This document shows positions 1 through 64,000 of a stretch of DNA of 64,000 nucleotides, in pieces. The notes beneath the pieces were generated by a model. That model worked only from the letters and a program-made list of their open reading frames with translations, searched no databases and had not been told where the DNA came from. The stretch lies in contig SHUG01000002.1 of NCBI GenBank assembly GCA_009694735.1, forward strand, positions 6,533 through 70,532. The letters run 5' to 3'. The stretch's first letter is position 1. The number at the start of each line of letters is the position of its first letter. A program made the position numbers and the translations under genes. The stretch comes from Acidobacteriota bacterium. Lineage in GTDB: Bacteria > Acidobacteriota > Vicinamibacteria > Vicinamibacterales > UBA2999.

Positions 1-1932
<1,932 letters not shown>

Positions 1933-1936
1933 TTCG

Positions 1937-3952
1937 CTACTGTAACTTCTTCCGCTCATCCAATAGGTATGCCCGCAGGGCCGCGACGGCGGCCTTGTCG
2001 AGTTCCGCGAAGCGCGGCATGCCGCGTTCCACCAGCGATCCGTCCAGGATCTTCTCCAGGCCCGAGTAGACACCGGCCGATGACCGTCGCAGATCCGGCA
2101 GGACGGTAGCGCCGCCGTGGCAACGGACGCAGTAGGTATTGAAGATCTTGCCGCCCGCCGTGATGTCCTCGGGCTTCGCGTTGCTGGCGATCGCGGTCAC
2201 CGTGCGTGGTCGCGGCCGCGATGGCAGCGAGGCCGTGCCGCCCAGTGCGAACGTCAGCAAGCGGCCGTAACTGCGCGCCTTCTTCGGGAACGCGCCACCC
2301 CAGCCGGCCATGACCGAGACGTATTGCTTGCCGTCGATCATGTACGTGATCGGCGGCGCGACGATGCCGGTCGTCGCCCACGACGACCAGAGCTGTTGAC
2401 CGGTGGCCGCGTTGTAGGCGATGAAGTCGCCGGCCGCAGTGCCTTGAAAGACCAGGTTGCCGGCGGTGGCCAGCGTTCCGCCATTCCAGTAGGCGCCGTA
2501 CTCAGCTGTCCATCGCGGCTTGCGAGCAATCGGATCCCACGCCAGCAACCGGCCCTTATAGGGAATGTCGTAGCGGTCGACATTGCGGCCGGTGGGCGCC
2601 AGGCCGAGGTTGTATTCGAGCGGCTTGTATTCAAAGCCTTCCTGCTTCTCGTAGTAGCGCCCGTTGTCCTGGGCGGGAATGTAGACGAGGCCGGTCTTCG
2701 GGCTGAACGACATCGCCTGCCAGTTGTGCCCGCCGAGCGGACCCGGGCGGATGTAAGTGCCCTTGTCGGCGTAATCGGCGCCTGGCACCTCCACCGGCCG
2801 GCCCGTCTTCATGTCGACGTGCGACGCCCAGTTCACCGTCACATACGGATCGGCGGACAACAGCTCGCCAGTCGCGCGATCCAGCACGTAGAAGAACCCG
2901 TTCTTCGGCGCCTGCATGATCACTTTGCGCTGCCGTCCGCCGATCTGCAGGTCGGCCAGCATCATCGGCTGCACCGCGGTGTAGTCCCAGGTGTCGCCTG
3001 GCACCGTCTGGTAGTGCCAGACCAGCTCGCCGTTGTCGGGATTGATGGCGAGGATCGACGCCAAGTACAAGTTATCGCCGCCGCCCGGGCTCCGCAGGTG
3101 ACGGTTCCAGGTGGCGCCGTTGCCGGTGCCGACGTAGAGCAGGTTGATCTCGGGGTCGTAGACGATCGAATCCCAGACCGTGCCGCCGCCGCCGAACTTC
3201 CACCAGTCGTTGCCCTTCCACGTCGGCAGCGCCCGGTCGAGCGCCTTGTTCTCCTGTGGCTTCGACGGATCGCCAGGCACGGTGTAGAAGCGCCACGCGA
3301 GCTTGCCGGTCTCGGCGTCGTACGCAGAGACGTAGCCGCGCACGCCGTACTCGGCGCCGCCGTTACCGATGATCACCTTGCCCTTCGCAATCCGCGGTGC
3401 GCCGGTGCTGGTATACGCCTGCTTCTGATCGACCGTCGTCACCGACCACGACGGCTTGCCGCTCTTGGCGTCGATCGCGATCAAGCGCCCATCGAGAGCG
3501 CCAAGATACACGCGGCCCTTGTAGAACGCCGCGCCGCGGTTGACGACATCACAGCACGCGAGTTGGTCGTACTTGCGATGCACCTCGGGGTCGAACTTCC
3601 ACAGTTGCTGTCCGGTCCTGGCATCGACGGCATAGACGACGCTCCACGAGGCCGTGGTGTACATGATGCCGTCGATGACGAGCGGAGTCGCCTCGAGGCC
3701 GCGGTCGGTCGCCGTCTCGAACGACCACGCCAGCCCGAGCTTGGCGGCGTTGGCGTCGTTGATCTGATCCAGCGGACTGAAGCGTTGCTCGTAGTAATCG
3801 CGCCCGTAGGAGAGCCAATCTCCCGGGCGAGATTCCACGCTCGCCAGCGCCCGGTCGTCGACTGGCAGGGGAGCCTGCGCCGGTTGCGCTGAGACGAGCG
3901 CCACCAAGCCAAGCAGGAGAGCTGCGACGCCTCCGATAAATCGGCGGATCAT
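1937..3952 (-). CDS. PQQ-dependent quinohemoprotein alcohol dehydrogenase (C-terminal cytochrome c domain)
   Basis: Signal peptide and a beta-propeller with repeated W motifs. It has the adjacent Cys-Cys ring motif (ACCDVVNRG) typical of PQQ ADHs and a C-terminal CVRCH heme c site. Confidence 0.9.
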
Positions 3953-3960
3953 GGTGAACC

Positions 3961-5130
3961 TCAGCGCTTCAAGCGCGGGATGAACTTCGTGATGCCCTGG
4001 ATGGGGCCGACTTCGCCGCCGAACACGTTGCCTTGGGCATCAACCGCGACGCCTTCGCCCATCGAGCCGTAGCCGCCCATGCCCGAGGCCTGCTTCGAGA
4101 CATGCTCGGGAACGAAGTACCACACCTCGCCGGTGCGGGCGCTGCCGATACGCAGCCCCTTGCGCCAGCCCGGGTTGTAGTTGTCATCGGACTCGGAGTC
4201 GATCGCATACAGCGTGTCGTTACGATCGATGTCGAGACCGCTGATGCGGCTGAACTGATACCAGGTATCGAGGTGCTTGCCGTCCTGGTCGAAGATCTGG
4301 ATGCGGCGGTTGCCGCGATCGGCGACGAACAGGCGCCCTTTGGAATCCATGGCCAGCGAGTGCGGTCCGCGGAACTGGCTCGGTCCGTAGCCGTACGAGC
4401 CGAAGGTCTTGATGAACTTGCCGTCGGCCGAGAACTTCGAGATGCGGCCAATCGCGCCGGGGCCGTCCTGGTCGAGGAACTGCGCGCCGTGCGCCTCGGC
4501 CACGAAGATGCTGCCGTCGGGCGCAATCAGCACATCGTTCGGCTCGCTGAACTTCGTCGGCGGGTCGCCGGCCTCTCCAGGCGTGCCGAGCACCAGCAAG
4601 ACTTTGCCCTGCGGGCTGAACTTGGTGACCGTGTGGCCCTTGCCCCTGGCGTCGGGAAACTGTTTCAGCTCGGCGGCCGTGGCCGAGCGCGCGTCCACCA
4701 CCCACACGTTGCCTTGCTGGTCGACGTCCATGCCGTGCGGCCAGAGGATGACGCCCGCGCCGAAGCTCTGGACGACCTTGCCGGTGGGATCGAGTTTGAC
4801 GATTGGGTTCACATTGGAGCCCGCGCAGGAATTGGCGCCGCAGCGATCGCCGGCCCAGATGTGCTTGCCGTCGGGATCGACGCTGATCGCGCTGACTGAC
4901 CCCCACTTGCGTCCATCAGGCAGCGTGCCGAAGTTGCGCACGGTCTCGTAGGGGTTCGGGAGATTGTTGATGGGCGTGACCTTGGCGTGTTCGGGCGGAC
5001 CGGACGCGCCGCGCGGCGGCGCGGCGGGGACCGGCGGCGCTTGCGGCGCCTGGCCCATCAGGCTGACGCTGACAAGGGCCAGCAGTGCGGTGCTGAGCAG
5101 GGCGGCGGAACGGCGGCGAGTCGTGGTCAT
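3961..5130 (-). CDS. NHL-repeat beta-propeller protein (secreted)
   Basis: The internal ATG at 5130 gives the signal peptide [20 protein letters not shown]. Repeated NHL-like blades are visible (e.g. [17 protein letters not shown]). The upstream part of the 445-aa ORF looks non-coding. Confidence 0.75.
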
Positions 5131-5301
5131 CGGGCGTCTCCCTTGATTGCGAGATTGTCGTGCTTCCGGCGCGGCTACGCAAGCCGTGGGGCTGCGCGGC
5201 GGCTGATCACGCCAGCCGGGGGCGCTGGACTTCCGCGTTGAAGGTCCTAGCGGCACTGTTTTAGAAAGGCACCCTAAGCCTGGAGCGCGCAGCAGCATGA
5301 A

Positions 5302-5838
5302 TCACGGGAGCAGCGCCAGACCCGCCAGCGTTTTCAGGTCCACGATCTCGCCCGAGAGCACCAGCGCGCGGGCCTCGTCGATCGTGAACGTGCGCGGCTC
5401 GATCTCTTCGTCCTCGTCCTTGCGGACCGTCGAGTCCGCAGCCGGTGGACGCAGGTCTTCGCACCGGCAGTAGATCATCTCTTCATCACAGAAGCCCGGC
5501 GTCGGGAAGTACCCGCGCAACCGCGTGACCCGGCCCGGTAGCAAGCCAATCTCTTCCTCGCACTCCCTCGCTGCCGCGGCCGCCGGATCTTCACCAGGCT
5601 TCAGCGTGCCGGCGGGCAATTCCCAGATCCAGCGGTCGATCGCATAGCGATACTGGCGGATGAGGATGATCGAGCCGGGTGCGGGCACCGGCAAGAGCAC
5701 GACCGATCCGGGGTGCCGGACGATCTCCATGTCCAGCGTGTGCCCGCTGGGGACGGTCACGCGATCGACCTCGAGCCTGACGATGCGCCCGGTGTGAATC
5801 ACCCGGTGCGAGAGACGGGTGGCGGTGCGGCTATTCAT
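5302..5838 (-). CDS. NUDIX hydrolase (ADP-ribose pyrophosphatase-like)
   Basis: Nudix box GTLKPGEDPAAAAARECEEEIGL. Confidence 0.85.
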   Translation of the reverse strand: MNSRTATRLSHRVIHTGRIVRLEVDRVTVPSGHTLDMEIVRHPGSVVLLPVPAPGSIILIRQYRYAIDRWIWELPAGTLKPGEDPAAAAARECEEEIGLLPGRVTRLRGYFPTPGFCDEEMIYCRCEDLRPPAADSTVRKDEDEEIEPRTFTIDEARALVLSGEIVDLKTLAGLALLP

Positions 5839-5845
5839 GTCTCAC

Positions 5846-6577
5846 CTACCGCGGCTTCGTCCCGACGAACCACTCGAAGGCCGCGCGAATCTCGGCGGGC
5901 GGCACGCGGTGGCCGCCTTGGTACTCGCGATAGGTCACGTCGTATCCGTCGGCCTTCAACTTTGGCAGATAGACCCGTGCGGTCTTGTCGATGGGCATTT
6001 GCGTGTCGTCCACGCCGTGGGCCATGAAAATTTTCGGCGTGCCCTGGTTGCGATACGGAATCATCTGCCCGCCCATGAAAATGATCAGGTGATTAAAGCT
6101 GTCGCCGTACGCCAGGCCCATCGACAGCGCGTAGCCGGCGCCGTCGGAGACGCCGCCGAGGGCGACGCGGGTGGTGTCGATGTCGACGATCTCGGCGACT
6201 CGGCGATAGGCGGGGCCCAGGTAGCGAACGTCGTCGTCGAAGCCGGGGATGGACCGGCCCCACGTCAGCCCGCGCGATTCGGGCGCGATCATGACGACGC
6301 CGAATTCCTCGGCCAGCGGGAACATGCCGCGCACGCCCTCGCCGGTGCCGGCAAACCCGTGCAGCATCATCATCAGCGGCATCGGCACGCCGGGCTTGTA
6401 GCTCTTGGGCACGTAGAGCGTGCCGTCGCGGTCGTCGTCCGAGATCCCGAGGCGGCTCTGGCCATAGGGGACCGCCGCGGGTGCTGGCTCCTGCGCGGCG
6501 AGCGGCGAGCCGTGCAGCAGGCCCAGGGCGCCGACGGCACTCGACGAGATGAAGACGCGTCGATTCATGGGCGGCAC
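5846..6577 (-). CDS. alpha/beta hydrolase, phospholipase/carboxylesterase-like, secreted
   Basis: N-terminal Tat/Sec-like signal (MNRRVFISSSAVGALGLL), a nucleophile elbow GVSDG, and a conserved HG near the C-terminus. Confidence 0.7.
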   Translation of the reverse strand: MPPMNRRVFISSSAVGALGLLHGSPLAAQEPAPAAVPYGQSRLGISDDDRDGTLYVPKSYKPGVPMPLMMMLHGFAGTGEGVRGMFPLAEEFGVVMIAPESRGLTWGRSIPGFDDDVRYLGPAYRRVAEIVDIDTTRVALGGVSDGAGYALSMGLAYGDSFNHLIIFMGGQMIPYRNQGTPKIFMAHGVDDTQMPIDKTARVYLPKLKADGYDVTYREYQGGHRVPPAEIRAAFEWFVGTKPR

Positions 6578-6650
6578 GTTACTACACTCCGCCGCGTCGG
6601 CGCGCGCGGCGTGGTCGCTATGTTAAACCGACCGGCGTGCCGCGCCGTCG

Positions 6651-7277
6651 ATGCAGCGGATTCCCGTCGGCGGCGTCTTCGGCCCGGGCGAGCGCGACGC
6701 CGAGTTCGATCAGCGCACTTCCGATGCGCTGCGCGGGTCGATGGAGCGCAGCCGGCAGACGCTCCAGCGTGGGCTCGATGGCGGACTGGCCGCGGCCAAC
6801 ATCGCGATACAGGCGTGGGCGGTCCTCCACACGAGCGATCACACCTGCCGCGCCAACACCGCGCCGGCCTCGATGCCGATTGTGCCGTCGATGTGCGCCG
6901 GGTCGGGCGAATGCGCGGCGTGCTACTCGCAGGCCTATGCCCGTTTGGACCGCTCGCGCGGCAATCTCGAGAAACTCCGCTGCATCTATCGCTGGAACCA
7001 GGAATACGTCGAGCGCGCGAAGTCTTTCGGCGACAACGTCAGCAGCGTGCACGGCATCTCGGGGCTGGCGTGGCAGTCCGAGCGGCGTAAGATCGAGCGG
7101 GCGTTCGACCAGATGGGTGTCACCGACGACGGAAAATATCGTCAGCTGCTGCGCTCCGTCCGCGACGACTTGGGCAACATCGGCGCCTGCGAAGCGCGCT
7201 TCTTCAGTAATCCAGACTGGGCCGTTCGCTACGGCTTCATGTTCTACGGCTTTCTCGAGGATCGCTACCGCCGCTGA
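6651..7277 (+). CDS. hypothetical protein
   Basis: High third-position GC, and the C-terminal half looks like real protein (…RWNQEYVERAKSFGDNVSS…). I recognise no motif. The start is uncertain. Confidence 0.45.
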   Translation: MQRIPVGGVFGPGERDAEFDQRTSDALRGSMERSRQTLQRGLDGGLAAANIAIQAWAVLHTSDHTCRANTAPASMPIVPSMCAGSGECAACYSQAYARLDRSRGNLEKLRCIYRWNQEYVERAKSFGDNVSSVHGISGLAWQSERRKIERAFDQMGVTDDGKYRQLLRSVRDDLGNIGACEARFFSNPDWAVRYGFMFYGFLEDRYRR

Positions 7278-7285
7278 GGCGGCGG

Positions 7286-9073
7286 CTATCGCGACAGAAT
7301 CACGAACTCGACACGCCGGTTGAGCAGCCGGTTCTTGTCCGTGTCGTTGGCGGCCATCGGCTGGCTTTCGCCGAAGCCCTTCGATTGCAGCCGCGCGGCC
7401 GCGATCCCGGCCTTGCTCAGGTACGTCACCACCGACGCCGCGCGGCCGTCCGATAATTTCTGATTGGTCGCGTCATCGTCCACCGCATCGGTGTGCCCGC
7501 GGATCTCAATCCGCATGGCCGGCATGTCACGCAGCAGCGTCGCAAGGCGATCGAGTTCGGCGCGTGACTCGGGCAGCAGCTCTGTCTTGGCGGTGTCGAA
7601 GAAGATGTTGTTCAATCGGATGGGCACGCCGGTCGCGATGGGAATGAGGATCAGGTTGCGCTCGAAGACCTGTTGGTCCTTGGCCTGCCGCAGATCGATG
7701 CGATCGCTCACCGCGATATAGCCGCCGGCGGAGGCGCGGAAGCCGTAGTCTTCGCCGATCGGCAGCGCAATCTGGTACCGCCCGTCACTTGGGTTGGCGC
7801 CGGCCTGGCCCGCCGCCTGTGTGTTCTTCAGGAACTCATACAGGATGCCCGCCGGCACCGGCTTCCCTGACGGGTCGGTGACCGTCCCGCGAACAAACGC
7901 CACCGGCGATGGCCGCATCGCCGCCGGCAGCTCGAACTCGTAGATGTCTTCCTTGCCGCGCTCGCCAAGCGACATAAAGGCCATCCGGCCGGTAGCGTCC
8001 ACGGCCAGGTTCATGTCGGCCTGCCTGGTGTTGATGTCGGGCCCGAGGTTTTGCGGCGGCGACCACTTCAGCCAGGTGTCGTCGAGCCGGCGCGACATCC
8101 AGATGTCGTTCTCACCCAGCCCACCGGCGCGTCCGGTCGAGAAATAGAGCGTCTGGTTGTCGGGCGCCAGCCACGGCGAGATCTCCTCTTGCGGCGAGTT
8201 GAGAATGGCGACGTTGAGCGGCTTGGCCCAGCGGCCGTCTGGCTGGATCAACGAGATGAACAGATCGCGGCTGCGGTTCTGGCTCTCGCTGTTGACGAGC
8301 GACAGAATCAACGCGCGTCCATTCGGAGCCAGAAAATAGTCGCTGCGCACGCCAGGCTGGTGCGCGAAGCCGATGATCTTGAGCGGCGCCGCCTCGCTCC
8401 ACGCGTTGCCGTTGCGGCGGCTGAAGCCAATCACCTTGTTCTGGTCGTCGCGCGTGGCATCGGGCGCCACGAGCGGTGGCAGCGCCGGCTTGGCGCCGGG
8501 CGCGCCCTGCTTGAGAATGTCGAACAGGTTGGCGTTGGGGTCGAAGTTTTTTGCGAACTCTCCAAACGGATCGCCGGCCTGCCACGTGCCCACGAGCAAG
8601 GTGTTGCCGTCCGGCAGCGCGGTGACGACGCCGGAACTCGAGACCTCGTTGTTGAGCGGAGCGGCCTGCCGCACGGCGGCCGACTAGGTGCCATCGGGCA
8701 GGCGGGTCGACTTGAACACGGTCTGCTTAACCGGGCCCGCGGGTGTCGCCGTGGCCTTGTTCGCCGAGGCCCGCGACTGCGCGATGACCTCTTCCATCAT
8801 CTTGCGCTGATCGGGCGGCAGCTTCTCCAGTTGCGCCTCGAGCGCCTTGAGGTTGGCCTCCATCGCGCTGGTGACGCGATTGATCATCGCGCCGTCCACA
8901 CCCTCGCGAATGAACCACAGCGTCTGCCCGTCGGGGCTGATCACCGGCAGCAATTCGCGATGGGTCGTGGTGTTGACGTTGGGGCCGAGCGGCCGTTTCT
9001 TGGCGGGCCCCTGCGCGTAGACCGGCGCGCACAGCGTTGCGAACAGGATGACGGCCGTCGCGAGCTTAAGCAT
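7286..9073 (-). pseudogene. PD40 (TolB-like) repeat / carboxypeptidase-regulatory-like / OmpA C-terminal domain protein, interrupted by an in-frame TAG at 8684-8686
   Basis: ORFs 8684..9073 (signal peptide plus SPDGQTLWF) and 7286..8674 are in the same frame, separated only by TAG. The OmpA motif is at the C-terminus (NRRVEFVILSR). The context DGT*SAAV matches the repeated DG-x-W-S/A motif, so TGG->TAG is likely. Confidence 0.75.
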
Positions 9074-9107
9074 GGCCCCAGTGTGGCACAGCCCCGCCAG
9101 CCGTCGT

Positions 9108-10244
9108 CTACTCGTCGTCTTCGCCGTCTTCGTCGTGGTGGGTTTCTTCGGCGATCGACACCCGCGCGAACACCGTCTCGCGAATCTCCGGCGGCGCCAA
9201 TTCGTAGGCGATGGCCTCGAGGTCGGCCGGGATCGGCGCCATGAACTCCATCCGCTCCTTGGTCCGCGGGTGGGTGATGACGAGCCGCTCCGCGTGCAGG
9301 AACGGGCGGGCCAGCCGGGTCACCGCCTTCAGTGGATGGGGCACGCGCCGGTGTACGCCGCCGTAGAGCGCGTCGCCGACAATAGGATGGCCGATCGCGC
9401 TCAGGTGGACCCGGATTTGGTGGGTGCGGCCGGTGTGAATAGCCACCCGCAACAAGGTGACACCCTCCAGGTCGCGCGCCCACGTCACGCGGGTGATGGC
9501 GTCGCGCGATCGGCTGGCGCGCGTCGACATCTTCACGCGGTTCTTGGGGTCGCGGCCAATCCGGGCGTTGATGCGCTTGCGCTGCTGCACCAGGCCCCAC
9601 GCCAGCGCCACGTATTCCTTCTCGACTTCGCGATCGTGAAACTGCCGCGTCAGCTCGCGGTGTGCGTCGTCATTCTTGGCCACCACCATCACGCCCGAGG
9701 TTCCCTTGTCGAGCCGATGCACGATGCCCGGGCGAATCTCGCCGCCGATGCCGCTCAGATCCTTGATGTGATGCAGCAGCGCATTGACCAGCGTGCCAGA
9801 CGGGTTGCCCGCGGCCGGATGCACCACCATGCCCGCCGGCTTGTTGACGACGACGATGTCGACATCGTCGTAGAGGATCTCGATGGGCAGGTCTTCGGCT
9901 TGGGCGGCCGTCGCCGTGGGCGCCGGCAGCACCACCGAGATCACGTCGCCGTCGCGGATGTCGCTGTTGGACTTGGCGTCCTGGTAGCGCGAATGCGTGA
10001 CGTGACCGGTTTCGATCAGCCGCTGGATCTGGGACCGCGAGTAGTCGGCGATCTCACCGGCGAGAAATCGGTCGAGACGATCGCCGCGGTTGTCCTCGTT
10101 GGCCGTGAAATGCACGGTCGGCAGCGACGCCCGTGCATCAGGGATCGGGGATCGGGGATCGGGGATCGGGGATCCGGAATCGGGGACTTTCTTCCTGCGA
10201 CCCTTGCTCCGGTCTCTCGTCCCGGGCCCTTTACCCTGGCTCAT
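9108..10244 (-). CDS. rluD: RluA-family 23S rRNA pseudouridine synthase (RluD-like, S4 domain)
   Basis: HRLDKGTSGVMVVAK catalytic motif and an S4-like N-terminus (DRLDRFLAGEI). The ATG at 10244 overlaps the lgt stop (ATGA). An alternative GTG start lies at 10115, downstream of the heptamer array. Confidence 0.85.
   Translation of the reverse strand: MSQGKGPGTRDRSKGRRKKVPDSGSPIPDPRSPIPDARASLPTVHFTANEDNRGDRLDRFLAGEIADYSRSQIQRLIETGHVTHSRYQDAKSNSDIRDGDVISVVLPAPTATAAQAEDLPIEILYDDVDIVVVNKPAGMVVHPAAGNPSGTLVNALLHHIKDLSGIGGEIRPGIVHRLDKGTSGVMVVAKNDDAHRELTRQFHDREVEKEYVALAWGLVQQRKRINARIGRDPKNRVKMSTRASRSRDAITRVTWARDLEGVTLLRVAIHTGRTHQIRVHLSAIGHPIVGDALYGGVHRRVPHPLKAVTRLARPFLHAERLVITHPRTKERMEFMAPIPADLEAIAYELAPPEIRETVFARVSIAEETHHDEDGEDDE
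10137..10185. repeat. heptanucleotide tandem array, 7 units (ATCAGGG, ATCGGGG x4, ATCCGGA, ATCGGGG)
   Basis: Read directly from the sequence. It lies between the lgt stop and the conserved RluD core. Confidence 0.95.
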
Positions 10245-11071
10245 GTGAACCGGGGCTTGCGGGGGCCGTGCGACGGGTCCGCGGTTCCCGCGGCGGCTGG
10301 CCGGTTGGCGCGGCTCAGGTACCACAACATAATCAGGCTGAGCGGGCCGAGGACGACCGAAATGAACTGCGAGGTCGACAGCATGTCGAACACCAGTCCG
10401 CGATCGTCGCCGCGGTAGAACTCGATGATGAAGCGGAGCACGGAGTACAGGAACACAAAGCTCCAGAAGGTCCGGCCTGCAAACGCCCCCTTACGCCTTT
10501 CGAGCAACAGCAGCGCCACGAAAATCACCAGCCCCGCAGCTGATTCGTACAGTTGCGTCGGGTGCAGCCCGACGTTGAGCGGCGTGCCGACGTTGAAATT
10601 GGCGGCCGGGTCGGTAAAGGTGATGGCCCAGGCGACGTCGGTCGGCTTGCCGTAGCAGCAACCAGCCATCAGGCAGCCGAGCCGGCCCACCATGTAGCCG
10701 AGCGCAATGCCGGGTGAGAACAGATCGGCCGACGGCCACAGCGCCAGCCGGTGCTTTCGCAACTGGTAGATGCAGACCAGGAGCGCGGCGATCAGTCCGC
10801 CGTAAAACACGCCGCCCGACCGCAGCAGCGTCGTGAATTCTGCCCAGCTGCTGGTGAAGTGCTGGAAGTCGACGATGAACAGCAGCGCCTTGGCGCCAAC
10901 CAGGGCCGCGATGATCACCCAGATCAGCAGATCCATGATCCGGTTGCCGTCGATGCCGGCGGCCCGTGCTCGCCTGACGGCCAGCCAGAGGCCGGTGAGA
11001 TACGCGGCGGCGAGCAGCACGCCGTAGGAGTAAATGGTGATCGGTCCGGCGTTAAACAGGATTGGATGCAC
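10241..11071 (-). CDS. lgt: prolipoprotein diacylglyceryl transferase
   Basis: Typical Lgt N-terminus (PILFNAGPITIYSYGVLLAAAYL) and a polytopic membrane profile. It sits in the lgt-lspA-ileS neighbourhood. Confidence 0.93.
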   Translation of the reverse strand: MHPILFNAGPITIYSYGVLLAAAYLTGLWLAVRRARAAGIDGNRIMDLLIWVIIAALVGAKALLFIVDFQHFTSSWAEFTTLLRSGGVFYGGLIAALLVCIYQLRKHRLALWPSADLFSPGIALGYMVGRLGCLMAGCCYGKPTDVAWAITFTDPAANFNVGTPLNVGLHPTQLYESAAGLVIFVALLLLERRKGAFAGRTFWSFVFLYSVLRFIIEFYRGDDRGLVFDMLSTSQFISVVLGPLSLIMLWYLSRANRPAAAGTADPSHGPRKPRFT

Positions 11072-11561
11072 GGCTACGCTTCCCTAGTCCAAGAATGTCG
11101 AGAATCATGAAAATCACGCCGAACGTAATGGCGGCATCGGCGACGTTGAAGGCCCAGAAGTGCCAGCCGTCCCAATAGGCATCCACGAAGTCCAGCACGT
11201 ACCCGGCGCTCGCGCGGTCGATCAAGTTGCCGATGGCGCCGCCCAGCACGCCGGCCATGCCGAGGCGGGCCAGCCGATCCCCAAGTGGCACCGTGGCAGC
11301 GTACCATGCGACGCCGCCCAAGGCGATCAGGCCGACCAGCGACAACACCACCGTCTTGAACGGGAACTCCACCGAGTTGAGCATGCCGAACGCCGCGCCG
11401 GTATTGTGCACCCGCGTGAAGTCGACCAAGCCGGGAATCACCACGACGCTCTCGTGCAGCGCGAGCGCAGGCCGAATCATCGCCTTGGTGATCTGATCGA
11501 GGACCACCACGGTGATCGCGACATACAGTTCCAGTCGTCGGGCGGTAAGCACGCCTAGCAA
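11052..11561 (-). CDS. lspA: lipoprotein signal peptidase II
   Basis: LspA motifs NTGAAFG and FNVADAAI. It lies immediately downstream of ileS. Confidence 0.93.
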   Translation of the reverse strand: MLGVLTARRLELYVAITVVVLDQITKAMIRPALALHESVVVIPGLVDFTRVHNTGAAFGMLNSVEFPFKTVVLSLVGLIALGGVAWYAATVPLGDRLARLGMAGVLGGAIGNLIDRASAGYVLDFVDAYWDGWHFWAFNVADAAITFGVIFMILDILGLGKRSRASNPV

Positions 11562-11625
11562 GCTGTCACTACCTGACCTCGAGCCGCGACAACGGAGCGG
11601 CGATCTGAGCGTTCGCAGCAGTTCA

Positions 11626-14469
11626 TTAGAGACTCACCGGTTCGGCTAAGGCATCCACGCAGCGCGGACACAGGCCGGTTCGTTCCGCGTCCTGGCTGAC
11701 GTCTGGCACGTAGCGCCAGCAGCGATCGCACTTGATGCCGTCGGCCTTCTCGACCATCACACGAACGCCCGGTTCCATTACCTTGGTCTCTTCCAACTGC
11801 CAGAAGAGTGTGTTTTTGCCGATCTCGACAGTGGAAACGCCAAACAAGGTCGGCAAGAACTCGCGGTAGTTTTCGAGTAATTCGCCAGTTGCCTCACTCG
11901 CAGCGACGGTGACTTGTGCCGACAGGTTCGCGCCAATGGTCTTATCCTTGCGCTTCTCTTCAAGCCGCAGGTTGACCTGATCGCGCACGGCGGCCAGCGA
12001 GGCCCATCGCTCGATCAACGTGGCGTCTTTCCACTGTTCCAACTCAGTCGGGAACAGCGCCATGTGCACCGATGCTTCGCGCTCGCCCGGCAACATTCGC
12101 CACAGCTCGTCCATCGTCACCGACAGGATCGGCGCGAGCAGGCGCGCCAGGCCATCGACGATGATGAACATCGCCGTCTGGCCCGACCGGCGGGCTTCCG
12201 ACTTGGCGCCGAACGTGTACATCCGGTCCTTCGTCACGTCGATGTAGAACGCGCTCAGGTCCACGGTGATCAGCTGGCTGGCCACCTGGAAGATGCCGGG
12301 GTAGTCGTAGTCGTCGTAGGCCTTGATGATGCGCTCGGCGGCGTCGGCGTATTTTGCCAGCGCCCAGCGATCGATCTCGTGCATGCGCGCCTTCGGCACC
12401 TGGTCGTCCTTGGGATCGAAGTCGTAGAGGTTGGCGACCAGCACGCGGATGACGTTGCGGATTTTCCGGTACGCCTCGACCGTGCGGGCGAGCACTTCCT
12501 TGCCCACGCGGATGTCTTCGCGGTAGTCGACCATCGACGCCCACAGCCGCAGGATCTCCGAACCGCTCTGCTTGATGATGTCCTGCGGCGCCACGGTGTT
12601 GCCGAGCGACTTCGACATCTTGCGGCCCTGGTCGTCCATCACGAAGCCGTGCGTCAGCACCTGGCTGAACGGCGCCCGGCCGCGCGTGCCGATGCCGACC
12701 AGCAGCGAGCTGTGGAACCAGCCGCGATGTTGATCGCTGCCTTCCAGGTAGATGTCGGCCGGCCAATGATGATCGGCGCGGAAGGGCAGCACCGCCTCGT
12801 GGCTGGAGCCCGAGTCGAACCAGACGTCCAGGATGTTGCTTTCGCGCTCGAACTCGGTGCCGCCGCATTCGCTGCACGCCATGCCCTCGGGCACGAACTC
12901 CGCGAGCGGCCGCTCGTACCACGCGTCGGCGCCGTAAACGTCGAACACCGCGGCAGCCTTGTCGACGAGCGCCTTGGTCAGCACCGCCTGGCCGCACTTC
13001 ATGCAGTCCATCGCCGGAATCGGCACGCCCCACACGCGCTGGCGCGAGATGCACCAATCCGGGCGGTTGGCGATCATGCCCTCGATGCGCGCCTGGCCCC
13101 ACGACGGGATCCAGCGGGTGTCGTCGATCGCCTTGAGCGCCCGCTCGCGCAGGTGCTTGGCGTCCATGGCGATGAACCACTGCGCGGTAGCGAGGAAGAT
13201 CACCGGGTTGTGGCAACGCCAGCAGTGCGGATACGAGTGCTCGAAGTCCTCGCGCGACCAGAGCAAGCCGCGCTCCTTCAGCGCGGCTTCGACCTTGGGA
13301 TTGGCATCCCACACCTTCAGCCCGGCGAACAGCTCCACCGACTCGTTGTAGTGCCCGCCCGGGTCGAGTGGGGCGTAGATCTCGAGGCCGTACTTCACGC
13401 CCGTGTGGTAGTCGTCCGCGCCGTGTCCGGGCGCGGTGTGCACCGCACCGGTGCCGGCTTCAAGTGTGACGTAGTCGCCGAGCACGCCCAGCGAGTCGCG
13501 CGCGTACAGCGGATGACGGAACACCAGCCGCTCCATCGTCTTACCCTCGAACGAGGCGAGCAGGGTGGTGAACGCGCGGCCCGTCTTCTGGCTCACGGTT
13601 TCGGCGAGGCCCTTCGCGACGATCACGACCTTGCCGTCCTTGTCCGCCGAAGCCTCGGCGGAGGTGGAGACGTCGTAGGCACCGTATTCGAAGTCGGGAT
13701 GGAACGCGACGGCCAGGTTCGATGGAATCGTCCACGGTGTGGTCGTCCAGATCAGCACCGAGACCTGGCGTCCGGCGAGCACGGGGACACGCGTCGCCAG
13801 TTCCGCATGGCCATTCTCGCTCAACGGGAACTCGACGTAGATCGATGGCGAGGTGTGCGGCTCGTACTCGACCTCGGCTTCGGCCAGCGCGGTGCGGCAG
13901 TGCGTGCACCAGTGCACCGGCTTCTTGCCCTTGTAGACCATGTCCTGCTCGACGAACTTGCCGAGCGCGCGGACGATGGCCGCCTGGTACGGATGGTTCA
14001 TCGTCTTGTAGGGCTCGGCCCACTCGCCGATTACGCCGAGACGCTTGAACTCGTTGCGCTGGATGTCGAGGTACTTGGCGGCGTACGCTTGGCACTCACG
14101 GCGGAAATCGGCCGTGCTCATCTGCCGTTTCCTGGGACCGAGCTCGCGATCGACGCGCAATTCGATCGGCAGGCCGTGACAATCCCAGCCCGGGATGTAG
14201 GGCGCGTCGAAGCCCATCATGTTGTGCGACTTGACGACCAGGTCCTTGAGGATCTTGTTGAGCGCGTGGCCGATGTGAATGTTGCCGTTGGCGTAGGGCG
14301 GGCCGTCGTGCAACAGGAACTTCTTGGCGCCTTTGCGCGCCGTGCGAATCTGTCCGTACAGGTCCATCTCGTCCCAACGGGCGATGGTTTCCGGTTCGGT
14401 GGTTTGCAGGTTCGCCTTCATCGAGAAGGACGTTCGCGGCAGGTTGCACGTGTCTTTCCAGTCGGCCAT
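11626..14469 (-). CDS. ileS: isoleucine--tRNA ligase
   Basis: HIGH motif (NIHIGHALNK), KMSKS motif and a C-terminal zinc finger (CDRCW…CPRC). The true ATG is at 14469 (MADWKDT…). The ORF extension up to 15054 is a shadow. Confidence 0.97.
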   Translation of the reverse strand: MADWKDTCNLPRTSFSMKANLQTTEPETIARWDEMDLYGQIRTARKGAKKFLLHDGPPYANGNIHIGHALNKILKDLVVKSHNMMGFDAPYIPGWDCHGLPIELRVDRELGPRKRQMSTADFRRECQAYAAKYLDIQRNEFKRLGVIGEWAEPYKTMNHPYQAAIVRALGKFVEQDMVYKGKKPVHWCTHCRTALAEAEVEYEPHTSPSIYVEFPLSENGHAELATRVPVLAGRQVSVLIWTTTPWTIPSNLAVAFHPDFEYGAYDVSTSAEASADKDGKVVIVAKGLAETVSQKTGRAFTTLLASFEGKTMERLVFRHPLYARDSLGVLGDYVTLEAGTGAVHTAPGHGADDYHTGVKYGLEIYAPLDPGGHYNESVELFAGLKVWDANPKVEAALKERGLLWSREDFEHSYPHCWRCHNPVIFLATAQWFIAMDAKHLRERALKAIDDTRWIPSWGQARIEGMIANRPDWCISRQRVWGVPIPAMDCMKCGQAVLTKALVDKAAAVFDVYGADAWYERPLAEFVPEGMACSECGGTEFERESNILDVWFDSGSSHEAVLPFRADHHWPADIYLEGSDQHRGWFHSSLLVGIGTRGRAPFSQVLTHGFVMDDQGRKMSKSLGNTVAPQDIIKQSGSEILRLWASMVDYREDIRVGKEVLARTVEAYRKIRNVIRVLVANLYDFDPKDDQVPKARMHEIDRWALAKYADAAERIIKAYDDYDYPGIFQVASQLITVDLSAFYIDVTKDRMYTFGAKSEARRSGQTAMFIIVDGLARLLAPILSVTMDELWRMLPGEREASVHMALFPTELEQWKDATLIERWASLAAVRDQVNLRLEEKRKDKTIGANLSAQVTVAASEATGELLENYREFLPTLFGVSTVEIGKNTLFWQLEETKVMEPGVRVMVEKADGIKCDRCWRYVPDVSQDAERTGLCPRCVDALAEPVSL

Positions 14470-14492
14470 AGCGTCTCTGTATTGTAGTGTGA

Positions 14493-14524
14493 GGGCTTGG
14501 GGCTTGAGACTTGGGGCTTGGGGG
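14493..14524. repeat. heptanucleotide array GGGCTTG (GGGCTTG x2, AGACTTG, GGGCTTG, GGGG…)
   Basis: Read directly from the sequence. It lies in the ileS / M16 peptidase divergent intergenic region. Confidence 0.9.
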
Positions 14525-15852
14525 AAGGCGTGGCGATTCGCGAAACGGTCCTGGATAACGGCTTGAAGGTGCTCGTGCAGGAGGTTCACACCGCCCCGCT
14601 GGCGTCGGTGTGGTGCTGGTACCGCGTGGGGTCGAAGGACGAAACGCCCGGCGTCACCGGCGTCTCTCACTGGGTCGAGCACATGAACTTCAAGGGCACC
14701 CGGAACATTCCCCGGGACCAGGTGAAGGGCATCATCGAGAAGTTCGGTGGCAGCTGGAACGGCTACACCTGGATTGACCAGACGACCTATCTCGAAACGG
14801 CGTCGAAGGACGCCCTCGACCGCATGCTGTTCATCGAGGCCGAGCGCATGGACGCCTGCCTCTACGACCCGGCCGACTGTGAGTCGGAGCGGACGGTGAT
14901 CATCTCGGAGCTGCAAGGCGGCGAGAACGACCCCGAGCAACTGCTCGACACCGAGGTGACCGCTGCCGCCTTCAAGGTGCACCCGTATCACCACCCGACC
15001 ATCGGCTGGTTGTCGGACCTGCAGACCATGACGCGCGAGGACCTTTACGGCCACTATCGCCGGTTCTACGTCCCCGCCAACGCCACGATCGTCGTGGTCG
15101 GCGACGTCGAGACCGATGATGTGGTGAAGCGGGTGTCAGCGCAGTTTGGCGGCATTGCCTCGGGCGCGCGCAAGGCGGCCGTGCGCCAGGTGGAGCCCGA
15201 GCAGCAGGCCGAGCGTCGCGTGGTGCTGCGCAAAGAAGGCACCGCCGCCTACTGGAAGGCCGTGTTTCACGCGCCGGCGTTTGCGGACGAAGCCTTTTTC
15301 CCGCTGCTGGTGGCCGACGCCGTGCTCAACGGCGCCGCGGGCCTGAACATCTGGTCCGGGGGCGGCGTGTCGCGGCCACAGCGCAGCGCGCGGTTGTACC
15401 GGACGCTGGTGGATGGCGGTCTTGCCTCGAGCGTGAGCGGCGGATTGATGCCGACGGAGCATCCCTACCTCTATTCGCTCAGCGTTAGCGTGGCCGAAGG
15501 CGGTTCCCTCGCGGCCGTCGAGGACGCCGTGCTGAAGGAGGTGGCGCGTCTGCGACACGACGGCATCACCCCGGCGGAGTTGACCAAGGTCAACGCGCAG
15601 CTACGGGCGCGGTTTGTCTATGACGGCGACAGCGTGACCGACATCGCGCACCAGTTGGGCTATTTCGAAACGATCGGATCGTGGCGGAACTATCACGATC
15701 TGCGTGCCCGGCTCGAGGCGGTGACGGCCGAGGCGGTGCACGCCGCCGCCGTGAAGTACTTGACCCCTGCGAACCGGACCATCGGTTGGTTTGAACCGCA
15801 AGCCGGGATCGGGGATCCGGGATCCGGGATCCGGACAGGGTCATCGAAGTGA
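14497..15852 (+). CDS. M16 (pitrilysin) family zinc peptidase, catalytic subunit
   Basis: Inverted zinc motif HWVEH followed by NFKGT. The TTG start at 14497 lies inside the GGGCTTG array. A GTG at 14530 (VAIRETVLDNGLKVL) is an equally plausible start. Confidence 0.88.
   Translation: MGLETWGLGEGVAIRETVLDNGLKVLVQEVHTAPLASVWCWYRVGSKDETPGVTGVSHWVEHMNFKGTRNIPRDQVKGIIEKFGGSWNGYTWIDQTTYLETASKDALDRMLFIEAERMDACLYDPADCESERTVIISELQGGENDPEQLLDTEVTAAAFKVHPYHHPTIGWLSDLQTMTREDLYGHYRRFYVPANATIVVVGDVETDDVVKRVSAQFGGIASGARKAAVRQVEPEQQAERRVVLRKEGTAAYWKAVFHAPAFADEAFFPLLVADAVLNGAAGLNIWSGGGVSRPQRSARLYRTLVDGGLASSVSGGLMPTEHPYLYSLSVSVAEGGSLAAVEDAVLKEVARLRHDGITPAELTKVNAQLRARFVYDGDSVTDIAHQLGYFETIGSWRNYHDLRARLEAVTAEAVHAAAVKYLTPANRTIGWFEPQAGIGDPGSGIRTGSSK
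15805..15839. repeat. heptanucleotide array (GGGATCG, GGGATCC x3, GGACAGG)
   Basis: Read directly from the sequence. It encodes the C-terminal tail (GIGDPGSGIRTG) of the first M16 gene, just before the GTGA junction with the second. Confidence 0.9.
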
Positions 15853-17222
15853 CAAGCAACGGGCTCCACCCGGCGCGAACGGTGCTCGACAACGGCGTGA
15901 CGGTGATCGCCAAGGCGAATCACACGACGCCGGCCGTGAGCTTGCTGATCGGCGTGCGCGCCGGCGCCTATGCCGACCCACCCGATCGCGAAGGCACGGC
16001 GGCGCTGTGCGCGCGAGTGCTCGACCGTGGCACGGTCACGCGCCCGGCCGAGGTCATCGCCGACGACCTCGATGGTCGCGGCGCCTCGTTGTCGGTCGTC
16101 ACCGGCCGCCACCAGATGGCCATCAGCGCAACCTGCTTGTCGGACGATTTCGGAGCCGTGCTCGGCCTCGCCGCCGACATTGCCCGCCACCCGGCTTTCC
16201 CCGACGCCGAAGTGACCACGCGGCGCGCCGACTTGATCACCTCGATCCGGCAGGACGAAGACAACCCGGCGCCGATGGCCGTCGACGCCTTCGCGCGCGC
16301 CTTGTATGGCTCGCATCCCTACGCTCGTAAGGTTCGTGGCAGCGTCACGACGGTCGAGAGTATTCGCCGGCAAGACCTGGTGCGCTTCTACCAGAAGGGT
16401 TTCCAGCCGCACTTCATCACTGTCGTCGCGGTGGGCGATGTCGCGGAAGAGGTGGCGATTGCCGCGATCGCCAAGGTGTTCGGCGATTGGTCCTCCTTCG
16501 CCAAGGCTACGGAGGACAAGTCCGCCTCCGTTCGTGGGGACAAACCTTTCTTGTCCGCCGAAGCGCTTGGCGCGAAGGTGGAAGGTTTGTCCGGCCCCGA
16601 CGCCGTGCTCGTGCCCGATGCCATCGCGCCAACCGAGCGCCGCCTAGTCACCGTGCCGATGATGAACAAGGCGCAGGCCGACCTCGCCTATGGCTTTGCC
16701 GGCATCCGCCGCTCGCACCCGGAATTCCCGGCGTTCTCGGTGATGAACAACGCGCTCGGCCAATATGCGATTGGCGGGCGCCTGGGCGACCGCATTCGCG
16801 AGCGGCAAGGCATGGCCTATTACGTCTTCAGCTCGCTTGACGCGAGCCTGGGCGCCGGGCCGTTCACCATCCGCGCCGGCGTCTCGGCCGACAACGTCGA
16901 GCGCGCCATCGCCTCGATCGATACCGAGCTGGCGATGGTCCTGGAGTCCGGCTTTACGGCCCAGGAAATCGACGAGTCAAAAAGCTACCTGGTCGGCTCG
17001 TTGCCGCGACAGCTCGAGACCAACGCCGCGATCGCCTCCTTCCTGCTGAATGCCGATTTCTTCGACCTTGGCCTCGATTACGATGTGCGCTTGCCCGGGC
17101 TGATTCAGTCGGTGACCCTCGAGGCGGCCAACGCCGCCGCGCGCCAACTGCTCGATCCGTCGCGGGCCACCATTGCCGTCGCCGGGCCATGGATAAAGAC
17201 AGCCACGGATTTGCACAGATGA
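15849..17222 (+). CDS. M16 family peptidase, non-catalytic partner subunit
   Basis: M16 fold similar to the upstream gene but without HxxEH. The GTG start overlaps the upstream TGA. Confidence 0.85.
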   Translation: MTSNGLHPARTVLDNGVTVIAKANHTTPAVSLLIGVRAGAYADPPDREGTAALCARVLDRGTVTRPAEVIADDLDGRGASLSVVTGRHQMAISATCLSDDFGAVLGLAADIARHPAFPDAEVTTRRADLITSIRQDEDNPAPMAVDAFARALYGSHPYARKVRGSVTTVESIRRQDLVRFYQKGFQPHFITVVAVGDVAEEVAIAAIAKVFGDWSSFAKATEDKSASVRGDKPFLSAEALGAKVEGLSGPDAVLVPDAIAPTERRLVTVPMMNKAQADLAYGFAGIRRSHPEFPAFSVMNNALGQYAIGGRLGDRIRERQGMAYYVFSSLDASLGAGPFTIRAGVSADNVERAIASIDTELAMVLESGFTAQEIDESKSYLVGSLPRQLETNAAIASFLLNADFFDLGLDYDVRLPGLIQSVTLEAANAAARQLLDPSRATIAVAGPWIKTATDLHR

Positions 17223-17914
17223 ACACAGATCAAATACGAGCTGTGTTTTTCGACGTCGACTTCACCCTGATCTATCCCGGGCCGACGTTCCAGGCCGAGG
17301 GCTACCGGCAGGCGTGCGCGGCCAGCGGCATCGAGGTCGATCCCGCCCGTTTCGAGCACGCCACTGCCGCCTCCTCATTCATCCTCGATGAAGTCGAAGA
17401 GCAGATCTACAACCACGATCTCTTCGTCCATTACACGGCCTCGATCATCGAGCACATGGGCGGCCGCGGGCCGAACGTGGTGGCGGTGGCGCGTCGCATC
17501 TACGATCAGTGGGCTGTCAATCACCACTTCGAGATGTACGACGATGCGGCGCCGGTGTTGAGGGGCTTGCAGGAGCGCGGGTTGAAGGTGGGGGTGATCT
17601 CGAACTCGCACCGCAGCCTCGATGCCTTCCGCGAACATTTCTCGCTCACGGGCTTGATCCACGTCTCGGTGTCCTCGTCTGAGCACGGCTACATGAAGCC
17701 GCACCGCAGCATCTTCGACGCCGCGCTGGAGCGGGCGGGGGTGCAGGCCGCCGAGTCGCTGATGGTCGGCGACAGCCTGAAGCACGATGTGGAAGGGGCG
17801 CTCAAGGCGGGTATGCGGGCCGTGTTGCTACGCCGATCGGGCGAGGTGCCGGCGGGACTGCCGGCAGGTGTTCCAGTGATTCAAACGCTGGCGCAGTTGG
17901 ACCAACTGCTGTGA
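17219..17914 (+). CDS. HAD-superfamily hydrolase
   Basis: Motif I FFDVDFTL. The ATG at 17219 forms an ATGA overlap with the upstream stop. Motif IV GDSLKHD is present. Confidence 0.85.
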   Translation: MNTDQIRAVFFDVDFTLIYPGPTFQAEGYRQACAASGIEVDPARFEHATAASSFILDEVEEQIYNHDLFVHYTASIIEHMGGRGPNVVAVARRIYDQWAVNHHFEMYDDAAPVLRGLQERGLKVGVISNSHRSLDAFREHFSLTGLIHVSVSSSEHGYMKPHRSIFDAALERAGVQAAESLMVGDSLKHDVEGALKAGMRAVLLRRSGEVPAGLPAGVPVIQTLAQLDQLL

Positions 17915-18753
17915 TCAACATGACTGACATTCGCCTTCGCGACCTCAAGACCATCGACGAGTTCCGGCAAGTGGTGGATCTCGAGCACGCCATCTGGGGC
18001 TACACCGACAGCGCGGACGTGGTCACCGTTCCGGTATTCATCTTCACCGTGAAGCGCGGCGCCACCCTGATCGGCGCGTTCGATGCCGATGGCCGCATGG
18101 TCGGTTTTGCCTACGCGGTGGTCGGGATGAAGGACGGCCGGCCGATGCTGTGGTCGCACATGACCGGGGTGCTGCCCGACTATCGCGGCGGGCTGGGCTA
18201 CCGCCTGAAGCTGGAGCAGCGCTCACGCGCTCTGGCGCTGGACTACGAGTTGATCGAGTGGACCTTCGACCCCATGCAGGCGATGAACGCGCACCTCAAC
18301 TTCGCGAAACTGGGCGGCGTGGTCGAGGAATACGCGGAGAATTTCTACGGCGAGTCGACCAGCGCCCTGCACCGCGGCACGCCCACCGATCGCCTGATCG
18401 TCAGCTGGCGCATAGGTGAGCCGCACGTGACGCGGCGGCTGGAGCAAACCCCAGGACTCACCGCCCGGTCTCATGAGGTAGGGGAAGCTCCCGTGGCGAA
18501 CGTGACCTCCATGGACGGGGATTGGCGTGAAGTCAGGACGATCGACCTCACCGTGACCGAGCGGCGGCTCTGGATCGAGATCCCGACTGGCTTCACGCAG
18601 ATGCAGCAGCAGGCACCGGAACGAGCGCTCCAGTGGCGCCTGCACGTGCGCCAGCTGTTCCAGCATTACTTCGCGAACGGCTACCGCGCGGTCGATTTCG
18701 TGCTGCAACGCGACGCCGGCTTTGGGCGCTACTTGCTGGCTAGAAAAGACTAG
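17911..18753 (+). CDS. GNAT-like acyltransferase family protein (tentative)
   Basis: The conserved-looking block GLGYRLKLEQR…IEWTFDPMQAMNAHLNFAKLGG resembles GNAT-fold proteins from memory. It has not been verified by a search. Confidence 0.55.
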   Translation: MINMTDIRLRDLKTIDEFRQVVDLEHAIWGYTDSADVVTVPVFIFTVKRGATLIGAFDADGRMVGFAYAVVGMKDGRPMLWSHMTGVLPDYRGGLGYRLKLEQRSRALALDYELIEWTFDPMQAMNAHLNFAKLGGVVEEYAENFYGESTSALHRGTPTDRLIVSWRIGEPHVTRRLEQTPGLTARSHEVGEAPVANVTSMDGDWREVRTIDLTVTERRLWIEIPTGFTQMQQQAPERALQWRLHVRQLFQHYFANGYRAVDFVLQRDAGFGRYLLARKD

Positions 18754-18765
18754 CCGCCAGCCACC

Positions 18766-19107
18766 TCATCCCGGGGGCCAGGTCATCGTGCGTCCACCGA
18801 GCACGTGCAGGTGGAGATGGAACACCGTCTGGCCCGCTTGCCCATTGCAGTTGAAGACGGTCCGGTAGCCTGGACCGTCGAAGCTCTTTTCCTTGGCGAG
18901 CGCCGCCGCCCGCCGCACCATCGCGCCCACCAGCCCATCATCGCTTGCCGACAGGTCGTTGAGTGTTGCGACGTGCCGTTTTGGCACCACCAGTACGTGC
19001 ATCGGCGCTTGCGGGTTGATGTCGTTGAAGGCGATCAGCTGATCGTCCTCGTAGACTTTTGAGGCGGGGATCTCGCCCGCGATGATCTTGCAAAACAGGC
19101 AACTCAT
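18766..19107 (-). CDS. HIT-family (histidine triad) nucleotide hydrolase
   Basis: Starts MSCLFCKII and carries the HLHLHVLGG triad. The ORF extension up to 20025 is a shadow of the AAA gene region. Confidence 0.93.
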   Translation of the reverse strand: MSCLFCKIIAGEIPASKVYEDDQLIAFNDINPQAPMHVLVVPKRHVATLNDLSASDDGLVGAMVRRAAALAKEKSFDGPGYRTVFNCNGQAGQTVFHLHLHVLGGRTMTWPPG

Positions 19108-19183
19108 GAAGCTATGGTGCCTCGGGTGCGTACGGTGCCACAAGTGCCAACCGTGCTGGTGCCAAGTGTACCGGGCGCGCGGC

Positions 19184-20338
19184 TTATGGTCGGCGGAGGG
19201 CCGCGGGCAGCTCACCGATCGCCTGGAGCGGCCACGCCGTAATGCGCTCGTCGATCCGATAACGATGCTCGCCAGGATAGACAATCCACAGGTGATCGAG
19301 CGCGAGGTCCTCGAGTGCCATGCGCATCGACCGGGTCGTGGCCGGCGCGTCGCTGAACTTGACCTCGACACCGTAGCGGCGGCCGTTGACGACGAAGAAG
19401 AGGTCCAGTTCCGCGCCGCCGTGGGTGCCCCAGTAGTACGCCTCGGACGGCCGGACGGCCGCGAGGACCTGCTCGATGGCGAAGCCCTCCCAGGAGGCGC
19501 CGACTCGCGGATGCCCGAGCAGCGCGCTTCGATCGTGAAGATCGAGCAGGCTGTGCAGCACCCCCGAATCGCGCAGGTAGATCTTCGGCGCCTTGATCTG
19601 CCGCTTGCCGAGGTTCTGGTGCCACGGCTGCAGTTGCCGCACCATGAACGTGCCGGTGAGGATGTCGAGATACGTCCGGACGGTCTTGTCGGTGAGGCCC
19701 ATCGACCGGGCCAGCTCCGAACTGTTCCAGGTCTGGCCGTGATAGTGCGCGAGCATGGTCCAGAACCGGCGCATGGCCGCCGCCGGAATGGTAATGCCCA
19801 GTTGTGGAATGTCGCGTTCGAGAAACGTGCGAATGAAGCCCTCGCGCCACTTGACGCTATCGGCCAACGACCGTGCCAGGTAGGCGCGCGGGAAGCCGCC
19901 TCGGAGCCAGAGCCGCTCCCACGACTCGCTGCCGCTCTCTGCCAGGTCGAAACCCGATAGTGCGATGAATTCGATCCGGCCGGCGAGGGATTCGGATACG
20001 CCCCGCACCAGCGCGGGCGAGGCACTCCCCAGCACGAGAAACCGCGGCGGCCGCTCGGGCCGGTCCACCAGCACCCTCAGGACGCTGAACAACTCGGGCC
20101 GGGCCTGCAGCTCGTCAAGGATGATCAGCCGCTGTTCGCGTCCAAGCACCAGCTCAGGGTTCTCGAGCCGGCGGCGATCGCTTGGCGACTCCAGATCGAA
20201 GTAGATCGCACTTCGACGGGCGGCGACCTGTCGGGCCAAGGTGGTCTTGCCGCACTGCCGCGGCCCGAGCAGCGCGGTGACCGGCGACCGCCGGATCGCG
20301 GCCTCGATCGCGCCGACGCGGTCATGCCTGTCTCTCAT
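19184..20338 (-). CDS. AAA+ ATPase with DUF4143-like C-terminal domain
   Basis: Walker A GPRQCGKTT and Walker B LIILDELQ. The architecture is typical of the AAA_14/DUF4143 family. It is preceded by an AT-rich promoter island. Confidence 0.85.
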   Translation of the reverse strand: MRDRHDRVGAIEAAIRRSPVTALLGPRQCGKTTLARQVAARRSAIYFDLESPSDRRRLENPELVLGREQRLIILDELQARPELFSVLRVLVDRPERPPRFLVLGSASPALVRGVSESLAGRIEFIALSGFDLAESGSESWERLWLRGGFPRAYLARSLADSVKWREGFIRTFLERDIPQLGITIPAAAMRRFWTMLAHYHGQTWNSSELARSMGLTDKTVRTYLDILTGTFMVRQLQPWHQNLGKRQIKAPKIYLRDSGVLHSLLDLHDRSALLGHPRVGASWEGFAIEQVLAAVRPSEAYYWGTHGGAELDLFFVVNGRRYGVEVKFSDAPATTRSMRMALEDLALDHLWIVYPGEHRYRIDERITAWPLQAIGELPAALRRP

Positions 20339-20410
20339 CTGGCGTGAAATGTTAACATGATTATTCGGATATTAATTCCGAAATTTCACACTTAATTATT
20401 CCTGGCTTTT
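20339..20410 (-). promoter_or_regulatory. AT-rich promoter/operator candidate for the AAA+ ATPase gene
   Basis: A sharp AT-rich patch in an otherwise GC-rich window. Inverted repeat GTGAAAT (20344-20350) / ATTTCAC (20383-20389) flanks CGGA-TATTAAT-TCCG (20366-20380). Confidence 0.4.
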
Positions 20411-20444
20411 GGCCACGTCCGCTGCGCTTACGCCGCCGGCCGGC

Positions 20445-21293
20445 TCATCCTGTGGGTTGACGCTCGATGGCGGCGATGCGGGGGATGCCCTGGAGGTCGT
20501 TGCTGATGCGCAGCAGCGACAGCCCGCTATCGCCAGTGATCAGGTCGCGCACGGCGCCGGCCTGGGTGTGGCCGATCTCCATCAGCAGCAGGCCGCCGGG
20601 ACTCAGCATTCGGCTGGCGGTCGTCAGCACCAGGCGGATATCGGTGAGGCCGTCGGTGCCGGCGGTCAGGGCAGAGCGTGGCTCGTAGCTGCGGACTTCA
20701 GGCTCGAGCTCAGCGTACTCGTCATCGGTGACGTATGGCGGGTTCGACACGATCAGGTCGAACGGACCGTCGATGCCGTCAAGGTAGCGCGTCTGCCTGA
20801 ACTCAACCCGATCGCTGACGGCATGGCGGCGGGCATTGGCCCGCGCGACCTCGAGCGCCGGCGCGGAGATGTCGGTGGCGACCAGCCGCGCGCGCCGACA
20901 CTCGGCGGCCAGCGTGATCGCCAGGCAGCCGCTGCCGGTGCCAATGTCGGCGGCGACACCGAATACGCTCGACAGCGCGATCTCGACAATCAATTCGGTT
21001 TCAGGACGCGGAATGAGCACGGCCGGCGAGACCGCGAAATCCCGGTTCCAGAATTCCTGCACGCCGGTGATGTAAGCGATCGGTTCGCGTCGCGATCGCC
21101 GCTGGATCGCCGTTTGATGGGCGGCCGCGAACGTCTCGGGTGGCGGGTCCGTGTCGCGGGCGTGGATGGTGGCGCGGTCCCATCCCAGGACGTGCATGGC
21201 GAGCAGCAGCACGTCGCGGGCAGCCTCGGACGGTTCGATGCCCGCCGCCACCAGCGCCGCCTTCGCCGCGGTGAGGTGTTGGCGGAGCGTCAC
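20445..21293 (-). CDS. prmC: release factor glutamine methyltransferase
   Basis: VSNPPYV motif and SAM motif DIGTGSG. It overlaps the prfA stop by 4 nt. Confidence 0.92.
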
Positions 21294-22366
21294 TGACCCG
21301 ACTGCGTGACTTGGCGCAGCTTCTCGGCGGTGTAAAACGTCGACAGGGCGTCGATCAGCTCGTCGAGGTTGCCGTCCATGACCCCGTGCAACTGGTGCGT
21401 CGTGAAGTTGATGCGGTGATCGGTGACCCGGCTCTGGGGGAAGTTATAGGTCCTGATCTTCTCGGATCGATCGCCCGTGCCGATCTGGCTCTTGCGGTCC
21501 TTGGCGATCGCGTCGTGCTGTTTCTGCATCTCCGCGTCGTAGAGGCGGCTGCGCAGCACCTTCATGGCCTTGGCGCGGTTCTTCACCTGCGATTTCTCAT
21601 CCTGCTGCGAGACAACCGTACCGGTCGGGATGTGGGTGATGCGCACGGCGGAGTAGGTGGTGTTCACGCTCTGGCCGCCGGGCCCACTCGAGCAGAAGGT
21701 ATCGATGCGGAGATCCTTCTCCTGGATCTGGATGTCGACTTCGTCGGCTTCCGGCAACACGGCGACGGTCGCGGCCGAGGTGTGGATGCGGCCGCTGGCT
21801 TCGGTGGCCGGCACGCGTTGCACGCGATGCACGCCGCTTTCGTACTTCAGCTTACTGAACGCGCCCTTGCCCTCGATGCTGACCACCACGTCCTTGACGC
21901 CGCCCTTGTCAGCCTCGCTGAGCGACATCAACTCGATCTTCCAGCGCTGGCGCTCGGCATAGCGGGTGTAGGCGCGGTAGAGCTCGCTGGCAAAGAGCGC
22001 CGCTTCCTCACCCCCGGTGCCGGCGCGGATTTCCACCATCACGTTGCGATCGTCGTTGGGGTCCTTGGGCACCAGCAGGATCTTGATCTGGTCCGACAGG
22101 CGTTCTTTCTGGACGTTGAGGTCGTTCAGCTCCTCGATCGCGAGGTCGCGCATCTCGGGGTCACCTCCCTTGATCAGCTCTTCGGCGTTGGCGATCTGCT
22201 GCGTCGCGGCCTTGAACTCGCGGTACTTCTGTACGAGCTCCTCGATCTCCGCCAGCGCTTTCGACTGCTTGCGGAACTCGTTGGCGTCACTCTGCACGGC
22301 GGTCGTGCCGAGGGATGCCATCAGTTCCTCATACTTCGCCTCAACGGTTTCGAGCTTGTCGAACAA
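21290..22366 (-). CDS. prfA: peptide chain release factor 1
   Basis: GGQ motif ([11 protein letters not shown]) and the RF1-specific PAT tripeptide (VPATEASGR). TTG start, with AGGAG 8 nt upstream. Confidence 0.96.
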
Positions 22367-22383
22367 AACAGGTGCTCCTGAAA

Positions 22384-22428
22384 GTCCGGCTGAAGCCGGA
22401 CGCTACATCCGTCCGGACCGGGCCGGAC
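22384..22428. repeat. REP-like double hairpin (GTCCGGC-TGAA-GCCGGAC, then GTCCGG-ACCGGG-CCGGAC)
   Basis: Perfect 7-bp stem. The first 27 nt recur at 50833-50859 with 25/27 identity. It lies between the moaD stop and the prfA start. Confidence 0.8.
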
Positions 22429-22439
22429 TCCACAACTCT

Positions 22440-22685
22440 TCAGCCGCCGGAGACCGGCGGCAGGAATGCGACCTCGTCGCCATCGGCCACCGCCACCGTG
22501 AAGCGCGAGTAGTCGGCGTTGATCGCGCACGAAATCGACTTCTCGTAGGGCGACAGGTCCGGGTACTCGGCCACCAGTCCCGCCCACACGGCGCCGACGG
22601 TGGCGCCGCTTGGGGCTTCGCGCGTCAGCTCACCGGTGCCGGCGATGTCGCGCAACCGCGCAAACAGGCGGACGTTTACGCGCAT
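22440..22685 (-). CDS. moaD: molybdopterin synthase sulfur carrier subunit
   Basis: 81 aa with a ubiquitin-like profile and a C-terminal GG. It overlaps moaE. Confidence 0.85.
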   Translation of the reverse strand: MRVNVRLFARLRDIAGTGELTREAPSGATVGAVWAGLVAEYPDLSPYEKSISCAINADYSRFTVAVADGDEVAFLPPVSGG

Positions 22686-23149
22686 GCGATTCTCAGCGCC
22701 TGGTCGCGCGCCTCGGTGTTGTCGAGGTCGGCGGTGGCGCCCTCAATCCAGACGTCGCCGCCCTCGAAGTATTCGTGCTTCCAGATCGGCACGATCTGCT
22801 TGATCCGCTCGATCGCATACCGCGCGGCCGCAAACGCGTCGCCTCGGTGCGGCGCGGCGGCCGCAATCGCCACGCTGGCTTCACCGATCTCCATGCGCCC
22901 AATCCGGTGGTGAATCGCCAGCCGCACCGTCGGCCACTGCGCGGCGGCTTCCGTCACGATCACGTCCAGTCCTCGCACCGCCAGCGCTTCGTAGGCCTCG
23001 TACTCGAGGTGCAGCACGCGCCGGCCCAGGTTGTGGTCGCGCACCAATCCGATGAACGTCGTGACCGCACCGATGCCGGTGGTGTCGAGCGCGCGTACCA
23101 GGGCCTGCGGATCAAGCGGCGTCGGGGTGATCGCGGTCAGCGGAACCAT
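22676..23149 (-). CDS. moaE: molybdopterin synthase catalytic subunit
   Basis: MoaE-type blocks (FIGLVRD…LEYEAY…IVPIWKHEYF). Confidence 0.9.
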   Translation of the reverse strand: MVPLTAITPTPLDPQALVRALDTTGIGAVTTFIGLVRDHNLGRRVLHLEYEAYEALAVRGLDVIVTEAAAQWPTVRLAIHHRIGRMEIGEASVAIAAAAPHRGDAFAAARYAIERIKQIVPIWKHEYFEGGDVWIEGATADLDNTEARDQALRIACA

Positions 23150-23171
23150 GGCAGCTGATTAGTATACCGAG

Positions 23172-23227
23172 GGGATCAGGGATCGGGGATCAGGGATCCG
23201 GGACGGGAGATCGGGGACAGGGGATCT
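23172..23227. repeat. heptanucleotide array, 8 units (GGGATCA/GGGATCG/GGGATCC plus degenerate units)
   Basis: Read directly from the sequence. It fills most of the thiD-stop / moaE-start spacer. Confidence 0.9.
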
Positions 23228-23231
23228 CATG

Positions 23232-24020
23232 TCACGAAAAACCGCGCCAGAAGTGGTCGAGTGGCCGGTGTCCGCGGCCCAGGGGAATCCCGGGATGCAT
23301 GGCGCCGGCGACGTAGGCCTTCGCCTCGCGCACCGCGTCGATCAACGTCGCGCCTTTCGCCAGGTGCGCCGCAATGGCGGCCGCAAACGTGCAGCCGGTG
23401 CCGTGGGTGTTCGGGCCCTCGATCCGTGGCCCGACAAACTCGTGGAACTCACCCTGCTCGAGTAGCACGTCGACAATCTCCGGGCCGGCGAGATGTCCAC
23501 CCTTGACCACTACCGCGCCTGGCTTCAGCGTCGCAATCCGGCGCGCCGCCTCGCGCATGTCCGCGACCGAGCGAATCGACATTTTCGCCAGCACTTCGGC
23601 TTCGGGAATGTTGGGGGTGACCACCCGGGCGAGGCGCAGCAGCGTCCACCGCACGGCGTGAACGGCCTCCTCGTCCAGCAGGTGATCGCCGCTCTTGGCC
23701 ACCATCACCGGGTCGACCACCAGGTTCGGCAGGTCGAACGACTCGACCGCCGCGGCGACGGCTTCGACGATCTGCGAGGTGGCCAGCATGCCGGTCTTCA
23801 CGGCGTGGCAACCAATGTCGCCTGCCACGGCCTCGATCTGGGCGGTCACAAAATCATCCGGGACGACATGGATGCCGGTGACCCCGAGGGTGTTCTGGGC
23901 GGTCAGGGCGGTGATGGCGCAGGTGCCGTAGACACCGTGGGCCGCAAACGTCTTCAAGTCGGCCTGGATGCCGGCGCCACCGCCCGAATCCGACCCCGCG
24001 ATTGTCAGGGCGGTAGGCAT
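23232..24020 (-). CDS. thiD: hydroxymethylpyrimidine/phosphomethylpyrimidine kinase
   Basis: The ATG at 24020 gives [24 protein letters not shown], a ribokinase-like PfkB fold. The upstream part of the ORF is a shadow. Confidence 0.9.
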
Positions 24021-24063
24021 ACCCCTCGACTCCGCTCGGGACAAGCCAGTAGAATTCCGTGTC

Positions 24064-24681
24064 ATGACATCACGCCCCATCGTCTCGCACGCATCCACGA
24101 TTCTCGACCAGGTCAGCATGCGCGCGGGCTCCGCCAACCTCTGGACCGGCGTGCAGGCGCTGTCGGTCGTGTTCGTCGCGGTGCTCACGGCGTCGGCGGC
24201 GCAGCTGAGCTTTCCGCTGCCGTTCACGCCCGTGCCGTTCACCATCCAGCCGATGATCGTGCTGATCGGCGCGGCGGCTCTCGGGTCCCGACTGGGCGCC
24301 CTCAGCCAGATCCTTTATCTCATGCTTGGCATCGCCGGCCTGCCGGTGTTTGCGTTCTCGCCGGAACTGCCTCAGGGCTTTGCCCGGCTGTTGGGACCGA
24401 CGGGCGGCTACCTGATGGCCTATCCGCTGGCAGCGTTCGTCACGGGGTTGCTCGCCGAACGCGGCCTCGATCGCCGCTACCTGTCATCGATTCTGGCGAT
24501 GGCGGTTGGCCTGTCGATCATCTTCGCGGGTGGCGTGCTGTGGTTGGCCAACGGCGTCGGCATGACCGCGGCGCTGTCCGTGGGCCTTTACCCGTTCCTG
24601 ATGGTTGATGTGATCAAGATCGTGGTTGCGGGCTTGGTGCTGCCGAGCGCCTGGAAGTTCCTCTCACTTCCCAAAGATTAG
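24064..24681 (+). CDS. bioY: biotin transporter BioY
   Basis: Contains the FTIQP…[12 protein letters not shown] block typical of BioY. The ATG at 24064 was chosen to avoid overlap with thiD. Confidence 0.85.
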
Positions 24682-25344
24682 GAAGTACTGATACGGCAGA
24701 AAGGGCTCCTGGCGCACCAGCCGGAGTCCTGCCTTCGCCGCGTCCTTCACCACGACGTCCGGGCTGACGCGCTCTTCCGGCGCGGGGCCCGGTCCCGTGC
24801 CATCCAGCTTGAAGTCCACCACGCCAATGCGCCCTTGCGGCCTCAACGCGCGCGCGAGGTTCGCGAGCATGGTGACGCGGTCTTCCACCTCGTGATACGC
24901 ATCCACCACCAGCACGGCATCGAGTGACCCGGCGGGCAGCTGCGGATCGCTGTTCTGCCCGCGCACCGCCCGCACATTGGTGAGGCCTTCTCGCTGCACG
25001 CGGCGCGTGATCGCATTGATCATCTCGGGCTGCACGTCTTCCGCGTAAACCAGGCCCTGCGGGCCGACGCGGCGAGCCAGGCGGATGGTGAACCAGCCGC
25101 TGCCGGCGCCGATGTCGGCCACCACGGAGGCGTCGGCAATCCCCATGGCATCCATGATCTGATCCGGCCGCTGCCAGAGATCGCGGTCAGGGGATTCGAG
25201 CAGGCCCAAATCGGATGGCGGGAACAGCCGGCCGTGGCTGGCGCGCTGCGACCACGCAGATGTTGACGCCAGCACGAGCGCCACAGAAAACACCGACCTC
25301 AGGACCAGGGCCACAGATGACACAAATAACACAGATCGAATCAC
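24664..25344 (-). CDS. class I SAM-dependent methyltransferase (secreted or anchored)
   Basis: SAM motif [12 protein letters not shown] and a hydrophobic N-terminus. Confidence 0.8.
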
Positions 25345-25386
25345 TGATTTCAGGATCTCGTGATTTGGTGACTTTGCGATTAGTCA

Positions 25387-25434
25387 GCGCGGACTGAGCG
25401 CGGACTGGGACTGGGGGACTGGGGTCAGGTCAAG
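25387..25434. repeat. short G-rich tandem repeats (GCGCGGACTGA/GCGCGGACTGG, GACTGGG, GGACTGG, GGTCAGG)
   Basis: Read directly from the sequence. It runs into the left arm of the inverted-repeat element. Confidence 0.7.
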
Positions 25435-25587
25435 AAAAACACAGTTTGGGATGAAAGGGGACAGGTCAAGCCCGTGCGCGCTTCACGGCGCCATGTTACT
25501 AAGAGGGCTTACGGTTAAGTCCAGAACGGAATCGTTTAATGCCCTGTCCCCGAATATCCCTAACTGTGATTTTCTTGACCTGACCCC
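25421..25587. repeat. MITE-like element bounded by 26-bp terminal inverted repeats (25/26 match)
   Basis: Left arm GGGGTCAGGTCAAGAAAAACACAGTT (25421-25446). The reverse complement of 25562-25587 is GGGGTCAGGTCAAGAAAATCACAGTT. The arms extend imperfectly inward (GGGAT…GGGGACAGG on both sides). Confidence 0.6.
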
Positions 25588-25619
25588 AAACCACACACGC
25601 CGTACGCCGTAGATGCCGA

Positions 25620-25845
25620 CTGCTGCAACGGGCCTGGCATCACCCCAGGCGCCACATGCCACACGCCGACCAGGGAGGCGGGCTGCGGATACGGCAGCGG
25701 CTTGAGGATGATGCCGTTCACCACGCTGAAGATCAGCGCGTTGGCGCCGATCGCGGCGCCCACCGTCACGATCGCGGTCAGGGCGAAGGCGGGGGCTCTT
25801 GAAGAGGCGGCGAAGGGAGTGTTTCACTCTTCGTGAGACGAGGGC
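25620..25845 (-). pseudogene. N-terminal fragment of an ADOP/MacB-type (FtsX-family) permease gene, frameshifted and truncated
   Basis: It translates to VKHSLRRLFKSP, then after a frame change FALTAIVTVGAAIGANALIFSVVNGIILKPLPYPQPASLVGVW. This matches the N-termini of the full-length permeases at 40239-45433. Nothing follows after about 75 codons. Confidence 0.6.
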
Positions 25846-25890
25846 GCCCCGGCGAAGGTTCGGAGGTGGTTTTATGGCTACACTAGTTGG

Positions 25891-27420
25891 ATGCTGCCGA
25901 GCTTTTTCGACTCTCTGGTCGCCCTGATCGTCAAGACCTCCACGGACCTGCCGCCCGACGTGCGGGCCGCCATGAAGCACGCCCTCCATAGCGAAGAGGA
26001 CGGCACGCTCGCCCGCCAGGCGCTGAACATCATCGGCCAGAACATCGATCAGGCGGCCGAGGTCGAAGGCGCCATTTGCCAGGACACCGGCATGCCGACG
26101 TTTGAGGTGAAGACCCCGGTCGGCGTGAATCAGATCGTGCTCAAGCAGCAGATCAAGGAGGCGATTGCCGAGGCGACCAGGCGCGGCAAGCTGCGCCCTA
26201 ACTCGGTGGATTCGCTGACCGGCGAGAACAGCGGCAACAATCTCGGCCCCGGCACACCGGTGATTCACTTCGAGCAGTGGGAGCGCGACGACCTCGAAGT
26301 GAAGCTGCTGCTGAAGGGCGGTGGCTGCGAGAACATGAACGCCCAGTACTCGTTGCCGGCCGAGTTGCCGCACCTCGGCCGCGCCGACCGCACCATGGAC
26401 GGTGTGCGCAAGTGCATCCTCCACGCCGTATGGAACGCGCAAGGCAAGGGCTGCGCGCCCGGCGCGATCGGGGTGTGCGTTGGCGGCGATCGCACGACCG
26501 GTTACGTCGAGGCCAAGCAGCAGCTGTTCCGCAGCCTGGATGATGTGAATCCCGACCAACGGCTGGCCGACCTCGAAGCCGAGATCATGCGCACGGTGAA
26601 CACGCTCGGCGTCGGCACCATGGGCTTCGGCGGCCGCATCTCGCTGATCGGCTGCAAGGTTGGCGCGCAAAACCGCCTGCCGGCCAGCTTCTTCGTGTCG
26701 GTGGCGTACGACTGCTGGGCCTATCGCCGGCTCGGTGTCACGCTCGACGGCACGACTGGCGCCATCAAGGAATGGATCTATCGCGACCCGTCGGTCGAGA
26801 CGATCCCGATGATGGACCAGGCCGGCTTCAGGCGCACCGGCCGCGAGGTCGTGCTGCGCGCGCCGATTGATGAAGCGACCATCCGTTCGCTCAAGGTCGG
26901 CGACGTCGTGCTGATCAGCGGTCCGGCCTACACGGGACGCGATGCCGTGCATCATCACCTCGCCAGCCACGCGCCACCGGTCGACTTGAATGGCGGCGTG
27001 ATCTATCACTGCGGCCCGGTGGTGGCCAAGCAGGCTGACGGATCGTGGAGAGTGACGGCCGCCGGGCCCACCACGAGCATCCGCGAAGAGCCCTACCAGG
27101 CCGACATCATCGGCAAGTACGGCATTCGCGTGGTGATGGGCAAGGGCGGCATGGGCGCCAAGACTCTGGCTGGCCTCCAGCAGCACGGGGCGGTCTACCT
27201 GAACGCGATTGGCGGCGCTGCGCAGTTCTACGCGCGCTGCATTGACCGGGTGGATGGGGTGTCGCTGCTCGAGTTTGGAACTCCTGAGGCGATGTGGCAT
27301 CTACAACTTAGGGAGTTCCCCGCCATCGTGACCATGGACGCCCACGGCAACAGCCTGCACAAGGATTTGGAGCAGGAGTCCGCGGGTCATTTGGCAGAGC
27401 TGGCAGAAACGCGGTGTTAG
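25891..27420 (+). CDS. class I (Fe-S) fumarate hydratase / hydro-lyase, fused alpha+beta domains
   Basis: The N-terminal block (ICQDTGMPTF) and C-terminal beta-domain block (GPTTSIREEPY…GKGGMG) are typical of Fe-S hydro-lyases. Confidence 0.88.
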   Translation: MLPSFFDSLVALIVKTSTDLPPDVRAAMKHALHSEEDGTLARQALNIIGQNIDQAAEVEGAICQDTGMPTFEVKTPVGVNQIVLKQQIKEAIAEATRRGKLRPNSVDSLTGENSGNNLGPGTPVIHFEQWERDDLEVKLLLKGGGCENMNAQYSLPAELPHLGRADRTMDGVRKCILHAVWNAQGKGCAPGAIGVCVGGDRTTGYVEAKQQLFRSLDDVNPDQRLADLEAEIMRTVNTLGVGTMGFGGRISLIGCKVGAQNRLPASFFVSVAYDCWAYRRLGVTLDGTTGAIKEWIYRDPSVETIPMMDQAGFRRTGREVVLRAPIDEATIRSLKVGDVVLISGPAYTGRDAVHHHLASHAPPVDLNGGVIYHCGPVVAKQADGSWRVTAAGPTTSIREEPYQADIIGKYGIRVVMGKGGMGAKTLAGLQQHGAVYLNAIGGAAQFYARCIDRVDGVSLLEFGTPEAMWHLQLREFPAIVTMDAHGNSLHKDLEQESAGHLAELAETRC

Positions 27421-27474
27421 GCCCAAAAACTCTGTTTTGAGGGGTCCGAGAACCTGTTAAACTAGGAGGCGATC

Positions 27475-27852
27475 ATGAACACAGAAACGCACACCATCAC
27501 CCCGGACATGCCCGCGATGATCGATCCGATGATTACGGTCACCGAATCGGCGGCCGGCAAGATTCGCGAACTGCTGTCTGAGGAAGGCAAGCTCGAGAGC
27601 GGCTTGCGTGTCTTCGTGCAGGGCGGTGGCTGCTCGGGCTTCCAGTACGGCCTGATGATCGAAGAGGGCGGCGGCGTCGGCGACCAGCTGTTTGAATCGA
27701 ACGGCGTGCGGCTGTTCGTCGATCCGGTGAGTGTCAGCTACCTGAAGGGCGCCGAAGTGGACTTCGTCGACACCATCACGGGCGGCGGCTTCACCATCAA
27801 GAACCCCAACGCCACGTCGACCTGCGGCTGCGGTTCATCCTTCACCGCCTAG
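27475..27852 (+). CDS. erpA: iron-sulfur cluster insertion protein (HesB/IscA/ErpA family)
   Basis: GGGCSGFQY and C-terminal CGCGSSF motifs. A strong AGGAGG ribosome-binding site lies upstream. Confidence 0.9.
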   Translation: MNTETHTITPDMPAMIDPMITVTESAAGKIRELLSEEGKLESGLRVFVQGGGCSGFQYGLMIEEGGGVGDQLFESNGVRLFVDPVSVSYLKGAEVDFVDTITGGGFTIKNPNATSTCGCGSSFTA

Positions 27853-27859
27853 AGGCGCC

Positions 27860-28879
27860 ATGGCCTCGACGGCTGCCATTCCGGACCTCGATCGGCTGCG
27901 GCCGGCCGGTACCAAGCGTTCGAGCAAGCGCGACCTGATCGTCAACGTGTTCCTCAAGCAAGAGGGGCACCTGAGCGCCGACGATCTGGTGGTGCTGATC
28001 AAGCGCGCGGACCAGCGCATCAGCCGCGCCACGGTCTATCGCACCCTGCAGTGGATGGAAGAGGCGGGCATTGCCCGCAAGGTGGACTTCGGCGAAGGCC
28101 GCTTCCGCTTCGAGCATTCGTACCGGCATCCGCGGCATTTCCATCTCATTTGCAAGACCTGCAACCGCTCGTACGAGTTCTTGAGCTCGGACATCGAGTC
28201 GCTGGTTGAGGAAGTGGCGGCGGCGCGCGCGTTCACGGCGCGCCAAAGCGTGGTGCAGATTTACGGCACCTGCGACGCGTGCAGCACCGGGCATGCGCCC
28301 GAAGAGTCCTCCAATTCCGAACTGCTGTTCGCACGCGATGCGCTGCGCATCGCCATTGCCACGGAGCGCAGCGGCATGGAGTTCTATGGGCGCGGTGTCA
28401 AGTTGGTCAAGGATCCGCGGGCGCGCGAGATTTTCCGCAAGCTGGCCACGGAAGAAGTGCACCACCTGACAACCCTCGAGGCTCGCTACGAGGAACTGCT
28501 GAGGCAAGACCCGCTGCTCGAGTCGCGGCCGACGTTCCTGTTCTTCAAGGGCGCGGCCAACGGACTGTTTGCCGCGGGCACCGATCAACTGCGCCGTGAC
28601 GGCGTCGACGATCTCGAGGCCTATCGAATCGGCATTCGCTGCGAGCGGGGTTCGCACCGATTCTTCAAACGCTACGGCGAACGCTTCGAGGACTCGGAAG
28701 GGAAGCAAGTCTTCCTGGAGTTCGCCGAAGAAGAGCGTGAGCACCTCGAGTTGCTGATCCGCGAGTATCGGGCTTTGGTCAAACGGCAGCGCGACACCGG
28801 CCACAAACCACTCGGCGCGCCGAAGCGTCAGGGCGCAGGCGGGCGGGCCAAAGCGCGTGCCCGCGCAGCCAGCCGTTGA
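27860..28879 (+). CDS. Fur-family DNA-binding domain fused to a rubrerythrin/ferritin-like diiron four-helix-bundle domain
   Basis: The N-terminal ~145 aa look like Fur (winged helix RATVYRTLQWMEEAG, CxxC…CxxC = CKTC…CDAC). The C-terminal ~190 aa carry E…EEVHH…E…EEREH, the E/ExxH x2 diiron ligand pattern. Confidence 0.8.
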   Translation: MASTAAIPDLDRLRPAGTKRSSKRDLIVNVFLKQEGHLSADDLVVLIKRADQRISRATVYRTLQWMEEAGIARKVDFGEGRFRFEHSYRHPRHFHLICKTCNRSYEFLSSDIESLVEEVAAARAFTARQSVVQIYGTCDACSTGHAPEESSNSELLFARDALRIAIATERSGMEFYGRGVKLVKDPRAREIFRKLATEEVHHLTTLEARYEELLRQDPLLESRPTFLFFKGAANGLFAAGTDQLRRDGVDDLEAYRIGIRCERGSHRFFKRYGERFEDSEGKQVFLEFAEEEREHLELLIREYRALVKRQRDTGHKPLGAPKRQGAGGRAKARARAASR

Positions 28880-29781
28880 TCGATCTTCACTTACACACGA
28901 CCGCGTCGGACGGCCACCTGTCGCCCGCGCAACTGGTCGACCGCGTGGCCGCGGCCGGCATCACCACCATGAGCGTGACCGATCACGACACGGTGGCCGG
29001 CCTCGCGGAAGTGGCGGTGGAGGCTGCGTCGCGCGGCATTCGCCTGGTGTCCGGCATCGAGATCACGGCAGTGGCCGAGGGTCGTGATGTCCACATGCTG
29101 GGGTATTTTTTCGATCCCGACAGCGCGGTGTTCCTGACGTTCCTGGAAGGGCAGCGCGCGCTACGCGTGGCGCGCGTCCGCGAGATTGGCGCGCGGCTCT
29201 TCTCGCTGGGCCTGCCTGTCGATGTCGAGGCCCTGGTCACTACCGCGGCGACGCGTCCCGGATCCTCGATCGGCCGTCCACAGCTCGCGCGTGCGCTCGT
29301 CCGCGCGGGACACGTGAGTTCGGTGCAGGAGGCGTTCGAGCGCTGGTTGGCGACGGGCCTGCCGGCCTTTGTGCCGCGCACCGGCCCCAGTCCGTCGACC
29401 GTGGTCGACGTGATTCACGCGGCCGGGGGCGTGGTGTCGTTCGCGCATCCAGCGGTGACCAGGCGCGACGACCTGATTGGGCCGCTGGCCGGCCACGGCC
29501 TGGACGCCATCGAGGTGTATCACTCGGATCACCGGCCGGAAGATGTGCAGCAGTATCGCGGCCTGGCGCAGAGGCTGGGCGTGCTCGTGACCGGCGGTTC
29601 CGACTTTCACGGCGACTCTTTGACTCAGCCGATGGCCGGTGCTTCGACCGGTCCCTCGGCTTCGCTCAGGGCGGGCCCTTCGTCGCGCACACGCCGCAAT
29701 TCGTTGGGTGTCGTGCTGTTGCCGCCGGATGACTTTGCCGCGCTCGAGAGCCGCGCTGCCGAGATCCGGCGCCCGTCGTGA
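28876..29781 (+). CDS. PHP-domain metal-dependent phosphoesterase (TrpH/YciV-like)
   Basis: N-terminal IDLHLHTTASDG and C-terminal GGSDFHG. The TTG start overlaps the upstream TGA. Confidence 0.85.
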   Translation: MIDLHLHTTASDGHLSPAQLVDRVAAAGITTMSVTDHDTVAGLAEVAVEAASRGIRLVSGIEITAVAEGRDVHMLGYFFDPDSAVFLTFLEGQRALRVARVREIGARLFSLGLPVDVEALVTTAATRPGSSIGRPQLARALVRAGHVSSVQEAFERWLATGLPAFVPRTGPSPSTVVDVIHAAGGVVSFAHPAVTRRDDLIGPLAGHGLDAIEVYHSDHRPEDVQQYRGLAQRLGVLVTGGSDFHGDSLTQPMAGASTGPSASLRAGPSSRTRRNSLGVVLLPPDDFAALESRAAEIRRPS

Positions 29782-30485
29782 CCGGGCCGCTGCTCGAAAT
29801 CAGCGGCCTGGTGAAGGACTACCAGGCGCTGCGGCCGCTCCGCATCAAGTCACTGACCCTCGTGCCTGGTGACCTCCTCGCCGTCAGTGGCCTCGATGCC
29901 GCGGCCGCCGAGACATTTGTGCACTTGGTGACCGGGGCGACGTTGCCCGACCACGGCGACATCGCGCTGTTCGGCCACAACACCAGGACCATCACCGATG
30001 GCGAGGCCTGGCTCAAGTCACTCGACGGGGTGGGGATGGTGACTGCTCGCGGCATCGTGATCGAGATGTTCACGGTGTTGCAGAACATCGCCCTGTCGTT
30101 CACGCTCGAGGTCGACCCGATCGATCCCGACGTCTTGCCCAAGGCCACCGCGCTGGCCCGGGAGGTCGGCCTGGACGATTCGAGCTTCGACGTGGCGGTC
30201 GGCCGCTCGTCTCCCGACGCGCACATGCGGATTCACCTGGCGCGTGCGCTGGCCCTGGGTCCGCGCATGTTGATCGCCGAGCATCCGTCGGCGAGCCTCC
30301 CGCGCGAGACGGTCGCTGCCTTTGGCGCCGACCTGGCCCGCCTGGCCCGCTCGCGCGGCCTCGCCTTGCTGGCGTTGACGGCCGATGACGAACTCGCCAA
30401 GGCGATCGGTGGCCAGCGGCTCGAACTGGTGGCCGCCAGCGGCGAACTGAGGCCGGTCGGATTTTTCAAGAAGATCTTCGGTTAA
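29778..30485 (+). CDS. ABC-transporter ATPase homolog with degenerate catalytic motifs
   Basis: The ABC-like fold is alignable by eye. Walker A is replaced by SGLDAAAAETF, the signature LSGGQ by RSSPDAH, and Walker B DE by EH (MLIAEHP). Confidence 0.7.
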   Translation: MTGPLLEISGLVKDYQALRPLRIKSLTLVPGDLLAVSGLDAAAAETFVHLVTGATLPDHGDIALFGHNTRTITDGEAWLKSLDGVGMVTARGIVIEMFTVLQNIALSFTLEVDPIDPDVLPKATALAREVGLDDSSFDVAVGRSSPDAHMRIHLARALALGPRMLIAEHPSASLPRETVAAFGADLARLARSRGLALLALTADDELAKAIGGQRLELVAASGELRPVGFFKKIFG

Positions 30486-30513
30486 CCCCGATCCCTGATC
30501 CCTGATCCCTGAT
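30486..30513. repeat. heptanucleotide array, C-rich strand up (CCCCGAT, CCCTGAT x3)
   Basis: Read directly from the sequence. It occupies the whole spacer between the TAA at 30483-30485 and the ATG at 30512. Confidence 0.9.
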
Positions 30514-31201
30514 GCCCCCCGCGCTCATTCTCTTTGACATCGACGGCACCTTGCTGCTCAGCGGCCGTGCCGGCCTGCGCGCCATGACGCGCGCCTTTGC
30601 CGCGACCTTCGGCATCGCCGACGGTTTCAAGGACCAGTCGTTCGGCGGCCGGACCGATTCGTTCCTCGTCTCGCAGGCGTTGCAGGCGGCCGGCCTGCCC
30701 GACACCGCGGAGCACCACGCGCGCTTCCGCCAGGCCTACGTGCCGCTCCTGGAGGAAGAGATTCAGCAGCCTGGCGCCGGCCACAAGGGGTTGATGCCGG
30801 GCGCCCGCGCGCTGGTCGAGGCCCTCGTCGATCACGACCACCTGCATGTTGCGTTACTGACCGGAAACTATCGCGCCGCGGCCGAGATCAAACTCCGGCA
30901 CTTCGAACTGTGGGACTTCTTCGAGTGGGGCGCTTTCAGCGACGATGCGGCGGACCGCAATGCGCTGGTGCCGATCGCGCGGCAGCGGGCGGAAACCTAC
31001 GATGTGCCACCCGAGGCGCTGGCCCGCGTGATCGTGATCGGCGACACACCGCACGACATCGAATGCGCCCGGGTCGCCGGCGCCCAGTCGATTGCGGTGG
31101 CGACCGGGGGCCACTCAGTCGAGGAGCTGCGCGCGGCCGGTGCCGACATCGTGCTGGCCGACTTGTCAGACACCGAAAGGGTCGTCGCGCTGCTGATATG
31201 A
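30512..31201 (+). CDS. HAD-superfamily hydrolase (phosphoglycolate phosphatase-like)
   Basis: Motif I LFDIDGTLL and motif IV GDTPHD. Confidence 0.85.
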   Translation: MPPALILFDIDGTLLLSGRAGLRAMTRAFAATFGIADGFKDQSFGGRTDSFLVSQALQAAGLPDTAEHHARFRQAYVPLLEEEIQQPGAGHKGLMPGARALVEALVDHDHLHVALLTGNYRAAAEIKLRHFELWDFFEWGAFSDDAADRNALVPIARQRAETYDVPPEALARVIVIGDTPHDIECARVAGAQSIAVATGGHSVEELRAAGADIVLADLSDTERVVALLI

Positions 31202-31208
31202 TTTGACC

Positions 31209-31304
31209 GGAAGTGAACGGGGCCCGGTGGCCCTCCCGGTCTTCAAAATCGGTCGCTGCCTCCTTGCGGGGCAGGCTGGGTTCGACTCCCAGGCGCTTCC
31301 GCCA
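31209..31304 (+). tRNA. selC: tRNA-Sec (anticodon UCA), CCA encoded
   Basis: GGAAG…CTTCCGCCA acceptor ends and a 6-bp D stem (GGGGCC/GGCCCT) with a 4-nt loop. Anticodon loop CTTCAAA, a long variable arm (CTGCC…GGCAG) and T arm CTGGG-TTCGACT-CCCAG. It closely parallels E. coli selC as I remember it. Confidence 0.9.
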
Positions 31305-31461
31305 TTCTCGCCCCAGCTCGATGGTCTATTGGACTCATCTCCAACTCGTTGCAAAAAAGCACTTATCGTCACAGTCGCACTTGGCGCGCTCTTGACACGT
31401 CGCGACGTCCGTACGAACGCTTTTGTAGCTACAAAAGTGGATCTTCTACCGTTCGGTCGCG

Positions 31462-32658
31462 ATGACCACGGCGCGAAAATACCCACCACAACGCACTACA
31501 CTGCTCGCGGCATTATTTGAGGGAGGTCTGCGTATCGAGCAGCGGAATGCGAATGCCATTCTGTATGCGCGGACGTTTCTTTCCGGGAAACCCCTTGGGA
31601 ACAGTACGGGTGAGATCACGATCGGCGCAGCGAAAACGGCAGCGACGAAGTGGCGTCTCGATCTCTTGGCACAACAACGACTCGGCATTGCGATCCACGG
31701 CGAGACGTTCGAGGTTGCGGCACGGGCATTTCTGACCGATCAAGATCACATCAAAGCAGTGTCTGATGGGCAACGCAACAACCATCATTCAAAGTGGCGC
31801 TTGTTACAGCCGCATCTCACGGGTATTCGACTCACAGCGATCGATCTCAGTTGGCTCGAACAGCTGCGCAATCGACGGTCGCGTGATCTGAACAGGTCTG
31901 GGGCAGCGATCTCGTCGTCCACACTCAAGAAAGACTTCATTGTCATTCGTCTGGTCTTACGGCATGCGCTGGAACGGACAAAAACGCTGGCATCGGTACC
32001 GACCTTTCCTTCGTTTGCTGAACGCAAATGGAAGATCCACGCGCGACCACGTCGGTTCTTGACCGCAGCTGAATACGCGGTACTGCAGCAGACGGCTCTG
32101 ACGCGCATCAATAATCCCGCGATTACGGATCGGCAACGCTCGACGCGGCAGGTGTTGTTCTGGTTTATGGAACTGTGTGTTGGTGGCTGTCTGCGCGTGG
32201 ATGAAGCACGCTCGTTACGGTTTCGTGACTGTGTACTCTCGACGGTCATGGTTGGGACAACGGCTCGGGCGGTCTTGTTGATGAAAGTCCTGGGCAAACA
32301 TTCCCTGAATGGAGATGATCGGGAAGAGGCGTTCGGTCTTGCAGGTGCAGTTTCGGCATTCACGGCACTCCCGAAACGTCGACCGCAGGCTCAGGCAGAT
32401 GACCTGTTGTTTCCATCGCTGCATCGGCGCCAGTTTCGCGAACTGCTCGAGGCGGCGCAGTTGCGAGTCACGGCAACGGGTGACACGCGCAATATGAAGT
32501 CGCTGCGGTCGACAGGCATTTGTCTGTGACTGAACGATGGGCCAAAACAGCTCGACTATCGGGCGATCGCGAAATATGCACGGACATCTCCGACCATGAT
32601 CGCAGCGTTCTATGAGCAAACGCACGCAACGGCATTATTGGGGACATTGCTGCGGTAA
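31462..32658 (+). pseudogene. tyrosine recombinase/phage-type integrase with an in-frame TGA at 32527-32529
   Basis: Box I Arg is in GGCLRVDEARSL. The ORF stops at …KSLRSTGICL*. The same frame then continues LNDGPKQLDYRAIAKYARTSPTMIAAFYEQ…, which holds the expected C-terminal catalytic Tyr region, up to the TAA at 32656-32658. Confidence 0.8.
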
Positions 32659-32845
32659 CGATCGTCTGGGGTCGTGGTCACGTCGTCCGTCATGCCTCTA
32701 GCGAATGACCAGTACCACGCACTGTTCATTGTCACCAGGAGCGCGGAGGACGGATCCGTCCCGAGTCCTGCGTTACTCAAGAGGATCGCGCAGGCACGTC
32801 AGGATCGTGCCGGCAACGCCATTCTGACAGTCACGTGCACCCGGA

Positions 32846-33331
32846 TTACGGTGCGGAGCGACACCCGCTGAAATCCAGGATCCGCGCATACTGCGTCGGC
32901 GGCACGCCCTGCGTGCAGCCGTCACTGGTGACGTTCTTCCGCGTCCCGGTCGGCACTTGTCCGCCGCTACAGGTCAGCGTCGTCCACTGGGTATAGCTGA
33001 AACTGTCCTGTCCGCACGAGAACTGGCTCACGGAGTTCTCGCCAGAACGCCCCGGCGACGAGAAACATTGCGCAGAATCGTAATGGAGTGGAAACTCGGT
33101 CGTGGCGTTCGGCGTGCCACTACACGTCGCGTCCTGCCAGAAGCCGACGGTGATGTAGCGAGCCGGTCCCGTGGGTAGCGCCGGACCGACTGGCGTCGGC
33201 GAGGATGACAGCGTCGATACGGGTGCACTCGGCGCCGTTGGTGCGGAGGAAGTGCTGGTCCCGGCGCCGCACCCCGCTGTCACCACGCACGCCACCATCA
33301 CGACGAGGGTTCCGCCAAGCAGCATTGACAT
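32846..33331 (-). CDS. hypothetical lipoprotein, Cys-rich (island cargo)
   Basis: Signal peptide with lipobox (VVTAGC), a Pro/Ser/Thr linker, and then a domain with six further Cys. Confidence 0.5.
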   Translation of the reverse strand: MSMLLGGTLVVMVACVVTAGCGAGTSTSSAPTAPSAPVSTLSSSPTPVGPALPTGPARYITVGFWQDATCSGTPNATTEFPLHYDSAQCFSSPGRSGENSVSQFSCGQDSFSYTQWTTLTCSGGQVPTGTRKNVTSDGCTQGVPPTQYARILDFSGCRSAP

Positions 33332-33495
33332 CGCCAGAATCCGTCCCGAGTCCTGTAGAAATTAAAAAATGGCGTAACTTCCTGCTGAATCTCAAACAGC
33401 AGCTCGCCGGTTCAGACCATTATGGTTACCGAGGCGTGCGATGTCGATGACTTTCCTGACACTGCCCACGATCCTACCGAACACTCCAGACGATC

Positions 33496-33822
33496 ATGTC
33501 GGCAGTCGCACAGTTTGAACGGGAGAAGATCGGTGAGCGGACGAGGGACGTGAAGCGACAGCGCTTAGCAGAGGGCTATTTCGTCGGTGGTGCTGTGAAG
33601 TGGGGTCTCACGGTCGTGGATGGCAAGTTCGTGGCAGATGTGAAGAAAACGGCATTGATCGCGCAGATGAAGGCGTGGCGCAGTCAAGGGAAGTCGCTGC
33701 GTGACATCGTGGCGCGGGTGGTGGAGCGCGGCGAACCGATCTCGGTCGATACGGTTCGAACGCTCACGAATGACGTGGCGACAGCGGAGATGCATCGGCG
33801 AGGGCGACGGAAAAAGTCGTGA
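33496..33822 (+). pseudogene. serine recombinase (resolvase/invertase) C-terminal fragment
   Basis: It starts at the conserved …AVAQFEREKIGERTR block. The catalytic N-terminal domain is missing, and stops lie upstream in the same frame. Confidence 0.65.
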
Positions 33823-34128
33823 CGGCGTGCGCGGTTCACGTTGCGAGGACAGCGTTTCTTGACACCGAAGTTGACACCACGTTTTCGGCAACACACTTGC
33901 GACATGTCGCAACTGGTTGCTGAGTACTTAGGTGACTGACGTTTGCCTGAATGCACCCATCGCGGGCGATCCTACCTGCCGCAGCTCGAATGGCTTCAGC
34001 GCCTGGTCGTCAGTCAGACCGGCTTCGGCCTTCGGCCTCGCCTAAATCGGCTCGACTCCCAGGCATGGGCTCGGCTCGCCTTCGCTCGGGTCACACTCCC
34101 ACGCCCCAAGCGCCACACCCCACGCCCA

Positions 34129-34749
34129 TCAGTCAGCAATCCGCAGCCAGTACGCGATCAATCTCTGTGTCTCGAACAACGTAAAGCGCAACGTGCCACG
34201 CTGACGCCACCACCGGTCGACATCGGTCTTGTCGTAGCGCGAGGCTCGCACCATCACTTGCGCGCCGGTGCCGGCCACTCGCCGGTTCATCACCAGCCTG
34301 GCGCGCCGCGTGTGTTGTTTCGAGGTGACGACAATGACGCGTGGCCACCGGTTGGCGACAACCACGGCGCGGAGGGCGTCGGCTTCGTCTTTGGTGCTGT
34401 CCTGCTCGTCGAGGATCTCAATGGCCGCCCTCGGCACGCCTAGCCGCATCAGGACATCCACCTGCACGTCGATCTCGCGCTGGTAGACCACGCCCCGCCG
34501 CCTCAGCTCCGCCTCGCCATCGTCGGCAATCTGCCGCATTAGCAGCAGGCGCGGAGCCCAACCTGCGTGGTACAGGTCGACGGCTTCAAGCGGGCGTTCG
34601 AACAAGGTGCCGCCGAGCACGAAGATCGCGTCGGCCTTCTGCAAGGGATCTTCAACCACCAGCCAGGCGCCCAGGCGAGGCGCCGCGACCGCGGCGAGGA
34701 TCAGGAGGAACGCCGCCAGCGCGGCCAGCCGTACGAGTAACCGTTTCAA
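34129..34749 (-). CDS. DUF218 / YdcF-ElyC family protein
   Basis: An N-terminal TM segment followed by ADAIFVLGG…VTSKQHTRRA, which is typical of DUF218. Confidence 0.8.
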   Translation of the reverse strand: MKRLLVRLAALAAFLLILAAVAAPRLGAWLVVEDPLQKADAIFVLGGTLFERPLEAVDLYHAGWAPRLLLMRQIADDGEAELRRRGVVYQREIDVQVDVLMRLGVPRAAIEILDEQDSTKDEADALRAVVVANRWPRVIVVTSKQHTRRARLVMNRRVAGTGAQVMVRASRYDKTDVDRWWRQRGTLRFTLFETQRLIAYWLRIAD

Positions 34750-34949
34750 TCGACGAGCCGCACGTCTCCCGCCCGAGGCCCCTTCTGGGATTCCTCGATG
34801 ATGAAATCGACCCGCTGTCCTTCGCGCAGCAGTTCGAACACCGCTCCTTGAACCGAACTGCGGTGAAAGAAATGCTCCAGGCCTGATTCATCGCGAATGA
34901 ACCCAAAGCCCTTGTCGATCAGGAGCCGTGCAATTGTTCCGGTCGGCAT
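34746..34949 (-). CDS. cold-shock domain protein
   Basis: 67 aa with RNP1 motif KGFGFI and an RNP2-like FFH. Confidence 0.9.
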   Translation of the reverse strand: MPTGTIARLLIDKGFGFIRDESGLEHFFHRSSVQGAVFELLREGQRVDFIIEESQKGPRAGDVRLVD

Positions 34950-35078
34950 AACCTGTCCTCCGATGAACCGAAGCCTGGAGGAAACGCCCGCCAGGCCGCC
35001 GCACCCACGATACCGGTGGTATCAGAAATGAGGCCGATTACACTGTGGCCACAGGCAGGGGAGACGGAAAACGCGGTT

Positions 35079-35108
35079 AGTGTAGGCAGGTCAACAATGG
35101 GATGTCAA
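35079..35108 (-). promoter_or_regulatory. candidate sigma70-type promoter of the cold-shock gene
   Basis: On the minus strand: TTGACA (35108-35103), an 18-nt spacer, then TACACT (35084-35079). This would give a ~120-nt 5' UTR, as is common for csp genes. Confidence 0.35.
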
Positions 35109-35163
35109 GCAAATGTCTCAATTTGTAATCGCGCAAGAACCTCCCTTTTGTTGAGGAATCCAG

Positions 35164-35769
35164 ATGATCAGGGCAATCGTTCTTGCGGCCGGCGCCTCGT
35201 CGCGAATGGGGCAGGCCAAGGCCGCCCTGCCTCTGGGCCCGACCGGCGAGACCGTGGTGGCAAGGGTGGTGCGCACGCTCCTTACCGCAGGCCTGCCAAG
35301 CGTGACGGTCGTCGCCGGGGCCCACATCGATGCGGTTCGCGCGGCGATGCCTGCGTTCGAGCCCCGCGCCCGTGTCATTGAGCACTTGGGGTGGGCGCAG
35401 GGACAACTGTCGTCGCTGCTCGCCGGCCTGGCGGCGGTAGACGACCCTCAGCTGGAGGCGATTCTCGTCACGCTGGCCGACGTGCCGCTCGTGCGGCCGG
35501 AATCGGTGTCGGCCATCGTTCACGCCTGGCGCCAGACCCGGGCGCCCATCGTGCGGCCCGTCGATGGCGATCGGCACGGTCATCCGGTGGTGTTCGATCG
35601 CACCGTGTTCGACGATCTACGTCACGCGGATCAGACAGTCGGCGCCAAGGCGGTGTTTGCCACGCACGCATCGCGACGGCTGGACGTGCCCATCAAGGAC
35701 GATGGCGCGTTTGTGGATATGGATACGCCGGACGACTACCGCACGATTCAGAACGAGCCGAGCAGGTAG
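35164..35769 (+). CDS. MobA/MocA-like nucleotidyltransferase (molybdenum cofactor nucleotidylyltransferase family)
   Basis: N-terminal AIVLAAGASSRMG motif. Confidence 0.8.
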   Translation: MIRAIVLAAGASSRMGQAKAALPLGPTGETVVARVVRTLLTAGLPSVTVVAGAHIDAVRAAMPAFEPRARVIEHLGWAQGQLSSLLAGLAAVDDPQLEAILVTLADVPLVRPESVSAIVHAWRQTRAPIVRPVDGDRHGHPVVFDRTVFDDLRHADQTVGAKAVFATHASRRLDVPIKDDGAFVDMDTPDDYRTIQNEPSR

Positions 35770-36509
35770 AATGCGCCGCTTGGCGCCGGCAACCCACCGG
35801 CCGGCTCGATCGTCATCGCAAACGCGGTTGGCGTCACGCCGGCGGGCGCCTCGGTGATCAGGGTGAAGCGGCCTGCCGCGTCCGGGGTCACGAGCGCTGC
35901 ACTGACGGGTGCCGCGGCTGTCACGTACCACAGTTGATAGACGCGCCCTGCAGGCAGTGCCGGTAGGTTCACGGCGGAGAACAGCAAGCCCCGCGTGCCG
36001 CTCCAATAGGCGCGCCCCGTGGAAGCCGGCGATGCCGGCTGGCCCTTCAGTTCAATGCGCGCCAGATCGTCTGCCGCAAGAATGTCGATGGCCTGCCGCG
36101 CCGTGTCGGCCTGGCCTTGCAGCGCTGAGAGTTGTGCCTGCAGCGACTCGACCTGGGACTGCGACTGCGCCGCGGACACCTGCGCCGTGGCGGCCTGGCG
36201 GTACTGCGTCCACGCCGCCGTGCCGGCGATCGCAGCCATGAGTGCGGCAGCCAAGGCGAGCCACCCTGCCGGAAACGCGGTCCTGGCCGGGCTGACCGCC
36301 ATCATGATTCGCTTGCGGAGCGCTGCTGGTGGTTCCACGGACGTCACTGTGTGAGGCATGGCTGCGGCCACCAATCGCGTATCTGCCACCAGCTGCCAAC
36401 ACTGCGCACATGATGCCAGGTGCTGCTCAAACGCCTCCCGGTCGGCGGCATCGAGTGCGTCGAATGCGTACGCGCCGGCGAGTTCCTCGAGTTGCTGGTG
36501 GCCCATCAC
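35748..36509 (-). CDS. anti-sigma factor (zf-HC2 N-terminus, RskA-like C-terminal domain)
   Basis: The H-x3-C-x2-C motif (HLASCAQCW) is followed by a TM segment and an extracytoplasmic domain. There is a 4-nt overlap with the sigma gene. Confidence 0.8.
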   Translation of the reverse strand: MMGHQQLEELAGAYAFDALDAADREAFEQHLASCAQCWQLVADTRLVAAAMPHTVTSVEPPAALRKRIMMAVSPARTAFPAGWLALAAALMAAIAGTAAWTQYRQAATAQVSAAQSQSQVESLQAQLSALQGQADTARQAIDILAADDLARIELKGQPASPASTGRAYWSGTRGLLFSAVNLPALPAGRVYQLWYVTAAAPVSAALVTPDAAGRFTLITEAPAGVTPTAFAMTIEPAGGLPAPSGAFYLLGSF

Positions 36510-37075
36510 TGGGTGCCGTCCTGAGCCAGTGCCAGGCGCAGTCTCTGGAGCGCGGTGCGCATCCGCGTCTTCACCGTGCCGAGCGGTTCACCCAGTCGCT
36601 CGGCGATTGCCGACTGCGTCAATCCTTCGTAGTAGGCGAGCTCGATCGCGGCGCGCATGGCGTTGGGCAGTTCCTGCAGCGCCGCCTTGAGGCGCTCCAC
36701 CGCCTGTCCGGTAATGACGTTGGCCTCCGGCCCGATCGCGTCATCGGCGAGGCCGGCAATCACGATCTCTCCCGTATCGGTGCCGATCGGCCTGGCTTGC
36801 CTGGCGCGAACGCGATCGATGGCGCGCGAGCGCGTCATCATCAGCAGCCAGCCCGCGACCGTGGCGCGCCCCCGGTCGTAACGCGTGGGAGCCCGCCAGA
36901 CCTGAAGGAAAACGTCCTGGGCCACCTCTTCGGCCTCGTGCGGATCACCAACGATGCGCAGGGCGAGCGAGTACACAGCCCGGCCGTGAAGGTCGTACAA
37001 CTGCCAAGCGCGTCGCCGAATCCCGGAATCCGATCCCAAATCCGGCAGGGAGCCCGATGTGCCCCCTGCCGTCAC
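36506..37075 (-). CDS. ECF-type RNA polymerase sigma factor
   Basis: Region 2 (VAQDVFLQVW) and region 4 (LTQSAIAERLGEPLGTVKTR). The GTG start is followed by a tail encoded by degenerate heptamers. Confidence 0.9.
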   Translation of the reverse strand: MTAGGTSGSLPDLGSDSGIRRRAWQLYDLHGRAVYSLALRIVGDPHEAEEVAQDVFLQVWRAPTRYDRGRATVAGWLLMMTRSRAIDRVRARQARPIGTDTGEIVIAGLADDAIGPEANVITGQAVERLKAALQELPNAMRAAIELAYYEGLTQSAIAERLGEPLGTVKTRMRTALQRLRLALAQDGTQ

Positions 37076-37078
37076 CCA

Positions 37079-38200
37079 CTAACGGCAGACCGGTTGGATG
37101 CCCTGCCCGCGGATCTGCATGAATACCTTGGTCGAGGCGTCGCCGTGACCGCAGGCGTTGAGGCGGTAGCGCAAGTACTCGAGCACCCACACCACGGCGC
37201 CTTCGTTGTCGACGAACGACGAGCCGGCCCCGCGCCGGAGGTCGTCGCGATACTTCACCTGCAAGGCGTTCATGAAGTTCAACCCTTCATTGCGCGACGG
37301 GAAGGGGATGGTGCCCGACGGCGTGAGGGCGCAGACGCCGTAGACGCCGGTGTTGTCGATCGCCGAAAACACGCGCGTCTGCGAGGTGCTGTGATCGCAC
37401 AGGCCAACGCGATAGCGCGCGTACTCGATCAGCCACACCACGATGCCTTCAGGGTCGACGTAGGTCGTGACCGGTCCGGCGCGCAGTTGGTTCTGATACA
37501 CGGCAATCAACTGGTTGAAGAAGTCGTTGGGCTCGTTGCGCGGCGGGAAGCTGATGTTCGAAGTTACGCCCCCCGAACCGTACAGGGCCCGGCCGCCGGC
37601 GATGTCGTCGGCCGTCAGTGCGTCCAGGCCGGTGATCTCCGAATTCATCAACGCGGCGACCCTCTGGCCCTTCTCGTCGGGATGGTCCAGACCGAGGATG
37701 TGACCGAACTCGTGCAGCGCCACGCGATTGAAGTCGTTCGACTGGCGCAGGGCGCCGCGATACGAGTTCCAGGTCTTGCTGCTGTTGAACACCACGTCGC
37801 CCTCGAGCTTGGCGCCAGTGCTGACCCGGTACCACGAGGTGGCGATGGCGAGGGTGTCGCCTTCGAAGCGGCGGCCGAACTCGGTGGAGTCGAAGAACAC
37901 GCTGTTGACGCCGTCATTCTCGACGCGCGGAACGGTCGAGTTCTGAACGGCTGCGAACTTGACGAGGTCGCTATGGTTATTCCAGATCGACAGCGCGCTG
38001 GCGGCGACCTGGTTGAAGCTGGTGGCGCCATCGATCAGCGTGCCGGACGCGGGACCCAGTTGCAGTTGCAGCTGCATGGTGACGGTGCCATTGGGCCACT
38101 TGTTGGCGAGCAACGCGAACCCGCGCGGCGACTCCATGGTCGTGACGCACAGCAACAGGGCGGCGAGGGCGCCGCAAGAGGTTCGGCGACGGGCGTTCAT
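37079..38200 (-). CDS. secreted matrixin (M10) zinc metalloprotease with two tandem ~80-aa Cys-containing C-terminal domains
   Basis: HEFGHILGLDH motif and a signal peptide. C-terminal repeats: FPPRNE…VDPEGIVVWLIEYARYRVGLCDH…VC and FPSRNE…VDNEGAVVWVLEYLRYRLNACGH…VC. Confidence 0.85.
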   Translation of the reverse strand: MNARRRTSCGALAALLLCVTTMESPRGFALLANKWPNGTVTMQLQLQLGPASGTLIDGATSFNQVAASALSIWNNHSDLVKFAAVQNSTVPRVENDGVNSVFFDSTEFGRRFEGDTLAIATSWYRVSTGAKLEGDVVFNSSKTWNSYRGALRQSNDFNRVALHEFGHILGLDHPDEKGQRVAALMNSEITGLDALTADDIAGGRALYGSGGVTSNISFPPRNEPNDFFNQLIAVYQNQLRAGPVTTYVDPEGIVVWLIEYARYRVGLCDHSTSQTRVFSAIDNTGVYGVCALTPSGTIPFPSRNEGLNFMNALQVKYRDDLRRGAGSSFVDNEGAVVWVLEYLRYRLNACGHGDASTKVFMQIRGQGIQPVCR

Positions 38201-38775
38201 CGCGGCCTCCCGGCGCCGAGGCGCGAGCGCACGGCGGTTTCCAGTTCGGCCAATCGCATCGGGGTGATCGACGCCAGCGAGGGCGCGGCGCGCCGAGGGC
38301 CGACCTGCGCGACGCTGCCAAGCGCCCGCCCGTCAAAGGTGCGGACACGGTCGACACCCGAGACGGTGTCGCGTTCCACGCGCATGCGGCCGTGCATGAA
38401 CCCGACCAGCGGACTGACGGCACGGACAATCGAGTTGACGAAGAGCACATCACGCTGCCCGAGCCGGAAGACCGGGCTGCCCTCGACCCGCATGCCGAGG
38501 TCGCCAATTTCCCCGCCCAGGAATTCGAGCTGGGTGACGGCGCCGAGGTCGCCCTTCCACACGTCTTCCACGCGGAACGTCACGAGGGTGATGATGGCGC
38601 GGCCGTTGGGCGTGGTTTCCCACTCCGAGCGGACATTCATCACCTCGCCGACGAAAATCGTGGCCGCGCTGGACACCAGCGCATCAAAGGTCGGGGGAAT
38701 GACGGTAGTGGAACGCGCTACGCCGGCCGCCGCCACGGTGCAAACCATGGTCAACAGCGAAAGTCGCCTGAACAT
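38197..38775 (-). CDS. hypothetical secreted protein
   Basis: The ATG at 38775 gives the signal-like start MFRRLSLLTMVCTVAAAGVA. The stop overlaps the matrixin start (ATGA). Confidence 0.55.
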   Translation of the reverse strand: MFRRLSLLTMVCTVAAAGVARSTTVIPPTFDALVSSAATIFVGEVMNVRSEWETTPNGRAIITLVTFRVEDVWKGDLGAVTQLEFLGGEIGDLGMRVEGSPVFRLGQRDVLFVNSIVRAVSPLVGFMHGRMRVERDTVSGVDRVRTFDGRALGSVAQVGPRRAAPSLASITPMRLAELETAVRSRLGAGRPR

Positions 38776-38866
38776 CAGGTGCCTCCTCGGTGTGAGGAGG
38801 CAACAATAGCAGAGGTGCTGAAGTGCTGAAGTGCGCTGCCGCACCCGAGCACTTCAGCACCCTGTC

Positions 38867-39409
38867 TTAGCCGACCGTGAACGGAATGCTCGCGCGCGTG
38901 GTGCCCCAGTCGATGTGGAGCGTGGCACCAGCGGGTGTGTCCTGGATCGAGAAGGTCAGCTGCTCGGCGGCCGCGGGCGCCTTGCCGAGCGTCATCGGCG
39001 CGCGGCCGAGGTCTTCGCCCTTGGGGTACGGAACGCCCCACTGCCCGGTCTTCTTGCTGAGCACGAGGTGCCACGTCCCACCGGTCGGGATCGTGTAAAT
39101 CGTGTAGGTGCCGGCCGGCACATGCACTGCGCCGATCATCAGCATCTTGTCGGTCTTGAACGTGGTCGCCTCGTCGGCGCCGGTGCGCCACTCGCGGCCG
39201 TCGTATGGGTCGATGTCCTTGCCGGGGGTGCGGCCCTTGAGCGACGGGCGGCCGTATTCGATCGACAGGTTGCCGCTATCAACGGTCCATTCAGTTCGCA
39301 CGTGCGGGCTGCCGGCCTTGCCGGGGTGGACGGTGGTGGACTTCTGCGCGTTGACAGCCGCGCCAAGCGCCAGGGCGGTGACCGCGAGGGCCAGAACAGT
39401 TCGCTTCAT
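38867..39409 (-). CDS. DUF2911-like secreted protein
   Basis: ATG at 39409 with a GGAG ribosome-binding site and a signal peptide. The block WRTGADEATTF…GTYTIYTIP is reminiscent of DUF2911. Confidence 0.65.
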   Translation of the reverse strand: MKRTVLALAVTALALGAAVNAQKSTTVHPGKAGSPHVRTEWTVDSGNLSIEYGRPSLKGRTPGKDIDPYDGREWRTGADEATTFKTDKMLMIGAVHVPAGTYTIYTIPTGGTWHLVLSKKTGQWGVPYPKGEDLGRAPMTLGKAPAAAEQLTFSIQDTPAGATLHIDWGTTRASIPFTVG

Positions 39410-39593
39410 CAGTGTCTCCTTCGCACGGCCGACCTTGGCCTGCGTCATCAGTCGGTCATCGTAACCCGCCCGCGTAGACGCCGTCCACCGGTGCGAAATC
39501 CACGACCCGTCAGCCCGTCCGTTCGGCTGTGGCGTACGATTGCCATCGCCGACGTACGGACGATACGATCGGCCCTCAGCCCAGGAGAGCTTC

Positions 39594-39818
39594 ATGGCGA
39601 TCACCGCTTCCGCTCTGCGTCAAGACATCTACCGCATTCTCGACTCGGTGCTCGACAGCGGTCAGCCGGTCGAAGTGGAGCGCCGCGGGCGCCGACTGAA
39701 GATTGCGCCGGTCGTGCCGGCGTCCAAGCTCAGCAGGCTGGTGCCGAGGACCACGTTCCTGCGCGGCGATCCTGACGCCATCGTCTCGATTGACTGGAGT
39801 GACACCTGGCGGCCGTGA
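39594..39818 (+). CDS. type II antitoxin (Phd/YefM-like or VapB-like)
   Basis: 74 aa. It is translationally coupled (GTGA) to the PIN toxin gene, and AGGAG lies upstream. Confidence 0.7.
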   Translation: MAITASALRQDIYRILDSVLDSGQPVEVERRGRRLKIAPVVPASKLSRLVPRTTFLRGDPDAIVSIDWSDTWRP

Positions 39819-40189
39819 TCTACCTGGACACCCACGTGGTCGCGTGGCTCTTCGCCGGCGAGCACCGGCGATTGTCGGCCGCTGGACGCCGGGCCGTGGA
39901 AGAACATGATCTGCTCGTGTCACCAGCGGTGGTGCTGGAACTGCAGTATCTGTTCGAAACCAAGCGCACGACAACCGCGGGTACCGCCGTCATCGACGAC
40001 TTGGCGGGGCGAATCGGTCTGACGATCTGTGACCTGCCGTTTCCCCGCGTGGCGCGGGAGGCCGTGGCCCACAGTTGGACCCGAAACCCGTTCGACCGGT
40101 TGATTGTCGCGCAGGCGGCGATACGGGCGACCGCTCTGCTGACCAAGGACCGCGTCATTCGCCGGCGCTATGCGCCGGCATTCTGGTGA
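39815..40189 (+). CDS. vapC: PIN-domain toxin
   Basis: IYLDTHV N-terminal acidic residue and a …NPFDRLIVAQA… block. 124 aa. Confidence 0.85.
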   Translation: MIYLDTHVVAWLFAGEHRRLSAAGRRAVEEHDLLVSPAVVLELQYLFETKRTTTAGTAVIDDLAGRIGLTICDLPFPRVAREAVAHSWTRNPFDRLIVAQAAIRATALLTKDRVIRRRYAPAFW

Positions 40190-40238
40190 TCCGGCCGCGA
40201 CCCTAAACGGTCACGACACCGGTGGTGGTCGCCGCCTC

Positions 40239-42722
40239 TCAGTCGTGATGAAGCGCCGCGACCGGACTCATCCGCGTCGCGCGGCGCAGCGGAATGAAGC
40301 ACGACACCATGACCAAGACGAGGATGAAGCCGGCAATCTTCAGCAGCGTCGGCGGTGCGCTGGCATAGATGCCGGCGATGCCTGAGGCGTACGCGCCGTC
40401 CCACGCCATGGCGCCCGCCGTGCCGAGCAACAACCCGGCGAGCAACGGCGCACGCAGGCCGGCGATGATCACTTTGGCGACCTGCAGCGACCGCGCTCCG
40501 AGGGCCATCCGCAGGCCGATCTCTCGCGTCTTGAGCGTCACGCGCTGCGCGGTCTCGGCATAGAGGCCGACCATCGCCAACAGCACGCTCATCCACGTCA
40601 CCGTGTCGGCCAGCACCGCCGACGTATGGCTGTTCCACTGCGCCTCCCTGACGGCGCGCTCCAACGTGCGCATGCTGTACAGGGCGATGTTGGGATCGAT
40701 CGCTTGGGCCTCGGCGCGCACCACGCTGGCGGCGCGCTCCGGGTCCACGCGATGTCTGATCAATAAGGTCGCTGTTGCCGGAGCCGCGGCGGCAATTGGC
40801 ACGTAAACCACCGGCGACTCTTGTCCGATGCCGCCCGGACCCTGGCGCACGGTCGGCACCACGCAAATCACCGTTGTCCAGCGCGGTTCGGCATTGGCTG
40901 GCGCATTCGCCGCCGTCACGGCCAGTTGCATACCGATGGCCTCGCCGCCTTTCAGGAAGACTTGCGCGAAGCGTTCGTTGACGATCGCCACAGAGCTGCC
41001 GTCGAGAGCGGTGAAGTCTCGTCCCTGCAGCACGCCGAGCGCGAGCGTTTCAAAATACTGTGGCGAGATGTCGATGGTCATCACGCTTGGTGCCGGCTCG
41101 CCTTGCGGCGGTTCCTGGCCGCGAATCTGCAGGCTGCGTTGGACCGACCCGCCGCCAGGTAGCAGGGTGGCGCGTGACACGCTGACAACTTGCGGTCGCG
41201 CCCGCAAGCGCTCTTCGAGCCGTGCGAAGTAGTCGCTCCGTCGCTGTGCTGTGGCGTACGACGCCGTGGGAAGAGTCACGGCAGCCGTGACGATCTCCGT
41301 GGTGTTGATGTTGGCGTCAGTTGGCATCGGCCGGTTCGCGATGAACGTAGCAACCGCGACTTGAGCCAGCAGGATCATCGCCAGCGCCAGTTCCGCGCTC
41401 AGAAACGCGCCGGTCAGTACGCTCATGCCGCCGCCGGTACTGGCGCGTCCGCCGTCCTTGAGCGTGCGATTGACGTCGGTGCGCGAGGCGTAAATGGCGG
41501 GAATCAACCCGAACACCACGGTCGTCGCCAGTGACAGCGCTACCAGTCCCCCGAAGACCACTCGGTCCATCGTGTAGTCGTTCCAGTACGGAAGGATGCC
41601 ATCAGGAATGCCTGACTGCACCGCGCGCACCATCATCAGGTTCGCCGCGTTGGCGCACGCGACAAGGATCACGATGACGCCGGCCCAGATGAACTGCATC
41701 CATCCATCGAGAGTCCCGAGCAGACGCCCGTTGAGCGGCACGACTCTGGCCCGGACGTTGCGGTTGCTGTCAGGGTGCGCGGCCTCGAAGCCGCCGAACA
41801 TGGTTTCGACCTCGCTGCGAGCGCCTTCCTTGCCGGCGCCCTCTCGTAACCGGCCGACCACGTTCAGCGGCCTGGTCGAACGATCCGGCTTGAGATCCGC
41901 ATACTGCCCGAGCGGCAACCAGACGCTTGCCGTGCTCGGGAAGCCGGACCGCTCGGGAACGACGCCGATCACCGTGGCCGGTGATCCGTTGATGAGCACC
42001 GAGCGGCCTAGAATCCGCGGGTCGCCATCGTAGCGCTGCCGCCACGCATCGCTACCGAGCAGGACAACCGCCTCGCCACCAGGACGGTCGTCGTCCGGAA
42101 ACGGCAGCCGCCCCAACGATGGCGACAGACCCAACAGCGGAAAGGCGTTCGCCGTGACATAGGCGGCGTTGAACCGATCTGGCGCGTGCCCCTCATCGCC
42201 AACGGTCGCCACACCATTCACCCAGGCAGCCAGGCCGGTGAAGCTGGTGGCCGCCGTCTGCAAGTCGTGGAACTCCGGCAGCGACACCAGTCGATTGGTG
42301 CCGCGATCGTCGAAAGTGGAAATGAACATCACCCGCTCGACGTTCTGGATGGCAACGCCGCGGAATGTGTGCGCGTAGACCAGCGTGAAGAACATGTTGT
42401 TGACGCCGATGCCGACGCCGAGTACGACGATGGCGGTCAGCGCGAACCCGCGATCGCGCGCGAGCACCCGGATGGCGAAGCGGAAATCCGGCAACAACGT
42501 CTCGATCACCGGCAGGCCGCGTTGCTCGCGGTAGCGCATCTTCGTCTGGTCGACGCCGCCGAACGCCCTGCGTGCGGCCAGTCGGGCATCGTCAGGCGAC
42601 CGCCCGTGCGCGATGTGCTCATCGGTGAGCAGATCGAGGTGCGACTGGACTTCTTCTGAAAGCCGATCGTCGCGCTGGCGCCGCAAGACCGCCTCAAGCA
42701 GTCGCGAGATGAGAATTTTCAT
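40239..42722 (-). CDS. ADOP-type duplicated FtsX/MacB-like ABC permease
   Basis: 827 aa. It has the typical N-terminus (…RRQRDDRLSEEVQSHLDLLTDE…), two FtsX-like 4-TM modules and a C-terminal …SPVAALHHD. Confidence 0.9.
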   Translation of the reverse strand: MKILISRLLEAVLRRQRDDRLSEEVQSHLDLLTDEHIAHGRSPDDARLAARRAFGGVDQTKMRYREQRGLPVIETLLPDFRFAIRVLARDRGFALTAIVVLGVGIGVNNMFFTLVYAHTFRGVAIQNVERVMFISTFDDRGTNRLVSLPEFHDLQTAATSFTGLAAWVNGVATVGDEGHAPDRFNAAYVTANAFPLLGLSPSLGRLPFPDDDRPGGEAVVLLGSDAWRQRYDGDPRILGRSVLINGSPATVIGVVPERSGFPSTASVWLPLGQYADLKPDRSTRPLNVVGRLREGAGKEGARSEVETMFGGFEAAHPDSNRNVRARVVPLNGRLLGTLDGWMQFIWAGVIVILVACANAANLMMVRAVQSGIPDGILPYWNDYTMDRVVFGGLVALSLATTVVFGLIPAIYASRTDVNRTLKDGGRASTGGGMSVLTGAFLSAELALAMILLAQVAVATFIANRPMPTDANINTTEIVTAAVTLPTASYATAQRRSDYFARLEERLRARPQVVSVSRATLLPGGGSVQRSLQIRGQEPPQGEPAPSVMTIDISPQYFETLALGVLQGRDFTALDGSSVAIVNERFAQVFLKGGEAIGMQLAVTAANAPANAEPRWTTVICVVPTVRQGPGGIGQESPVVYVPIAAAAPATATLLIRHRVDPERAASVVRAEAQAIDPNIALYSMRTLERAVREAQWNSHTSAVLADTVTWMSVLLAMVGLYAETAQRVTLKTREIGLRMALGARSLQVAKVIIAGLRAPLLAGLLLGTAGAMAWDGAYASGIAGIYASAPPTLLKIAGFILVLVMVSCFIPLRRATRMSPVAALHHD

Positions 42723-42824
42723 GCGCTGCCTTTTTCAAGATCCGCGTCATCTGTGTCATCCGCCGTCGCGCGCCGCGCTATGGCGGGACAGGTCGGCGGC
42801 CCTGGTTCTGGCTGCCACCGGCGT

Positions 42825-45433
42825 TCAGTCCTGTCGCAGTGCGGCCACCGGATCCAGCCGCGCCGCCCTGCGCGCTGGCGCCAGGGTCGCCGCGATCGAC
42901 ACGGCAACCAGCAGCGCCGAGACAGCGAGCAGGTCGATCGGACTGTTGGCTCTGGCCTCGACCAGCAAACCATGTAGAACGGCGCCGGCGGCCTGCGCGC
43001 CGGCCAGGCCCAGCGCCAGCCCGATACCGACAGGCACCAGCGCGCGCTTAAGGAACAGCCAGCCGATCTGCGCACGCCGGGCGCCGAGCGCCATGCGCAC
43101 GCCGACCTTCTGCGTGCGCTGCGTCGTCGCGTAGGCCGTGATCGAGTACAAGCCGAGAGCGGACAACAGCGTGGCGATCACCGCGACGATCGAGAACACC
43201 AGGCTCATCATCCTCGGCAGGAATCGCGACCCGCTGGAGACGTGTTCCAACGACTGAAGATTGAACAGCGGCAGGTCGGCGTCGAGGCGTCTGACTTCCT
43301 GCCGCAGGACATCGGCAAACTGCTCGGGACGGCCGCGGACCAGCACCGACGCCACCTTGCCCGGTTGCGAGGCGTACGGCACGTAGATGACCGGCGTATG
43401 GCCCGACGCCGGTTGGTGCCGCAATGGCGGGGCAATGCCCACCACGGTGAAGCGATCGTGGGGGGCGCCTTCGGTTGTGGCATTGAGCGACACCTCGCGT
43501 CCAATCGGATCCACGTCTTGGAAGTACCGCGCCACGAAGCGTTCGTTCACGAGCGCGGTCGCAGCCCCTCCGGCCGTGGCGACGTGTTCGAGATCTGAGC
43601 CACGAACCAGTTTCAATCCGAGCGTCTCGAAATAACGATCGCCAATCGGCACGACGCGGACGTTGCCGCGTGTCGTATTGTCGAGAATCACGTCGCGACT
43701 CTCGGCGGCATTGAACGGGGGACTGCCGGCGAGCGCCGCTGACTCCAGGCCCGGTGAAGCTGCGAGCCGTTCATCGCGGGCGCGATAGAACGCCCGGCGT
43801 TGATCAGCGGAGGCGTACTGAGGTTCCGGCAAGGCGACGCGCATCTCCCAGAGGCGCGCGAGGTCGAGCGCTTGGTCGGACCGATAGACGCTGGCGGCGC
43901 TTTGCACGAGCGCGCCAGCGCTCGCGAGCAGGATCACGGCAAGCGCGAGTTCCCCGACCAGCAGGAACGTCGCCATGCGGCCGGCACGCTTGCCGGCCAT
44001 TCCCGAGCGACCGCCCTGATTGATCACGGTGGTCAGGTTGGTATGTGACAGGTGCAGCGCTGGCAGCAGGCCAAAGGCAATGCCGGCGCCAGCGGACAAC
44101 ACGGCGAGATAAGTCACGAGGCGGAGATCAAACGTGAATCGAATCCAGTAGGGCATGCCAAACCCGACCGTCTCGGCTGCGAAGGCCCGCGCACCCATCC
44201 AGGCCAGGCCGCCGCCGATCAGTCCCGCCACGAGGGCCAGCAACACGCTCTCGACCAGGAGCTGCCGCACAATCCGCATGCGGCTGGCGCCAAGCGCTGC
44301 GCGCATCGACATCTCTCGTGCCCGCGCCGCCGAGCGCGCGAGCATCAGGCTGGCCGCGTGACTGCAGGCGATGAGCAAGACGATCATCACCGCCGCCAGC
44401 ATCATCATGGGAGCGGTGTCGGTCGGTGGTCCGACATAGGCTTCATTCAGCGGCTGCACCACTGTCTGGCGGGTCCGATCACCCTCGGGTACGGGCGATG
44501 CCGACAGAATCGTCGCCAACTCCGAGCGTGCTTGACCCAGCGTCACGCCGTCGGCAAGACGCCCGACGATGCGCACGGGACGCTGGGCGGCATCGGGACC
44601 ATCCATGCCCGGCAAAGCGATCAGCGGCCGCCAGACCTGCTGGTCGATGGGATACATGAAGCCGTCCGGCATCACGCCGATCACCGTGGCGGGCTGGCCG
44701 TTCGTGCGTCCAATCGACCGAGGATGGCGGGATCGGAACCATAGCGGTCCGTCCACACCCGATAGCCAATGATGGCGACCGGCGCCGCGCCAGCCAGATC
44801 GTCCTCTGGCCGGAAGTCGCGGCCCAGGGTCGGCCGTATTCGCAATCCACCAAAGGCCGTGTGACTGAGGTAAGTGCCTGGGAACCGATCCGTCGCATTC
44901 TCATCGTCGCCGAGGTTGATCACTGTATCGACTTCAGCAGAGAGGGAGGCAAAGCCCGTCGCGCTTGATTGCCAGGTCTCGAACACGCCGAACGGCACTC
45001 GCCGGCCTTGGGTCCGATTCGGTCCGCCGGTGACGCCAACCAGGGCGTCGGCCTCGTCGAACGGCAAGCCGCGGAAGCTCATGCCGTAGAGCAGCGACAC
45101 GATGGTGCTGCTCGAGGCAATGCCAAGAGCGAGCGCGACGACAATGGCGGCGGTAAACCAGCGATCGCGCACGATTACGCGCAGCGAGTAGCGAGCGTCC
45201 TGGATCAACCCGTCGACGAGTGGCAGGCCGCGCTGCTCGCGGTAGCGCACCTTCGTCTGGTCAACCCCGCCGAAACTCTTGCGCGCGGCGAGCCGGGCAT
45301 CGGCCGGCGACAACCCCTTCGCGACGTGTTCATCGGTGAGCATGTCGAGATGCGCCTGGATCTCCTCCGACAGCCGCTCTTCGCGTTGGCGCCGAAGCAC
45401 GAGATCAAGCAATCGCGAGATGAAGGTCGGCAT
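42825..45433 (-). pseudogene. second ADOP-type permease, split by a frameshift near 44717
   Basis: ORF 44681..45433 ends …SDPAILGR+junk. ORF 42825..44756 continues …SIGRTNGQPATVIGVMPDGF in another frame. The paralog reads …GDPRILGRSVLINGSPATVIGVVP, so a 1-nt deletion is indicated. Confidence 0.8.
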
Positions 45434-45436
45434 CGC

Positions 45437-45769
45437 TCATGACTCCTCGAGCAACCGATTGACCGTCGCGACCGTCTGCGCCCACAAGTCGGCTTCTGCC
45501 GAGAGTTGGCGCTTGCCGGCAGCGGTGATCGCATAGAAACGGGCGCGTCGGTTGTTCTCGCTCATGCCCCAATCACTCTTGATCCACCCCTTCTGCTCGA
45601 GCCGCAGCAGCGCTGGATAAATCGTTCCCTGGTTCAGCGCGAGCGAGCCCTGCGCGACTTGCTCAATGCGCCGGGCAATGCCATAGCCATGCAGTGGACT
45701 GAGAGCCGCCAAGGTCTTGAGGACCATGAGGTCGAGGGTGCCGTAGGGAACTTCGCTGTTGGGTGCCAT
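45437..45769 (-). CDS. PadR-family transcriptional regulator
   Basis: Contains LHGYGIARRIEQ…GTIYPALLRLEQKGWI. The ATG at 45769 is preferred, and the track's TTG at 45781 is an alternative. Confidence 0.9.
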   Translation of the reverse strand: MAPNSEVPYGTLDLMVLKTLAALSPLHGYGIARRIEQVAQGSLALNQGTIYPALLRLEQKGWIKSDWGMSENNRRARFYAITAAGKRQLSAEADLWAQTVATVNRLLEES

Positions 45770-45962
45770 GTTGATAGTCAACAGGTCAAATCGGTAGGGC
45801 TCGCTTCCTCCTTCGCGCTTCGCGCTCCGGCCGGACAGGTCGCTCGTGGGGCTCGGTCCTGCGGACCGTCGTTGGGCTCACTTCGTTCGTGGGGAATGCA
45901 CTTCCCCACGAGGGCGCGCAAGCGCCCGAGCCCCACCGCGACCAATGGTCGCGGCCTCCACT

Positions 45963-47189
45963 TCAGTCCGCGACCGCCCACGGCCGCTTGCGCAGCAACG
46001 CCGACAGAATCGGCGCCGTCATCATCGTCGTGACCAGCGCCATGATCACGAGCATGGTGAACAACCGCGGCGAGATCACGCCCAGATCGAGGCCGATGTT
46101 GAGAACGATCAACTCGACCAGACCGCGCGTGTTCATCAGGATGCCCAGCGCCGCGCTGTCGCGCCAGTCGAGGCCCACGGTTTTCGACGCGAGCAGGGTG
46201 CCGCCAAACTTGCCGGCCGTGGCCACCGCGATGATGGCCCCGCACAGCAGCCAGTCGTCAAGCGTGTTGACCAGCCCGATTTCTGTGCGCAGGCCGGTGA
46301 ACGCGAAGAACGCCGGCATGAACATCACCCGGACGATGTCTTCGAGCCGCTCGGTGACGTGTCTCGCAATCACGCTTTCGTGCGGGATGATGGCGCCGAT
46401 CAGAAACGCGCCGAAGATGGCGTGAATGCCGATGAACTCGGTGGCCACCGCCGACAGCAGCACCGCGACCAGCACCAGCGCCAGGCTGCGCTCGCCGATT
46501 CGCGGCGAGCGGTCGAACCGCTCGACCATCGCCGCCATCGCCCGCCGGCCGACGGTCAGCATGAGCGTGATGTAGACCGCCGTGAGCACCACCGTCTGTA
46601 CCGCGGCGCTGGTGGTCGATTGGGTGACCCCAACCACAAACGCGAGCAGGCACCACGCGATGGCATCGTTGATGGCGGCGCAGGTCAGCGCCACGATGCC
46701 CATGTCGGTGCGCTGCAGCCCGCGATCGTTGAGGATGCGCGCGAGCACGGGAAAAGCGGTAATCGACATCGACACGCCCAGGAAGAGCGCAAACGACGTG
46801 AAGCCCACGCCCGCCGGCGCCAGCGTCTCGAACAGCGCCGACGCCATTCCTGCACCCAAAGCGAACGGCACGATGATGCTGGTCACGGAGATCGCGACCG
46901 TGATCGCGACGCGACTCCGCAACACTCGCAGGTCCAGTTCGAGGCCGACGAGGAACATGTACAGAATCACGCCGAGCTGCGCGATCACCCCCAGGAAGGG
47001 CGCGGCCTCGGCGGGCAGAAGCACCGCTGCCGCCTCCGGCGACACGCGTCCGAGCAGCGAGGGTCCGAGCAGAATGCCCCCGACCACTTCGCCGATGACC
47101 GCGGGCTGATGAAATCGTTTAAAGAGCGCGCCCACCAGGCGGGCGGTCACCATGATGGTCGTCAGGGCGACCAGGACGCTCAGGAGCAT
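45963..47189 (-). CDS. cation:proton antiporter (CPA2 family)
   Basis: The ATG at 47189 gives MLLSVLVALTTIMVTARLVGALFKRFHQPAVIGEVVGGILLGPS, followed by a polytopic membrane profile. Confidence 0.88.
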   Translation of the reverse strand: MLLSVLVALTTIMVTARLVGALFKRFHQPAVIGEVVGGILLGPSLLGRVSPEAAAVLLPAEAAPFLGVIAQLGVILYMFLVGLELDLRVLRSRVAITVAISVTSIIVPFALGAGMASALFETLAPAGVGFTSFALFLGVSMSITAFPVLARILNDRGLQRTDMGIVALTCAAINDAIAWCLLAFVVGVTQSTTSAAVQTVVLTAVYITLMLTVGRRAMAAMVERFDRSPRIGERSLALVLVAVLLSAVATEFIGIHAIFGAFLIGAIIPHESVIARHVTERLEDIVRVMFMPAFFAFTGLRTEIGLVNTLDDWLLCGAIIAVATAGKFGGTLLASKTVGLDWRDSAALGILMNTRGLVELIVLNIGLDLGVISPRLFTMLVIMALVTTMMTAPILSALLRKRPWAVAD

Positions 47190-47190
47190 G

Positions 47191-48414
47191 TCAGCAAGCG
47201 GTCTGCGTCCGTTCCACGTTGAGATCGAACATTGGCCGCAGCCTCGTCCCGGCGATGTTGCCGGCGAACGCCGTGACCAACCACAGCCAACCGTGGAGAC
47301 TGCCCGACGCGATGCCGCTGAAGTAGGCGCCGATGTTGCAGCCGTAGGCGATGCGCGCGCCGTAGCCGAGCAGGATGCCGCCAATCACCGCGGCGGCGAG
47401 GGAGCGGTTTGACACCCGCCACACCGGCGCGAACTTGCCGGCGAGGATGGCCGCCGTCAGCGCGCCGAGGATGATGCCGAAGTCCATCACCGACGTCACG
47501 TCCATCAGCACACTCGAGCGCAGGGCCGTGGCCTGTGCCGGCGTCGTCCAGTAGGCCCACGACGCCACGTCGACGCCCAGTGCGGCAAACAGCTTGGCAC
47601 CCCACAGCGCGAAGGCGGAGGTGACACCCCACGGGCGTCCACCGATGGTCAGGGTGGCAATGTTGACGACCGCGAGACCAATCGCGCCTGCGACCAGTGG
47701 CCATGGGCCGGTAAGCCAGCGCGGTCCATGGGCGGGACGCGTGTCGTCGAGCAGCCGGCCGTGCCGCCGCTGTTCGGCGACGCGCGTGATCCAGGCGATG
47801 CCGCCAAACACGGCCAGGCTCACCGCCAACCCGAGCCAGGGACCCCACAACGTGACGACCGAGGTCGCGGCGAATGAAGGCTGGGCGTTCCACCAGGGCG
47901 TGTGCGCGGTGCCGATCACCGACCCGATGATGAAGAAGAACAGCGTGACGAGCATGCGCGTGCTGCCGCCGCCGACGCTGAACAGCGTGCCCGACGCGCA
48001 GCCCCCGCCGAGCTGCATGCCGAGACCAAAAATGAACGCGCCGGCGGCGACGCCGATGCCAACCGGCGAGACCGAACCACGCAGCGGCTGTCCCCACAGA
48101 GTACCGGCGGCGATCAGCGGGAAGAACACGGCACAGGTGATCGCGAGCATCAACATCTGCGCGCGCAAGCCGGCGCCGCGTCGATCGGCGATGAACACCC
48201 GCCACGAGGAGGTAAAGCCGAAGGCGGCATGATAGAGCACGACACCGGCCCCCGCGCCCACCAGGAAGAGCGCGGCCTGACGCCAGTTGATGGCGGCGTA
48301 GAGGTACCAGGCGGCCAGCGCGATCACCCCGGCCGTGATCGCCGCGGGACCCGGCACCAACGCGCGCGACTCAATCGCCAACGGCGCCGACGGACTCATC
48401 GTTTGTGTTGTCAT
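47191..48414 (-). CDS. YeeE/YedE family inner-membrane transporter (thiosulfate or sulfur/selenium compound uptake family)
   Basis: Conserved GGGCASGTL motif and a duplicated membrane module. Its stop is 1 nt from the antiporter start. Confidence 0.85.
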   Translation of the reverse strand: MTTQTMSPSAPLAIESRALVPGPAAITAGVIALAAWYLYAAINWRQAALFLVGAGAGVVLYHAAFGFTSSWRVFIADRRGAGLRAQMLMLAITCAVFFPLIAAGTLWGQPLRGSVSPVGIGVAAGAFIFGLGMQLGGGCASGTLFSVGGGSTRMLVTLFFFIIGSVIGTAHTPWWNAQPSFAATSVVTLWGPWLGLAVSLAVFGGIAWITRVAEQRRHGRLLDDTRPAHGPRWLTGPWPLVAGAIGLAVVNIATLTIGGRPWGVTSAFALWGAKLFAALGVDVASWAYWTTPAQATALRSSVLMDVTSVMDFGIILGALTAAILAGKFAPVWRVSNRSLAAAVIGGILLGYGARIAYGCNIGAYFSGIASGSLHGWLWLVTAFAGNIAGTRLRPMFDLNVERTQTAC

Positions 48415-48475
48415 GGTTCGTCCTTGCTAACACGAAGAACACGAAGGTGGTTGTTCGTGAACTTCGTGTTGTCTC

Positions 48476-50590
48476 TTAGAACGTGATGCCGGCGCTGACG
48501 CCGAACGTGCGTGGGCGGCCATTCTCGCCGATGAACCCCGATGGTGCAAACCCCGGAAAGGGAATGGCGATAGGCACGTAGATCGTGTCGAAGGCGTTGC
48601 GGATCCAGGCTTCGCCGAACAACCGCTTGCCGCGCGCGCCGGCGCGAAAGTTCACCAGCCCGTAGGCGTCCTGCCGGGCGGTGTTGGCTTCGTCGTACTC
48701 AAACGCGCCATACCTGACCGCTTCGCCTCGGCCGTAAATGGTCACGGCTGAGGTGAGGGCGCGCGACAACTGCGCACCAACCACCGCCGTGTAGTCCGGG
48801 GTGTACGGCAGTTTCTTGTCGGCCACATTCACGCCGCCCGACACGGTGCCCTCGGCAAAGCGCGCGTGCGTGTAGCCGAAGGACGCGAACAGGTCGAGCG
48901 AGGCATGCGGGCGGGCGGCAAGTTCCACTTCCACGCCACGGCTGCGGGCGCCGCCGACGTTCGCGATGTAGAACTGACCCGGAACAAACGGATTCGGGAC
49001 ATTCAGCTGCAGGTCGTCCCACTCGATCGAAAACACCGCGGCGTTGGCCGAGATACGCCCGCCGGGGAGCGTGGACTTCAATCCGCCTTCGACGTGCCAG
49101 GCATGCTCTTCGCCGTAGGCCTCGCTGCCGGGCAGCGCGGCAGGATTGAAGCCGCCGGCCTTGAAGCCACGGCTGGCCGAAGCGTAGACGGAACTGTTGG
49201 CATTCGGGCGGAAGGCCAACGCGAATTGCGGTGAGAGATCCGAGAAGGTGGCGTCAGCGGCCACCGGGTTTGCCGGGGCGATGGCCGGTGAGAAGAACGT
49301 ATTCAGCCTTGCATCGCTCTGCTCGCGATCGAAACGCAGGCCTGCCGTCAGGTCGACCTTCTCGTTGAAGCTGACAGTGCCGTGGCCGAACACGCCGACG
49401 CCGGCGCTGTCGATCGCCGCCTCGGGCGAGGTCTGTGCCACCGGGAAGGGAATCTGCCGCGAGAGCACGAACGCGCCGAGTGAATTGACGGCCAGCTGGT
49501 CGTAGTTCTGCTTGAAATACGCGACACCACCCTGCCACTTGAGCGTCACGGCGTCAGCGAGCTGCCACGGCGCGTTGTCAGGGGACGCCAGGCGAACCTC
49601 CTGGGTGAACTGAAAATCCTCTTCGCGGTTGCTCCGCGTGGCAAGCGCCAGCGGCGTGTAATCGAGGTCGGTTTGGTCTTCGGTGTTCCACTTCACGAAA
49701 CCGGTGGTGCTTTCAATCGACACCCGTTCACCGTTGCCGCGCAGGTTCACGGTGGTGGCGTTGATGTCGCGGTTGGTGAACCCTTCGAAGTTACGTGACA
49801 CCATGAACGGCGTCGCGCGGATCGCGTTTAGATCGCCGAGCGCGTAATCGCCGTCGCGATTGCGTTCGTGCGAGTAGATCACCCGCGCCTGCCAGTTCGC
49901 ATTTGGCGTGAGCAGCAGCTGCGCCTTGGCAAACGTGCCGTCGCGGAAGTCGAGGTCGTGCCCAGTGATGCGATTCACCGTGTAGCCCTCGCGCTCTTGC
50001 CGTCCCGCCGCGAAGCCGATCGCGGCCCGGTCGCCGAGCGGGCCCGAGACGTTGCCGCGGACTTCCTTCGAGCCGAAGTCGCCGAACGGCGCCACGATCG
50101 ACCCGGTCCATTTCGTCGTCGACGGCCGCGTGCTGGTGACGTTGACGATGCCGCCGAGCGTGTTGCGGCCGAAGAGCGGGCTTTGCGGCCCGCGCACGAA
50201 CTCGATCTGATCCACATCCAGCAACTCGACGTTGGACGAGTTGCTGTTCAACTGCGGCACGCCGTCGAGGTAGGTCGTGATGGCAGGATTGCCCGGGCTC
50301 GAGCCAATTCCCCGGAAGCGCGCGTTACTTACCTTGCGGGCCGTGAACTCGGTGAACACGGTGTTCGGCGCGAACATGGCCGCATCGGTGATCACGCGCA
50401 AGCCGGCATTCGCAATGGTGTCGTCGGTGACCGCGGTGATGCTCGCCGGAACGGCCTTCACGTCCGCCGCCTCTTTCTGCGCGGTGACGATCACCGTTGG
50501 CAAAATCACGGTGGGCGGCTGGCTCGATTGCGCGAACGACGCCGTCGGGGCGAGCAGGGCGACCAAGACTGCAAAACAAAGTCTGAGCAT
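48476..50590 (-). CDS. TonB-dependent receptor
   Basis: Signal peptide and a plug domain (…LFGRNTLGGIVNV…). A beta-barrel ends in the aromatic …GITF. The ATG at 50590 is preferred, and the track's GTG at 50605 is an alternative. Confidence 0.9.
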   Translation of the reverse strand: MLRLCFAVLVALLAPTASFAQSSQPPTVILPTVIVTAQKEAADVKAVPASITAVTDDTIANAGLRVITDAAMFAPNTVFTEFTARKVSNARFRGIGSSPGNPAITTYLDGVPQLNSNSSNVELLDVDQIEFVRGPQSPLFGRNTLGGIVNVTSTRPSTTKWTGSIVAPFGDFGSKEVRGNVSGPLGDRAAIGFAAGRQEREGYTVNRITGHDLDFRDGTFAKAQLLLTPNANWQARVIYSHERNRDGDYALGDLNAIRATPFMVSRNFEGFTNRDINATTVNLRGNGERVSIESTTGFVKWNTEDQTDLDYTPLALATRSNREEDFQFTQEVRLASPDNAPWQLADAVTLKWQGGVAYFKQNYDQLAVNSLGAFVLSRQIPFPVAQTSPEAAIDSAGVGVFGHGTVSFNEKVDLTAGLRFDREQSDARLNTFFSPAIAPANPVAADATFSDLSPQFALAFRPNANSSVYASASRGFKAGGFNPAALPGSEAYGEEHAWHVEGGLKSTLPGGRISANAAVFSIEWDDLQLNVPNPFVPGQFYIANVGGARSRGVEVELAARPHASLDLFASFGYTHARFAEGTVSGGVNVADKKLPYTPDYTAVVGAQLSRALTSAVTIYGRGEAVRYGAFEYDEANTARQDAYGLVNFRAGARGKRLFGEAWIRNAFDTIYVPIAIPFPGFAPSGFIGENGRPRTFGVSAGITF

Positions 50591-50634
50591 CTCGTAATTA
50601 TGCACGACGGCGGATGCGCTGGAACCGACCCCCC

Positions 50635-50732
50635 GGATCAGGGATCAGGGATCAGGGATCAGGGATCAGGGATCAGGGATCAGGGATCAGGGATCAGGGA
50701 TCAGGGATCAGGGATCAGGGATCAGGGATCAG
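50635..50732. repeat. heptanucleotide array, 14 perfect tandem GGATCAG units
   Basis: Counted unit by unit from the sequence. It is followed by the degenerate unit GGACGCC. Confidence 0.97.
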
Positions 50733-50832
50733 GGACGCCACGACATTGTCTGCCCAGGCGCCAGACACCCGGATTACGAACGTGGGGCCGTGCGAGAACT
50801 GGCCGACACCGTGTAAACGCTCGCCGGGCTAG

Positions 50833-50859
50833 GTCCGGCTGAAGCCGGACGCCACATTC
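50833..50859. repeat. REP-like hairpin GTCCGGC-TGAA-GCCGGAC plus conserved tail (second copy)
   Basis: 25/27 identity to 22384-22410. Confidence 0.8.
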
Positions 50860-50908
50860 AAGCCTCGTCAAGCCCCAAGCCCCAGGCCCCAGGCCCCAAG
50901 CCTCGTCA
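50859..50908. repeat. heptanucleotide array AGCCCCA x2 / GGCCCCA x2 flanked by direct repeats CAAGCCTCGTCA
   Basis: Read directly from the sequence. It is the reverse-complement family of GGGCTTG and abuts the TGA stop at 50906-50908. Confidence 0.85.
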
Positions 50909-52006
50909 GTCGTGCGGCTTTTCGACCGCCACCAACTCCGGTTGTCTTATGACGGGCGGCAGATCCTCGGCCTGGCTGCGAACCGGCAAGCGCTCCGGCC
51001 CGAAGTGCGGTAACGACACCGGTGCACCTCGACGCGCCGACTGATACAACGCATCCACCACGCGCACGTCCCGGCACCCTTCCTCCGCCGATGGTTCAGG
51101 GTCTTTGCCGTTCAGCACGCAATCCGAAAAGTAGACCAGTTCCGCTGCGAACTGATCGCGGCGTCGGCCCTTCTTCGTCTTCACGTCGTCGCCGACCGTC
51201 AGGGTGTAGCCGAGGGCCTCGGCGTAGTCGTATGCGGGCTCAGCGTGAATGTTGCCTTCGGTTCCGACTACGCGCAGATCCGACACGCCATTGGCAGCGA
51301 AGCTGGTCGTGAACGTCGCCAGGCGGTCGCCGTCAAACCGCATCATGCCCGACGTCATCTCATCAATCTCCGGCAGATCGGCGCGCGCGCCATCGATTGA
51401 GTAGGCAAAGACCTCGGTGGGCTCGGCGCGGAACAGCAGGCGGGCCGCATTGATACAGTACACACCCAGGTCAAAAAGCGTCCCGCCGCCCAGCTCACGC
51501 TGGGTGCGAATGCCATTTGGCTTGGCGTGCATCGAGAACGAGGACGTGAAGTAGCGCGGCTCGCCGATCTTCCCGGCGCGCACCATGTCGACGATTTCAA
51601 GGAATAGCGGCTCGAAGTGCAGCCGGCACGCCGTCATCAGGCGCACATTGGCAGCTGCTGCCGCCTCAATCATCCTCGTGCATTCCGCTGCTGTGACCGC
51701 CAGTGGCTTCTCACAGAGCACGTGCACGCCAGCGCGGGCCGCCCGCACGGCGTAGTCCGCGTGCTCGGAATTCGGCGTGCAGATGTAAACCGCGTCCACT
51801 TCCTTCAGGCACCGCTCGTAGTTGTCGTAGCTCGAGCGAACTGGAACGCGGTAGCGATCGCCCAGTTTATTGAGCTTCTCGTCGCTGCCGCTCACAATGG
51901 CGTGAAGTGCGGAGTTGCGCTTGGCGTGCGCGAACGCCGGTAGCACCGCCGCTTGCGCAATGTGGCCGAGCCCGACCACGGCATAACGAACCTTCGACAA
52001 AGCCAT
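50906..52006 (-). CDS. Gfo/Idh/MocA family NAD(P)-dependent oxidoreductase
   Basis: N-terminal Rossmann motif VGLGHIAQ and an EKP motif (LCEKPLA). Confidence 0.9.
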   Translation of the reverse strand: MALSKVRYAVVGLGHIAQAAVLPAFAHAKRNSALHAIVSGSDEKLNKLGDRYRVPVRSSYDNYERCLKEVDAVYICTPNSEHADYAVRAARAGVHVLCEKPLAVTAAECTRMIEAAAAANVRLMTACRLHFEPLFLEIVDMVRAGKIGEPRYFTSSFSMHAKPNGIRTQRELGGGTLFDLGVYCINAARLLFRAEPTEVFAYSIDGARADLPEIDEMTSGMMRFDGDRLATFTTSFAANGVSDLRVVGTEGNIHAEPAYDYAEALGYTLTVGDDVKTKKGRRRDQFAAELVYFSDCVLNGKDPEPSAEEGCRDVRVVDALYQSARRGAPVSLPHFGPERLPVRSQAEDLPPVIRQPELVAVEKPHD

Positions 52007-52094
52007 GTGAACACCTCCCCGACCAGAAGCAGTGCAAGGGACATACCAAGGAGTGCACTGCGGCTGAGCCGGCGGGAGCCAGCTGGCCTCTTAC

Positions 52095-52904
52095 TTAGGC
52101 GAAGATGGGCAACTCGTCGCGTGTGGAGTCTGTCGACACCTGGTCCCTGCTCCAATCGAGCATCACGTGGACGGCTCGCTCATCCAGTTCCACCGTGTAG
52201 CGATTGACGTAGAGCTGGATGTGCCGCCGCACGACATCCGCCGACATCTCCTGCGCGTGCGCCGCGACGTATGCCTGGCTCGCCTCGGGATGCGCGAAGG
52301 CGTACTCGACGCTGGCTCGCAGCGCCGCGTCGACGGCGGCACCAATCGGCGTAACCAGATCGCGTCGAATTGCGATGGCGGCCAATGGCAACGGGCACTG
52401 CATCCGCTCTTCCCAGACGGCGCCGAGGTCGGTGAGCAGCGTGAGGCCCTTCGACTGGTACGTGAAGCGGCCTTCGTGGATCAGCACACCGCAATCGACA
52501 TCGCCGCGCAGCACCGCACCTTCAATCCGATCGAAGCGCATCGCGACCGTGTCGAACTGCCCAAGCAACCGTAACAGCAACGCTGCCGTCGTCCGCTCGC
52601 CCGGAATGGCGATTCGGCCGCCGACCGTGCGCGCCGATCGCGCCACGACGATCGGCCCCACGCCGAAGCCGGCTGCACCGCCTGCCCGCAGCAACGCATA
52701 GCGATGGCGAATGCGCGGATACGCGGCGATCGAGACTTTAGTCACCTCGGCACCGCCCAGTTCAGCCCGCGCGTTCAGCGCTTCGACATCATCAATATGA
52801 GGAAGCACCGCCGGCCCGGTCACCAGGCCGTGAACGAGGGCGTGAAAGGCGAACGTGTCGTTGGGGCAGGACGAGAACCCGAAGTCTAACGCTGGGCGAT
52901 CCAC
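52095..52904 (-). CDS. mqnD: 1,4-dihydroxy-6-naphthoate synthase (futalosine pathway)
   Basis: Contains FGFSSCPNDTFAFHALVHG and later MqnD-like blocks. The GTG at 52904 is chosen as the start, overlapping the mqnB end. The longer ORF upstream is Arg-rich junk. Confidence 0.8.
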   Translation of the reverse strand: MDRPALDFGFSSCPNDTFAFHALVHGLVTGPAVLPHIDDVEALNARAELGGAEVTKVSIAAYPRIRHRYALLRAGGAAGFGVGPIVVARSARTVGGRIAIPGERTTAALLLRLLGQFDTVAMRFDRIEGAVLRGDVDCGVLIHEGRFTYQSKGLTLLTDLGAVWEERMQCPLPLAAIAIRRDLVTPIGAAVDAALRASVEYAFAHPEASQAYVAAHAQEMSADVVRRHIQLYVNRYTVELDERAVHVMLDWSRDQVSTDSTRDELPIFA

Positions 52905-53512
52905 GACAGCAGCGCCTCCTGTGCGGCGGTGGCGGCCTCTGCGATCCGCCACGCCTTGGTGTCGCGATCGGTCACCAGGTTGCTGATTCCGCGCAGCTCG
53001 CCGACGGGAATGCCGTGGATGGCAGCGACGTGGGCGACGGCGGCGCCTTCCATGTTCTCGACCGCGCCGCCCGTGCGGGCCGCGATGGCGCGCGCGGCCG
53101 CCTCGGTGCCCGTGCACGACGACATCGTCACGAAGCGAACCCTGATCGGCGACGGAAATACCTGCATCGGCAGCAGGTTGTAGATTGGCGGCGGGCCCGC
53201 CACGATCGGAAAGCCCAGGGATTGCATGTCGAGAAATCCGCCCGGGCTGTTCGCACCGAGGTCGCCGTAGCATTCCGTTTCGGCGCACGCCACATCGCCG
53301 ATGTGCAGACCCGATTCAGGATACGCGCCGCCGATGCCACAGACGATGATCGCGCTTGGCTGCGAACGCGCGATCGCCAGTGTGACCGCATGTGCGGCGT
53401 TGACCGGGCCCACGCCCATGCACAACAGTTCGATCCGCGCCGAATCGGTTCGCTCGCGCAGCCGCGCGCTTTCGAGTTCGGTGGCCGTGCAGATCAGGAG
53501 GTCGGCGCCCAA
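52886..53512 (-). CDS. mqnB: futalosine hydrolase
   Basis: PNP/UDP-phosphorylase fold blocks (GVGPVNAA…CGIGGAY…ENMEGAAVA). It is adjacent to mqnD. Confidence 0.82.
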   Translation of the reverse strand: MGADLLICTATELESARLRERTDSARIELLCMGVGPVNAAHAVTLAIARSQPSAIIVCGIGGAYPESGLHIGDVACAETECYGDLGANSPGGFLDMQSLGFPIVAGPPPIYNLLPMQVFPSPIRVRFVTMSSCTGTEAAARAIAARTGGAVENMEGAAVAHVAAIHGIPVGELRGISNLVTDRDTKAWRIAEAATAAQEALLSWIAQR

Positions 53513-53524
53513 GACCCTGTCAGC

Positions 53525-55366
53525 TTACTGCACGCCAAACGCCAGCAACACGTTGCCGGCCATCTGGCCGAACGAGCCATAGCCTGAGTTGGTGAACACC
53601 ATGCCGTTGACGATGGTGGCGCCGGGGCCGTTGATGGAGCCGCCGCGCGCCTTGATGCCGTTGACGGTCTCGAAGTCGCGCGCCGTGGCGAACTCCCACA
53701 GCACCTTGCCGTCGGCGGCACTATAGGCACGCATCATCCCGTCGGTCGCGCCGGAGAACACCACGCCGGGGATCAGGCTGGCCGCCGCCGACTGCGCCGG
53801 GATGCACTTCATGGTTTGATCCGGGCAGGTGGCAATGGGCGGCGCCCACCACTCGCGCTCGCCGGTCGCCAGGCGAATGGCCGCGAGTCCACCGGCCGCC
53901 TTCATCCCGAGCAGGCCATCGGCATTCGGGTAGTAGACGAGGCGATCGTCAGCCGCGCCACCCCACTCGATGCCGCCGAGTGCCGTGCCCTGGCCGACGC
54001 GATGCTGCCACACCACCGAGCCATCATCGGGGTTGAGGCCCCAGGCCAGGCCTGATTTCTGGCCGACGGCGAGAATGCGGCGGCCGCCGGCGAGCGTGCG
54101 AAGGATGGGAGAAGTGCCCACCGCGAAGTCGGGACCGGTTTCTTGCGGGCACGTTTCTGATTTGGCGTTCGGACCGCAACCGATGACATAGGCGTCGTTC
54201 GGTGTCAGCTGGCGCGTCCATAATCGCTTGCCCGACGCGAGATCGAGCGCCATCACGGCGTCGGTCGTGTTGACGGCCGGGTAGGTGTAGCCGTTACTGG
54301 TGGACAGGTAGATTCGCCCGCGCACCGGATCGATGGTGGGCGCCGACCACACGGCGGCGCCCGCGGGTCCCCACAACTGCGTGCCGGTGGACGTTTTCCG
54401 CATCGGCACGGCGGCTTCGGAGATGGTGAACGACTGCCAGCGCTGTTCGCCGGTGCTGGCGTCGTACGCGATCACGCTGCCGCGAAACGAACAGCAGGGA
54501 TAGGCCGGGTTGCCACCCAAGGCTTCTTCGATCGACGACACCGGCACGTAGAGACGGCCGTCATGAAACGCGGGGGCGCCGGTAATGCGCGCGACCGGAT
54601 GGGGGTCGGCATGCTTCGACCACAGGAGAGCGGCGCTCTCGGCATCGATCGCGTAAACGTTCGCCCTGACATCACCAAAGAACACCGCGAACCGCGAGCC
54701 GCCCGTCTTGACCGGCGCGACCGTGATTGCCGTGCGCACGGCCGCCTTCGCTTGATACGACCAATAGACGCAGCCGCTCGCCGCATCGAGTGAATAGACG
54801 AAGCCGTTATCGGAGCCGACGTAGATGCGGCCGCCCATCACGGTCGGCTGTCCAAAAGCCTGCCGGCCTTCAGGGAAGCCAAACGCCCATTTCAGCGTCA
54901 GCGTCGGCACGGTGGCCGCGGTCAGGCCCGCTGCGGCTGCCGGCTGAAAGCGGGTGTTGGATTTGTCAGCGCCCCAGCCATTCCAGCCTGGTCCGTCGAG
55001 GGGATTGCCCAGCGGCTTCGCGGCACACTGATTCTTCATCGTTGATGCAGGTCCGGCCGTTGCCGTGCCGAATGATCGTCCGGACACATACTCGGCGATC
55101 GCACGCATTTGCGCCTCGGTCAGGCCAGACGCCATCGGCGCCATGCTGCCGGTGGTGATCGCCGAGAAAATAGCCTCCGGCGCCCGTCCCTGCAGTTGCG
55201 CGCGAGCGGGCGCCCGGCTGCCGGGTTCTGGATTCACGTGGCAGCTCGCGCACTTGTCCGTGAAGGGCAGCAGCCCAGTGACACCGAAGCCCTGGGCCGC
55301 CGCGTTCGAGGCGCCGGCGATCACCACAACACAGAGGAGGACGAGTGACACGCGCATGCCTCGCAT
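53525..55366 (-). CDS. PQQ-repeat beta-propeller quinohemoprotein with N-terminal cytochrome c domain (polyvinyl-alcohol-dehydrogenase-like architecture)
   Basis: Signal peptide and a CASCH heme site near the N-terminus, followed by PQQ-type propeller repeats. An alternative ATG lies at 55357. Confidence 0.8.
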   Translation of the reverse strand: MRGMRVSLVLLCVVVIAGASNAAAQGFGVTGLLPFTDKCASCHVNPEPGSRAPARAQLQGRAPEAIFSAITTGSMAPMASGLTEAQMRAIAEYVSGRSFGTATAGPASTMKNQCAAKPLGNPLDGPGWNGWGADKSNTRFQPAAAAGLTAATVPTLTLKWAFGFPEGRQAFGQPTVMGGRIYVGSDNGFVYSLDAASGCVYWSYQAKAAVRTAITVAPVKTGGSRFAVFFGDVRANVYAIDAESAALLWSKHADPHPVARITGAPAFHDGRLYVPVSSIEEALGGNPAYPCCSFRGSVIAYDASTGEQRWQSFTISEAAVPMRKTSTGTQLWGPAGAAVWSAPTIDPVRGRIYLSTSNGYTYPAVNTTDAVMALDLASGKRLWTRQLTPNDAYVIGCGPNAKSETCPQETGPDFAVGTSPILRTLAGGRRILAVGQKSGLAWGLNPDDGSVVWQHRVGQGTALGGIEWGGAADDRLVYYPNADGLLGMKAAGGLAAIRLATGEREWWAPPIATCPDQTMKCIPAQSAAASLIPGVVFSGATDGMMRAYSAADGKVLWEFATARDFETVNGIKARGGSINGPGATIVNGMVFTNSGYGSFGQMAGNVLLAFGVQ

Positions 55367-55375
55367 CCTACCTCA

Positions 55376-55431
55376 GGGATCGGGGATCGGGGATCGGGGA
55401 TCGGGGATCGGGGATCGGGGATCGGGGAGGG
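55376..55431. repeat. heptanucleotide array, 7 perfect GGGATCG units plus GGGAGGG
   Basis: Counted from the sequence. It lies 10 nt from the PQQ gene ATG and directly abuts the blaI fragment. Confidence 0.95.
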
Positions 55432-55658
55432 ACCACGTCCGCCACGAAGAGCACGGGCTGCGCTTCGTCTACATGCCGACCGTGCCGCGACACACGGCGC
55501 GCAAGTCGGCACTCAATCACCTCGTCGACACCTTCTTTGACGGCTCCCACGCCAAGGTCGTGACCACCCTGCTCGGCAGCGACCCGTCGCGGCTGTCGGA
55601 TGACGACCTGGACCGCATTGCCGAGTTGATCGCGACAGCGCGAAAGGCGGGGCGATGA
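55432..55658 (+). pseudogene. BlaI/MecI/CopY-family repressor, C-terminal fragment only
   Basis: …HVRHEEHGLRFVYMPTV…LSDDDLDRIAELIATARKAG matches the end of the winged helix plus the dimerisation helix. About 50 N-terminal DNA-binding residues are absent, with the heptamer array in their place. The stop overlaps the blaR1-like start (ATGA). Confidence 0.65.
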
Positions 55659-57265
55659 ACGCCATCGATATCGGCCTGCGTGCCACCGTCGTGGTGTTGA
55701 TGGCACTGCTGGCATCAGCGGCGCTGCGCCGGCGCGCGGCCGCCCTGCGTCACTGGGTGCTCGCCGCAGGCATTCTCTCGGCGGCCGCGGTGGCGCCATG
55801 GGGCCTGGCGCTGCCGGCATGGGATCTGCCAGCGCGGCCGCCGACGGGCGAGACACCAGCCGGCTCGCTGGTCACCGGAAAGCCGATCGGCGCCGCCGCG
55901 GCGTCGTCTAGTAAGCCGGAAAGGCGGGCCGAGTCACCGGCCGGTCTATCGATTGCGCCTGTCGTCAACATGGTGTGGGCAGCCGGCGTCTTCGTCGGCA
56001 CTCTCACCATACTGGTCAGCTTACGCCGGCTGTCGCGGCTGACGAACGCGGCACCACCGATGACCGATTCCCGATGGCTCGGGCTGGCGCAGGAACTCTC
56101 ATCGAGCCTCGACGTCGGCGCAGTCGTGACGCTGCGGCAAACCGACCTATTGACCGCGCTCGGTACGTGGGGCTGGCGACGGCCGAGCGTGCTGCTGCCG
56201 GCGGGTTGTGAAACCTGGCGCGACGAGCGCATCCGCATCGTGTTCGGCCACGAGCTGGCGCACATTCGCCGGGCCGACTGGCCGCTGCAGATGGCCGCGG
56301 ATGTCGTGCGCGCGGTGTTTTGGTACAACCCGCTGTTCTGGATCGCCTGCGCGCGGTTGCGTCGCGAGAGCGAAGAGGCCTGCGACAACGCCGTGCTCGA
56401 AGCCGGCGTCCCCGCCGCCGACTATGCCTCACACCTGTTGGCGATCGCCAGGACGTGCCGCGCGCCGTCTCCGCTGGCGACGCTCGTCCCGATGGCGCGG
56501 CCGTCCACGCTCGAATGGAGGATTGCTGCAATGTTGAATCACACGCTCGCACGCACACGTCCCACGCGCCGCACGCTCGCCCTGGTGTTCGCGGTCATCG
56601 TTGGCATCACGCTCACCACCGCCAGCTTCCGGGCGAACGAGCAGGTTGGGCCCATGCCATTCACCGGCACCGCATACGACGTCACCGGCGCGGTGTTGCC
56701 CGGTGTCGCCCTGACGCTGGACGACCACGCGGCCCATCGGCTGACCGCCACCACTGACAGTCATGGCCGCTTCGACTTCGGCACGGTCGCGTCCGGCCGT
56801 TACCTGGTGGGCTCGAAGTTGCCCGGCTTCCTGTCGTTGGCGGAGGAAGTGCGGCTGGAAAGCGCCCGGCAGTGGGGTCTGTCACTGACGATCCAGGTCG
56901 GCACCATCCAGGAGAGGATTACCGTCAAGGAACAACGTCCATCGACGGCGCCAGGCCGCGTCGAACGCGCGCCGGTGCGGGTTGGCGGTAACATCCGGCC
57001 GCCGCGCAAGCTGGTGGACGTCCGGCCGGTGTATCCGCAGGCGATGCGCGATGCCGGACTTGAAGGCATCGTCTCACTCGCCGCACTGATCGACGTGACG
57101 GGACGCGTCTCGTCGGTGCGGGTCACGGGCTCGCCGGCGCACCCGGACCTCGCGAAGGCCGCCGCCGACGCCGTGCGTCAGTGGCAGTTCAGCCCAACGC
57201 TGCTCAATGGTGAGACCGTCGAAGTCTTGATGAACGTGTCGGTCGCGTTCAGTTTGGAGAACTGA
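55655..57265 (+). CDS. BlaR1-like M56 peptidase sensor fused to carboxypeptidase-regulatory-like and TonB C-terminal domains
   Basis: HELAHIRRADW zinc motif after the TM segments. The C-terminus (…RPVYPQAMRDAGLEGIV…QWQFSPTLLNG…) is TonB_C-like. Confidence 0.85.
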   Translation: MNAIDIGLRATVVVLMALLASAALRRRAAALRHWVLAAGILSAAAVAPWGLALPAWDLPARPPTGETPAGSLVTGKPIGAAAASSSKPERRAESPAGLSIAPVVNMVWAAGVFVGTLTILVSLRRLSRLTNAAPPMTDSRWLGLAQELSSSLDVGAVVTLRQTDLLTALGTWGWRRPSVLLPAGCETWRDERIRIVFGHELAHIRRADWPLQMAADVVRAVFWYNPLFWIACARLRRESEEACDNAVLEAGVPAADYASHLLAIARTCRAPSPLATLVPMARPSTLEWRIAAMLNHTLARTRPTRRTLALVFAVIVGITLTTASFRANEQVGPMPFTGTAYDVTGAVLPGVALTLDDHAAHRLTATTDSHGRFDFGTVASGRYLVGSKLPGFLSLAEEVRLESARQWGLSLTIQVGTIQERITVKEQRPSTAPGRVERAPVRVGGNIRPPRKLVDVRPVYPQAMRDAGLEGIVSLAALIDVTGRVSSVRVTGSPAHPDLAKAAADAVRQWQFSPTLLNGETVEVLMNVSVAFSLEN

Positions 57266-59426
57266 TCCGCGTGGCGCGGGCGAGCGCGTTTTCGAGCTTC
57301 TTTTTCTGCAGGGGCTTGCTCAGGTGATCGTCCATGCCCGCCGCCAGGCACTCGAGGCGATCGTCCTCGAACGCGTTGGCGGTCAGGGCGACGATGCGGG
57401 GCCGGTGGCCGATGGGGTGTTCCGCCAGAATCTGGCGGGTGGCATCCAGGCCGTCGAGTTCCGGCATTTGTAGATCCATCAGCACCACGTCGTACCGCAC
57501 CTGGCGCACGGCCTTGACGGCCTCGAGCCCGTTGGCCACCAGGTCGGCGCGATAGCCGAGGCGATCGAGCATCAGGAGCGCAATCTTCTGGTTCACGAAG
57601 TTGTCTTCCGCCACCAGCACGCGCAGCGGGTGGCGATCCGCCATCCGCGGCAGCGACATGATGTCGGACGCCGGCCGCTCTGGCGCCGGGTCTGGCGCCA
57701 GGAGATCCGACACCGCGTTATACAGGCGCGACGCTCGGACCGGCTTGGTCAACGCCGCTGCGAAGGCGTCGTTGGGCCCGAACTCCGGGCGGCTGAGCGA
57801 CGATAACAGGATCAGCGGTGGCGTGCCGCCGCCAAGTTGGTTGCGGATCTCGGCGGCCAGCCCGAACCCGTCCATCTCGGGCATCTGCATGTCGACCAGG
57901 GCGAGATCGAACCGCTGACCCTCGCCGATCCACGCCAGTGCTTCGCGTCCCGAGGCGGCCGCGGTCGCCGCCAGTCCCCACGATTCAAACTGGCGGAGCA
58001 GCGACCGCCGGGTCGCGGCGTGATCATCCACGATCAGCACGCGCCGGCCCGCCAGATGCTGTTGATCGCCGCCGGCCGCCACGCCCTGGTTCACGGTCTT
58101 GGGCGCGCGCGCGGGGCCAGCGGCCGCCTGGATCACGAACGAGACGCGGGTGCCCTTGCCAAACTCGCTTTCGACCCAGATGCGGCCGCCCAGCAGCTTG
58201 GCGAGCTGTTGGGAGATCGCCAGGCCCAGCCCGGTGCCGCCGTACTTGCGCGTCGTCGACGCGTCGACCTGGCTGAACGAATCAAACAGCGTGGCGATCC
58301 CGCCCGCCGGAATGCCGATGCCGGTGTCTTCGACAACGAACGTGACGTCGAGCAGGGCCGAGGCCGGCAGCGGCACGGCGCTGACGGTCACCGAAACGTC
58401 GCCGGCGTGGGTGAACTTCACCGCATTGCCCAGCAGGTTGACCAGAATCTGCCGAATGCGCCCACCGTCGCTGACGATCACCGACGGCACTGACGGTTCA
58501 ATCTGGTGGCTGAGGTTGAGGCCCTTGGTCTCGGCCAGTGCCGCGACCAGGTCGAGCGCGTCCTCGACGCAACCTTGCGGCTCAAACGGCTGCCGCTCCA
58601 AATCCAGCTTGCCGGCGTCGATCTTCGAGAAATCCAGGATGTCGTTGATGATCGCCAGCAGGCCGTCGCCACTCGATCGAATGGTCTCGACGTACTCGCG
58701 CTGCTGGGCGCTGAGCTTGGTGTCGAGCAGCAGGCTGGTCATGCCGATCACGCCGTTCATGGGCGTGCGAATCTCGTGGCTCATGCTCGCCAGGAACGTG
58801 GTCTTGGCGAGCCCCGCGGCTTCGGCCGCGGTCTTGGCCGACTCCAATTGCCGGTTCGAGTCGCGTATGTCGTCGCGCAGCTTGCTCACGTAGCCACCCA
58901 TCGCCGCGAACCATGGCAGTGTCACCGCGAGCACGATCGGCTTGAGGATCTCGTCCTCCATCGCGACGACGCCCGGCTTGAAGCGATCGAGCGCCAGCAC
59001 CTGCACGCCGTACGCGAGAATCGCGGTAACCGCGAGCAGCACCAACTGCCGGGTGCGCAGCTTGAACACGCCGAACAGCAACGCCATCAGGAACACCAGC
59101 AGCAGGGCCCCGCGTCCGCGATCGGCGTAGTACATGATCTACGCCATCGTGACGATGGACGAAGCCACTTGCGGGGCGGTGAGGCTGGGGTCGCTGAAGC
59201 GGAGGTTGAAGCCACTGCGGATCGCGATGAAGAACACCGCGATCCAGAGCAGGATGAGGGCGGTGCCCTGCACCAGCCCGGTCCATTCGAGCCCGCCGAA
59301 CGCGTAGGTAATGCCCAGCAGGGCAATCACCATCAGCGACGTGCCGGCCGCCATCAGGAAGCGGCGGGTTCTCAGTGCCTGGCGATCGTCGCCGTCCCCT
59401 GACTGCACCCGACGAGAATACGTCAT
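57249..59426 (-). pseudogene. hybrid sensor histidine kinase (membrane N-domain, HisKA, HATPase, two receiver domains) with an in-frame TAG at 59139-59141
   Basis: H-box SHEIRTPMNG, G-boxes, and two REC domains (…VDDH…, …VAEDN…). ORF 59139..59426 (TM segments) is in the same frame as 57249..59135, separated by TAG-ATC. Confidence 0.8.
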
Positions 59427-59442
59427 TGCGACGCCAATCGGG

Positions 59443-60489
59443 TCAGGGCGTGTCGCGCTGGCGCTCGGTCAACTCATACCGCCCGGGTGCCAGCCGCGTC
59501 GCGAAGCCTTCGGCCACCAGGGCCAGGTTGCCGCGGCCGGCCTCGGTGCGCGACAGACCGGTCACGCGTGCCAGCTCACCCGGAATCGTCATGCCCGCTC
59601 CCGCGAGAAAGCAGCGCGCGATCTCCCGGACGGCAACGTCACGTGTCACGCGCTGGCGCAACGCGTCTGGAAACCGGCCAACAGCCAGGGTCCAGATGTA
59701 GGTGAACCTGGGCAAGTAGAGCACTTCGCTCGGCATGACGATCATCGCCGCTTGCAGTTCGTCGATGCCCCTGGTGAACGCCTGGCGGTCGCCGACACCG
59801 GACTCCGTGCGCAGGTCGCCGGTGCTCATCTCCCATTCCTTGCGGAGGACTTTCAGGATGGCTTGTGCATGCTTGCTGAGTCGCGCCGGTTCATCCGCTC
59901 GCCGCATGCCCCAAATGGCGTGGAAGTAGGGAATTATCCGCGGTGCGATGAACGTGGCCTTGCCGCGCGCCAGCTTGCCGTAATACACCTTGCCGCGCCT
60001 GATGACATCGTCTTTTACCACCCAGGTCAGTGACGCCTCGGGATCCTTCTGCACGTTGCGTGGCATCACCGCGTCGCGCCGCCCGCACACCGCCACGTAG
60101 AGCGACGGCCCGGGTTTGCGCGAGTCGGTCAGGCAGGCCGCGAAGCCGACCTGCTCGATGAAGCGCTCGGCGTCGGTGGCGGATTCGACCTGGCGCGCGC
60201 CTTCGCGGCGCCAGCGCTGGTCGCGGTGCTCTTCGAAGCGGTCTGAAATCCGTGCCTTGGGTGTCATCAGAGTCGGCGCGTAGTTACTACCGGGGCGTGC
60301 GCACGGCCCAGCGCAACTTCGCCGGCGCGGCCCGCCGGTTGGCGAAGTGTCGATCGGTGTCTGCTTCAGCAGACTGGCAATGAGTTGGGCGTGCGGTTCA
60401 TCGGCGTTCTCGCTGAGCAGGGACGCCAGGTGTGCCTCGCTCATTTCGCTGCAGGACAACGATCCGGTTGGTATTGGTCCCTTTGGCAT
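59443..60489 (-). CDS. hypothetical protein (possible winged-helix protein), start uncertain
   Basis: Coding-like GC3. Alternative ATGs at 60444 and 60267 would reduce the 92-nt overlap with the methyltransferase gene. I recognise no motif with confidence. Confidence 0.5.
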
Positions 60490-61705
60490 TGTTCTTGACG
60501 CCCCAGCAGTTTGCCGTCTTGGTGAATTCCTGCTGGTTCACCATCACAAACAGGCGATCGAATGGGAGCCCTTCGGCGGCATCCCATACCAGACGTTCAA
60601 GAAGAACCTTGCCGTTGCGGACTTCGCCCACCTCGAAGGCGACGTGCCCGCCCGGCTGAACAACCCGCGCCAGTTCGGTCAGCGTGTCGCGGACCATGTG
60701 CTGCCATCCCACCTCGGTCCGGTGGTGCGCGATGGCGACGCTCGTCACATCGATGCCCGCGAACCAGCTTCGCAGCCAGTTGTCCTCGGCGTATTGCACA
60801 ATGTCGAGGAACGGTGGCGAGGTCACGACCAACTGAACCGAACCGCTGGCAATCGCCGGGGTCGATTGCGCTGTGCCAGTGGTCAACAGCGATGGTGGGT
60901 GGGATGCCATTGGGCCGTCGCTGAGCAGCGACGCGGTTTTCTTCAGAATCAGCGCCTTGACGTCGCGGTCAGGGGGTGTCTGTCCCCTCCGCTCATTGAT
61001 CCTGCGCTGCGACTGAGCGGACACCGCTTGATTGGGCGGAAGTGTGTAGACCGAGAAGAAGCCCGGTGAATGGCCGGACAATCGGTTGATGGCCACCATC
61101 CTGATCCAGTCGTCAACGGGGTCTGGCGTGCCGGTCAATGGCGCTCGTTCAATGAGCCACTTGCGGAGCGCGCCGATGTGACGCAGTGTCCGCGTGCTGT
61201 AGAAAGCGAGGAGGTCTGGCTGATCGATCTCGCCTTCATCCCATTTGATTTGGTCCAGCCTGCGGGCAACTTCGGTGACCGCCGGTGGTTCTAATCGGGG
61301 CCGAGTGAACAGAACACTCAAGGGATTGATGTCGTTGCCGATCGGTCGTCGGCCCAGGAGTGCGGCTTGTACAGGAGTGGTCCCGCGCCCCATGAACGGA
61401 TCGTAGACGGCGTCCCCGGCCTTCGTGAGACGCGTGATGAAAAACTCGGGAAGCTGTGGCTTGAAGCAAGCCCGGTAGCTCACCTCGTGAATCGAATGAG
61501 CCTGACGCTGTCCAGCGGTCCAGAATTCGTTGATGAGATAAGGAATCTCGCCTTCGCTGACCTGCGTCGACGACTGACCAAATTGACTGAACTCTTGAAC
61601 GAGATCGACGAATGGCCGTGGCGCTTCGGGGCTAATGGGTTCCGGCAAGGCCGAATCCGGCTCGAACAAGGGAAGCCTATGAGGAGCCGAACGAACCACT
61701 TGCAA
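60398..61705 (-). CDS. SAM-dependent DNA methyltransferase (N6-adenine/N4-cytosine type)
   Basis: The SAM-binding block [11 protein letters not shown] lies upstream of the catalytic TSPPF tetrapeptide. The TTG start is from the track. Confidence 0.78.
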
Positions 61706-61815
61706 ATTCTAGCCGACTTCCGGAACCGACGTCGGCCGAGACCGCGAGCCGGTATCGTCATGGAGCGGTGAAGGCAGACCACGCGGGGGCCCACCTTCAC
61801 CGTGCCGATCGACTC

Positions 61816-63638
61816 TTATTTGTCGTTGTGGAGCTCGACGAACTCGAAGCCGTAGTGGCCTGTCCCGAGCGCGTCCGAGAACTCATGGATGACCATCCCC
61901 TTGACGCAGCCGGCTGCCGCTCCGGACCCGGGCGTGCCGGCCGACGAGGCAAGAATGTTCCAGCTGCTCGACAGGTTCGCCGCAAGACATGGATCCTTGC
62001 GTTGGATGCTCTGCCCGGCTGACGAGCTCATGCTGATGGTCGCGCCGTCGATCTTCGTGCCGGCGGCGTTGTCGAGCGTGTAGTTCTCCGATCCGTTGAT
62101 CACCGGCAGCGCGTCCGCCGAGTTGATATAGACGACGTTGGCCGGCAGCGTGACACCCCAGAACGTCTCGAACGCGGACTTCGTGGCGTTGCGGCCCACG
62201 ACCACATAGCCGTTCCCCTGCACGATCTTCCAAATCGACCGATCCTGGCTCGTCGCGCTGTTGACAGTTACCGGCACAGAGGCTGTGTGGCGTGTTGCCA
62301 GCGCCGTCGTATGCCTTCGACGTCAGAACTGTGGGAGCCGTTGGGCGTGGCGGTCGTGTTCCAGCTCCAGGCGTAGCCCGCCGTCGTGTCGGTCGCCTGC
62401 AGCACGCCATCGAGATAGAACTCGACCTTTGTCACGACGACATTATCACCGGCGCTTGCGGTGACCGAGATGGTGCCCGACACGGTGGCGCCGCTCGCGG
62501 GCGACGTGATCGATGTCGTCGGCGGGATGGTATCGGGCAGCGCCCCACCGTCGTCCAGCGCAAACGTTCGCGGCAGCCCGGCGGCCGCAACCTCATTCGG
62601 TCCCTGCGCCACCGCGCCGTTGGCGGACACCGTGAATCCCGTCGCGCCGTCGGTCGTGACCTTGATGTCGCCGACGCTGTAACCCATGAAGCTCGTTAGC
62701 GATCCAGTCGGGCTGCCTTCTTCAGTCTGCAGCACGAACGCCGCGGGAGCCGTGATGCAGGACGTTGCCTGCGACAGCAGCACGTGCTCCAGGATGTCGA
62801 TGCGCGGAAAATCCCACCCCGGGCTCTGCCCGGCGCCAGTGCCGATCAGCGCAACTGCCGGGCGGGACATGTTCATCCAGTTCATATTGGTGCTGCTCTC
62901 GCTGCCGTGATGACTCGCTTCAAGCACGTCGATGCCGCCGGTGCTGATCAGCGGAAACGCTCCGCCAGGCGAGATCGCGGTGATGACCGCCGATTCGACG
63001 TCAACCTGCGTCGTCGATCGCCCGGTGCATGCCGTGTCGATGGAGCCGCCGCCCAGATCGCTCGCCCAGAGGTAGTCGAAGCCGCCGTGCTTCACGAGCA
63101 CCGCGATCGAACGATCGTTCTCGTTTGACACGGAGACGCTGCCGCCGCCGACGATGCTGCCGTTGACGGCAATGAACGTGAGCGTGGCGCCGTTGCCGAG
63201 CGGGACCTGATCGCCGACGAGAGGCGCGCGCGGCACGCCGGCCGTGGTCGTGCCTGCCGCGGTGTTCCAGCCGGTCACACAGCTCGATGAATACGACGAT
63301 CCGTTGTCATAGTTGGTGACGCGGACGTTGTCGCCGGCGTTCACGACTTCGTCCATGCCGCCGTTGTGGTCGCAGTGCTGGTGGCCAACGATGGTGTAAT
63401 CGAGTCCCGCGGCGGGCGTGATGCCGATGGACTGCAAGTACGGGACGACATCGGCGGTGCCCCTGCCGGTGTTGCCGGCCTCGAGCAGCACGGTCGTGCC
63501 GTCCGGGCCTTTCACCAGCACCGACATTCCCCACCCGACGTTGATCTGATGAATCTCCAGTTGCCGCGCCGCCGCGGTGGTGGCAACCAGCAGCCACGCA
63601 ACCATGATGGCGAACGTAGTGACAAGGCGCTGACGCAT
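61816..63638 (-). pseudogene. secreted MBL-fold hydrolase / Ig-like / lamin-tail-domain protein, two frameshifts and a truncated 3' end
   Basis: ATG at 63638 with an AGGAGG ribosome-binding site and a signal peptide, plus the HQHCDH metallo-beta-lactamase motif. The Ig-like domain reads …NGSH (frame 1), VLTSKAYDGAGNT (frame 2), ASVPVTVNS (frame 3). It ends inside an LTD start (…FEFVELHNDK*). Confidence 0.7.
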
Positions 63639-63840
63639 GCTGATCCTCCTGTGGCGACAGTCCGTCGCCGGATGCATGCGTCAGATAGTCAGGGCCGCGC
63701 GCGACAGTCAGATCTCGCGACGATGACGTCGGTGCAAAATCGATCGTCCAGGTTGAAAAGGGATTGAACTACTTGGGGAGGATGAGGGCTTGAGACCCGT
63801 CCGCCTTCAGCAATAGTCACGAATATGTTACCTTGAAGGT

Positions 63841-64000
63841 GTGACGCTTCGCGTCGAGGAGTACGTCCGTGAGGATGGGTCGGTCCCGTTCAAGGGCTGG
63901 TTCGAGCGACTCGACTCGCACGCGGCGGCGAAGGTGGCGACGGCCGTGACTCGGCTGAGTTTGAGAAACACGTCCAACGTAAAATGGTTCAGCGGTATTG
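63841..64000 (+). CDS. RelE/HigB-like addiction-module killer protein (3' end outside window)
   Basis: …YVREDGSVPFKGWFERLDSHAAAKVATAVTRL… matches the conserved N-terminal pattern of this toxin family from memory. Confidence 0.65.
   Translation, partial: MTLRVEEYVREDGSVPFKGWFERLDSHAAAKVATAVTRLSLRNTSNVKWFSGI

Follow-up and report, generated by a model that had tools for sequence, protein, structure and literature searches.

The heptanucleotide arrays dispersed over the window (i.e., the whole 64,000-nucleotide stretch of Acidobacteriota DNA analyzed here) are best explained as microsatellites that would arise through replication slippage and then be filtered by selection, a reading to which a probability of about 0.78 is assigned. 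Judged on their sequence, these arrays can be placed in the published class of G-rich GGGNATC repeats, so that what is new here is the host lineage rather than the phenomenon. This extends a poorly understood class of G-rich heptamer microsatellites with G-quadruplex (G4) potential to the Acidobacteriota and, within that phylum, to the Vicinamibacterales, which rank among the soil's most abundant lineages and among those least often cultured. No new mechanism or function is established for the arrays.

Composition, reproducibility and turnover of the arrays

Tandem Repeats Finder (TRF) recovered period-7 arrays at all six sites where a first-pass annotation of this DNA had proposed a dispersed, G-rich heptamer family at gene boundaries, and this proposal also agrees with the boundary enrichment described below. 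The double-unit pattern GGGATCNGGGATC, with at most one mismatch, occurs 33 times in the window, against 0.59 expected (a count reached by none of 100 shuffles), and all 33 matches fall within the six arrays. Among periods 5 to 12, exact runs reach 2.7 copies or more for period 7 alone. The arrays comprise 4, 4.6, 7, 7.6, 8 and 14.4 units; the collection scan admitted arrays from 4 units upward, which biases its distribution of unit numbers. All are pure head-to-tail tandems, without spacers and without conserved flanks, and the window contains no inverted array pairs. A REP/BIME, MITE or CRISPR-type identity (a palindromic unit or terminal inverted repeats, or repeats parted by unique spacers) was considered and rejected on this tandem structure and the lack of spacers and conserved flanks; a search of Rfam likewise returned no RNA family matching the arrays.

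The family is broader than its GATC-bearing members. It had been claimed that each unit contains GATC; the variants GGAATCG, GGGACGG and GGGGACA lack it, and the GGGCTTG and GGGGCGT arrays of the window behave alike. Counting the GGGCTTG type, the six GGGATCN-type arrays become eight G-rich heptamer arrays.

The arrays are not artefacts of assembly, because independent assemblies reproduce them. One such assembly (L001; L-numbers denote the matching assemblies, contigs and lineages) is 100% identical to the window over 14283-27789, and another (L002, GCA_009691225.1) is 99.93% identical, without gaps, over 21133-28335. Arrays 2 and 3 are base-for-base alike in two other assemblies, array 3 being the same in L001 and L002; array 6 is spanned by L185 and L186, which are contigs from two other sequencing runs; and similar arrays occur in many long-read metagenome-assembled genomes (MAGs). 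An artefact would be suggested by the fact that short-read contigs stop inside arrays 5 and 6 (L185 begins inside array 5) and, as calculated from coordinates, inside array 1, where the unaligned Logan contig L194 probably ends (~94 nt past the lgt stop), and by the uncertainty of long-array copy numbers obtained from short reads. Nevertheless, an artefactual origin has a negligible probability and, as regards the existence of the arrays, is already refuted; only the exact copy numbers stay uncertain. That the arrays split short-read contigs matters for MAG assembly. Among the matches listed in a species-genome scan, Acidobacteriota make up roughly half of the 119 sampled, and several MAGs contain at least 2-4 array loci each, again among the matches listed.

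Slippage had also been raised as a possibility, and near-identical strains (with flanks 99.75-99.83% identical) do differ by +7, +14 or -21 nt as well as by unit variants, that is, the polymorphism is unit-wise; slippage would be its generator. In relatives at 80-90% identity most arrays are absent or else the orthologous junction harbors other units, and such differences were seen among relatives down to ~75% identity. Gain, loss and unit turnover are thus rapid.

Arrays at individual gene junctions

Array 1 (10137..10186, G-rich strand +, (GGGATCG)x5 plus variants, 7.1 copies by TRF) corresponds to codons 20-36 of the minus-strand gene for the pseudouridine synthase RluD (9108-10244; 378 aa in the ENA gene call, its start overlapping the lgt stop in an ATGA), the sense strand being C-rich. 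Its translation is the linker ...DSGSPIPDPRSPIPDAR...; over 25 homologues share the N-terminal motif MSQGKGPGTRDRSK, after which comes a hypervariable, IPDPGSR-type linker with the reading frame maintained. The earlier statement that no array lies inside a conserved domain is therefore true but incomplete, since array 1 is genuinely coding. Array 2 (15803..15839, G-rich strand + and thus sense, GGGATCG plus (GGGATCC)x3, 4.6 copies by TRF over 15803-15834) is situated at the end of M16 peptidase gene a (M16a, 14518-15852), just before a GTGA overlap with M16 gene b, and lengthens the M16a protein by ~16 aa (..EPQ-AGIGDPGSGIRTGSSK-stop). The corresponding junction in relatives is array-free (the protein ending in ..GWFEPQ-stop or VVE-stop, with a TAATG overlap) or contains a GGGCTTG array (L192) or TCCCTGA x11 (L193).

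Array 3 (23171..23227, G-rich strand +, 7.4 copies by TRF over 23172-23222 with 78% matches) consists of eight imperfect units (GGGATCA/G/C, GGGACGG, GAGATCG, GGGACAG) within the 82 nt that separate the thiD stop (23232) from the moaE start (23149); the two genes are on the minus strand and the G strand is thus antisense. This spacer is only 8-9 nt long in L189-L191, while the sister lineage L192 has a short homologous array; at the insertion site the ThiD C-terminus has been rewritten from KLY-stop to RGFS-stop. Array 4 (30486..30517, G-rich strand -, reading CCCCGAT(CCCTGAT)x3 on the + strand; 4.0 copies by TRF over 30486-30513) fills the 26-nt spacer between a stop at 30485 and a HAD hydrolase start at 30512, whose ATG comes from the last unit of the array; the G-rich strand is antisense to both flanking genes. 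Every relative has some other short tandem here: a period-8 TGATCTCC-type, AACCGTTG x5 or an inverted pair (L193). By rewriting gene termini in these ways (new stops, 16-aa tails, the hypervariable RluD linker) the arrays matter for gene annotation.

The second unit type occurs twice. A GGGCTTG x4.4 array on the + strand (14493..14523) occupies the ~50 nt that part two divergent starts, that of ileS (14469, minus) and that of M16a (14518/14531, plus); in L191 and L192 this spacer is 31 nt long and array-free. A GGGGCTT/GGGGCCT x4.9 array on the minus strand (50869..50902) lies, in sense orientation, a few nt past the stop of a GFO/IDH/MocA oxidoreductase gene (50906-52006, minus); at the same junction are found (GGGGCTT)x9 in L127, unrelated heptamers (some as inverted pairs) in L134, L136, L143 and L131, and a plain hairpin in L122 and L124. 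The third, weaker type (GGGGCGT/GGGGTGT, 73% matches, 34098..34127, minus) is likewise on the sense strand, immediately 3' of the stop of a DUF218 gene (34129). A relic that had been proposed at 37015..37048 (minus), in the N-terminal ORF extension of an ECF sigma gene, falls below the TRF threshold; its array-like peptide, LPDLGSDSGIR, is the only sign of it and makes a decayed array plausible but not proven.

Comparison with relatives places both perfect arrays, 5 and 6, at deletion junctions. Array 5 (50635..50735, G-rich strand +, (GGGATCA)x14.4 by TRF) is 45 nt upstream of the start of a TonB-dependent receptor gene (50590, minus), with its G strand antisense. In relatives 1.7-3.6 kb of genes separate the GFO gene from the receptor gene, with homology resuming at window position 50631, and the convergent gene whose last ~20-27 codons (50736..50816, +, ..ITNVGPCENWPTPC..) abut the array is intact (~240 aa). 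Two ENA contigs differ by 21 nt in the length of the spacer separating the GFO gene from the receptor gene (316 as against 295 nt). Array 6 (55376..55431, G-rich strand +, (GGGATCG)x7 plus GGGGAGGG, 7.6 copies by TRF over 55376-55428) is 10-19 nt upstream of the start of a PQQ dehydrogenase gene (55357/55366, minus), again with the G strand antisense, and stands in place of the divergent promoter and first ~52 codons of blaI; the 5'-truncated, blaI-like repressor gene abutting it (55431..55658, +) keeps only positions 48-114 of the Penicillinase_R profile. L182 has a full-length blaI and an 88-nt spacer, and in L166 (GGGATCA)x4-5 occurs at the array 6 spot with a different gene beyond; strain alleles of array 6 have 8 units and the variants GGGAGCA/GGGAGCG. 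Neither promoter-like nor terminator-like sites turned up in consensus scans around arrays 5 and 6.

Placement, orientation and relation to known heptamer repeats

Of the eight G-rich heptamer arrays, seven are centered outside of genes or no more than 60 nt from a gene end, a boundary zone constituting 19% of the window (enrichment P ~6e-5). All window arrays, moreover, conform to one rule: the G strand is antisense upstream of starts and sense after stops. The first-pass annotation had instead seen a + strand bias regardless of gene orientation; five of six is not significant (P = 0.22), and the excess is explained by gene orientation, which sets the side of the G strand. Across loci, arrays within 60 nt of starts are antisense in 32 cases and sense in 11, those near stops are sense in 31 and antisense in 21 (by itself not significant, P = 0.21), and the contrast between starts and stops (32:11 versus 21:31; ~95 array-gene pairs with crude gene calls) has a Fisher P = 0.001. 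All six arrays match the canonical G-quadruplex motif, as had been pointed out; when G-quadruplex energies are included, RNAfold predicts highly stable G4s in arrays of GGGG units and, for the C strands, structure below the genomic background. The arrays may form G4s.

Although no description of such a family had been known to the annotator, there is a direct precedent, in which the positional rule is the same: Rehm et al. (2015, PLoS One, PMC4692102) described G-rich, quadruplex-forming GGGNATC repeats in Xanthomonas (GGGAATC) and Nostoc (GGGGA(C/T)T), which are dispersed, ~90% intergenic and mainly between co-directional genes, antisense within 50 nt upstream of an ORF or sense within 50 nt past a stop. 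Those repeats have 2 to more than 14 units, with a preference for four, vary in length and sequence between close relatives, show no tie to a functional gene class, and occupy loci more syntenically stable than controls (PMC4692102). The orientation rule is thus now seen in a third, unrelated lineage, which strengthens the case for a general transcript-tolerance constraint at gene ends. Read in another register, GGGATCG (arrays 1 and 6) is GGGGATC and fits the consensus literally; GGGATCA and GGGATCC (arrays 2-5), the dominant units, keep GGG and ATC with the register shifted and differ from the class in this and in containing the GATC or GGATCC palindrome. Shared with the class are head-to-tail heptamers with a G3-4 tract and a short loop of A/T/C (consensus GGGNATC / GGGANTN), multiple dispersed loci, boundary placement, the positional rule, variation between relatives and the lack of a tie to one functional gene class. 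The further differences are that the host is an uncultured lineage of the Acidobacteriota, probably of the Vicinamibacterales (an Acidobacteriota-like affinity had been correctly noted in the first-pass annotation); that one window array is translated, and there are no inverted pairs in the window; that the G4s of the window units are predicted, from the motif and from RNAfold, the mark of the class being quadruplex formation by the repeat oligonucleotide (CD, K+ dependence); and that two arrays lie at deletions, at odds with the synteny stability of the class, though this is a small sample that has no control set, and such stability is a trait reported for the class, not part of its definition. 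The window is also denser in arrays, with 6-8 in 64 kb as against 186 in Xcc, the genome of which is ~5 Mb.

According to the survey of Mrázek et al. (2007, PNAS), as reported in PMC4692102 and PMC4679880, heptamers are the commonest class of long simple-sequence repeats (SSRs) with 5-11 nt units in large, high-GC genomes, polymerase slippage being the rationale given. As far as those reports go, the window's host matches in its high-GC genome, its probably free-living habit, the dominance of the heptamer period and slippage as the proposed generator; the survey is older than the Vicinamibacterales genomes. MacGregor (2015, PMC4679880) described a further class, heptamer direct repeats of the unit TAACTGA that lie between genes in marine Beggiatoaceae, cyanobacteria and Bacteroidetes. 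These resemble the window arrays in lying directly upstream of starts with the G-poor strand in mRNA, in their 7-nt strain indels, in the shorter spacers of repeat-free relatives, in the presence of other heptamers alongside, and in their patchy distribution across phyla; they differ in having an AT-rich unit, no G4 potential and a strong forward orientation towards starts. The resemblance to cyanobacterial repeats that had been suggested holds in kind: the short tandemly repeated repetitive (STRR) sequences, e.g., CCCCAAT, are also heptamer tandem arrays in non-coding DNA, and the collection scan found GGGGATC arrays in the cyanobacterium Westiellopsis. The name STRR, however, belongs to cyanobacterial nomenclature and covers a unit set of its own, and an Acidobacteriota-like host with other units is not a member of that family. 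In Haemophilus influenzae, 7-bp repeats upstream of hmw1A and hmw2A, which are single loci encoding surface adhesins, affect expression; these share with the window arrays a 5' heptamer array of strain-variable copy number, whereas the window has many loci, mostly beside housekeeping genes.

Slippage, selection and competing explanations

Under the favored explanation, long simple-sequence repeats with GGG and a 3-4 nt loop would be born, resized and homogenized by slipped-strand mispairing during replication or repair. Because an array whose unit is not a triplet would break the reading frame, survivors would be limited to spacers, to the first or last few codons, or to disordered linkers where the frame happened to be kept; with 91% of the genome coding, such frame-breaking arrays then look as if they had been placed at gene junctions. 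Orientation would be filtered by what a transcript tolerates: near a start codon the mRNA would carry the C-rich strand, which is weakly structured, and just past a stop codon the G-rich strand, whose G4 potential may be tolerated or mildly useful. Counted in favor of this explanation were the period-7 specificity and excess, strain differences in multiples of 7 nt, the absence of arrays from relatives or their different units there, the rewritten gene ends, the frame-preserving RluD array, boundary enrichment, the orientation rule, the folding predictions, the prevalence of heptamers in the literature and the housekeeping neighbors. Slippage alone does not explain why period 7 (8 in relatives) is favored, why G3-4 units dominate, or why unrelated units occupy one junction (GGGATCC in the window, GGGCTTG in L192).

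Alternatively, the arrays could be selected cis-regulatory elements that act through nucleic-acid structure or protein binding, with copy number tuning the effect. After stops, DNA or RNA G4s might terminate transcription or protect 3' ends; upstream of starts, C-rich RNA might provide a ribosome standby or S1 site or a Rho loading (rut-like) site, or UGAUCC might act as a short complement to GGAUCA of the 16S rRNA 3' tail. The start/stop orientation rule, common to Xanthomonas and Nostoc, is what such elements would show, but purifying selection against harmful orientations suffices to produce it. The strong predicted G4s of GGGG-unit arrays and the weakly structured C strands are also consistent with regulation, as are the inverted pairs and the terminator-like hairpin found past the GFO stop in relatives, which suggest functional equivalence, and the proposal that TAACTGA heptamers upstream of starts are post-transcriptional regulator sites (PMC4679880). 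Yet close relatives manage array-free, with 8-9 nt spacers or stop/start overlaps, the unit sequence varies at a given junction, Rehm et al. found no regulatory role (PMC4692102), and neither the scans around arrays 5 and 6 nor the RNA family search gave support, so that this alternative is regarded as possible but doubtful. Contingency loci, at which copy-number slippage would switch or grade an adjacent gene (phase variation), are considered very improbable. Arrays 5 and 6 are indeed polymorphic among near-identical strains, the gene whose leader or promoter region holds array 5 encodes a TonB-dependent outer-membrane receptor (a typical phase-variable class), and Haemophilus hmw offers a precedent for control by heptamer arrays. 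The neighbors, however, are mostly housekeeping genes (moaE, rluD, M16 peptidases, HAD hydrolase, ileS), which argues against a dedicated switch; array 1, the only one well inside an ORF, has its frame kept across homologues rather than switched; arrays 2 and 3 are invariant across independent assemblies; and Rehm et al. were likewise negative for the sister repeats (PMC4692102).

The arrays might also be agents or scars of rearrangement, either as fragile sites leading to one-sided deletions and array exchange or as filler added at junctions during break repair. Array 5 stands in place of 1.7-3.6 kb beside a ~25-codon stump, array 6 in place of a promoter and ~52 blaI codons, L166 has its array at the same PQQ dehydrogenase spot with another gene beyond, and sister lineages have different units at one junction. 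This reading is nonetheless unlikely: arrays 2, 3 and 4 and the GGGCTTG arrays are plain insertions with no loss of flanking DNA, the macB deletion junction (~25615) has no array of this family, the positive cases are anecdotal (n = 2-3), the array 5 junction is spanned by ENA contigs only, which are perhaps not independent of the window, and Rehm et al. saw the opposite trend (PMC4692102). Relaxed constraint following a deletion could, moreover, simply permit array expansion. With regard to the slippage explanation, the coincidence of arrays 5 and 6 with deletions was counted against it. The unrelated units of sister lineages at one junction, together with the breakpoints at array 5, array 6 and L166, also underlie a bolder and similarly improbable proposal, namely that arrays in these Acidobacteriota, rather than being passive microsatellites, are products of repeated junction-targeted seeding and overwriting at stop/start boundaries and themselves serve as breakpoints for deletions and changes of gene order; if true, such arrays would be a main force in reshaping operon boundaries, and even in creating new protein tails and linkers, within a dominant soil phylum.

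Heptanucleotide arrays and their published counterparts

The arrays of the window are real, non-random and polymorphic heptanucleotide microsatellites of a published, G-rich kind, the GGGNATC repeats. Tandem Repeats Finder calls a period-7 array at each of the six sites picked out by the first-pass annotation: array 1 at 10137-10186 (7.1 copies), array 2 at 15803-15834 (4.6 copies), array 3 at 23172-23222 (7.4 copies, imperfect), array 4 at 30486-30513 (4.0 copies, with a C-rich + strand), array 5 at 50635-50735 (14.4 copies, perfect) and array 6 at 55376-55428 (7.6 copies, perfect). With at most one mismatch, the double unit GGGATCNGGGATC is matched 33 times, as against 0.59 expected from shuffles, and all 33 matches fall within arrays 1-6; of the periods 5-12, period 7 alone yields exact runs of 2.7 or more copies in the window. 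The family of GATC-containing units described at first pass is thus real, but was drawn too narrowly: arrays of the GGGCTTG type (14493-14523 and 50869-50902) and a weaker one of the GGGGCGT type (34098-34127) belong to it as well. The 'relic' that had been placed at 37015-37048 lies under the detection threshold and shows only as an array-like peptide, LPDLGSDSGIR, in the N-terminal ORF extension of the ECF sigma gene. A short run of GGGACTG (three units, 25400-25424) stands just before a MITE-like pair of ~50-nt inverted repeats (25417-25468 and 25540-25589, with ~70 nt between them), which is found also after macB in a relative (L191, 7812-7915).

Arrays 2 and 3 are reproduced exactly, because window positions 14283-27789 are matched at 100% identity by a Logan contig (L001) and positions 21133-28335 at 99.93% identity, without gaps, by a GenBank MAG contig (L002, GCA_009691225.1); array 6 is spanned by contigs of two further sequencing runs. 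The arrays therefore recur in independent assemblies, and their existence is not an assembly artefact. Short-read contigs do tend to have an end within an array, as L185 does in array 5, both L187 and L188 do in array 6 and, judged from coordinates only, L194 does in array 1; for the long arrays, precise unit counts therefore call for caution.

Rehm et al. (2015; PMC4692102) described 'GGGNATC' heptamer repeats, with GGGAATC in Xanthomonas (186 loci in Xcc) and GGGGA(C/T)T in Nostoc, that are about 90% intergenic, chiefly between co-directional genes, that comprise 2-26 units and are mostly transcribed, that lie either antisense within 50 bp upstream of an ORF or sense within 50 bp past a stop, and whose formation of G-quadruplexes (G4) was demonstrated by CD spectroscopy. 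The properties of the window arrays match those of these repeats; moreover, GGGATCG, shifted in register, becomes GGGGATC--that is, a literal GGGNATC. Mrázek (2007), as cited in PMC4692102 and PMC4679880, is credited there with finding heptamers to be the commonest long simple-sequence repeats of large, high-GC genomes and with proposing polymerase slippage. MacGregor (2015; PMC4679880) reported TAACTGA heptamers upstream of starts, where strains differ by 7-nt indels and the spacers of relatives are shorter and free of such repeats. A literature search returned nothing relevant on the present unit strings or on heptanucleotide repeats in Acidobacteria. The class itself was already known from Rehm et al.; what is new is a host lineage apparently rich in arrays of this type.

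Four consecutive GGGATCN units occur at no fewer than 119 loci in species-representative genomes. Among the 119 loci listed, 60 are from Acidobacteriota (counted from record titles), Vicinamibacterales being well represented and long-read MAGs numerous; the others are from Chloroflexota, Cyanobacteria (Westiellopsis), Planctomycetota, Proteobacteria, Actinomycetota, Bacteroidota (Tenacibaculum, 18 units) and other groups. Within the listed loci, further heptamer units (GGGGTCA, GGGATTA, GGAAGCC, GACTTGC) are often found close by. The window itself comes from an uncultured member of the Acidobacteriota, and its homologues carry the source names Acidobacteriota or Vicinamibacterales.

Placement and orientation relative to genes

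According to a gene map built from GC3 statistics, Pfam matches and gene calls from identical contigs, 91% of the window is coding, and the boundary zone (intergenic positions plus those no more than 60 nt from a gene end) makes up 19% of it. The midpoints of seven of eight arrays (six GGGATCN and two GGGCTTG) lie in this zone (P ~6e-5), which bears out, within the window, the gene-boundary placement claimed at first pass. The G strand is antisense at array 1, which occupies codons 20-36 of rluD (-); at array 3, in the 82-nt thiD-moaE spacer (-), with 6 nt between it and the thiD stop upstream and 22 nt between it and the moaE start; at array 4, which fills the 26-nt spacer before a HAD hydrolase gene (+) and provides its ATG; at array 5, 45 nt upstream of a TonB-dependent receptor gene (-); and at array 6, 10-19 nt upstream of a PQQ dehydrogenase gene (-). 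It is sense at array 2, in the final codons of M16 peptidase gene a (+); at the GGGGCTT array (50869-50902), which starts a few nt past the stop of a GFO/IDH/MocA oxidoreductase gene (termed here GFO); and at the GGGGCGT array (34098-34127), immediately past the stop of a DUF218 gene. Hence at all start-proximal arrays of the window the G strand is antisense and the predicted mRNA carries (N)GAUCCC, and at all stop-proximal arrays the G strand is sense. Inspection of the flanks of arrays 1-6 revealed no shared motif and no target-site duplication.

The first-pass annotation had instead seen a strand bias that was independent of gene orientation; a + strand location in five of six arrays is not significant (P = 0.22), however, and the bias vanishes once gene orientation is taken into account. 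A replication-strand bias was rejected on the same count and on that of six of eight arrays (P = 0.29), and GC skew is flat across the window. Orientation was examined further for the GGGATCN arrays at the 119 loci listed (of at least 119 in all) from the scan of species-representative genomes. Neighbouring genes were assigned with an ORF/GC3 gene caller, since 72 of 129 arrays stayed undetermined when open frames in fixed flanks were used; this caller is crude and, for example, mis-assigned one neighbour of array 5 and scored arrays 2 and 6 as 'in core'. With these crude gene calls, arrays at the listed loci that lie within 60 nt upstream of a start are antisense in 32 cases and sense in 11 (P = 0.002), those within 60 nt past a stop are sense in 31 and antisense in 21, and the type of gene end is associated with G-strand orientation (Fisher P = 0.001).

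Array 1 differs from the others in lying well inside an open reading frame. All close homologues share the RluD N-terminal motif MSQGKGPGTRDRSK, behind which come a hypervariable linker of 25-40 residues and then the conserved FTA(D/E)xDxxGDRLDRFL; many of them have a linker of the type IPDPGSR or PDPRSP, the translation of (GATCCCN)3. Judged from these sequences, array 1 is coding and has long been kept in frame as a disordered linker. The motif itself, which is unusual and basic, occurs in all close Vicinamibacterales-like homologues and is missing from more distant ones (327-340 aa); the start of rluD (9108-10244, -) overlaps the lgt stop (ATGA).

Turnover among strains and relatives

Unit-wise differences among strains, for which the first-pass annotation had proposed a check, are found at arrays 5 and 6. 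Where the flanks of array 6 are 99.75-99.83% identical, the window has (GGGATCG)x7 and two strain contigs (L185 and L186) have eight units that include GGGAGCA and GGGAGCG variants in differing order; the gene calls of one ENA contig imply +14 nt at this array. At array 5, the spacer between GFO and the receptor gene measures 316 and 295 nt in two ENA contigs of one assembly, a difference of -21 nt. Arrays 2 and 3, which are shorter or imperfect, show no variation in the comparison with L001 and L002.

Relatives were compared at five syntenic 20-kb loci (MoaE 87-90% identical) and at 63 loci around GFO. The thiD-moaE spacer is 8-9 nt long and array-free in three relatives, and holds a short homologous array in the sister lineage L192; the insertion changed the ThiD C-terminus from KLY* to RGFS*, and the ancestral GTATACTAA remains downstream. 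Between the M16 peptidase genes a and b, three relatives have a TAATG overlap and L193 has TCCCTGA x11; the units differ even between the window (GGGATCC, with a 16-aa tail) and its sister L192 (GGGCTTG, supplying a new stop). At the junction of the ABC-like and HAD genes every relative carries a short tandem of some kind (period-8 TGATCTCC-type, AACCGTTG x5, or the inverted pair of L193). Because the window's TGATCCC is one base from the relatives' TGATCTCC, this junction looks, on sequence comparison, like a long-standing array locus whose units have drifted and been homogenised. Its period-8 arrays lie at 450-472 in L189, 547-584 in L190, 452-474 in L191 and 609-633 in L193, the last with an inverted partner upstream with which it may form a hairpin; the complement of the unit, GGAGATCA, combines a Shine-Dalgarno-like GGAG with GATC.

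Past the GFO stop, GGGGCTT is present five times in the window and nine times in L127; four relatives (L134, L136, L143 and L131) carry heptamers of unrelated sequence, frequently paired in inverted orientation, three (L132, L145 and L128) have octamers, two (L122 and L124) show a simple hairpin with a T-rich stretch behind it, and two (L133 and L166) have nothing. The inverted pairs (e.g. AATAACG... / ...CGTTATT), found at 4549-4633 in L134, 5299-5400 in L143, 2128-2207 in L136 and ~3297-3360 in L131, resemble the paired repeats reported in Xanthomonas and are candidate terminator hairpins made of tandem repeats. At other junctions each relative carries arrays of its own. A possible coding heptamer array, CAAGCCC x3.9, lies in L189 (20062-20088) within the C-terminal portion of its ileS ORF, ~150 nt before the stop.

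Arrays 5 and 6 lie at deletion junctions. In relative L182, blaI is full-length (129 aa) and the divergent spacer, 88 nt long, contains a palindromic operator; the window has array 6 in place of that spacer and of the first ~52 codons of blaI, and its remaining repressor gene (55431-55658, +) retains only positions 48-114 of the Penicillinase_R profile and lacks the DNA-binding half. At the array 6 position upstream of the PQQ dehydrogenase gene, L166 has (GGGATCA)x4-5, with a different gene beyond. Likewise, 1.7-3.6 kb of genes separate GFO (50906-52006, -, in the window) from the receptor gene (start at 50590, -) in relatives; the window retains only the last ~20-27 codons of a convergent gene (..ITNVGPCENWPTPC..), then array 5, then the conserved receptor leader. 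In L122 (~3797-3897), ORF translations on the two strands (ALIPDPRSLIP and AGIRDRGSGIK) imply that a GGGATC-type array, now decayed, lies near the 5' end of the ~240-aa gene lost from the window. An array at every deletion junction is ruled out by a macB-type ABC transporter gene, of which only the first ~250 nt are left in the window (25615-25863), at a junction without an array of the family; the intact 2.4-kb gene is found in L189-L191 (L189 5301-7745). L192 also lacks macB, its detectable homology being a short stretch only, and this shared deletion is why the window and L192 are read as sister lineages. Because the arrays other than 5 and 6 are clean insertions, the macB junction is array-free and the tendency reported by Rehm et al. 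(PMC4692102) is the opposite, a link between arrays and deletions is held to be an unproven lead. In L182 (blaI region, 1969-2446), the palindrome of the promoter region is GTTATAAAAATAAC; the blaI truncation is common to all strain contigs of the window species, and downstream of the truncated gene lies an intact blaR1-like M56 peptidase gene fused to a TonB C-terminal domain (55655-57265, +).

Mechanism and possible roles

The best-supported mechanism is one in which slipped-strand events would generate and homogenise the arrays, while purifying selection would restrict them to gene ends and determine which way they face with respect to the transcript. The arrays may have a regulatory role, with G4 past stops and a C-rich leader, Rho site or S1 site ahead of starts as the candidates. 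Folded in RNAfold with G4 energies, GGGG-unit arrays score -35 to -45 kcal/mol versus -11 to -17 for the genomic background, and the C strands are predicted to be less stably folded than that background. Three leads deserve pursuit: junctions that different units have re-used, both deletion junctions, and the translated RluD linker.

GATC as a methylation or restriction signal was rejected: outside the arrays it occurs 539 times versus 543 expected (O/E 0.99), and the core therefore shows no genome-wide selection. An all-frame stop element (TGA) holds for TGATCCC units and fails for CGATCCC units, and so is no general property. Consensus scans for promoters and terminators around arrays 5 and 6 gave no sites. 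Pairing of UGAUCC with the 16S 3' tail is a further candidate role; the window contains no 16S gene, and a Shine-Dalgarno sequence is neither consistently present nor consistently absent in the genes downstream of arrays. An Rfam search of the window returned no family overlapping any array and a single hit, the selenocysteine tRNA (31209-31300, +; RF01852, 61.9 bits), which lies directly 3' of the HAD hydrolase gene downstream of array 4. Toward the end of the window, a DNA methyltransferase gene (N6/N4, PF01555; 60398-61669, -) adjoins an AlkZ-related gene.

Follow-up and report, generated by a model that had tools for sequence, protein, structure and literature searches.

A Fur-family protein with a predicted ferritin-like diiron domain, conserved across Acidobacteriota

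The window analysed here is the whole 64,000-nucleotide stretch of an acidobacterial contig (SHUG01000002.1). It carries on its forward strand a gene for a 339-residue protein in which a Fur module is followed by a ferritin-like four-helix bundle, placed between erpA and a gene for a PHP-family phosphoesterase. The genes and features of this locus are the following (coordinates are those of the window):

27455..27463, + strand: extended -10-like box TGTTAAACT, conserved just upstream of erpA; probable promoter
27475..27852, + strand: erpA (A-type Fe-S carrier), 7 nt upstream of the fusion gene; NCBIfam NF010147 (ErpA) 134.3 bits, cut-off 117
27860..28879, + strand: Fur-ferritin-like fusion gene, ATG start, 339 aa plus stop; Pfam FUR and Rubrerythrin
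27860..28123, + strand: N-terminal winged-helix DNA-binding domain, aa 1-88 (AF2, alignment to E. coli Fur 8j6w)
28124..28288, + strand: Fur dimerisation domain, aa 89-143 (Cys4 zinc site, site-2 residues H93/H95/E106, fold match)
28289..28315, + strand: interdomain linker, aa 144-152 (variable sequence, fixed length; AF2)
28316..28795, + strand: ferritin-like four-helix-bundle domain with predicted diiron site, aa 153-312 (AF2, Foldseek, ligand census)
28796..28876, + strand: basic C-terminal tail, aa 313-339, rich in R/K/A/G (low AF2 confidence)
28876..29781, + strand: PHP-family phosphoesterase, TTG start, 4-nt overlap with the fusion stop codon; Pfam PHP 41.5 bits

Both halves of the protein passed their Pfam cut-offs: FUR matched at 90.8 bits (cut-off 23.1, E 9.4e-26; residues 16-135 against profile positions 2-121 of 121) and Rubrerythrin (PF02915) at 36.3 bits (cut-off 22.8). 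The architecture that an earlier note on this DNA had proposed, and for which it had suggested a profile search, is thus supported in both domains, with a Fur module and a C-terminal four-helix-bundle domain in a single 339-residue ORF. The same two families were matched in 73 of 73 diverse fusion members, and the best 120 database matches were all 313-341 aa long, uninterrupted and equipped with both domains, which excludes the caveat of that note that two genes might have been joined by a sequencing error at about 28290-28330. More broadly, that an error of sequencing or assembly close to this point fused separate fur and ferritin-like genes is so improbable as to be negligible: its sole support is that frameshifted fragments of the family are common in metagenome assemblies, whereas hundreds of independent assemblies carry both domains in one unbroken ORF of 313-341 aa, the reading frame is continuous within the window, and the metal ligands and linker length are kept across the members. 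We rejected the artefact, and conclude that the ORF at 27860-28879 encodes a genuine single protein.

Conservation was assessed in a family census of 410 full-length fusion relatives, with identities down to about 31%. All 15 metal-ligand positions were identical in 397 of them, which places both metal sites under extreme purifying selection. In distant members the ferritin helices retain 39-40% identity, as compared with 43% in the DNA-binding domain and 19% in the linker; the length of the latter is nonetheless fixed (C141-to-R159 spacing of 17-18 residues in 261 of 292 members), and the C-terminal tail varies among relatives in both length and sequence. Two candidates (P0194 and P0262) proved to be Fur-Fur tandems and were removed from the family, and the triple Fur-ferritin-PHP fusions (P0528 and other long proteins) are probably assembly artefacts, since most of them match the Fur-ferritin protein only in fragments, as frameshifted assemblies would give, and the 4-nt overlap between the two genes eases their formation. 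The only member without Fur site 2 (P0149, a singleton with 47% identity to its nearest relative) is also without the diiron ligands; being a single lineage, it is an anecdote only, and we rejected this joint loss as evidence for coupling between the sites.

The Fur half was modelled with helices at residues 22-33, 40-50 and 56-68 and strands at 72-76 and 82-86 of its N-terminal domain (AF2), and its recognition helix reads A57-T-V-Y-R-T-L63, within a motif, ATV(Y/F)RTL, that is kept across the family. The structural zinc site, recognised in the earlier note as CxxC…CxxC, was found intact and invariant (C98/C101 and C138/C141, 410 of 410 relatives), with C98, C101 and C138 aligning to C93, C96 and C133 of E. 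coli Fur (EcFur, 8j6w). The companion claim, that the usual regulatory site is replaced by YRHPRHFH, proved mistaken: H37, E85, H93, H95 and E106 align to EcFur H33, E81, H88, H90 and E101, which in published Fur structures are the five regulatory-site ligands, and this predicted metal site (site 2) is kept in at least 409 of 410 relatives (E85 in 410, E106 in 409). With its regulatory site intact, the Fur half could therefore sense metal alone and work autonomously. Accessory site 3, which is not universal in the Fur family, is lost in the clade of the window, where EcFur H87/D89/H125 correspond to R92/F94/S130 and only E113 (EcFur E108) is kept; in distant clades these positions mostly read H/H/E/H.

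Canonical Fur proteins (8j6w; Magnetospirillum 4raz/4rb2; Campylobacter 4ets) have in common with the fusion the winged-helix and alpha/beta dimerisation fold, the Cys4 zinc site, the five regulatory ligands and the ATVYR recognition helix, at 29-34% identity; they differ in lacking its roughly 190 extra C-terminal residues (the diiron four-helix bundle) and in site 3, which the window's clade has lost and other clades hold as the H/H/E/H variant. Foldseek superposed the Fur half on 4rb2, 4rb3, 5nbc and 1mzb with TM scores of 0.84-0.88 and rmsd of 1.7-2.3 Å (TM 0.84-0.87 and 1.7-1.9 Å for the holo MgFur-DNA structures 4rb2/4rb3), and the model adopts the closed, DNA-binding form, with rmsd of 1.7-2.0 Å to Mn-Fur-operator complexes against 5.9-15 Å to apo or open structures. 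The NCBIfam profiles do not place the fusion protein, at ortholog level, in any of the named Fur, Zur, PerR or Irr subfamilies, its scores being far below every cut-off (score/cut-off: Fur 74.7/220 and 66.4/146; Zur 57.4/167; PerR 55.2/180; Irr 32.9/150).

Modelled alone (AF2 pLDDT 92, pTM 0.87), the ferritin-like domain is a bundle of four long helices, with a further short one in the long B-C crossover (2-36, 40-70, 87-100, 105-129 and 134-167 in domain numbering). The complete E, ExxH, E, ExxH set described earlier is indeed present, in the family-wide register E169, E199xxH202, E262 and E292xxH295 (E199xxH202, not E198xxH201), and the ligands of this predicted site are kept in 401-409 of 410 relatives. 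Y176, seven residues after E169, occurs in 406 of 410, and R159/D160, which are not metal ligands, are invariant (410 of 410). A small clade of 7 members carries E262N, so the full six-ligand diiron site is not absolutely required. By BLASTP, the segment of helices C-D (aa 253-317) is 38% identical to helices A-B of a relative; in sequence, one half of the bundle is related to the other, and each supplies one E...ExxH.

The designation of this domain as a rubrerythrin stood in part: the PF02915 cut-off is passed and the family has an E...ExxH per half in common with the fusion, but the features that set rubrerythrins apart are missing. Position 265 is the equivalent of their seventh ligand, a second Glu on helix C that acts as a redox switch (E97 in D. 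vulgaris Rbr), and it is Ser in 291 relatives, Ala in 116, Thr in 2 and Asn in 1, and never Glu (n = 410). Neither is there a rubredoxin-like Fe(Cys)4 domain, as no CxxC pairs follow the bundle and the protein ends in its basic tail, and no true rubrerythrin occurred among the 50 best Foldseek matches of the domain. The matches were ferritin-like proteins, including dodecameric Dps-like proteins and bacterioferritins. We thus rejected a true rubrerythrin and, in the absence of both seventh ligand and rubredoxin domain, assign the centre from its ligand pattern to the generic ferritin-like diiron sites. Among NCBIfam models, the C-terminal half matched PRK12775 best (E 4.8e-18), in the ferritin domain of this model of a multidomain oxidoreductase, and the closest solved relatives are COG1633-type proteins (P. 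furiosus 2fzf, T. maritima TM1526 1vjx, Magnetospirillum 2oh3, MJ0754 3q4n; sequence E 2e-6 to 0.08, fold TM about 0.6). The latter are single-domain four-helix bundles with an identical ligand pattern, although they stand alone, are functionally uncharacterised and resemble the fusion's domain weakly (16-21% identity; Foldseek E of at least 6e-3). A closed cage of the ferritin type is unlikely for the fusion protein, given its bulky N-terminal Fur dimer.

The full-length protein, modelled as a monomer (AF2), reached a pLDDT of 86.4 and a pTM of 0.77, with the tail at pLDDT 51-76 and the linker, which is not predicted to be disordered, at 82-88. The pTM and the linker values together lead us to predict a defined arrangement of the two domains.

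As previously noted, the fusion gene lies directly downstream of erpA and is coupled by the overlap TTGA to the PHP gene, whose product resembles models of 3',5'-nucleoside bisphosphate phosphatase and RNase RNM, below their cut-offs. This context was conserved within Vicinamibacterales, where erpA stands upstream of the fusion in 79 of 80 loci, and the -4 overlap with the PHP gene recurs in 30 of 68 related loci; it was absent from other Acidobacteriota with the fusion, in which erpA is unlinked. We regard the neighbourhood as synteny at the level of this one clade, and rejected erpA and PHP as a conserved functional partnership, the six other acidobacterial contexts being unrelated. A TG-n-TA(A/G)AAT box precedes the erpA ATG by 6-15 nt in most of the 40 sequences taken from a 66-locus alignment, and TGTTAAACT is from this pattern the probable promoter of the erpA-fusion-PHP gene string; a consensus promoter scan upstream of erpA did not find a full -35/-10 promoter. 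At loci of more distant subfamilies the fusion gene is divergent from an FbpABC-like ferric transporter (L092, with VIT1 and ExbB-ExbD-TonB nearby) or from an AhpC/TSA peroxiredoxin (L087/L088), neighbours that would fit a dual iron and oxidant regulon.

Operator searches in the window gave no matches to the classical 7-1-7 Fur box (at most 3 mismatches), coding-region noise only for the 19-mer Fur consensus (at most 7 mismatches), and a single 3-mismatch match, at chance level, for the variant box TGAAAATnATTTTCA. Inverted repeats upstream of fumA and erpA were GC-rich ones only, with no Fur-box-like operator, and a palindrome scan upstream of the fusion gene at 17 diverse loci returned no common motif. 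A perfect palindrome of 23 bp, ATCTTGAAAATcATTTTCAAGAT, occurs in the intergenic region beside the fusion gene at L092/L093, and its core departs from the 7-1-7 Fur box at a single base in each half-site; this is one isolated case, lies closer to the transporter genes, and could be the target of a different Fur paralogue.

We propose, at a confidence a little short of an even chance, that the fusion is a Fur-family metal-dependent repressor with a second, built-in iron sensor, and we infer that its two domains are coupled. Binding of Fe2+ in the hinge would close the Fur dimer onto an AT-rich, Fur-box-like operator, as it does in other members of the family, while the C-terminal site would bind two more iron ions. 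The occupancy of the latter (apo or di-Fe2+) and its oxidation (di-Fe2+ or an oxo-bridged di-Fe3+ state arising by reaction with O2 or H2O2) would change the bundle, and this change, relayed by the rigidly packed linker, could alter the geometry of the Fur dimer or its oligomeric state. Iron-uptake and oxidative-stress genes would thereby be repressed according to both iron supply and oxidant load. In Vicinamibacterales the fusion would in addition be co-transcribed with erpA and translationally coupled to the PHP gene, a clade-specific feature outside the core mechanism. The ligand conservation, the fixed linker and the domain placement in the AF2 model agree with the suggestion in the earlier note that the protein is a one-component sensor whose DNA binding is under the control of the diiron site.

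A precedent for such sensing exists in eukaryotes: the diiron helical-bundle domain of BRUTUS senses iron and is reversibly oxidised by O2 or H2O2, and in plant BRUTUS/BTSL and mammalian FBXL5 the iron is labile in the reduced site and becomes locked in on oxidation, with its state setting the output of an iron-homeostasis regulator (PMC12022348). These proteins differ from the fusion in their hemerythrin fold and His-rich ligands, as opposed to a ferritin-like domain, and in their output, which is ubiquitin ligase activity or stability in place of the DNA binding proposed here; we treat the likeness purely as an analogy.

The bundle could instead be a tethered enzyme or iron buffer, a ferroxidase or peroxidase that detoxifies Fe2+ or H2O2 near the DNA-bound, Fe2+-loaded repressor, or trades iron with the Fur site, while DNA binding is outside its control and Fur regulation is of the ordinary kind; we consider this unlikely, though by no means negligible. 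A Tyr seven residues after the first Glu, together with a dinuclear site, is the pattern of ferroxidase centres, and the complete dinuclear site with its conserved Y176 conforms to it. The PRK12775 match suggests electron-receiving relatives, and the intact Fur regulatory site agrees with ordinary regulation. MbfA offers a precedent, as its ferritin-like domain, carried on a non-ferritin module, acts as a ferroxidase, and its partner depends on it to function (PMC7762939). Like the fusion, MbfA joins a non-cage ferritin-like diiron domain to an iron-homeostasis module (PMC7762939), but its partner is a VIT1 membrane transporter (an iron exporter) and the order of domains is reversed; on the fusion protein, which has no VIT1 domain, the NCBIfam MbfA model scored 22 bits against a cut-off of 450. 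Against an enzymatic role speak the lack of an electron-donor domain (rubredoxin or flavin) in the fusion protein and the replacement of the rubrerythrin redox-switch Glu by Ser or Ala in 407 of 410 relatives. Transcription factors are, moreover, normally too scarce for bulk detoxification, and a mere tether would need neither a fixed linker length nor confident interdomain packing.

It seems improbable to us that the bundle is mainly an oligomerisation scaffold whose metal is purely structural, one that assembles Fur dimers into tetramers or larger complexes able to bind arrays of operators cooperatively. Four-helix bundles of the ferritin-like superfamily often self-associate (Dps-like proteins and bacterioferritins are among the fold matches), the Francisella Fur structures 5nbc/5nhk are tetramers, and R159/D160, being invariant and yet not ligands, could be interface residues; a near-perfect set of six ligands and a Tyr at about 31% identity, however, exceeds a purely structural need, even though structural metal sites are also conserved. 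Still weaker is the case for a PerR-type peroxide sensor, in which the Fur module would detect H2O2 by metal-catalysed histidine oxidation with the fused domain as an accessory, and which we hold to be highly improbable. It draws on the subfamily divergent from the peroxiredoxin and on the PerR structures among the sequence and fold matches, and B. subtilis PerR (2fe3/3f8n), which often has a rubrerythrin gene as neighbour, resembles the fusion in its Fur-family fold and in the pairing of regulator and diiron protein around oxidative stress. In PerR, however, the acidic regulatory ligands are Asp (D85/D104 in B. subtilis, the second being linked to peroxide sensitivity), whereas the fusion has Glu at both positions, as in Fur. 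Both NCBIfam Fur scores also exceed the PerR score (all of them below cut-off), the PerR-rubrerythrin pair consists of separate genes as opposed to a covalent fusion, and the fused domain is without the defining extras of the rubrerythrin neighbour.

Named members of the family are confined to Acidobacteriota and annotated generically ('Fur family', 'transcriptional repressor'), labels that annotation pipelines would need to revise. About 12 fusion loci appeared in a single-protein metagenome scan. A literature search found no published description of a Fur-ferritin-like fusion, which bears out the remark in the earlier note that such a protein lacks functional characterisation. Among the iron regulators of bacteria Fur is the textbook case, and its known variants (Fur, Zur, Mur, Nur, PerR, Irr) are changes within one scaffold of about 150 residues; the fusion keeps this scaffold intact yet adds a whole dinuclear-iron domain.

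The Acidobacteriota are a large soil phylum, ecologically dominant and difficult to culture, in which, to our knowledge, almost no regulators have been characterised; the fusion form, ligands included, is conserved across them. We advance only tentatively the further-reaching view that the principal iron regulator of the phylum is a one-component integrator of iron and oxidant signals, in which a rigid diiron bundle gates DNA binding allosterically. Should this integrator exist, it would be a bacterial DNA-binding counterpart of diiron sensing by FBXL5 and BRUTUS, and a sensory input so far undescribed for the Fur superfamily. Even as a tethered ferroxidase the protein would be an unusual repressor bearing its own iron-detoxifying activity; if the diiron site does modulate DNA binding, it would represent a new bacterial way to join iron availability with oxidative state, and would provide a tractable soluble model for diiron-based sensing.

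The fusion gene encodes one continuous chain, in which a Fur module is followed by a ferritin-like bundle, and it is flanked in the window by two other genes.

27475..27852, erpA (NCBIfam ErpA equivalog, 134 bits versus a cut-off of 117)
27860..28879, + strand, fusion gene (ATG start, 339 residues)
28876..29781, downstream gene for a PHP-family phosphoesterase, whose TTG start shares four bases with the TGA stop of the fusion gene

ORF calls, Pfam and NCBIfam confirmed the coordinates, architecture and erpA/PHP context proposed in an earlier note on this DNA. The FUR domain is complete at residues 16-135 (Pfam; E 9.4e-26, 90.8 bits, cut-off 23.1), while the C-terminal half is matched by Rubrerythrin (PF02915; 36.3 bits, cut-off 22.8) and, more weakly, by DUF2383 and Ferritin_2. 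The concern that a sequencing error had joined two genes can be set aside, since intact two-domain relatives occur throughout the family and all members of a redundancy-filtered set (73/73) matched both Pfam families individually. The best 120 database relatives (313-341 residues, 78-94% identity) contain both domains. By scanning one genome per species we recovered 486 relative-encoding stretches, the best 80 of which belong essentially all to Vicinamibacterales/Acidobacteriota metagenome-assembled genomes. Full-length fusions reach down to ~31% identity (exhaustive search of 50%-identity representatives), and a profile built from these distant fusions matched 847 proteins (E<=1e-10), of which the top 120 carry FUR plus Rubrerythrin, and their named sources are Acidobacteriota, including Terriglobia. 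Frameshifted family fragments are common in metagenomes, the intact form being the rule.

Some representatives showed other arrangements. In P0528 (495 aa, from a 749-kb contig) a single ORF runs seamlessly from the Fur-ferritin protein into the PHP phosphoesterase ('...GQGAA-LIDLHTHT...'), and the same order was found in the single ORFs P0125, P0137, P0138, P0197, P0201, P0214 and P0245, whose Fur-ferritin matches are fragmentary, like those of frameshifted assemblies. Such ORFs are probably products of assembly indels at the 4-nt overlap; a genuine triple fusion in some lineage is possible. P0194 (331 aa) and P0262 (336 aa) carry tandem Fur modules on one chain, a different and likewise unusual Fur architecture.

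The metal ligands of the Fur half were assigned by alignment with E. coli Fur.

Metal-site positions of the fusion protein and their E. coli Fur equivalents (HMMER alignment of fusion residues 12-139 to 8j6w)
Regulatory site (site 2): H37 = H33; E85 = E81; H93 = H88; H95 = H90; E106 = E101
Accessory site (site 3): R92 = H87; F94 = D89; E113 = E108; S130 = H125
Structural zinc: C98, C101, C138 = C93, C96, C133

The earlier note had considered the regulatory site to be replaced by the segment YRHPRHFH. This is not the case: all five ligands map onto H33/E81/H88/H90/E101, the hinge regulatory Fe2+ site of published Fur structures, and the site is thus fully present. Judged from the alignment, what is lost in this segment is accessory site 3 (H87/D89/E108/H125 in the dimerisation domain of E. 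coli Fur), and the loss is specific to the window's clade, since distant clades mostly have H/H/E/H at these positions. The acidic regulatory ligands are Glu, as in Fur, whereas those of PerR are Asp. A review describes the Fur regulatory site as a His/Glu site, in agreement with the site 2 assignment adopted here (PMC7762939). A census of 410 full-length fusions showed no substitution of the four Cys, and at least 409 retain the five regulatory ligands. The recognition helix core, ATV(Y/F)RTL in the family, matches the canonical ATVYRVL, and the full-length AlphaFold model (pLDDT 86.4, pTM 0.77) could be superimposed on Mn-Fur-operator complexes (rmsd 1.7-2.0 Å, TM 0.84-0.87), with a much poorer fit to apo/open Fur forms (rmsd 5.9-15 Å). 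The protein scored far under the cut-offs of all named NCBIfam Fur, Zur, PerR and Irr equivalogs; it is a Fur-family member, yet no ortholog of any named subfamily.

A model of the C-terminal half alone shows, with high confidence (pLDDT 92, pTM 0.87), a four-helix bundle that has a long crossover. The complete E, ExxH, E, ExxH ligand set reported from the sequence is present as E169, E199xxH202, E262 and E292xxH295 (kept in 401-409/410 members), and Y176, seven residues past E169, is kept in 406/410. The position corresponding to rubrerythrin's extra redox-switch glutamate is always Ser/Ala/Thr/Asn (ligand census, 410 members), and the fusion protein lacks a rubredoxin domain. Among solved structures, those closest in sequence are the COG1633-type diiron proteins 2fzf, TM1526 (1vjx) and 2oh3, themselves uncharacterised; by fold, these are joined by MJ0754, Rv2844, Mn-catalase KatB, Dps-like proteins and bacterioferritins. 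Every fold match is weak (TM ~0.6, E at least 6e-3), and the top 50 contain no true rubrerythrin. The best NCBIfam match (E 4.8e-18) was to the terminal ferritin domain of the multidomain oxidoreductase model PRK12775. Given the missing glutamate and rubredoxin and the weak fold matches, this half is a divergent ferritin-like diiron-carboxylate domain; of the earlier label 'rubrerythrin/ferritin-like' the second term holds, and the first is just the name of the nearest Pfam model.

Several observations support the view that the two halves form a unit. In members less than 45% identical to the window protein, the ferritin helices (39-40%) match the DNA-binding domain (43%) in conservation and exceed the dimerisation domain (35%). 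The linker is poorly conserved in sequence (19%) and has a length of 17-18 residues in 261/292 members, and two non-ligand residues that open the first bundle helix, R159 and D160, show no variation (410/410). A linker pLDDT of 82-88, together with the pTM of the full-length model, predicts a defined interdomain arrangement. All 15 ligand positions are identical in 397/410 members. The exceptions include a small E262N clade (seven members) and P0149, from which three regulatory-site ligands and five of the diiron set have gone together; since P0149 is a singleton (nearest relative just 47% identical), the joint loss is anecdotal.

Vicinamibacterales share the gene order fumA (class I Fe-S fumarase) - erpA - fusion - PHP - ABC-like ATPase - HAD hydrolase, the individual genes recurring in 64-79 of 80 loci. 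The erpA-to-fusion gap spans 11-207 nt in related loci, and the fusion-PHP junction shows the same 4-nt overlap in 30/68 loci and <=17 nt in 47/68. Outside Vicinamibacterales the linkage is gone, and the neighbours include RF-2 and RecJ, FabZ/LpxA, a divergent Fer2 ferredoxin, a divergent AhpC/TSA peroxiredoxin, and a HesB/IscA-type gene a few genes off with a Fer4 protein. At locus L092 an FbpABC-like ferric ABC transporter is divergently oriented, and VIT1 and ExbB-ExbD-TonB are close by. With the linkage lost, and with genes of iron uptake or peroxide defence as its occasional neighbours, the fusion gene behaves as a free-standing global regulator, the erpA/PHP arrangement being a clade-specific operon.

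Several features accompany this operon. An extended -10-like box, TG-n-TA(A/G)AAT (window 27455-27463), is conserved, 6-15 nt ahead of the erpA ATG, in most of 40 loci taken from a 66-locus alignment, which points to a leader that is very short or missing in many relatives; the window has AGGAGG (27464-27469) between box and ATG. A GACTA-N3-TAGTC palindrome (e.g., ACGACTAAAGTAGTCCT), absent from the window, occurs at the erpA promoter 3' of the -10 box in L002, L005, L013, L030, L031 and L040, and 5' of it in L037 and L042-L044. It resembles the E. coli IscR type-1 site, and these relatives may place erpA under control of the Rrf2/IscR type rather than of Fur. Directly past the fumA stop codon (window 27422-27444; also L001, L003) lies an imperfect hairpin, CCCAAAAAC-TCT-GTTTTGAGGGG, with AAAAC/GTTTT arms kept in close relatives, a variable loop and no T-tract. 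A tRNA-Sec (anticodon TCA, 31209-31304) follows the HAD gene, after which GC falls from ~0.67 to 0.55-0.60 (31462-34000); no Pfam family matches the first ORF of this stretch (31462-32529, 355 aa), and the region looks like a small island inserted at tRNA-Sec.

No classical Fur box was found in the 64-kb window, no AT-rich palindrome upstream of its erpA or fumA, and no shared motif 5' of the fusion gene among 17 diverse loci. A perfect 11-1-11, 23-bp palindrome, ATCTTGAAAATcATTTTCAAGAT, is located between the FbpABC-like ferric transporter operon and the fusion gene (L092 4741-4763; L093 1077-1099). Its core, TGAAAAT-N-ATTTTCA, is one base per half-site off the 7-1-7 Fur box and is the sole perfect match in all DNA fetched (an estimated ~0.003 expected by chance in ~750 kb). 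This candidate acidobacterial Fur box supports Fur-like DNA recognition in a fusion-bearing organism, whether by the fusion protein or by a possible paralogue. In L090, which also has the fusion gene, a 2-mismatch version of the core, TTGGACATGATTTTCA (1154-1168), precedes a HesB/IscA-type Fe-S carrier gene by ~60 nt; it is at about chance level, yet echoes the window's erpA linkage.

The likeliest reading of the fusion protein is a Fur repressor with two iron inputs. What is observed for it are the intact and conserved metal sites, the fold and the constant linker length; that the protein binds iron, is redox-reactive and couples its halves allosterically is what we infer. The canonical hinge site would close the Fur dimer on DNA, while occupancy and oxidation state of the C-terminal diiron site would tune the DNA response through the rigid connection. 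Such sensing would be analogous to that of BRUTUS-type hemerythrins, whose diiron centres are labile in the reduced state and become locked once O2 or H2O2 has oxidised them (PMC12022348). As the chief alternative, the bundle could be a tethered ferroxidase/peroxidase, protecting or supplying the Fur site but taking no part in the control of DNA binding, for which the ferritin-like domain of MbfA offers a tethered-enzyme precedent (PMC7762939); next comes a bundle serving as a metal-stabilised oligomerisation module.

The annotation of the family is generic in all sources ('transcriptional repressor', 'Fur family ferric uptake transcriptional regulator'), and the architecture is not hidden, being visible in precomputed Pfam annotations. 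Full-text literature searches, covering mainly non-subscription journals, turned up no account of any Fur that carries a ferritin-like or diiron domain; the fusion thus appears uncharacterised, as the earlier note had held. It is abundant in Acidobacteriota, the phylum of every source-named member, and constitutes a Fur-family regulator with an added diiron domain, sensory or enzymatic.

Follow-up and report, generated by a model that had tools for sequence, protein, structure and literature searches.

The window, a 64,000-nucleotide stretch of a contig from a member of the Acidobacteriota (Vicinamibacterales), carries on its minus strand a TonB-dependent receptor gene followed by a YeeE/Sulf_transp membrane protein gene and a Na+/H+ exchanger family gene (Table 1). 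This receptor–YeeE–antiporter gene string, proposed in a preliminary description of the sequence, is borne out by the Pfam domains. The receptor ORF opens with a signal-peptide-like N-terminus (MLRLCFAVLVALLAPTASFAQ). Between its start codon and the next co-directional gene upstream, a GFO/IDH/MocA oxidoreductase, lie a core promoter block, a long array of GGGATCA heptamers, the relic of a small secreted-protein gene, a short hairpin, and a second heptamer array. The second array is G-rich on the coding strand and begins 1 nt past the oxidoreductase stop codon. The hairpin has no T-tract and a terminator scan found no terminator there; neither full sigma-70 consensus promoters nor intrinsic terminators were found in 50400–51100. 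Rfam returned only a tRNA-Sec in the window, with no match in the receptor upstream region.

Table 1. Features of the receptor locus and heptamer arrays elsewhere in the window (64,000 nt)
Feature	Coordinates	Strand	Basis and remarks
Na+/H+ exchanger family protein (Na_H_Exchanger), 408 aa	45963..47189	-	Pfam PF00999; gene call
YeeE/Sulf_transp membrane protein, 407 aa	47191..48414	-	Pfam PF04143 8e-68; synteny kept in relatives
TonB-dependent receptor, 704 aa	48476..50590	-	Pfam Plug 4.7e-15, barrel 5.1e-42
Receptor start codon ATG	50588..50590	-	6-nt gap after -10 box; ATG position conserved
Predicted -10 box CATAAT	50597..50602	-	nATAAT-N5-8-ATG in 68/102 orthologous loci
Upstream part of core promoter block	50603..50634	-	homologous to relatives (local alignments)
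Heptamer array (GGGATCA)x14.4	50635..50735	+	TRF; sequence; canonical G4 motif
Decayed relic of small secreted-protein gene	50736..50832	+	translation; tblastn E 6e-6; intact homologues in L166, L167, L169, L003
7-bp hairpin GTCCGGC-TGAA-GCCGGAC	50833..50850	.	DNA fold -8 kcal/mol; between convergent gene ends
Second heptamer array, ~5 units GGGCTTG/GGGGCCT	50866..50904	-	TRF; sequence
GFO/IDH/MocA oxidoreductase, upstream co-directional gene	50906..52006	-	Pfam
(GGGGATC)x7	10132..10186	+	TRF; antisense, ~25 nt upstream of pseudouridine synthase gene
(GGGCTTG)x4.4	14493..14523	+	TRF; 62-nt spacer of divergent ileS-like/M16 peptidase-like genes
(CCGGGAT)x4.6	15794..15834	+	TRF; in C-terminal tail codons of M16 peptidase-like gene
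(GGGATCA/GGGGATC)x7	23172..23222	+	TRF; antisense, thiD stop to moaE start
(GGGATCA)x4	30484..30516	-	G-rich on minus strand; fills entire 26-nt spacer of two co-directional + genes
(GCGTGGG)x4.3	34098..34127	-	G-rich on coding strand, 1 nt past DUF218 gene stop
Perfect (GGGGATC)x7.6	55373..55431	+	divergent spacer, abuts TAGGAT-N7-ATG of PQQ dehydrogenase gene

The array at the receptor promoter is a tract of period 7 with 100% matches and a Tandem Repeats Finder (TRF) score of 202, the highest in the 64-kb window; the runner-up (55376–55428, 7.6 perfect copies) scores 106. Its earlier characterization as the longest and most perfect array is therefore upheld, as are its 14 perfect units, although the perfect tract measures 101 nt and not the 98 nt first given. 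A chance origin of 14 perfect tandem copies is excluded. The perfection had been taken to argue for recent expansion, and we agree: the identity of all copies suggests such an expansion, and on the same ground length polymorphism and the stated copy number are presumed. The tract contains 15 G3 runs separated by 4-nt loops, a pattern of (G3N4)x15, and its G-rich (+) strand serves as template for the minus-strand genes on either side. As a hairpin or cruciform it offers only stacked 4-bp GATC pairings with an unfolded centroid (-9.4 and -6.8 kcal/mol), and this reading was rejected. The GATC contained in every unit gave no sign of a connection with Dam or restriction, its frequency outside the arrays being as expected (observed/expected = 0.99). 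No -35-like or -10-like hexamers were found within the array. The RNA CAGGGAUC presumably resembles the CsrA binding consensus.

Searches with the receptor, oxidoreductase, and YeeE sequences matched this organism in ERZ1305449, SRR31412735, and SRR12053440/41; the metagenome scan yielded no relative above 89% protein identity. The independent Logan assembly of SRR31412735 reproduces both array junctions: contig L001 opens with 22 nt of array and runs into the receptor promoter, and contig L002 runs from the upstream gene into 29 nt of array, where it ends. The SRR12053440/41 contigs end within the receptor gene, short of the array. Because L001 and L002 both break inside the array, its exact copy number rests on the window assembly and one ENA contig, which has the same 315-nt gene spacing and may not be independent of the window.

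The breaks in both k-mer contigs, together with the unclear independence of the ENA contig (the only one besides the window to span the array), are what an assembly artefact would produce, with either a wrong copy number or a junction that is a collapse or chimera across identical repeats. Since both Logan contigs stop inside the array, the gene loss described below could itself be an assembly collapse between two identical arrays. Against an artefact, each unique junction is seen again in the independent assembly, decay of the adjacent small gene fits genuine gene loss at the locus, and no relative carries a second GGGATCA array at -45 of the promoter on the same strand. An artefact is thus regarded as improbable.

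The receptor promoter can be read directly from the minus strand, where CATAAT (50602–50597), the 6-nt TACGAG, and the ATG (50590–50588) follow one another; no Shine-Dalgarno sequence is evident before the ATG. The position of CATAAT and its 6-nt spacing to the ATG are as first described, and the gap between array and box measures 32 nt (50603–50634) where 33 nt had been given. This gap holds no convincing -35 hexamer, the best candidate being GTTCCA (3/6). The arrangement of nATAAT, 5–8 nt, and an in-frame ATG recurs in 68 of 102 orthologous receptor loci, in which flanking and further-upstream sequence has diverged, and it is kept in nearly all orthologous loci with an N-terminal identity of at least 66%. 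With a -10 hexamer of the TAnnnT class placed within 6–8 nt of the start codon, no Shine-Dalgarno sequence, and conservation in orthologues, the promoter has the features of a leaderless promoter of the sigma-70 type.

This footprint backs the earlier proposal of a -10 box serving a leaderless mRNA or one with a very short leader. The leaderless reading is well supported by sequence and conservation, and transcription is predicted to start at the A of the ATG or 1 nt before it. Counted back from a start at 50590, the array extends over about -45 to -145, in agreement with the -40 to -140 suggested before. Leaderless genes are predicted in all three Acidobacteria genomes surveyed, with a mean of 13.3% and a range of 9.7–19.4% (Zheng et al. 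2011, PMC3160421). As in TA-led leaderless genes, a TAnnnT-type -10 box lies ~10–12 nt before the start codon with no Shine-Dalgarno sequence (PMC3160421); the receptor differs from those genes in that its leaderless status is predicted from sequence plus conservation. The conserved nATAAT-N6-ATG footprint is a useful marker of leaderless receptor promoters in Vicinamibacterales.

Relatives indicate how the array came to lie beside this promoter. Their ancestral gene order is receptor, 407-aa protein, CrcB, PQQ-propeller, and small secreted-protein ORF, with the receptor divergently transcribed. In L003 and L169/L170, a shorter, imperfect array with the same units and orientation stands directly after the PQQ-propeller stop codon, in frame within the first codons of the small secreted-protein gene and ~3 kb from the receptor. 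Unit number at this site differs between related genomes, from zero (L004, L166, L167, and L168) through seven imperfect units (L003) and about eight (L169/L170, likewise imperfect) to the 14.4 perfect units of the window. The window has no 407-aa protein, CrcB, or propeller gene between the receptor and the array site, and no propeller homologue was found elsewhere in it; three propeller homologues (P0005–P0007, of five among the top matches) come from other samples.

The break points of homology agree with this picture. Local alignments of the receptor region with L003, L004, and L083 start at the ATG and stop precisely at window position 50635, and the second break falls at about 50738–50770. 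The array is therefore flush with receptor-promoter homology on one side and with the relic of the small gene on the other. What survives in the relic is the last part of its signal peptide (ATTLSAQAPD) and the C-terminus (TNVGPCENWPTPCKRSPG and stop); it has lost some 150 internal codons together with the signal peptide's hydrophobic core, and it is still in frame with the array. The same losses led to rejection of the + strand ORF at 50614–50832, with its GSGIRDQ repeats, as a functional gene. Among ~67 orthologous receptor promoters examined, none has a comparable array, and the nATAAT-N6-ATG core is present without it.

The array also belongs to a dispersed family. The window contains nine heptamer arrays of the form G3-4N3-4, eight of them outside ORFs, although 87% of the window is coding sequence (P = 8e-7); the sole intragenic one is at 15794..15834. 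All seven canonical G-quadruplex motifs of the window fall inside heptamer arrays (expected 2.9 +/- 1.8). The neighbours of the sister arrays are mostly housekeeping genes (ileS-like, rluD-type, moaE, thiD, HAD, M16 peptidase-like, and DUF218), the ileS-like and M16 peptidase-like names being taken from N-terminal sequences. In 851 kb of the clade, periods of 7 nt (34 arrays) and 8 nt (38) predominate, any other period reaching at most 11. The 34 heptamer arrays comprise ten with three units, 12 with four, and four with five, with a tail to 14 and a low end clipped by the detection threshold. GGGATCA is the commonest heptamer in the clade and occurs at non-orthologous sites in five other genomes. 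Of 33 arrays from the window and relatives, 23 have their nearest ORF 5' of the G strand (P = 0.035, uncorrected). The array at the receptor promoter follows this positional rule, with 44 nt to the receptor ATG (on the non-coding strand) and 170 nt to the other ORF.

In relatives, many arrays with units of 7 or 8 nt lack G-richness, which means that the clade's arrays cannot share quadruplex formation as a general property.

The closest known counterparts are the quadruplex-forming heptamer simple sequence repeats (SSRs), GGGNATC or GGGGA(C/T)T, of Xanthomonas campestris, X. axonopodis (pv. citri), and Nostoc PCC7120 (Rehm et al. 2015, PMC4692102). Each unit there combines a tract of at least three G with an ATC core; GGGATCA is a permuted variant of this design with ATC right after GGG, and the sister GGGGATC arrays at 10137 and 55376 fit GGGNATC exactly. 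The likeness extends to dispersal in strongly non-coding positions (here judged from one 64-kb window), to a nearer ORF on the 5' side of the G strand, and to length and sequence that differ between related genomes with no tie to surface genes. The SSRs usually have ~4 units with rare long perfect arrays, the longest in Xcc being a perfect array of 14 units, to which the present tract can be likened. The differences are the phylum (Acidobacteriota, Vicinamibacterales), the co-occurrence of GGGCTTG and GCGTGGG units here and of units without G-richness in relatives, and a reconstructed array history with a coding-region origin and a flanking deletion. Genome-wide intergenic tandem heptamers are also known from free-living Beggiatoaceae (TAACTGA direct repeats, PMC4679880) and from Cyanobacteria (the STRR heptamers of Calothrix, cited in PMC4692102); these differ in sequence and phylum, and TAACTGA has no G-tract. 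No report of quadruplex-type heptamer microsatellites in Acidobacteriota was found in the searchable literature, and the present arrays extend the class to soil and groundwater members of this phylum. The positional rules known from Proteobacteria and Cyanobacteria hold in a third phylum.

Taken together, the best explanation, with a probability of roughly 0.6, is that the tract is a slippage-expanded member of a dispersed family of intergenic G3-4N3-4 microsatellites, set beside an intact promoter by deletion and at most modulatory or insulating. The array would have grown to 14 identical units by replication slippage, and sequence loss 5' of its G strand would have left it at position -45 of a leaderless promoter that is intact and -35-poor, where it may now act as a length-unstable spacer. 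Up to three G-quadruplexes could fold; since any read-through from the oxidoreductase gene would use the G-rich strand as template, such folding might impede it. Because the array belongs to a dispersed G-rich family and was placed by a gene-loss deletion, it is probably not a dedicated, purpose-built switch of the receptor operon, and whatever influence it has on receptor expression should be small and secondary. Points against this explanation include that the receptor is a surface protein, a gene class in which contingency repeats are typical, and that non-conservation is no proof against a lineage-specific regulatory effect.

Long perfect microsatellites are expected to be highly mutable, and in some pathogens TonB-dependent receptors count among the classic contingency genes. 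Both facts speak for the role first suggested for the array, in which slippage would alter upstream promoter architecture and so tune or phase-vary receptor–YeeE–antiporter transcription. Such a mechanism would resemble that of the hmw1A (ATCTTTC)n repeats or of the repeats upstream of Neisseria meningitidis nadA. The array does lie at -45 to -145 of the promoter, and G4 motifs near Escherichia coli promoters can activate or repress according to position (summarised in PMC4692102). A heptamer precedent also exists: the Haemophilus influenzae hmw1A/hmw2A repeats form an array of at least ten units upstream of an outer-membrane or surface protein gene and are a working example of graded tuning by unit number (PMC12721329). 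The hmw repeats, however, are not G-rich and lie in the 5' UTR, where they act through an RNA hairpin cut by RNase III (PMC12721329); here the array precedes the conserved -10 box and, with a leaderless mRNA predicted, would not be part of the receptor transcript.

Other evidence also argues against such a role. The array is outside the conserved core promoter, beyond which nothing is conserved, so changes in unit number cannot alter -10/-35 geometry, spacing, or a 5' UTR. Contingency SSRs would be expected between the -35 and -10 boxes, on a regulator site, or in the leader, where unit number alters promoter geometry or mRNA structure, and this array ends at -45; they would also be expected preferentially at surface or host-interaction genes, and while the receptor itself is an outer-membrane protein, the sister arrays mostly adjoin housekeeping genes. 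Arrival of the array through deletion and its absence from the ~67 orthologous promoters point the same way, and Rehm et al. deemed phase variation unlikely for this repeat class (PMC4692102). A tuning or phase-variation element is accordingly unsupported and considered unlikely. A long repeat near a promoter need not be a phase-variation switch.

The array might instead be a selected polar structural element. Quadruplexes on the template strand, possibly with an i-motif on the C strand, would block oxidoreductase read-through or antisense transcription from the receptor gene and thereby insulate the leaderless promoter; without a Shine-Dalgarno sequence, the receptor ORF would be untranslatable from read-through transcripts. 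The 15 G3 tracts with 4-nt loops suit this role, related GGGAATC oligonucleotides form K+-dependent G4 in vitro (PMC4692102), and the strand and position rule holds in three phyla. There is also no intrinsic terminator between the oxidoreductase and receptor genes, and several sister arrays abut -10-like boxes of short-leader genes: that at 14493..14523 begins 6 nt from a TACAAT box, that at 23172..23222 begins 5 nt from a TATACT box, and that at 55373..55431 adjoins TAGGAT. On the other hand, folding is predicted, from the match to (G3N4)x15 and, as proxy, a G4-aware RNA fold, and termination is putative. One sister array takes up a whole co-directional spacer of 26 nt, which leaves no space for a separate promoter; a block there would do harm. 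Many arrays of the clade have no G3 tracts, and the orthologous promoters manage without an array. Selection for such an element therefore seems doubtful.

Upstream transcription could also be ended at the RNA level, if the read-through transcript (CUGAUCC)14 served as a Rho loading site. This RNA is C-rich and G-poor (43% C and 14% G over 101 nt), has regularly spaced C runs, and is only weakly self-structured, its predicted centroid being unfolded. The adjacent array (50866..50904), however, yields G-rich RNA. Moreover, Cyanobacteria, which are generally held to lack Rho, obey the same positional rule. Rho loading at the array is very improbable.

How the deletion came to end flush with the array may be considered separately. 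In Caenorhabditis elegans, deletions induced by G4 motifs extend 5' of the G strand. We put forward, as a tentative and rather unlikely possibility, that G-rich heptamer arrays are polar deletion generators: when replication stalls at quadruplexes, DNA 5' of the G strand would be lost as far as a selected element, such as an ORF end or a core promoter. If true, this would explain why arrays hug the ORF on the 5' side in Xanthomonas, in Nostoc, and here. The receptor locus would then be a case caught in the act, in which several genes have been lost and the deletion abuts the array at one end and position -45 of a conserved promoter at the other. In G4-induced deletions of dog-1/FANCJ mutants, one junction sits immediately at the G4 motif while the distance to the second varies (PMC4654259); the multi-kb loss that meets the array at the 5' end of its G strand can be likened to this. 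The dog-1/FANCJ setting is eukaryotic and helicase-deficient, with deletions of 50–300 bp and repair by polymerase theta, whereas the present case would be a presumed bacterial loss of ~3 kb in which the array survived.

Under the preferred explanation, a dispersed microsatellite brought to the promoter by deletion, the locus is a rare case in which an array's history can be reconstructed, from a start in a coding region through expansion to the disappearance of the genes beside it. The polar-deletion idea has a corollary for the relatives in which the array lies in frame in the first codons of the small secreted-protein gene: slippage by one unit (7 nt) would shift the frame and switch that gene off.

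The main array, the perfect heptamer tract upstream of the TonB-dependent receptor gene, is the top-scoring tandem repeat of the window (Tandem Repeats Finder: period 7, 14.4 copies, 100% matches, score 202), followed by 55376-55428 with 7.6 perfect copies. The preliminary description had counted 14 perfect units; the array is real, and that length is slightly short. Both unique array/flank junctions are reproduced in an independent Logan assembly (SRR31412735), and an ENA contig has identical 315-nt spacing across the array. The Logan contigs stop within it, L001 retaining 22 nt of the repeat and L002 29 nt; copy number therefore depends on one or two assemblies. Assembly collapse is conceivable, if unlikely. 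The receptor ORF comprises a signal-peptide-like N-terminus, Plug and TonB-dependent receptor barrel domains. Sulf_transp/YeeE and then Na_H_Exchanger genes lie downstream, as originally described, and a co-directional GFO/IDH/MocA oxidoreductase gene ends upstream at 50906.

Comparators were gathered by searching the YeeE protein against a genome collection and the receptor against metagenomes, giving Vicinamibacterales/Acidobacteriota MAGs and contigs that share the conserved receptor-YeeE pair (receptor identity 55-89%; none of the same strain). In the stacked upstream regions, nATAAT-N5-8-in-frame ATG, where nATAAT is CATAAT, TATAAT or GATAAT, occurs in 68 of 102 orthologous receptor loci, among them almost every locus whose N-terminal identity is 66% or higher. 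It is the one conserved element of these regions; everything farther upstream is divergent. They contain neither a consistent Shine-Dalgarno sequence nor a conserved -35 hexamer (the best candidate in the window, GTTCCA, matches 3/6). The footprint backs the earlier proposal of a -10 box and a leaderless message, the transcription start itself being predicted from sequence; with the start taken as 50590, the array would occupy about -45 to -145, in line with the promoter placement proposed. Leaderless genes were predicted in 3/3 Acidobacteria genomes of an earlier survey (PMC3160421). The region of the main array gave no Rfam match, consensus promoter or intrinsic terminator. Five loci from relatives (L003, L004, L005, L010 and L012) share a conserved GCTAGCCTACAACGAA block, roughly at -125 to -110 relative to the receptor start codon. 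Read along its other strand, the block gives TAGGCT some 10 nt ahead of the divergent gene's ATG and is probably the short-leader promoter of that gene. This block is deleted in the window.

The main array is one of nine heptamer arrays of at least four units in the window (units GGGATCA, GGGGATC, CCGGGAT, GGGCTTG and GCGTGGG). Eight of the nine lie outside ORFs, against ~87% coding in the window (P = 8e-7), and the window's seven canonical G-quadruplex motifs are all located within these arrays, versus 2.9 expected. The neighbours are pseudouridine synthase, ileS-like, two M16 peptidase-like, moaE, thiD, HAD hydrolase, DUF218, oxidoreductase, receptor and PQQ dehydrogenase genes, mostly housekeeping genes rather than contingency loci. 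Several arrays begin within a few bases of -10-like boxes of short-leader genes, on the upstream side.

Repeat arrays and associated features in the window and in loci from relatives
Feature	Position	Setting
Main array	50635-50735	minus-strand order: array, 32 nt, CATAAT (50602-50597), TACGAG, ATG (50590)
Companion array	50866-50904	G-rich on coding strand; begins 1 nt past oxidoreductase stop
(CCCTGAT)x4	30486-30511	whole 26-nt spacer of co-directional ABC-ATPase-like and HAD hydrolase genes; last unit is context of the ATG; no Shine-Dalgarno sequence or -10 box
Heptamer array	15794-15834	translated as C-terminal tail (ending AGIGDPGSGIRTGSSK, stop) of M16 peptidase-like gene; stops 15 nt ahead of overlapping GTG start of second M16-like gene
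(GGGCTTG)x4.4	within 14469-14529	half of ~62-nt spacer of divergent ileS-like/M16 peptidase-like genes; begins 6 nt from TACAAT box, stops 6 nt before GTG start
Perfect (GGGGATC)x7.6	55355-55431 region	adjoins TAGGAT-N7-ATG of cytochrome-c/PQQ dehydrogenase gene (alternative ATGs 55366 and 55357); spacer common to divergent BlaR1-M56/TonB_C gene
Orthologous arrays	L003 1040-1093; L169 ~4512-4570; L170 ~1713-1770	
8-nt array/inverted copy	L020 5220-5342; L022 5219-5254 and 9284-9318	
8-nt array/inverted copy	L021, L022	upstream of receptor
Near-perfect palindrome CTGTAACCATATGGTTACAG, candidate operator	L009 ~3600-3640; L015 ~3720-3760	upstream of receptor, adjoining divergent regulator-like gene; the window instead has a PadR gene after the antiporter gene

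Across 851 kb of related loci, arrays of periods 7 and 8 (34 and 38) outnumber those of any other period. The commonest heptamer, GGGATCA, turns up again in five other genomes at sites that are not orthologous; many array units are not G-rich. An array typically starts 1-10 nt past a stop codon, and for 23 of 33 arrays the closest ORF is the one 5' of the array as read along its G-rich strand (P = 0.035, uncorrected), or for ~27 of 33 once obvious gene-call errors are corrected by eye. The main array follows this rule on the non-coding strand, with 44 nt to the ATG versus 170 nt to the other ORF. In these respects the arrays agree with the GGGNATC/GGGGAYT repeats described in Xanthomonas and Nostoc, which are intergenic, reach 26 units (mode four), lie closer to the 5' ORF, differ between related species, have no tie to surface genes and can fold into G4 structures in vitro; their describers thought phase variation unlikely (PMC4692102). 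A literature search turned up no account of arrays like these in Acidobacteria; the main array is a known kind of repeat, now in a new phylum. Some relatives carry an 8-nt array and then its inverted copy directly past the receptor stop codon, an arrangement that would fold into a long hairpin and that resembles convergent repeat pairs reported in Xanthomonas.

The array is not conserved at the receptor promoter: it is absent from the other ~67 orthologous promoters, a few of which carry other, unrelated arrays of short period at different offsets. Relatives have the receptor gene divergent from a four-gene string (407-aa protein, CrcB, PQQ-propeller and a small secreted protein, 175-191 aa long), with a convergent oxidoreductase beyond it. 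In L003 and L169/L170, the small-gene ATG overlaps the propeller stop codon, and directly past both stands an imperfect array of ~7-8 GGGATCA/GGGGATC units, oriented as the main array and in frame in the first codons. This orthologous site is variable, with no array in L004 or L166-L168. Because a slip of one unit (7 nt) would shift the reading frame, the in-frame array is a candidate site for switching translation on and off. The window has no 407-aa, CrcB or propeller gene, and its small gene is only a relic (ATTLSAQAPD-TRITNVGPCENWPTPCKRSPG, stop) lacking the hydrophobic signal core and ~150 internal codons. Homology to relatives' receptor promoters begins at the ATG and stops exactly at 50635, the array's first base, and small-gene homology resumes at ~50738; the main array therefore sits flush within a gene-loss scar. 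The main deletion (~2.7 kb in L003 coordinates) is located 5' of the array as read along its G-rich strand. This flush, one-sided loss recalls the deletions that quadruplexes induce in C. elegans (PMC4654259); the likeness, no more than an analogy, suggests that the proximity of arrays to the 5' ORF has a mutational origin.

Slippage would have expanded a single unit type into 14 identical copies, and the deletion would have brought the array beside an intact leaderless promoter, where it may now act as an unstable spacer. The preliminary description proposed that copy number could tune or phase-vary receptor-YeeE-antiporter expression. This proposal found no support, short of strict refutation; a dedicated role of this kind is unlikely because unit changes cannot alter -10/-35 spacing, the leader or a conserved upstream site. 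Its closest working precedent, the hmw1A heptamer, works through a transcribed 5' UTR hairpin (PMC12721329), a feature not shared by the main array, which lies upstream of the predicted transcription start. The G-rich strand would be the template for any oxidoreductase read-through, with up to three quadruplexes possible, and an insulating G4 role is conceivable, if improbable. Watson-Crick self-structure of the array is weak, and GATC frequency is unremarkable.

Elsewhere in the window, a tRNA-Sec gene lies at 31209-31300 (Rfam, 61.9 bits). The GC3-based gene map is empty over the ~2.8 kb after it (31300-34100); the sole long ORF there (31462-32529, 355 aa) has no Pfam match, and the stretch may be the remnant of an inserted element. 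That the window carries both YeeE-family genes and tRNA-Sec may be a sign that selenium or sulfur is handled here.

Follow-up and report, generated by a model that had tools for sequence, protein, structure and literature searches.

Analysis of a 64,000-nucleotide (64-kb) stretch of DNA from a soil bacterium of the Vicinamibacterales (Acidobacteriota), here called the window, showed that the gene upstream of a BlaR1-like sensor retains only the C-terminal part of a BlaI-type repressor, and that homology to intact orthologues stops at a heptamer array. This very probably reflects a recent, lineage-specific deletion from the edge of the array to blaI codon 55, with the loss of the promoter, the operator and the DNA-binding half of the repressor. 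It is ordinary strain-level gene loss beside a common heptamer microsatellite, and not a new kind of system.

The blaI Remnant and Its Neighbourhood

The translation of positions 55428-55655 (76 aa) matched Pfam PF03965 (Penicillinase_R) with an E-value of 1e-10, over profile positions 49-114 of 115 only. The frame upstream of it (55065-55427) gave no Pfam match. In tblastn searches with the BlaI proteins of the relatives L005 and L006, the window was covered only from residue 55/56 to residue 129. The remnant thus represents residues 56-129 of the 129-aa orthologues, comprising the wing hairpin and the C-terminal dimerisation domain, and is 93-97% identical to the intact relatives. The first-pass annotation had described a blaI gene reduced to its last ~75 codons, namely the end of the winged helix and the dimerisation part, and joined to blaR1 by an ATGA overlap. 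This description was borne out, the overlap consisting of an ATG at 55655-55657 and a TGA at 55656-55658. The same overlap is present in the orthologues with a blaI frame ending at 6004 (e.g., L005-L008 and L012). The earlier figure of ~50 missing codons was right in that the N-terminus is gone, but low, as homology starts at residue 56 and 55 codons are absent.

A PDB search with the single sequence returned no match, and a profile of 30 sequences was needed. The profile aligned end to end with MecI (1sd6, 1okr) and with the isolated BlaI DNA-binding domain (1p6r). When compared with 29 full-length relatives and the MecI/BlaI structures, the missing residues 1-55 correspond to helices 1-3 of the winged helix, including the recognition helix, and the remnant sets in with the wing strand after that helix. 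Both the dimerisation helices and the stretch aligned to the MecI/BlaI cleavage site are retained. At the junction, the window sequence AGGGACCAC aligns with AAGGGCCAC of the intact genes (codons K-G-H, residues 54-56). Since the G-rich blaI codons are similar to the array unit, the junction cannot be placed to the exact base.

Two open reading frames over the remnant appear in public records. The methionine of FVYMP (55473), from which the 61-aa frame begins, had been named as the first canonical start after the array, which is correct; a further in-frame ATG lies before the array (55357). No Shine-Dalgarno-like sequence was seen by eye upstream of the 61-aa frame. The 100-aa frame is open through the array only with the 53-nt array of the window, and is out of frame in the 60-nt alleles of L001 and L002. 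We regard its continuity as a chance event with a one-in-three probability. The value of these observations for annotation is that both the 61-aa and the 100-aa public "genes" are a pseudogene stub.

The gene on the other side of the array encodes a PQQ-dependent dehydrogenase and is divergent. Its 613-aa form starts at an ATG on the complement of 55364-55366, and public gene calls give a 610-aa form starting at 55357, so that the gap to the array is 9 nt or 18 nt, respectively. The distance had previously been given as 10 nt. The dehydrogenase has 97% amino acid identity to that of L085, with a dN/dS of 0.095. The BlaR1-like protein is intact, with a Peptidase_M56 domain (PF05569, E=9.6e-27) in which HExxH is present as HELAH. 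Pfam analysis showed CarboxypepD_reg and TonB_C at its C-terminus and no penicillin-binding sensor domain. The NCBIfam model blaR1_generic scored 77.9 bits against a cut-off of 400, over profile positions 104-321 only. As TonB_C stands in place of a penicillin-binding domain, the protein would not be a beta-lactam sensor. The 3' ends of blaR1 and of the convergent kinase gene overlap by 17 nt (57249-57265), and this neighbourhood is kept in L005, L007 and L008 and also in L006, where the kinase is more divergent.

Table 1. Features of the window and of orthologous loci in relatives.
Feature	Position	Strand	Basis or remark
PQQ-dependent dehydrogenase gene, with N-terminal cytochrome c domain and signal peptide	53525..55366	-	ORF; Pfam PQQ/PQQ_2/Cytochrome_CBB3
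Heptamer microsatellite (GGGATCG)x7.6 = (GGGGATC)n	55376..55428	+	TRF, shuffles, G4Hunter
Deletion junction zone (GGGGA followed by GGGACCAC)	55428..55436	+	DNA alignment, flank comparison
blaI remnant (pseudogene), 74-76 codons	55434..55655 (or from 55428)	+	Pfam, tblastn, alignments
100-aa ORF through the array, NCBI hypothetical protein EXQ50_00825 (P0001)	55357..55658	+	ATG (55357) + array + remnant
61-aa ORF from the Met of FVYMP	55473..55658	+	Gene call in public ENA and Logan assemblies
BlaR1-like gene, intact, 536 aa: Peptidase_M56 + CarboxypepD_reg + TonB_C	55655..57265	+	Pfam, NCBIfam
Hybrid histidine kinase/response regulator gene, convergent	57249..59135	-	ORF, Pfam, synteny; conserved neighbour
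Eight further period-7 arrays (units GGGATCN, GGGCTTG, CCCACGC)	10137-10186, 14493-14523, 15803-15834, 23172-23222, 30486-30517, 34098-34127, 50635-50735 (14.4 copies), 50869-50902		
Promoter and operator of BlaI/BlaR1-TonB operons	L085 4255-4310; L005/L007/L012 5560-5620; L006 5560-5620		
ligD-type pair between the PQQ or PNP gene and blaI	L005 3092-5516; L007; L012 3326-5546; L091 434-2813; L092 538-2986		

Intact Loci in Related Genomes

The relatives of the BlaR1-like protein were all from Vicinamibacterales/Acidobacteriota metagenome-assembled genomes. An open blaI frame was found in all 22 orthologous loci with sequence upstream of blaR1; in 21 it encodes ~125-130 aa, and in L010 it is cut by the contig end. 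In L012, the blaR1 orthologue is split into two frames at ~6815 (tblastn matches 6001-6816 and 6815-7606; ORF of 285 aa), by a frameshift or an assembly error. The remnant had 1875 protein homologues at E<=1e-10, and the 120 listed were almost all of 122-130 aa; the exceptions among these were about eight of 113-114 aa, one of 86 aa and the 100-aa ORF of the window's own genome. The comparison with orthologous loci that had been proposed earlier thus revealed a full-length blaI in the relatives, and a short form without the winged helix is not the conserved native form.

The nearest intact loci (L085, L086 and L090) are 93-96% identical to the window at the DNA level in the PQQ gene, the PNP gene and the blaI remnant, and have the same gene order (VitK2-PNP-PQQ-blaI-blaR1-HK). 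A promoter, TTGACA-N17-T(A/G)(T/G)TTT, is conserved in the 15 upstream regions inspected, together with a near-perfect palindromic operator, ATGTTATAAAAATAACATG, which contains the blaI start codon. The operator core GTTAT-N4-ATAAC had 17 matches in the 901 kb of DNA retrieved, each of them located at a blaI start. As a by-product, the analysis thereby defines the promoter and operator of a widespread, uncharacterised acidobacterial BlaI/BlaR1-TonB operon, and the operator is usable for a regulon search.

The spacer between the PQQ gene and blaI differs among these loci. In L085, L086 and L090, it is unique sequence without an array. In L005, L007 and L012, an array with the window's unit and left register (2-5 units) is followed by a divergent ligD-type pair, an ATP-dependent DNA ligase and a LigD primase-polymerase (NHEJ-type), and then by an intact blaI. 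The pair is absent from L085 and L006, and no ligD genes were found elsewhere in the 64-kb window. In L006, a sevenfold AGTTGAA array occupies the orthologous place, with the promoter directly after it and an intact blaI. None of the close relatives examined had a direct precursor allele, in which a GGGATCG array would run straight into an intact promoter and blaI. Among the relatives, the segment between the PQQ gene and blaI is a variable cassette site, and L008 lacks the PQQ gene altogether.

The orthologous operons have the classic autoregulated layout of the BlaI/MecI/CopY repressors with BlaR1/MecR1 M56 sensor-proteases (PF03965 and PF05569; structures 1okr/1sd6 and 1sd4/1p6r), with a winged-helix repressor of ~129 aa that is ATGA-coupled to an HExxH M56 protease, and a palindromic operator in their own promoter. 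As established for BlaI/BlaR1 and MecI/MecR1, the repressor binds its own operator and is inactivated by the M56 protease when a signal arrives. While the remnant of the window aligns with the wing and the C-terminal dimerisation domain of these repressors, it lacks helices 1-3, the operon lacks promoter and operator, and the sensor carries CarboxypepD_reg and TonB_C and not the penicillin-binding domain of BlaR1/MecR1.

A dimerisation-only BlaI-like product could in principle be native and functional, possibly switched between frames by 7-nt changes of the array. The 100-aa ORF, composed of ATG, array and remnant, is in frame in the window, and one further unit would put it out of frame; the cleavage-site region and the dimerisation helices are conserved, and the ATGA coupling to blaR1 is kept. 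However, the short form is confined to the window lineage, the listed homologues are nearly all full length, there is no promoter, and the ATG at 55357 lies over the opposite-strand start of the PQQ gene. Furthermore, an in-frame fusion has a one-in-three chance of arising, and the array copy number in the assembly is uncertain. We consider this reading highly improbable.

A related proposal is that the array is a phase-variable translational switch. At 53 nt, it would fuse the ATG at 55357 to the BlaI C-terminal domain, yielding a DNA-binding-deficient product with the dimerisation and cleavage-site region that could serve as a decoy or as a dominant-negative partner of paralogous BlaI repressors, and gating translation of the TonB-domain BlaR1-like sensor through the ATGA overlap; a change of one unit would turn both off. 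The array shares with simple-sequence contingency loci a unit length that is not a multiple of 3, a position inside an annotated ORF and a copy number that varies between strains, but differs from them in that the gene behind it is a truncated remnant without a promoter. A switch of this kind is very unlikely.

Sequences Lost from the Window

Relative to L085, L086 and L090, ~280 nt of spacer, promoter, operator and codons 1-55 are replaced in the window by an array of 53-60 nt, a net loss of more than 200 nt at the locus. A regular-expression search of the whole 64-kb window for the operator and the TTGACA/TATTTT promoter was negative, and no sigma-70-like promoter site was found in 55200-55900. 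The tblastn searches of the window with full-length and N-terminal-only BlaI of the relatives gave nothing above noise for the N-terminal half. A search of the protein collection with the N-terminal 55 aa returned only seven short proteins, the best having 89% identity and lying on a 1,068-base contig, which constitutes a weak negative. The search for the missing half that the first-pass annotation had suggested was thus negative in frame, elsewhere in the window, and for near-identical matches in the protein collection. In other metagenomic genomes, ORFs of 81-97 aa matching the BlaI N-terminal half were observed (P0125, P0126 and P0127, on contigs of 8 kb, 14 kb and 170 kb), and truncated blaI genes of opposite polarity may also occur elsewhere.

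These searches bear on whether blaI was split by recombination between two arrays, through an inversion or a translocation that would have placed the promoter and the 5' half beside another array. Arrays with an identical unit do exist elsewhere, such as that at 10137-10186 on the same strand, and the PQQ-to-blaI segment differs among the relatives. An array-array exchange would nevertheless require an array inside blaI, which no relative has, and the 64-kb window yielded neither the blaI 5' half nor the operator or promoter; in the protein collection, there was no near-identical ORF of the N-terminal part only (best identity 89%). We therefore regard such a rearrangement as quite improbable.

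The loss extends beyond what had been noted earlier, when the BlaR1-TonB sensor was described as left without its cognate repressor; the repressor is indeed truncated, and the promoter and operator have also gone. Since no consensus promoter was recognised upstream of blaR1, the sensor-repressor module is now most likely transcriptionally silent or nearly so, and on its way to loss. As blaR1 shows no decay, it may still be expressed from an unrecognised promoter. Any other promoters repressed by BlaI would now be constitutively derepressed. For annotation, the orthologues are not a safe guide to the regulation and expression of the adjacent BlaR1-like gene.

Authenticity of the Junction

An identical BlaR1 protein is encoded on seven public contigs. 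Among these, L001 and L002 (Logan) and two ENA contigs of one sample carry the PQQ gene, the short Penicillinase_R ORF and blaR1. The junction GGGGAGGGACCACGTCC is identical in the Logan contigs from SRR31412735 and SRR12053441, and the contigs from SRR12053440 and SRR8561391 begin inside the array with an unchanged right flank. The presence of the same junction in independent assemblies argues that it is not a chimera or an assembly artefact.

The alternative of a false junction, whether chimeric or due to collapse of a shared repeat, with an intact blaI in the true genome, had to be considered, as the GGGATCG unit is present at several loci and short-read assemblers break at such arrays (L003 and L004 in the 55376 array, L001 in the array at 50635-50735). 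However, at least four sequencing runs, an ENA assembly and the NCBI MAG independently yielded this junction with its flanks. Variant units in the arrays of L001 and L002 make the path through them unique, and a chimera formed at the array would still need an array abutting blaI codon 56 in a real genome. An artefact of this kind is extremely unlikely. The heptamer arrays fragment the short-read assemblies at defined points, with L001 starting at window position 50707, and L003 and L004 at 55416; L001-L004 all end at 58251.

The Heptamer Array at the Junction

The array at 55376-55428 was identified by TRF as a perfect period-7 repeat of GGGATCG with 7.6 copies, 100% matches and a score of 106. 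In 100 dinucleotide-preserving shuffles, the expected number of matches to a 21-nt, three-unit GGGATCG probe was 0. The earlier statement that a sevenfold GGGATCG array sits exactly where the orthologue homology stops was accurate, and so was the reading of the array as a deletion breakpoint. The G-rich strand of the array is the + strand, and the PQQ gene is encoded on the other.

The array had a G4Hunter score of 2.44, which expresses sequence potential only. As a single strand, it folds worse than shuffled sequence (z=+2.1), with no Watson-Crick structure and no competing hairpin, and an Rfam search of the whole window found no known RNA in the array. In dog-1 mutants of C. elegans, deletions reportedly remove a G-tract together with the sequence 5' of it. 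We do not claim a G4-triggered deletion of that type, since in the window it is the sequence 3' of the G-rich strand that is missing, with the array still present.

The array differs in unit composition and copy number between the window and L001/L002. Its length is 53 nt in the window assembly and 60 nt in the L001/L002 alleles (7.6-8.6 units), among strains that are otherwise 99.8-99.9% identical; as the perfect 53-nt array comes from a short-read assembly, its copy number may be wrong. Over 7.5 kb, the window differs from L001 by six mismatches and a single 7-nt indel (99.83% identity). The indel falls within the array, as do four of the mismatches according to our own comparison of the array sequences. 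The array appears to change far faster than its flanks, with the caveat that repeats are hard to assemble.

At the left boundary, CATCCTAC(C/A)TCA followed by GGGATC, the register is the same as in L007 and L012, and also L005, all with an intact blaI. Because this register is common to relatives with an intact blaI, the array is likely to predate the deletion.

The first-pass annotation had proposed, as a second reading, that expansion of the array destroyed the gene. A microsatellite that grew within, or was inserted into, blaI and overwrote its 5' part would be consistent with the greater length of the window's array (7.6-8.6 units) than in L005, L007 and L012 (2-5 units), and with the AGTTGAA array of L006, which fills about the same spacer length as unique sequence does in L085. 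Expansion adds DNA, however, and cannot remove ~0.28 kb of promoter, operator and coding sequence; with ~280 nt absent and an array of 53-60 nt, expansion alone cannot give a net loss of more than 200 nt, and no partial blaI sequence is interspersed in the array. This reading is hardly credible. In L006, the AGTTGAA array lies at 5505-5555, where L085 (4190-4250) and L012 (5540-5560) have unique sequence with a single AAGGTTG, and it seems to have grown from this local seed with the spacer length about unchanged.

Age and Probable Course of the Deletion

The remnant had a dN/dS of 0.09-0.13 against the nearest intact relatives, compared with 0.05-0.18 for intact-intact pairs. The corresponding values for BlaR1 were 0.26 (against L085) and 0.17-0.37. 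Neither the remnant nor BlaR1 therefore differed from the intact-intact pairs, and no relaxed selection after the deletion was detected by this measure. The remnant and blaR1 in the window contain no frameshifts, and HELAH is intact. With no decay evident from dN/dS in either gene, the deletion is likely to be recent. It appears to be younger than the split from L085 (dS ~0.13-0.2), and to be fixed among the 99.8-99.9% identical strains sampled.

On the simplest history, the G-rich heptamer microsatellite just upstream of the PQQ gene would be old and would have existed before the deletion, with a variable segment between it and the blaI promoter. A single deletion in the window lineage would then have run from the right edge of the array into blaI, taking the sigma-70-type promoter (TTGACA-N17-TATTTT), the operator over the start codon and the segment for helices 1-3. 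This would have left a non-functional blaI stub (wing and dimerisation domain), ATGA-joined to an intact blaR1-type gene. The size of the deletion would be ~0.28 kb, or ~2.7 kb if the ancestor carried the ligD pair. At least one further event is needed besides the deletion, because the closest intact relatives have no array and the array-sharing relatives have the ligD pair.

The array flank of the relatives (GGGGAAG) resembles blaI codons 50-55 (GAG GAG AAG GGC CAC). Microhomology of the array, or of this G-rich flank, with these codons (GAG GAG AAG GGC) could have guided the deletion. The array marks the edge of the deletion, and the repeat may or may not have had a causal part in it. Since the array fills nearly all of the remaining intergenic space, a deletion leaving the PQQ gene intact would seem to have no other place to end. 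The link between the repeats and genome rearrangement that had been drawn from the sequence was not upheld, in that L005, L007, L012 and L006 all have an array at this spot, just upstream of the PQQ gene, and yet retain an intact blaI. Should deletions turn out to end preferentially at such arrays, the arrays would contribute to the loss of regulatory genes in these soil bacteria, a point that one case cannot establish.

Heptamer Arrays in the Window and the Clade

The window contains nine period-7 arrays by TRF, with the units GGGATCG/A/C and GGGCTTG and one weak CCCACGC. All nine were judged by eye to be intergenic, in short gaps, with the G-rich strand either antisense and no more than ~30 nt before a start codon (~6-30 nt for the eight arrays other than that at 55376) or sense and immediately past a stop codon. 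In 889 kb of Vicinamibacterales DNA, 7 was the commonest tandem-repeat period, with 112 arrays of at least three copies. These comprise dozens of unrelated units, many of which are not G-rich (e.g., AGTTGAA and AAGTACG), and G4 formation therefore cannot be the whole story of the heptamer excess. The data document heptamer microsatellites in Vicinamibacterales, both G-rich and others, as abundant, gene-adjacent, fast-changing and assembly-breaking.

The array at 55376 resembles the GGGNATC-type, G4-forming heptamers of Xanthomonas and Nostoc (Rehm et al. 2015, PMC4692102). The unit GGGGATC fits GGGNATC, and the array is a tandem heptamer with a G-tract of 3-4 and at least four units. As in that study, the arrays are numerous in each genome and lie only between genes, they differ in length and sequence from one close relative to another, and all nine window arrays follow the published strand and placement rule, as judged by eye. 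By this rule, the 55376 array would belong to the PQQ gene and not to blaI. The published heptamers form quadruplexes, whereas the G4 of the window's array is predicted from sequence. The host phylum also differs, being Acidobacteriota here, and the clade has many unrelated, partly non-G-rich units.

The discussion of the same study attributes the bacterial heptamer excess to polymerase slippage. Repeat-bearing loci were found there to be more stable than controls (PMC4692102), which argues against every such array being a rearrangement hot spot; the window's array, in contrast, borders a deletion.

A second comparison is with the TAACTGA heptamers of Beggiatoaceae, cyanobacteria and Bacteroidetes (MacGregor 2015, PMC4679880). 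These are likewise tandem heptamers of variable copy number, located from a few to some tens of nucleotides before the start codons of many unrelated genes. They differ in unit sequence, and the G-rich strand of the window's array is antisense to the downstream gene.

Two further features were observed. GATC is present in every unit of the 55376-55428 array and of the other GGGATCN arrays, which form dense clusters of a common methyltransferase and restriction site, and the ENA gene table lists an N6_N4 methyltransferase gene a few kb downstream of the 55376-55428 array. The sole Rfam match in the window was a tRNA-Sec (RF01852, 61.9 bits) at 31209-31300 on the + strand, directly downstream of a gene ending at 31201.
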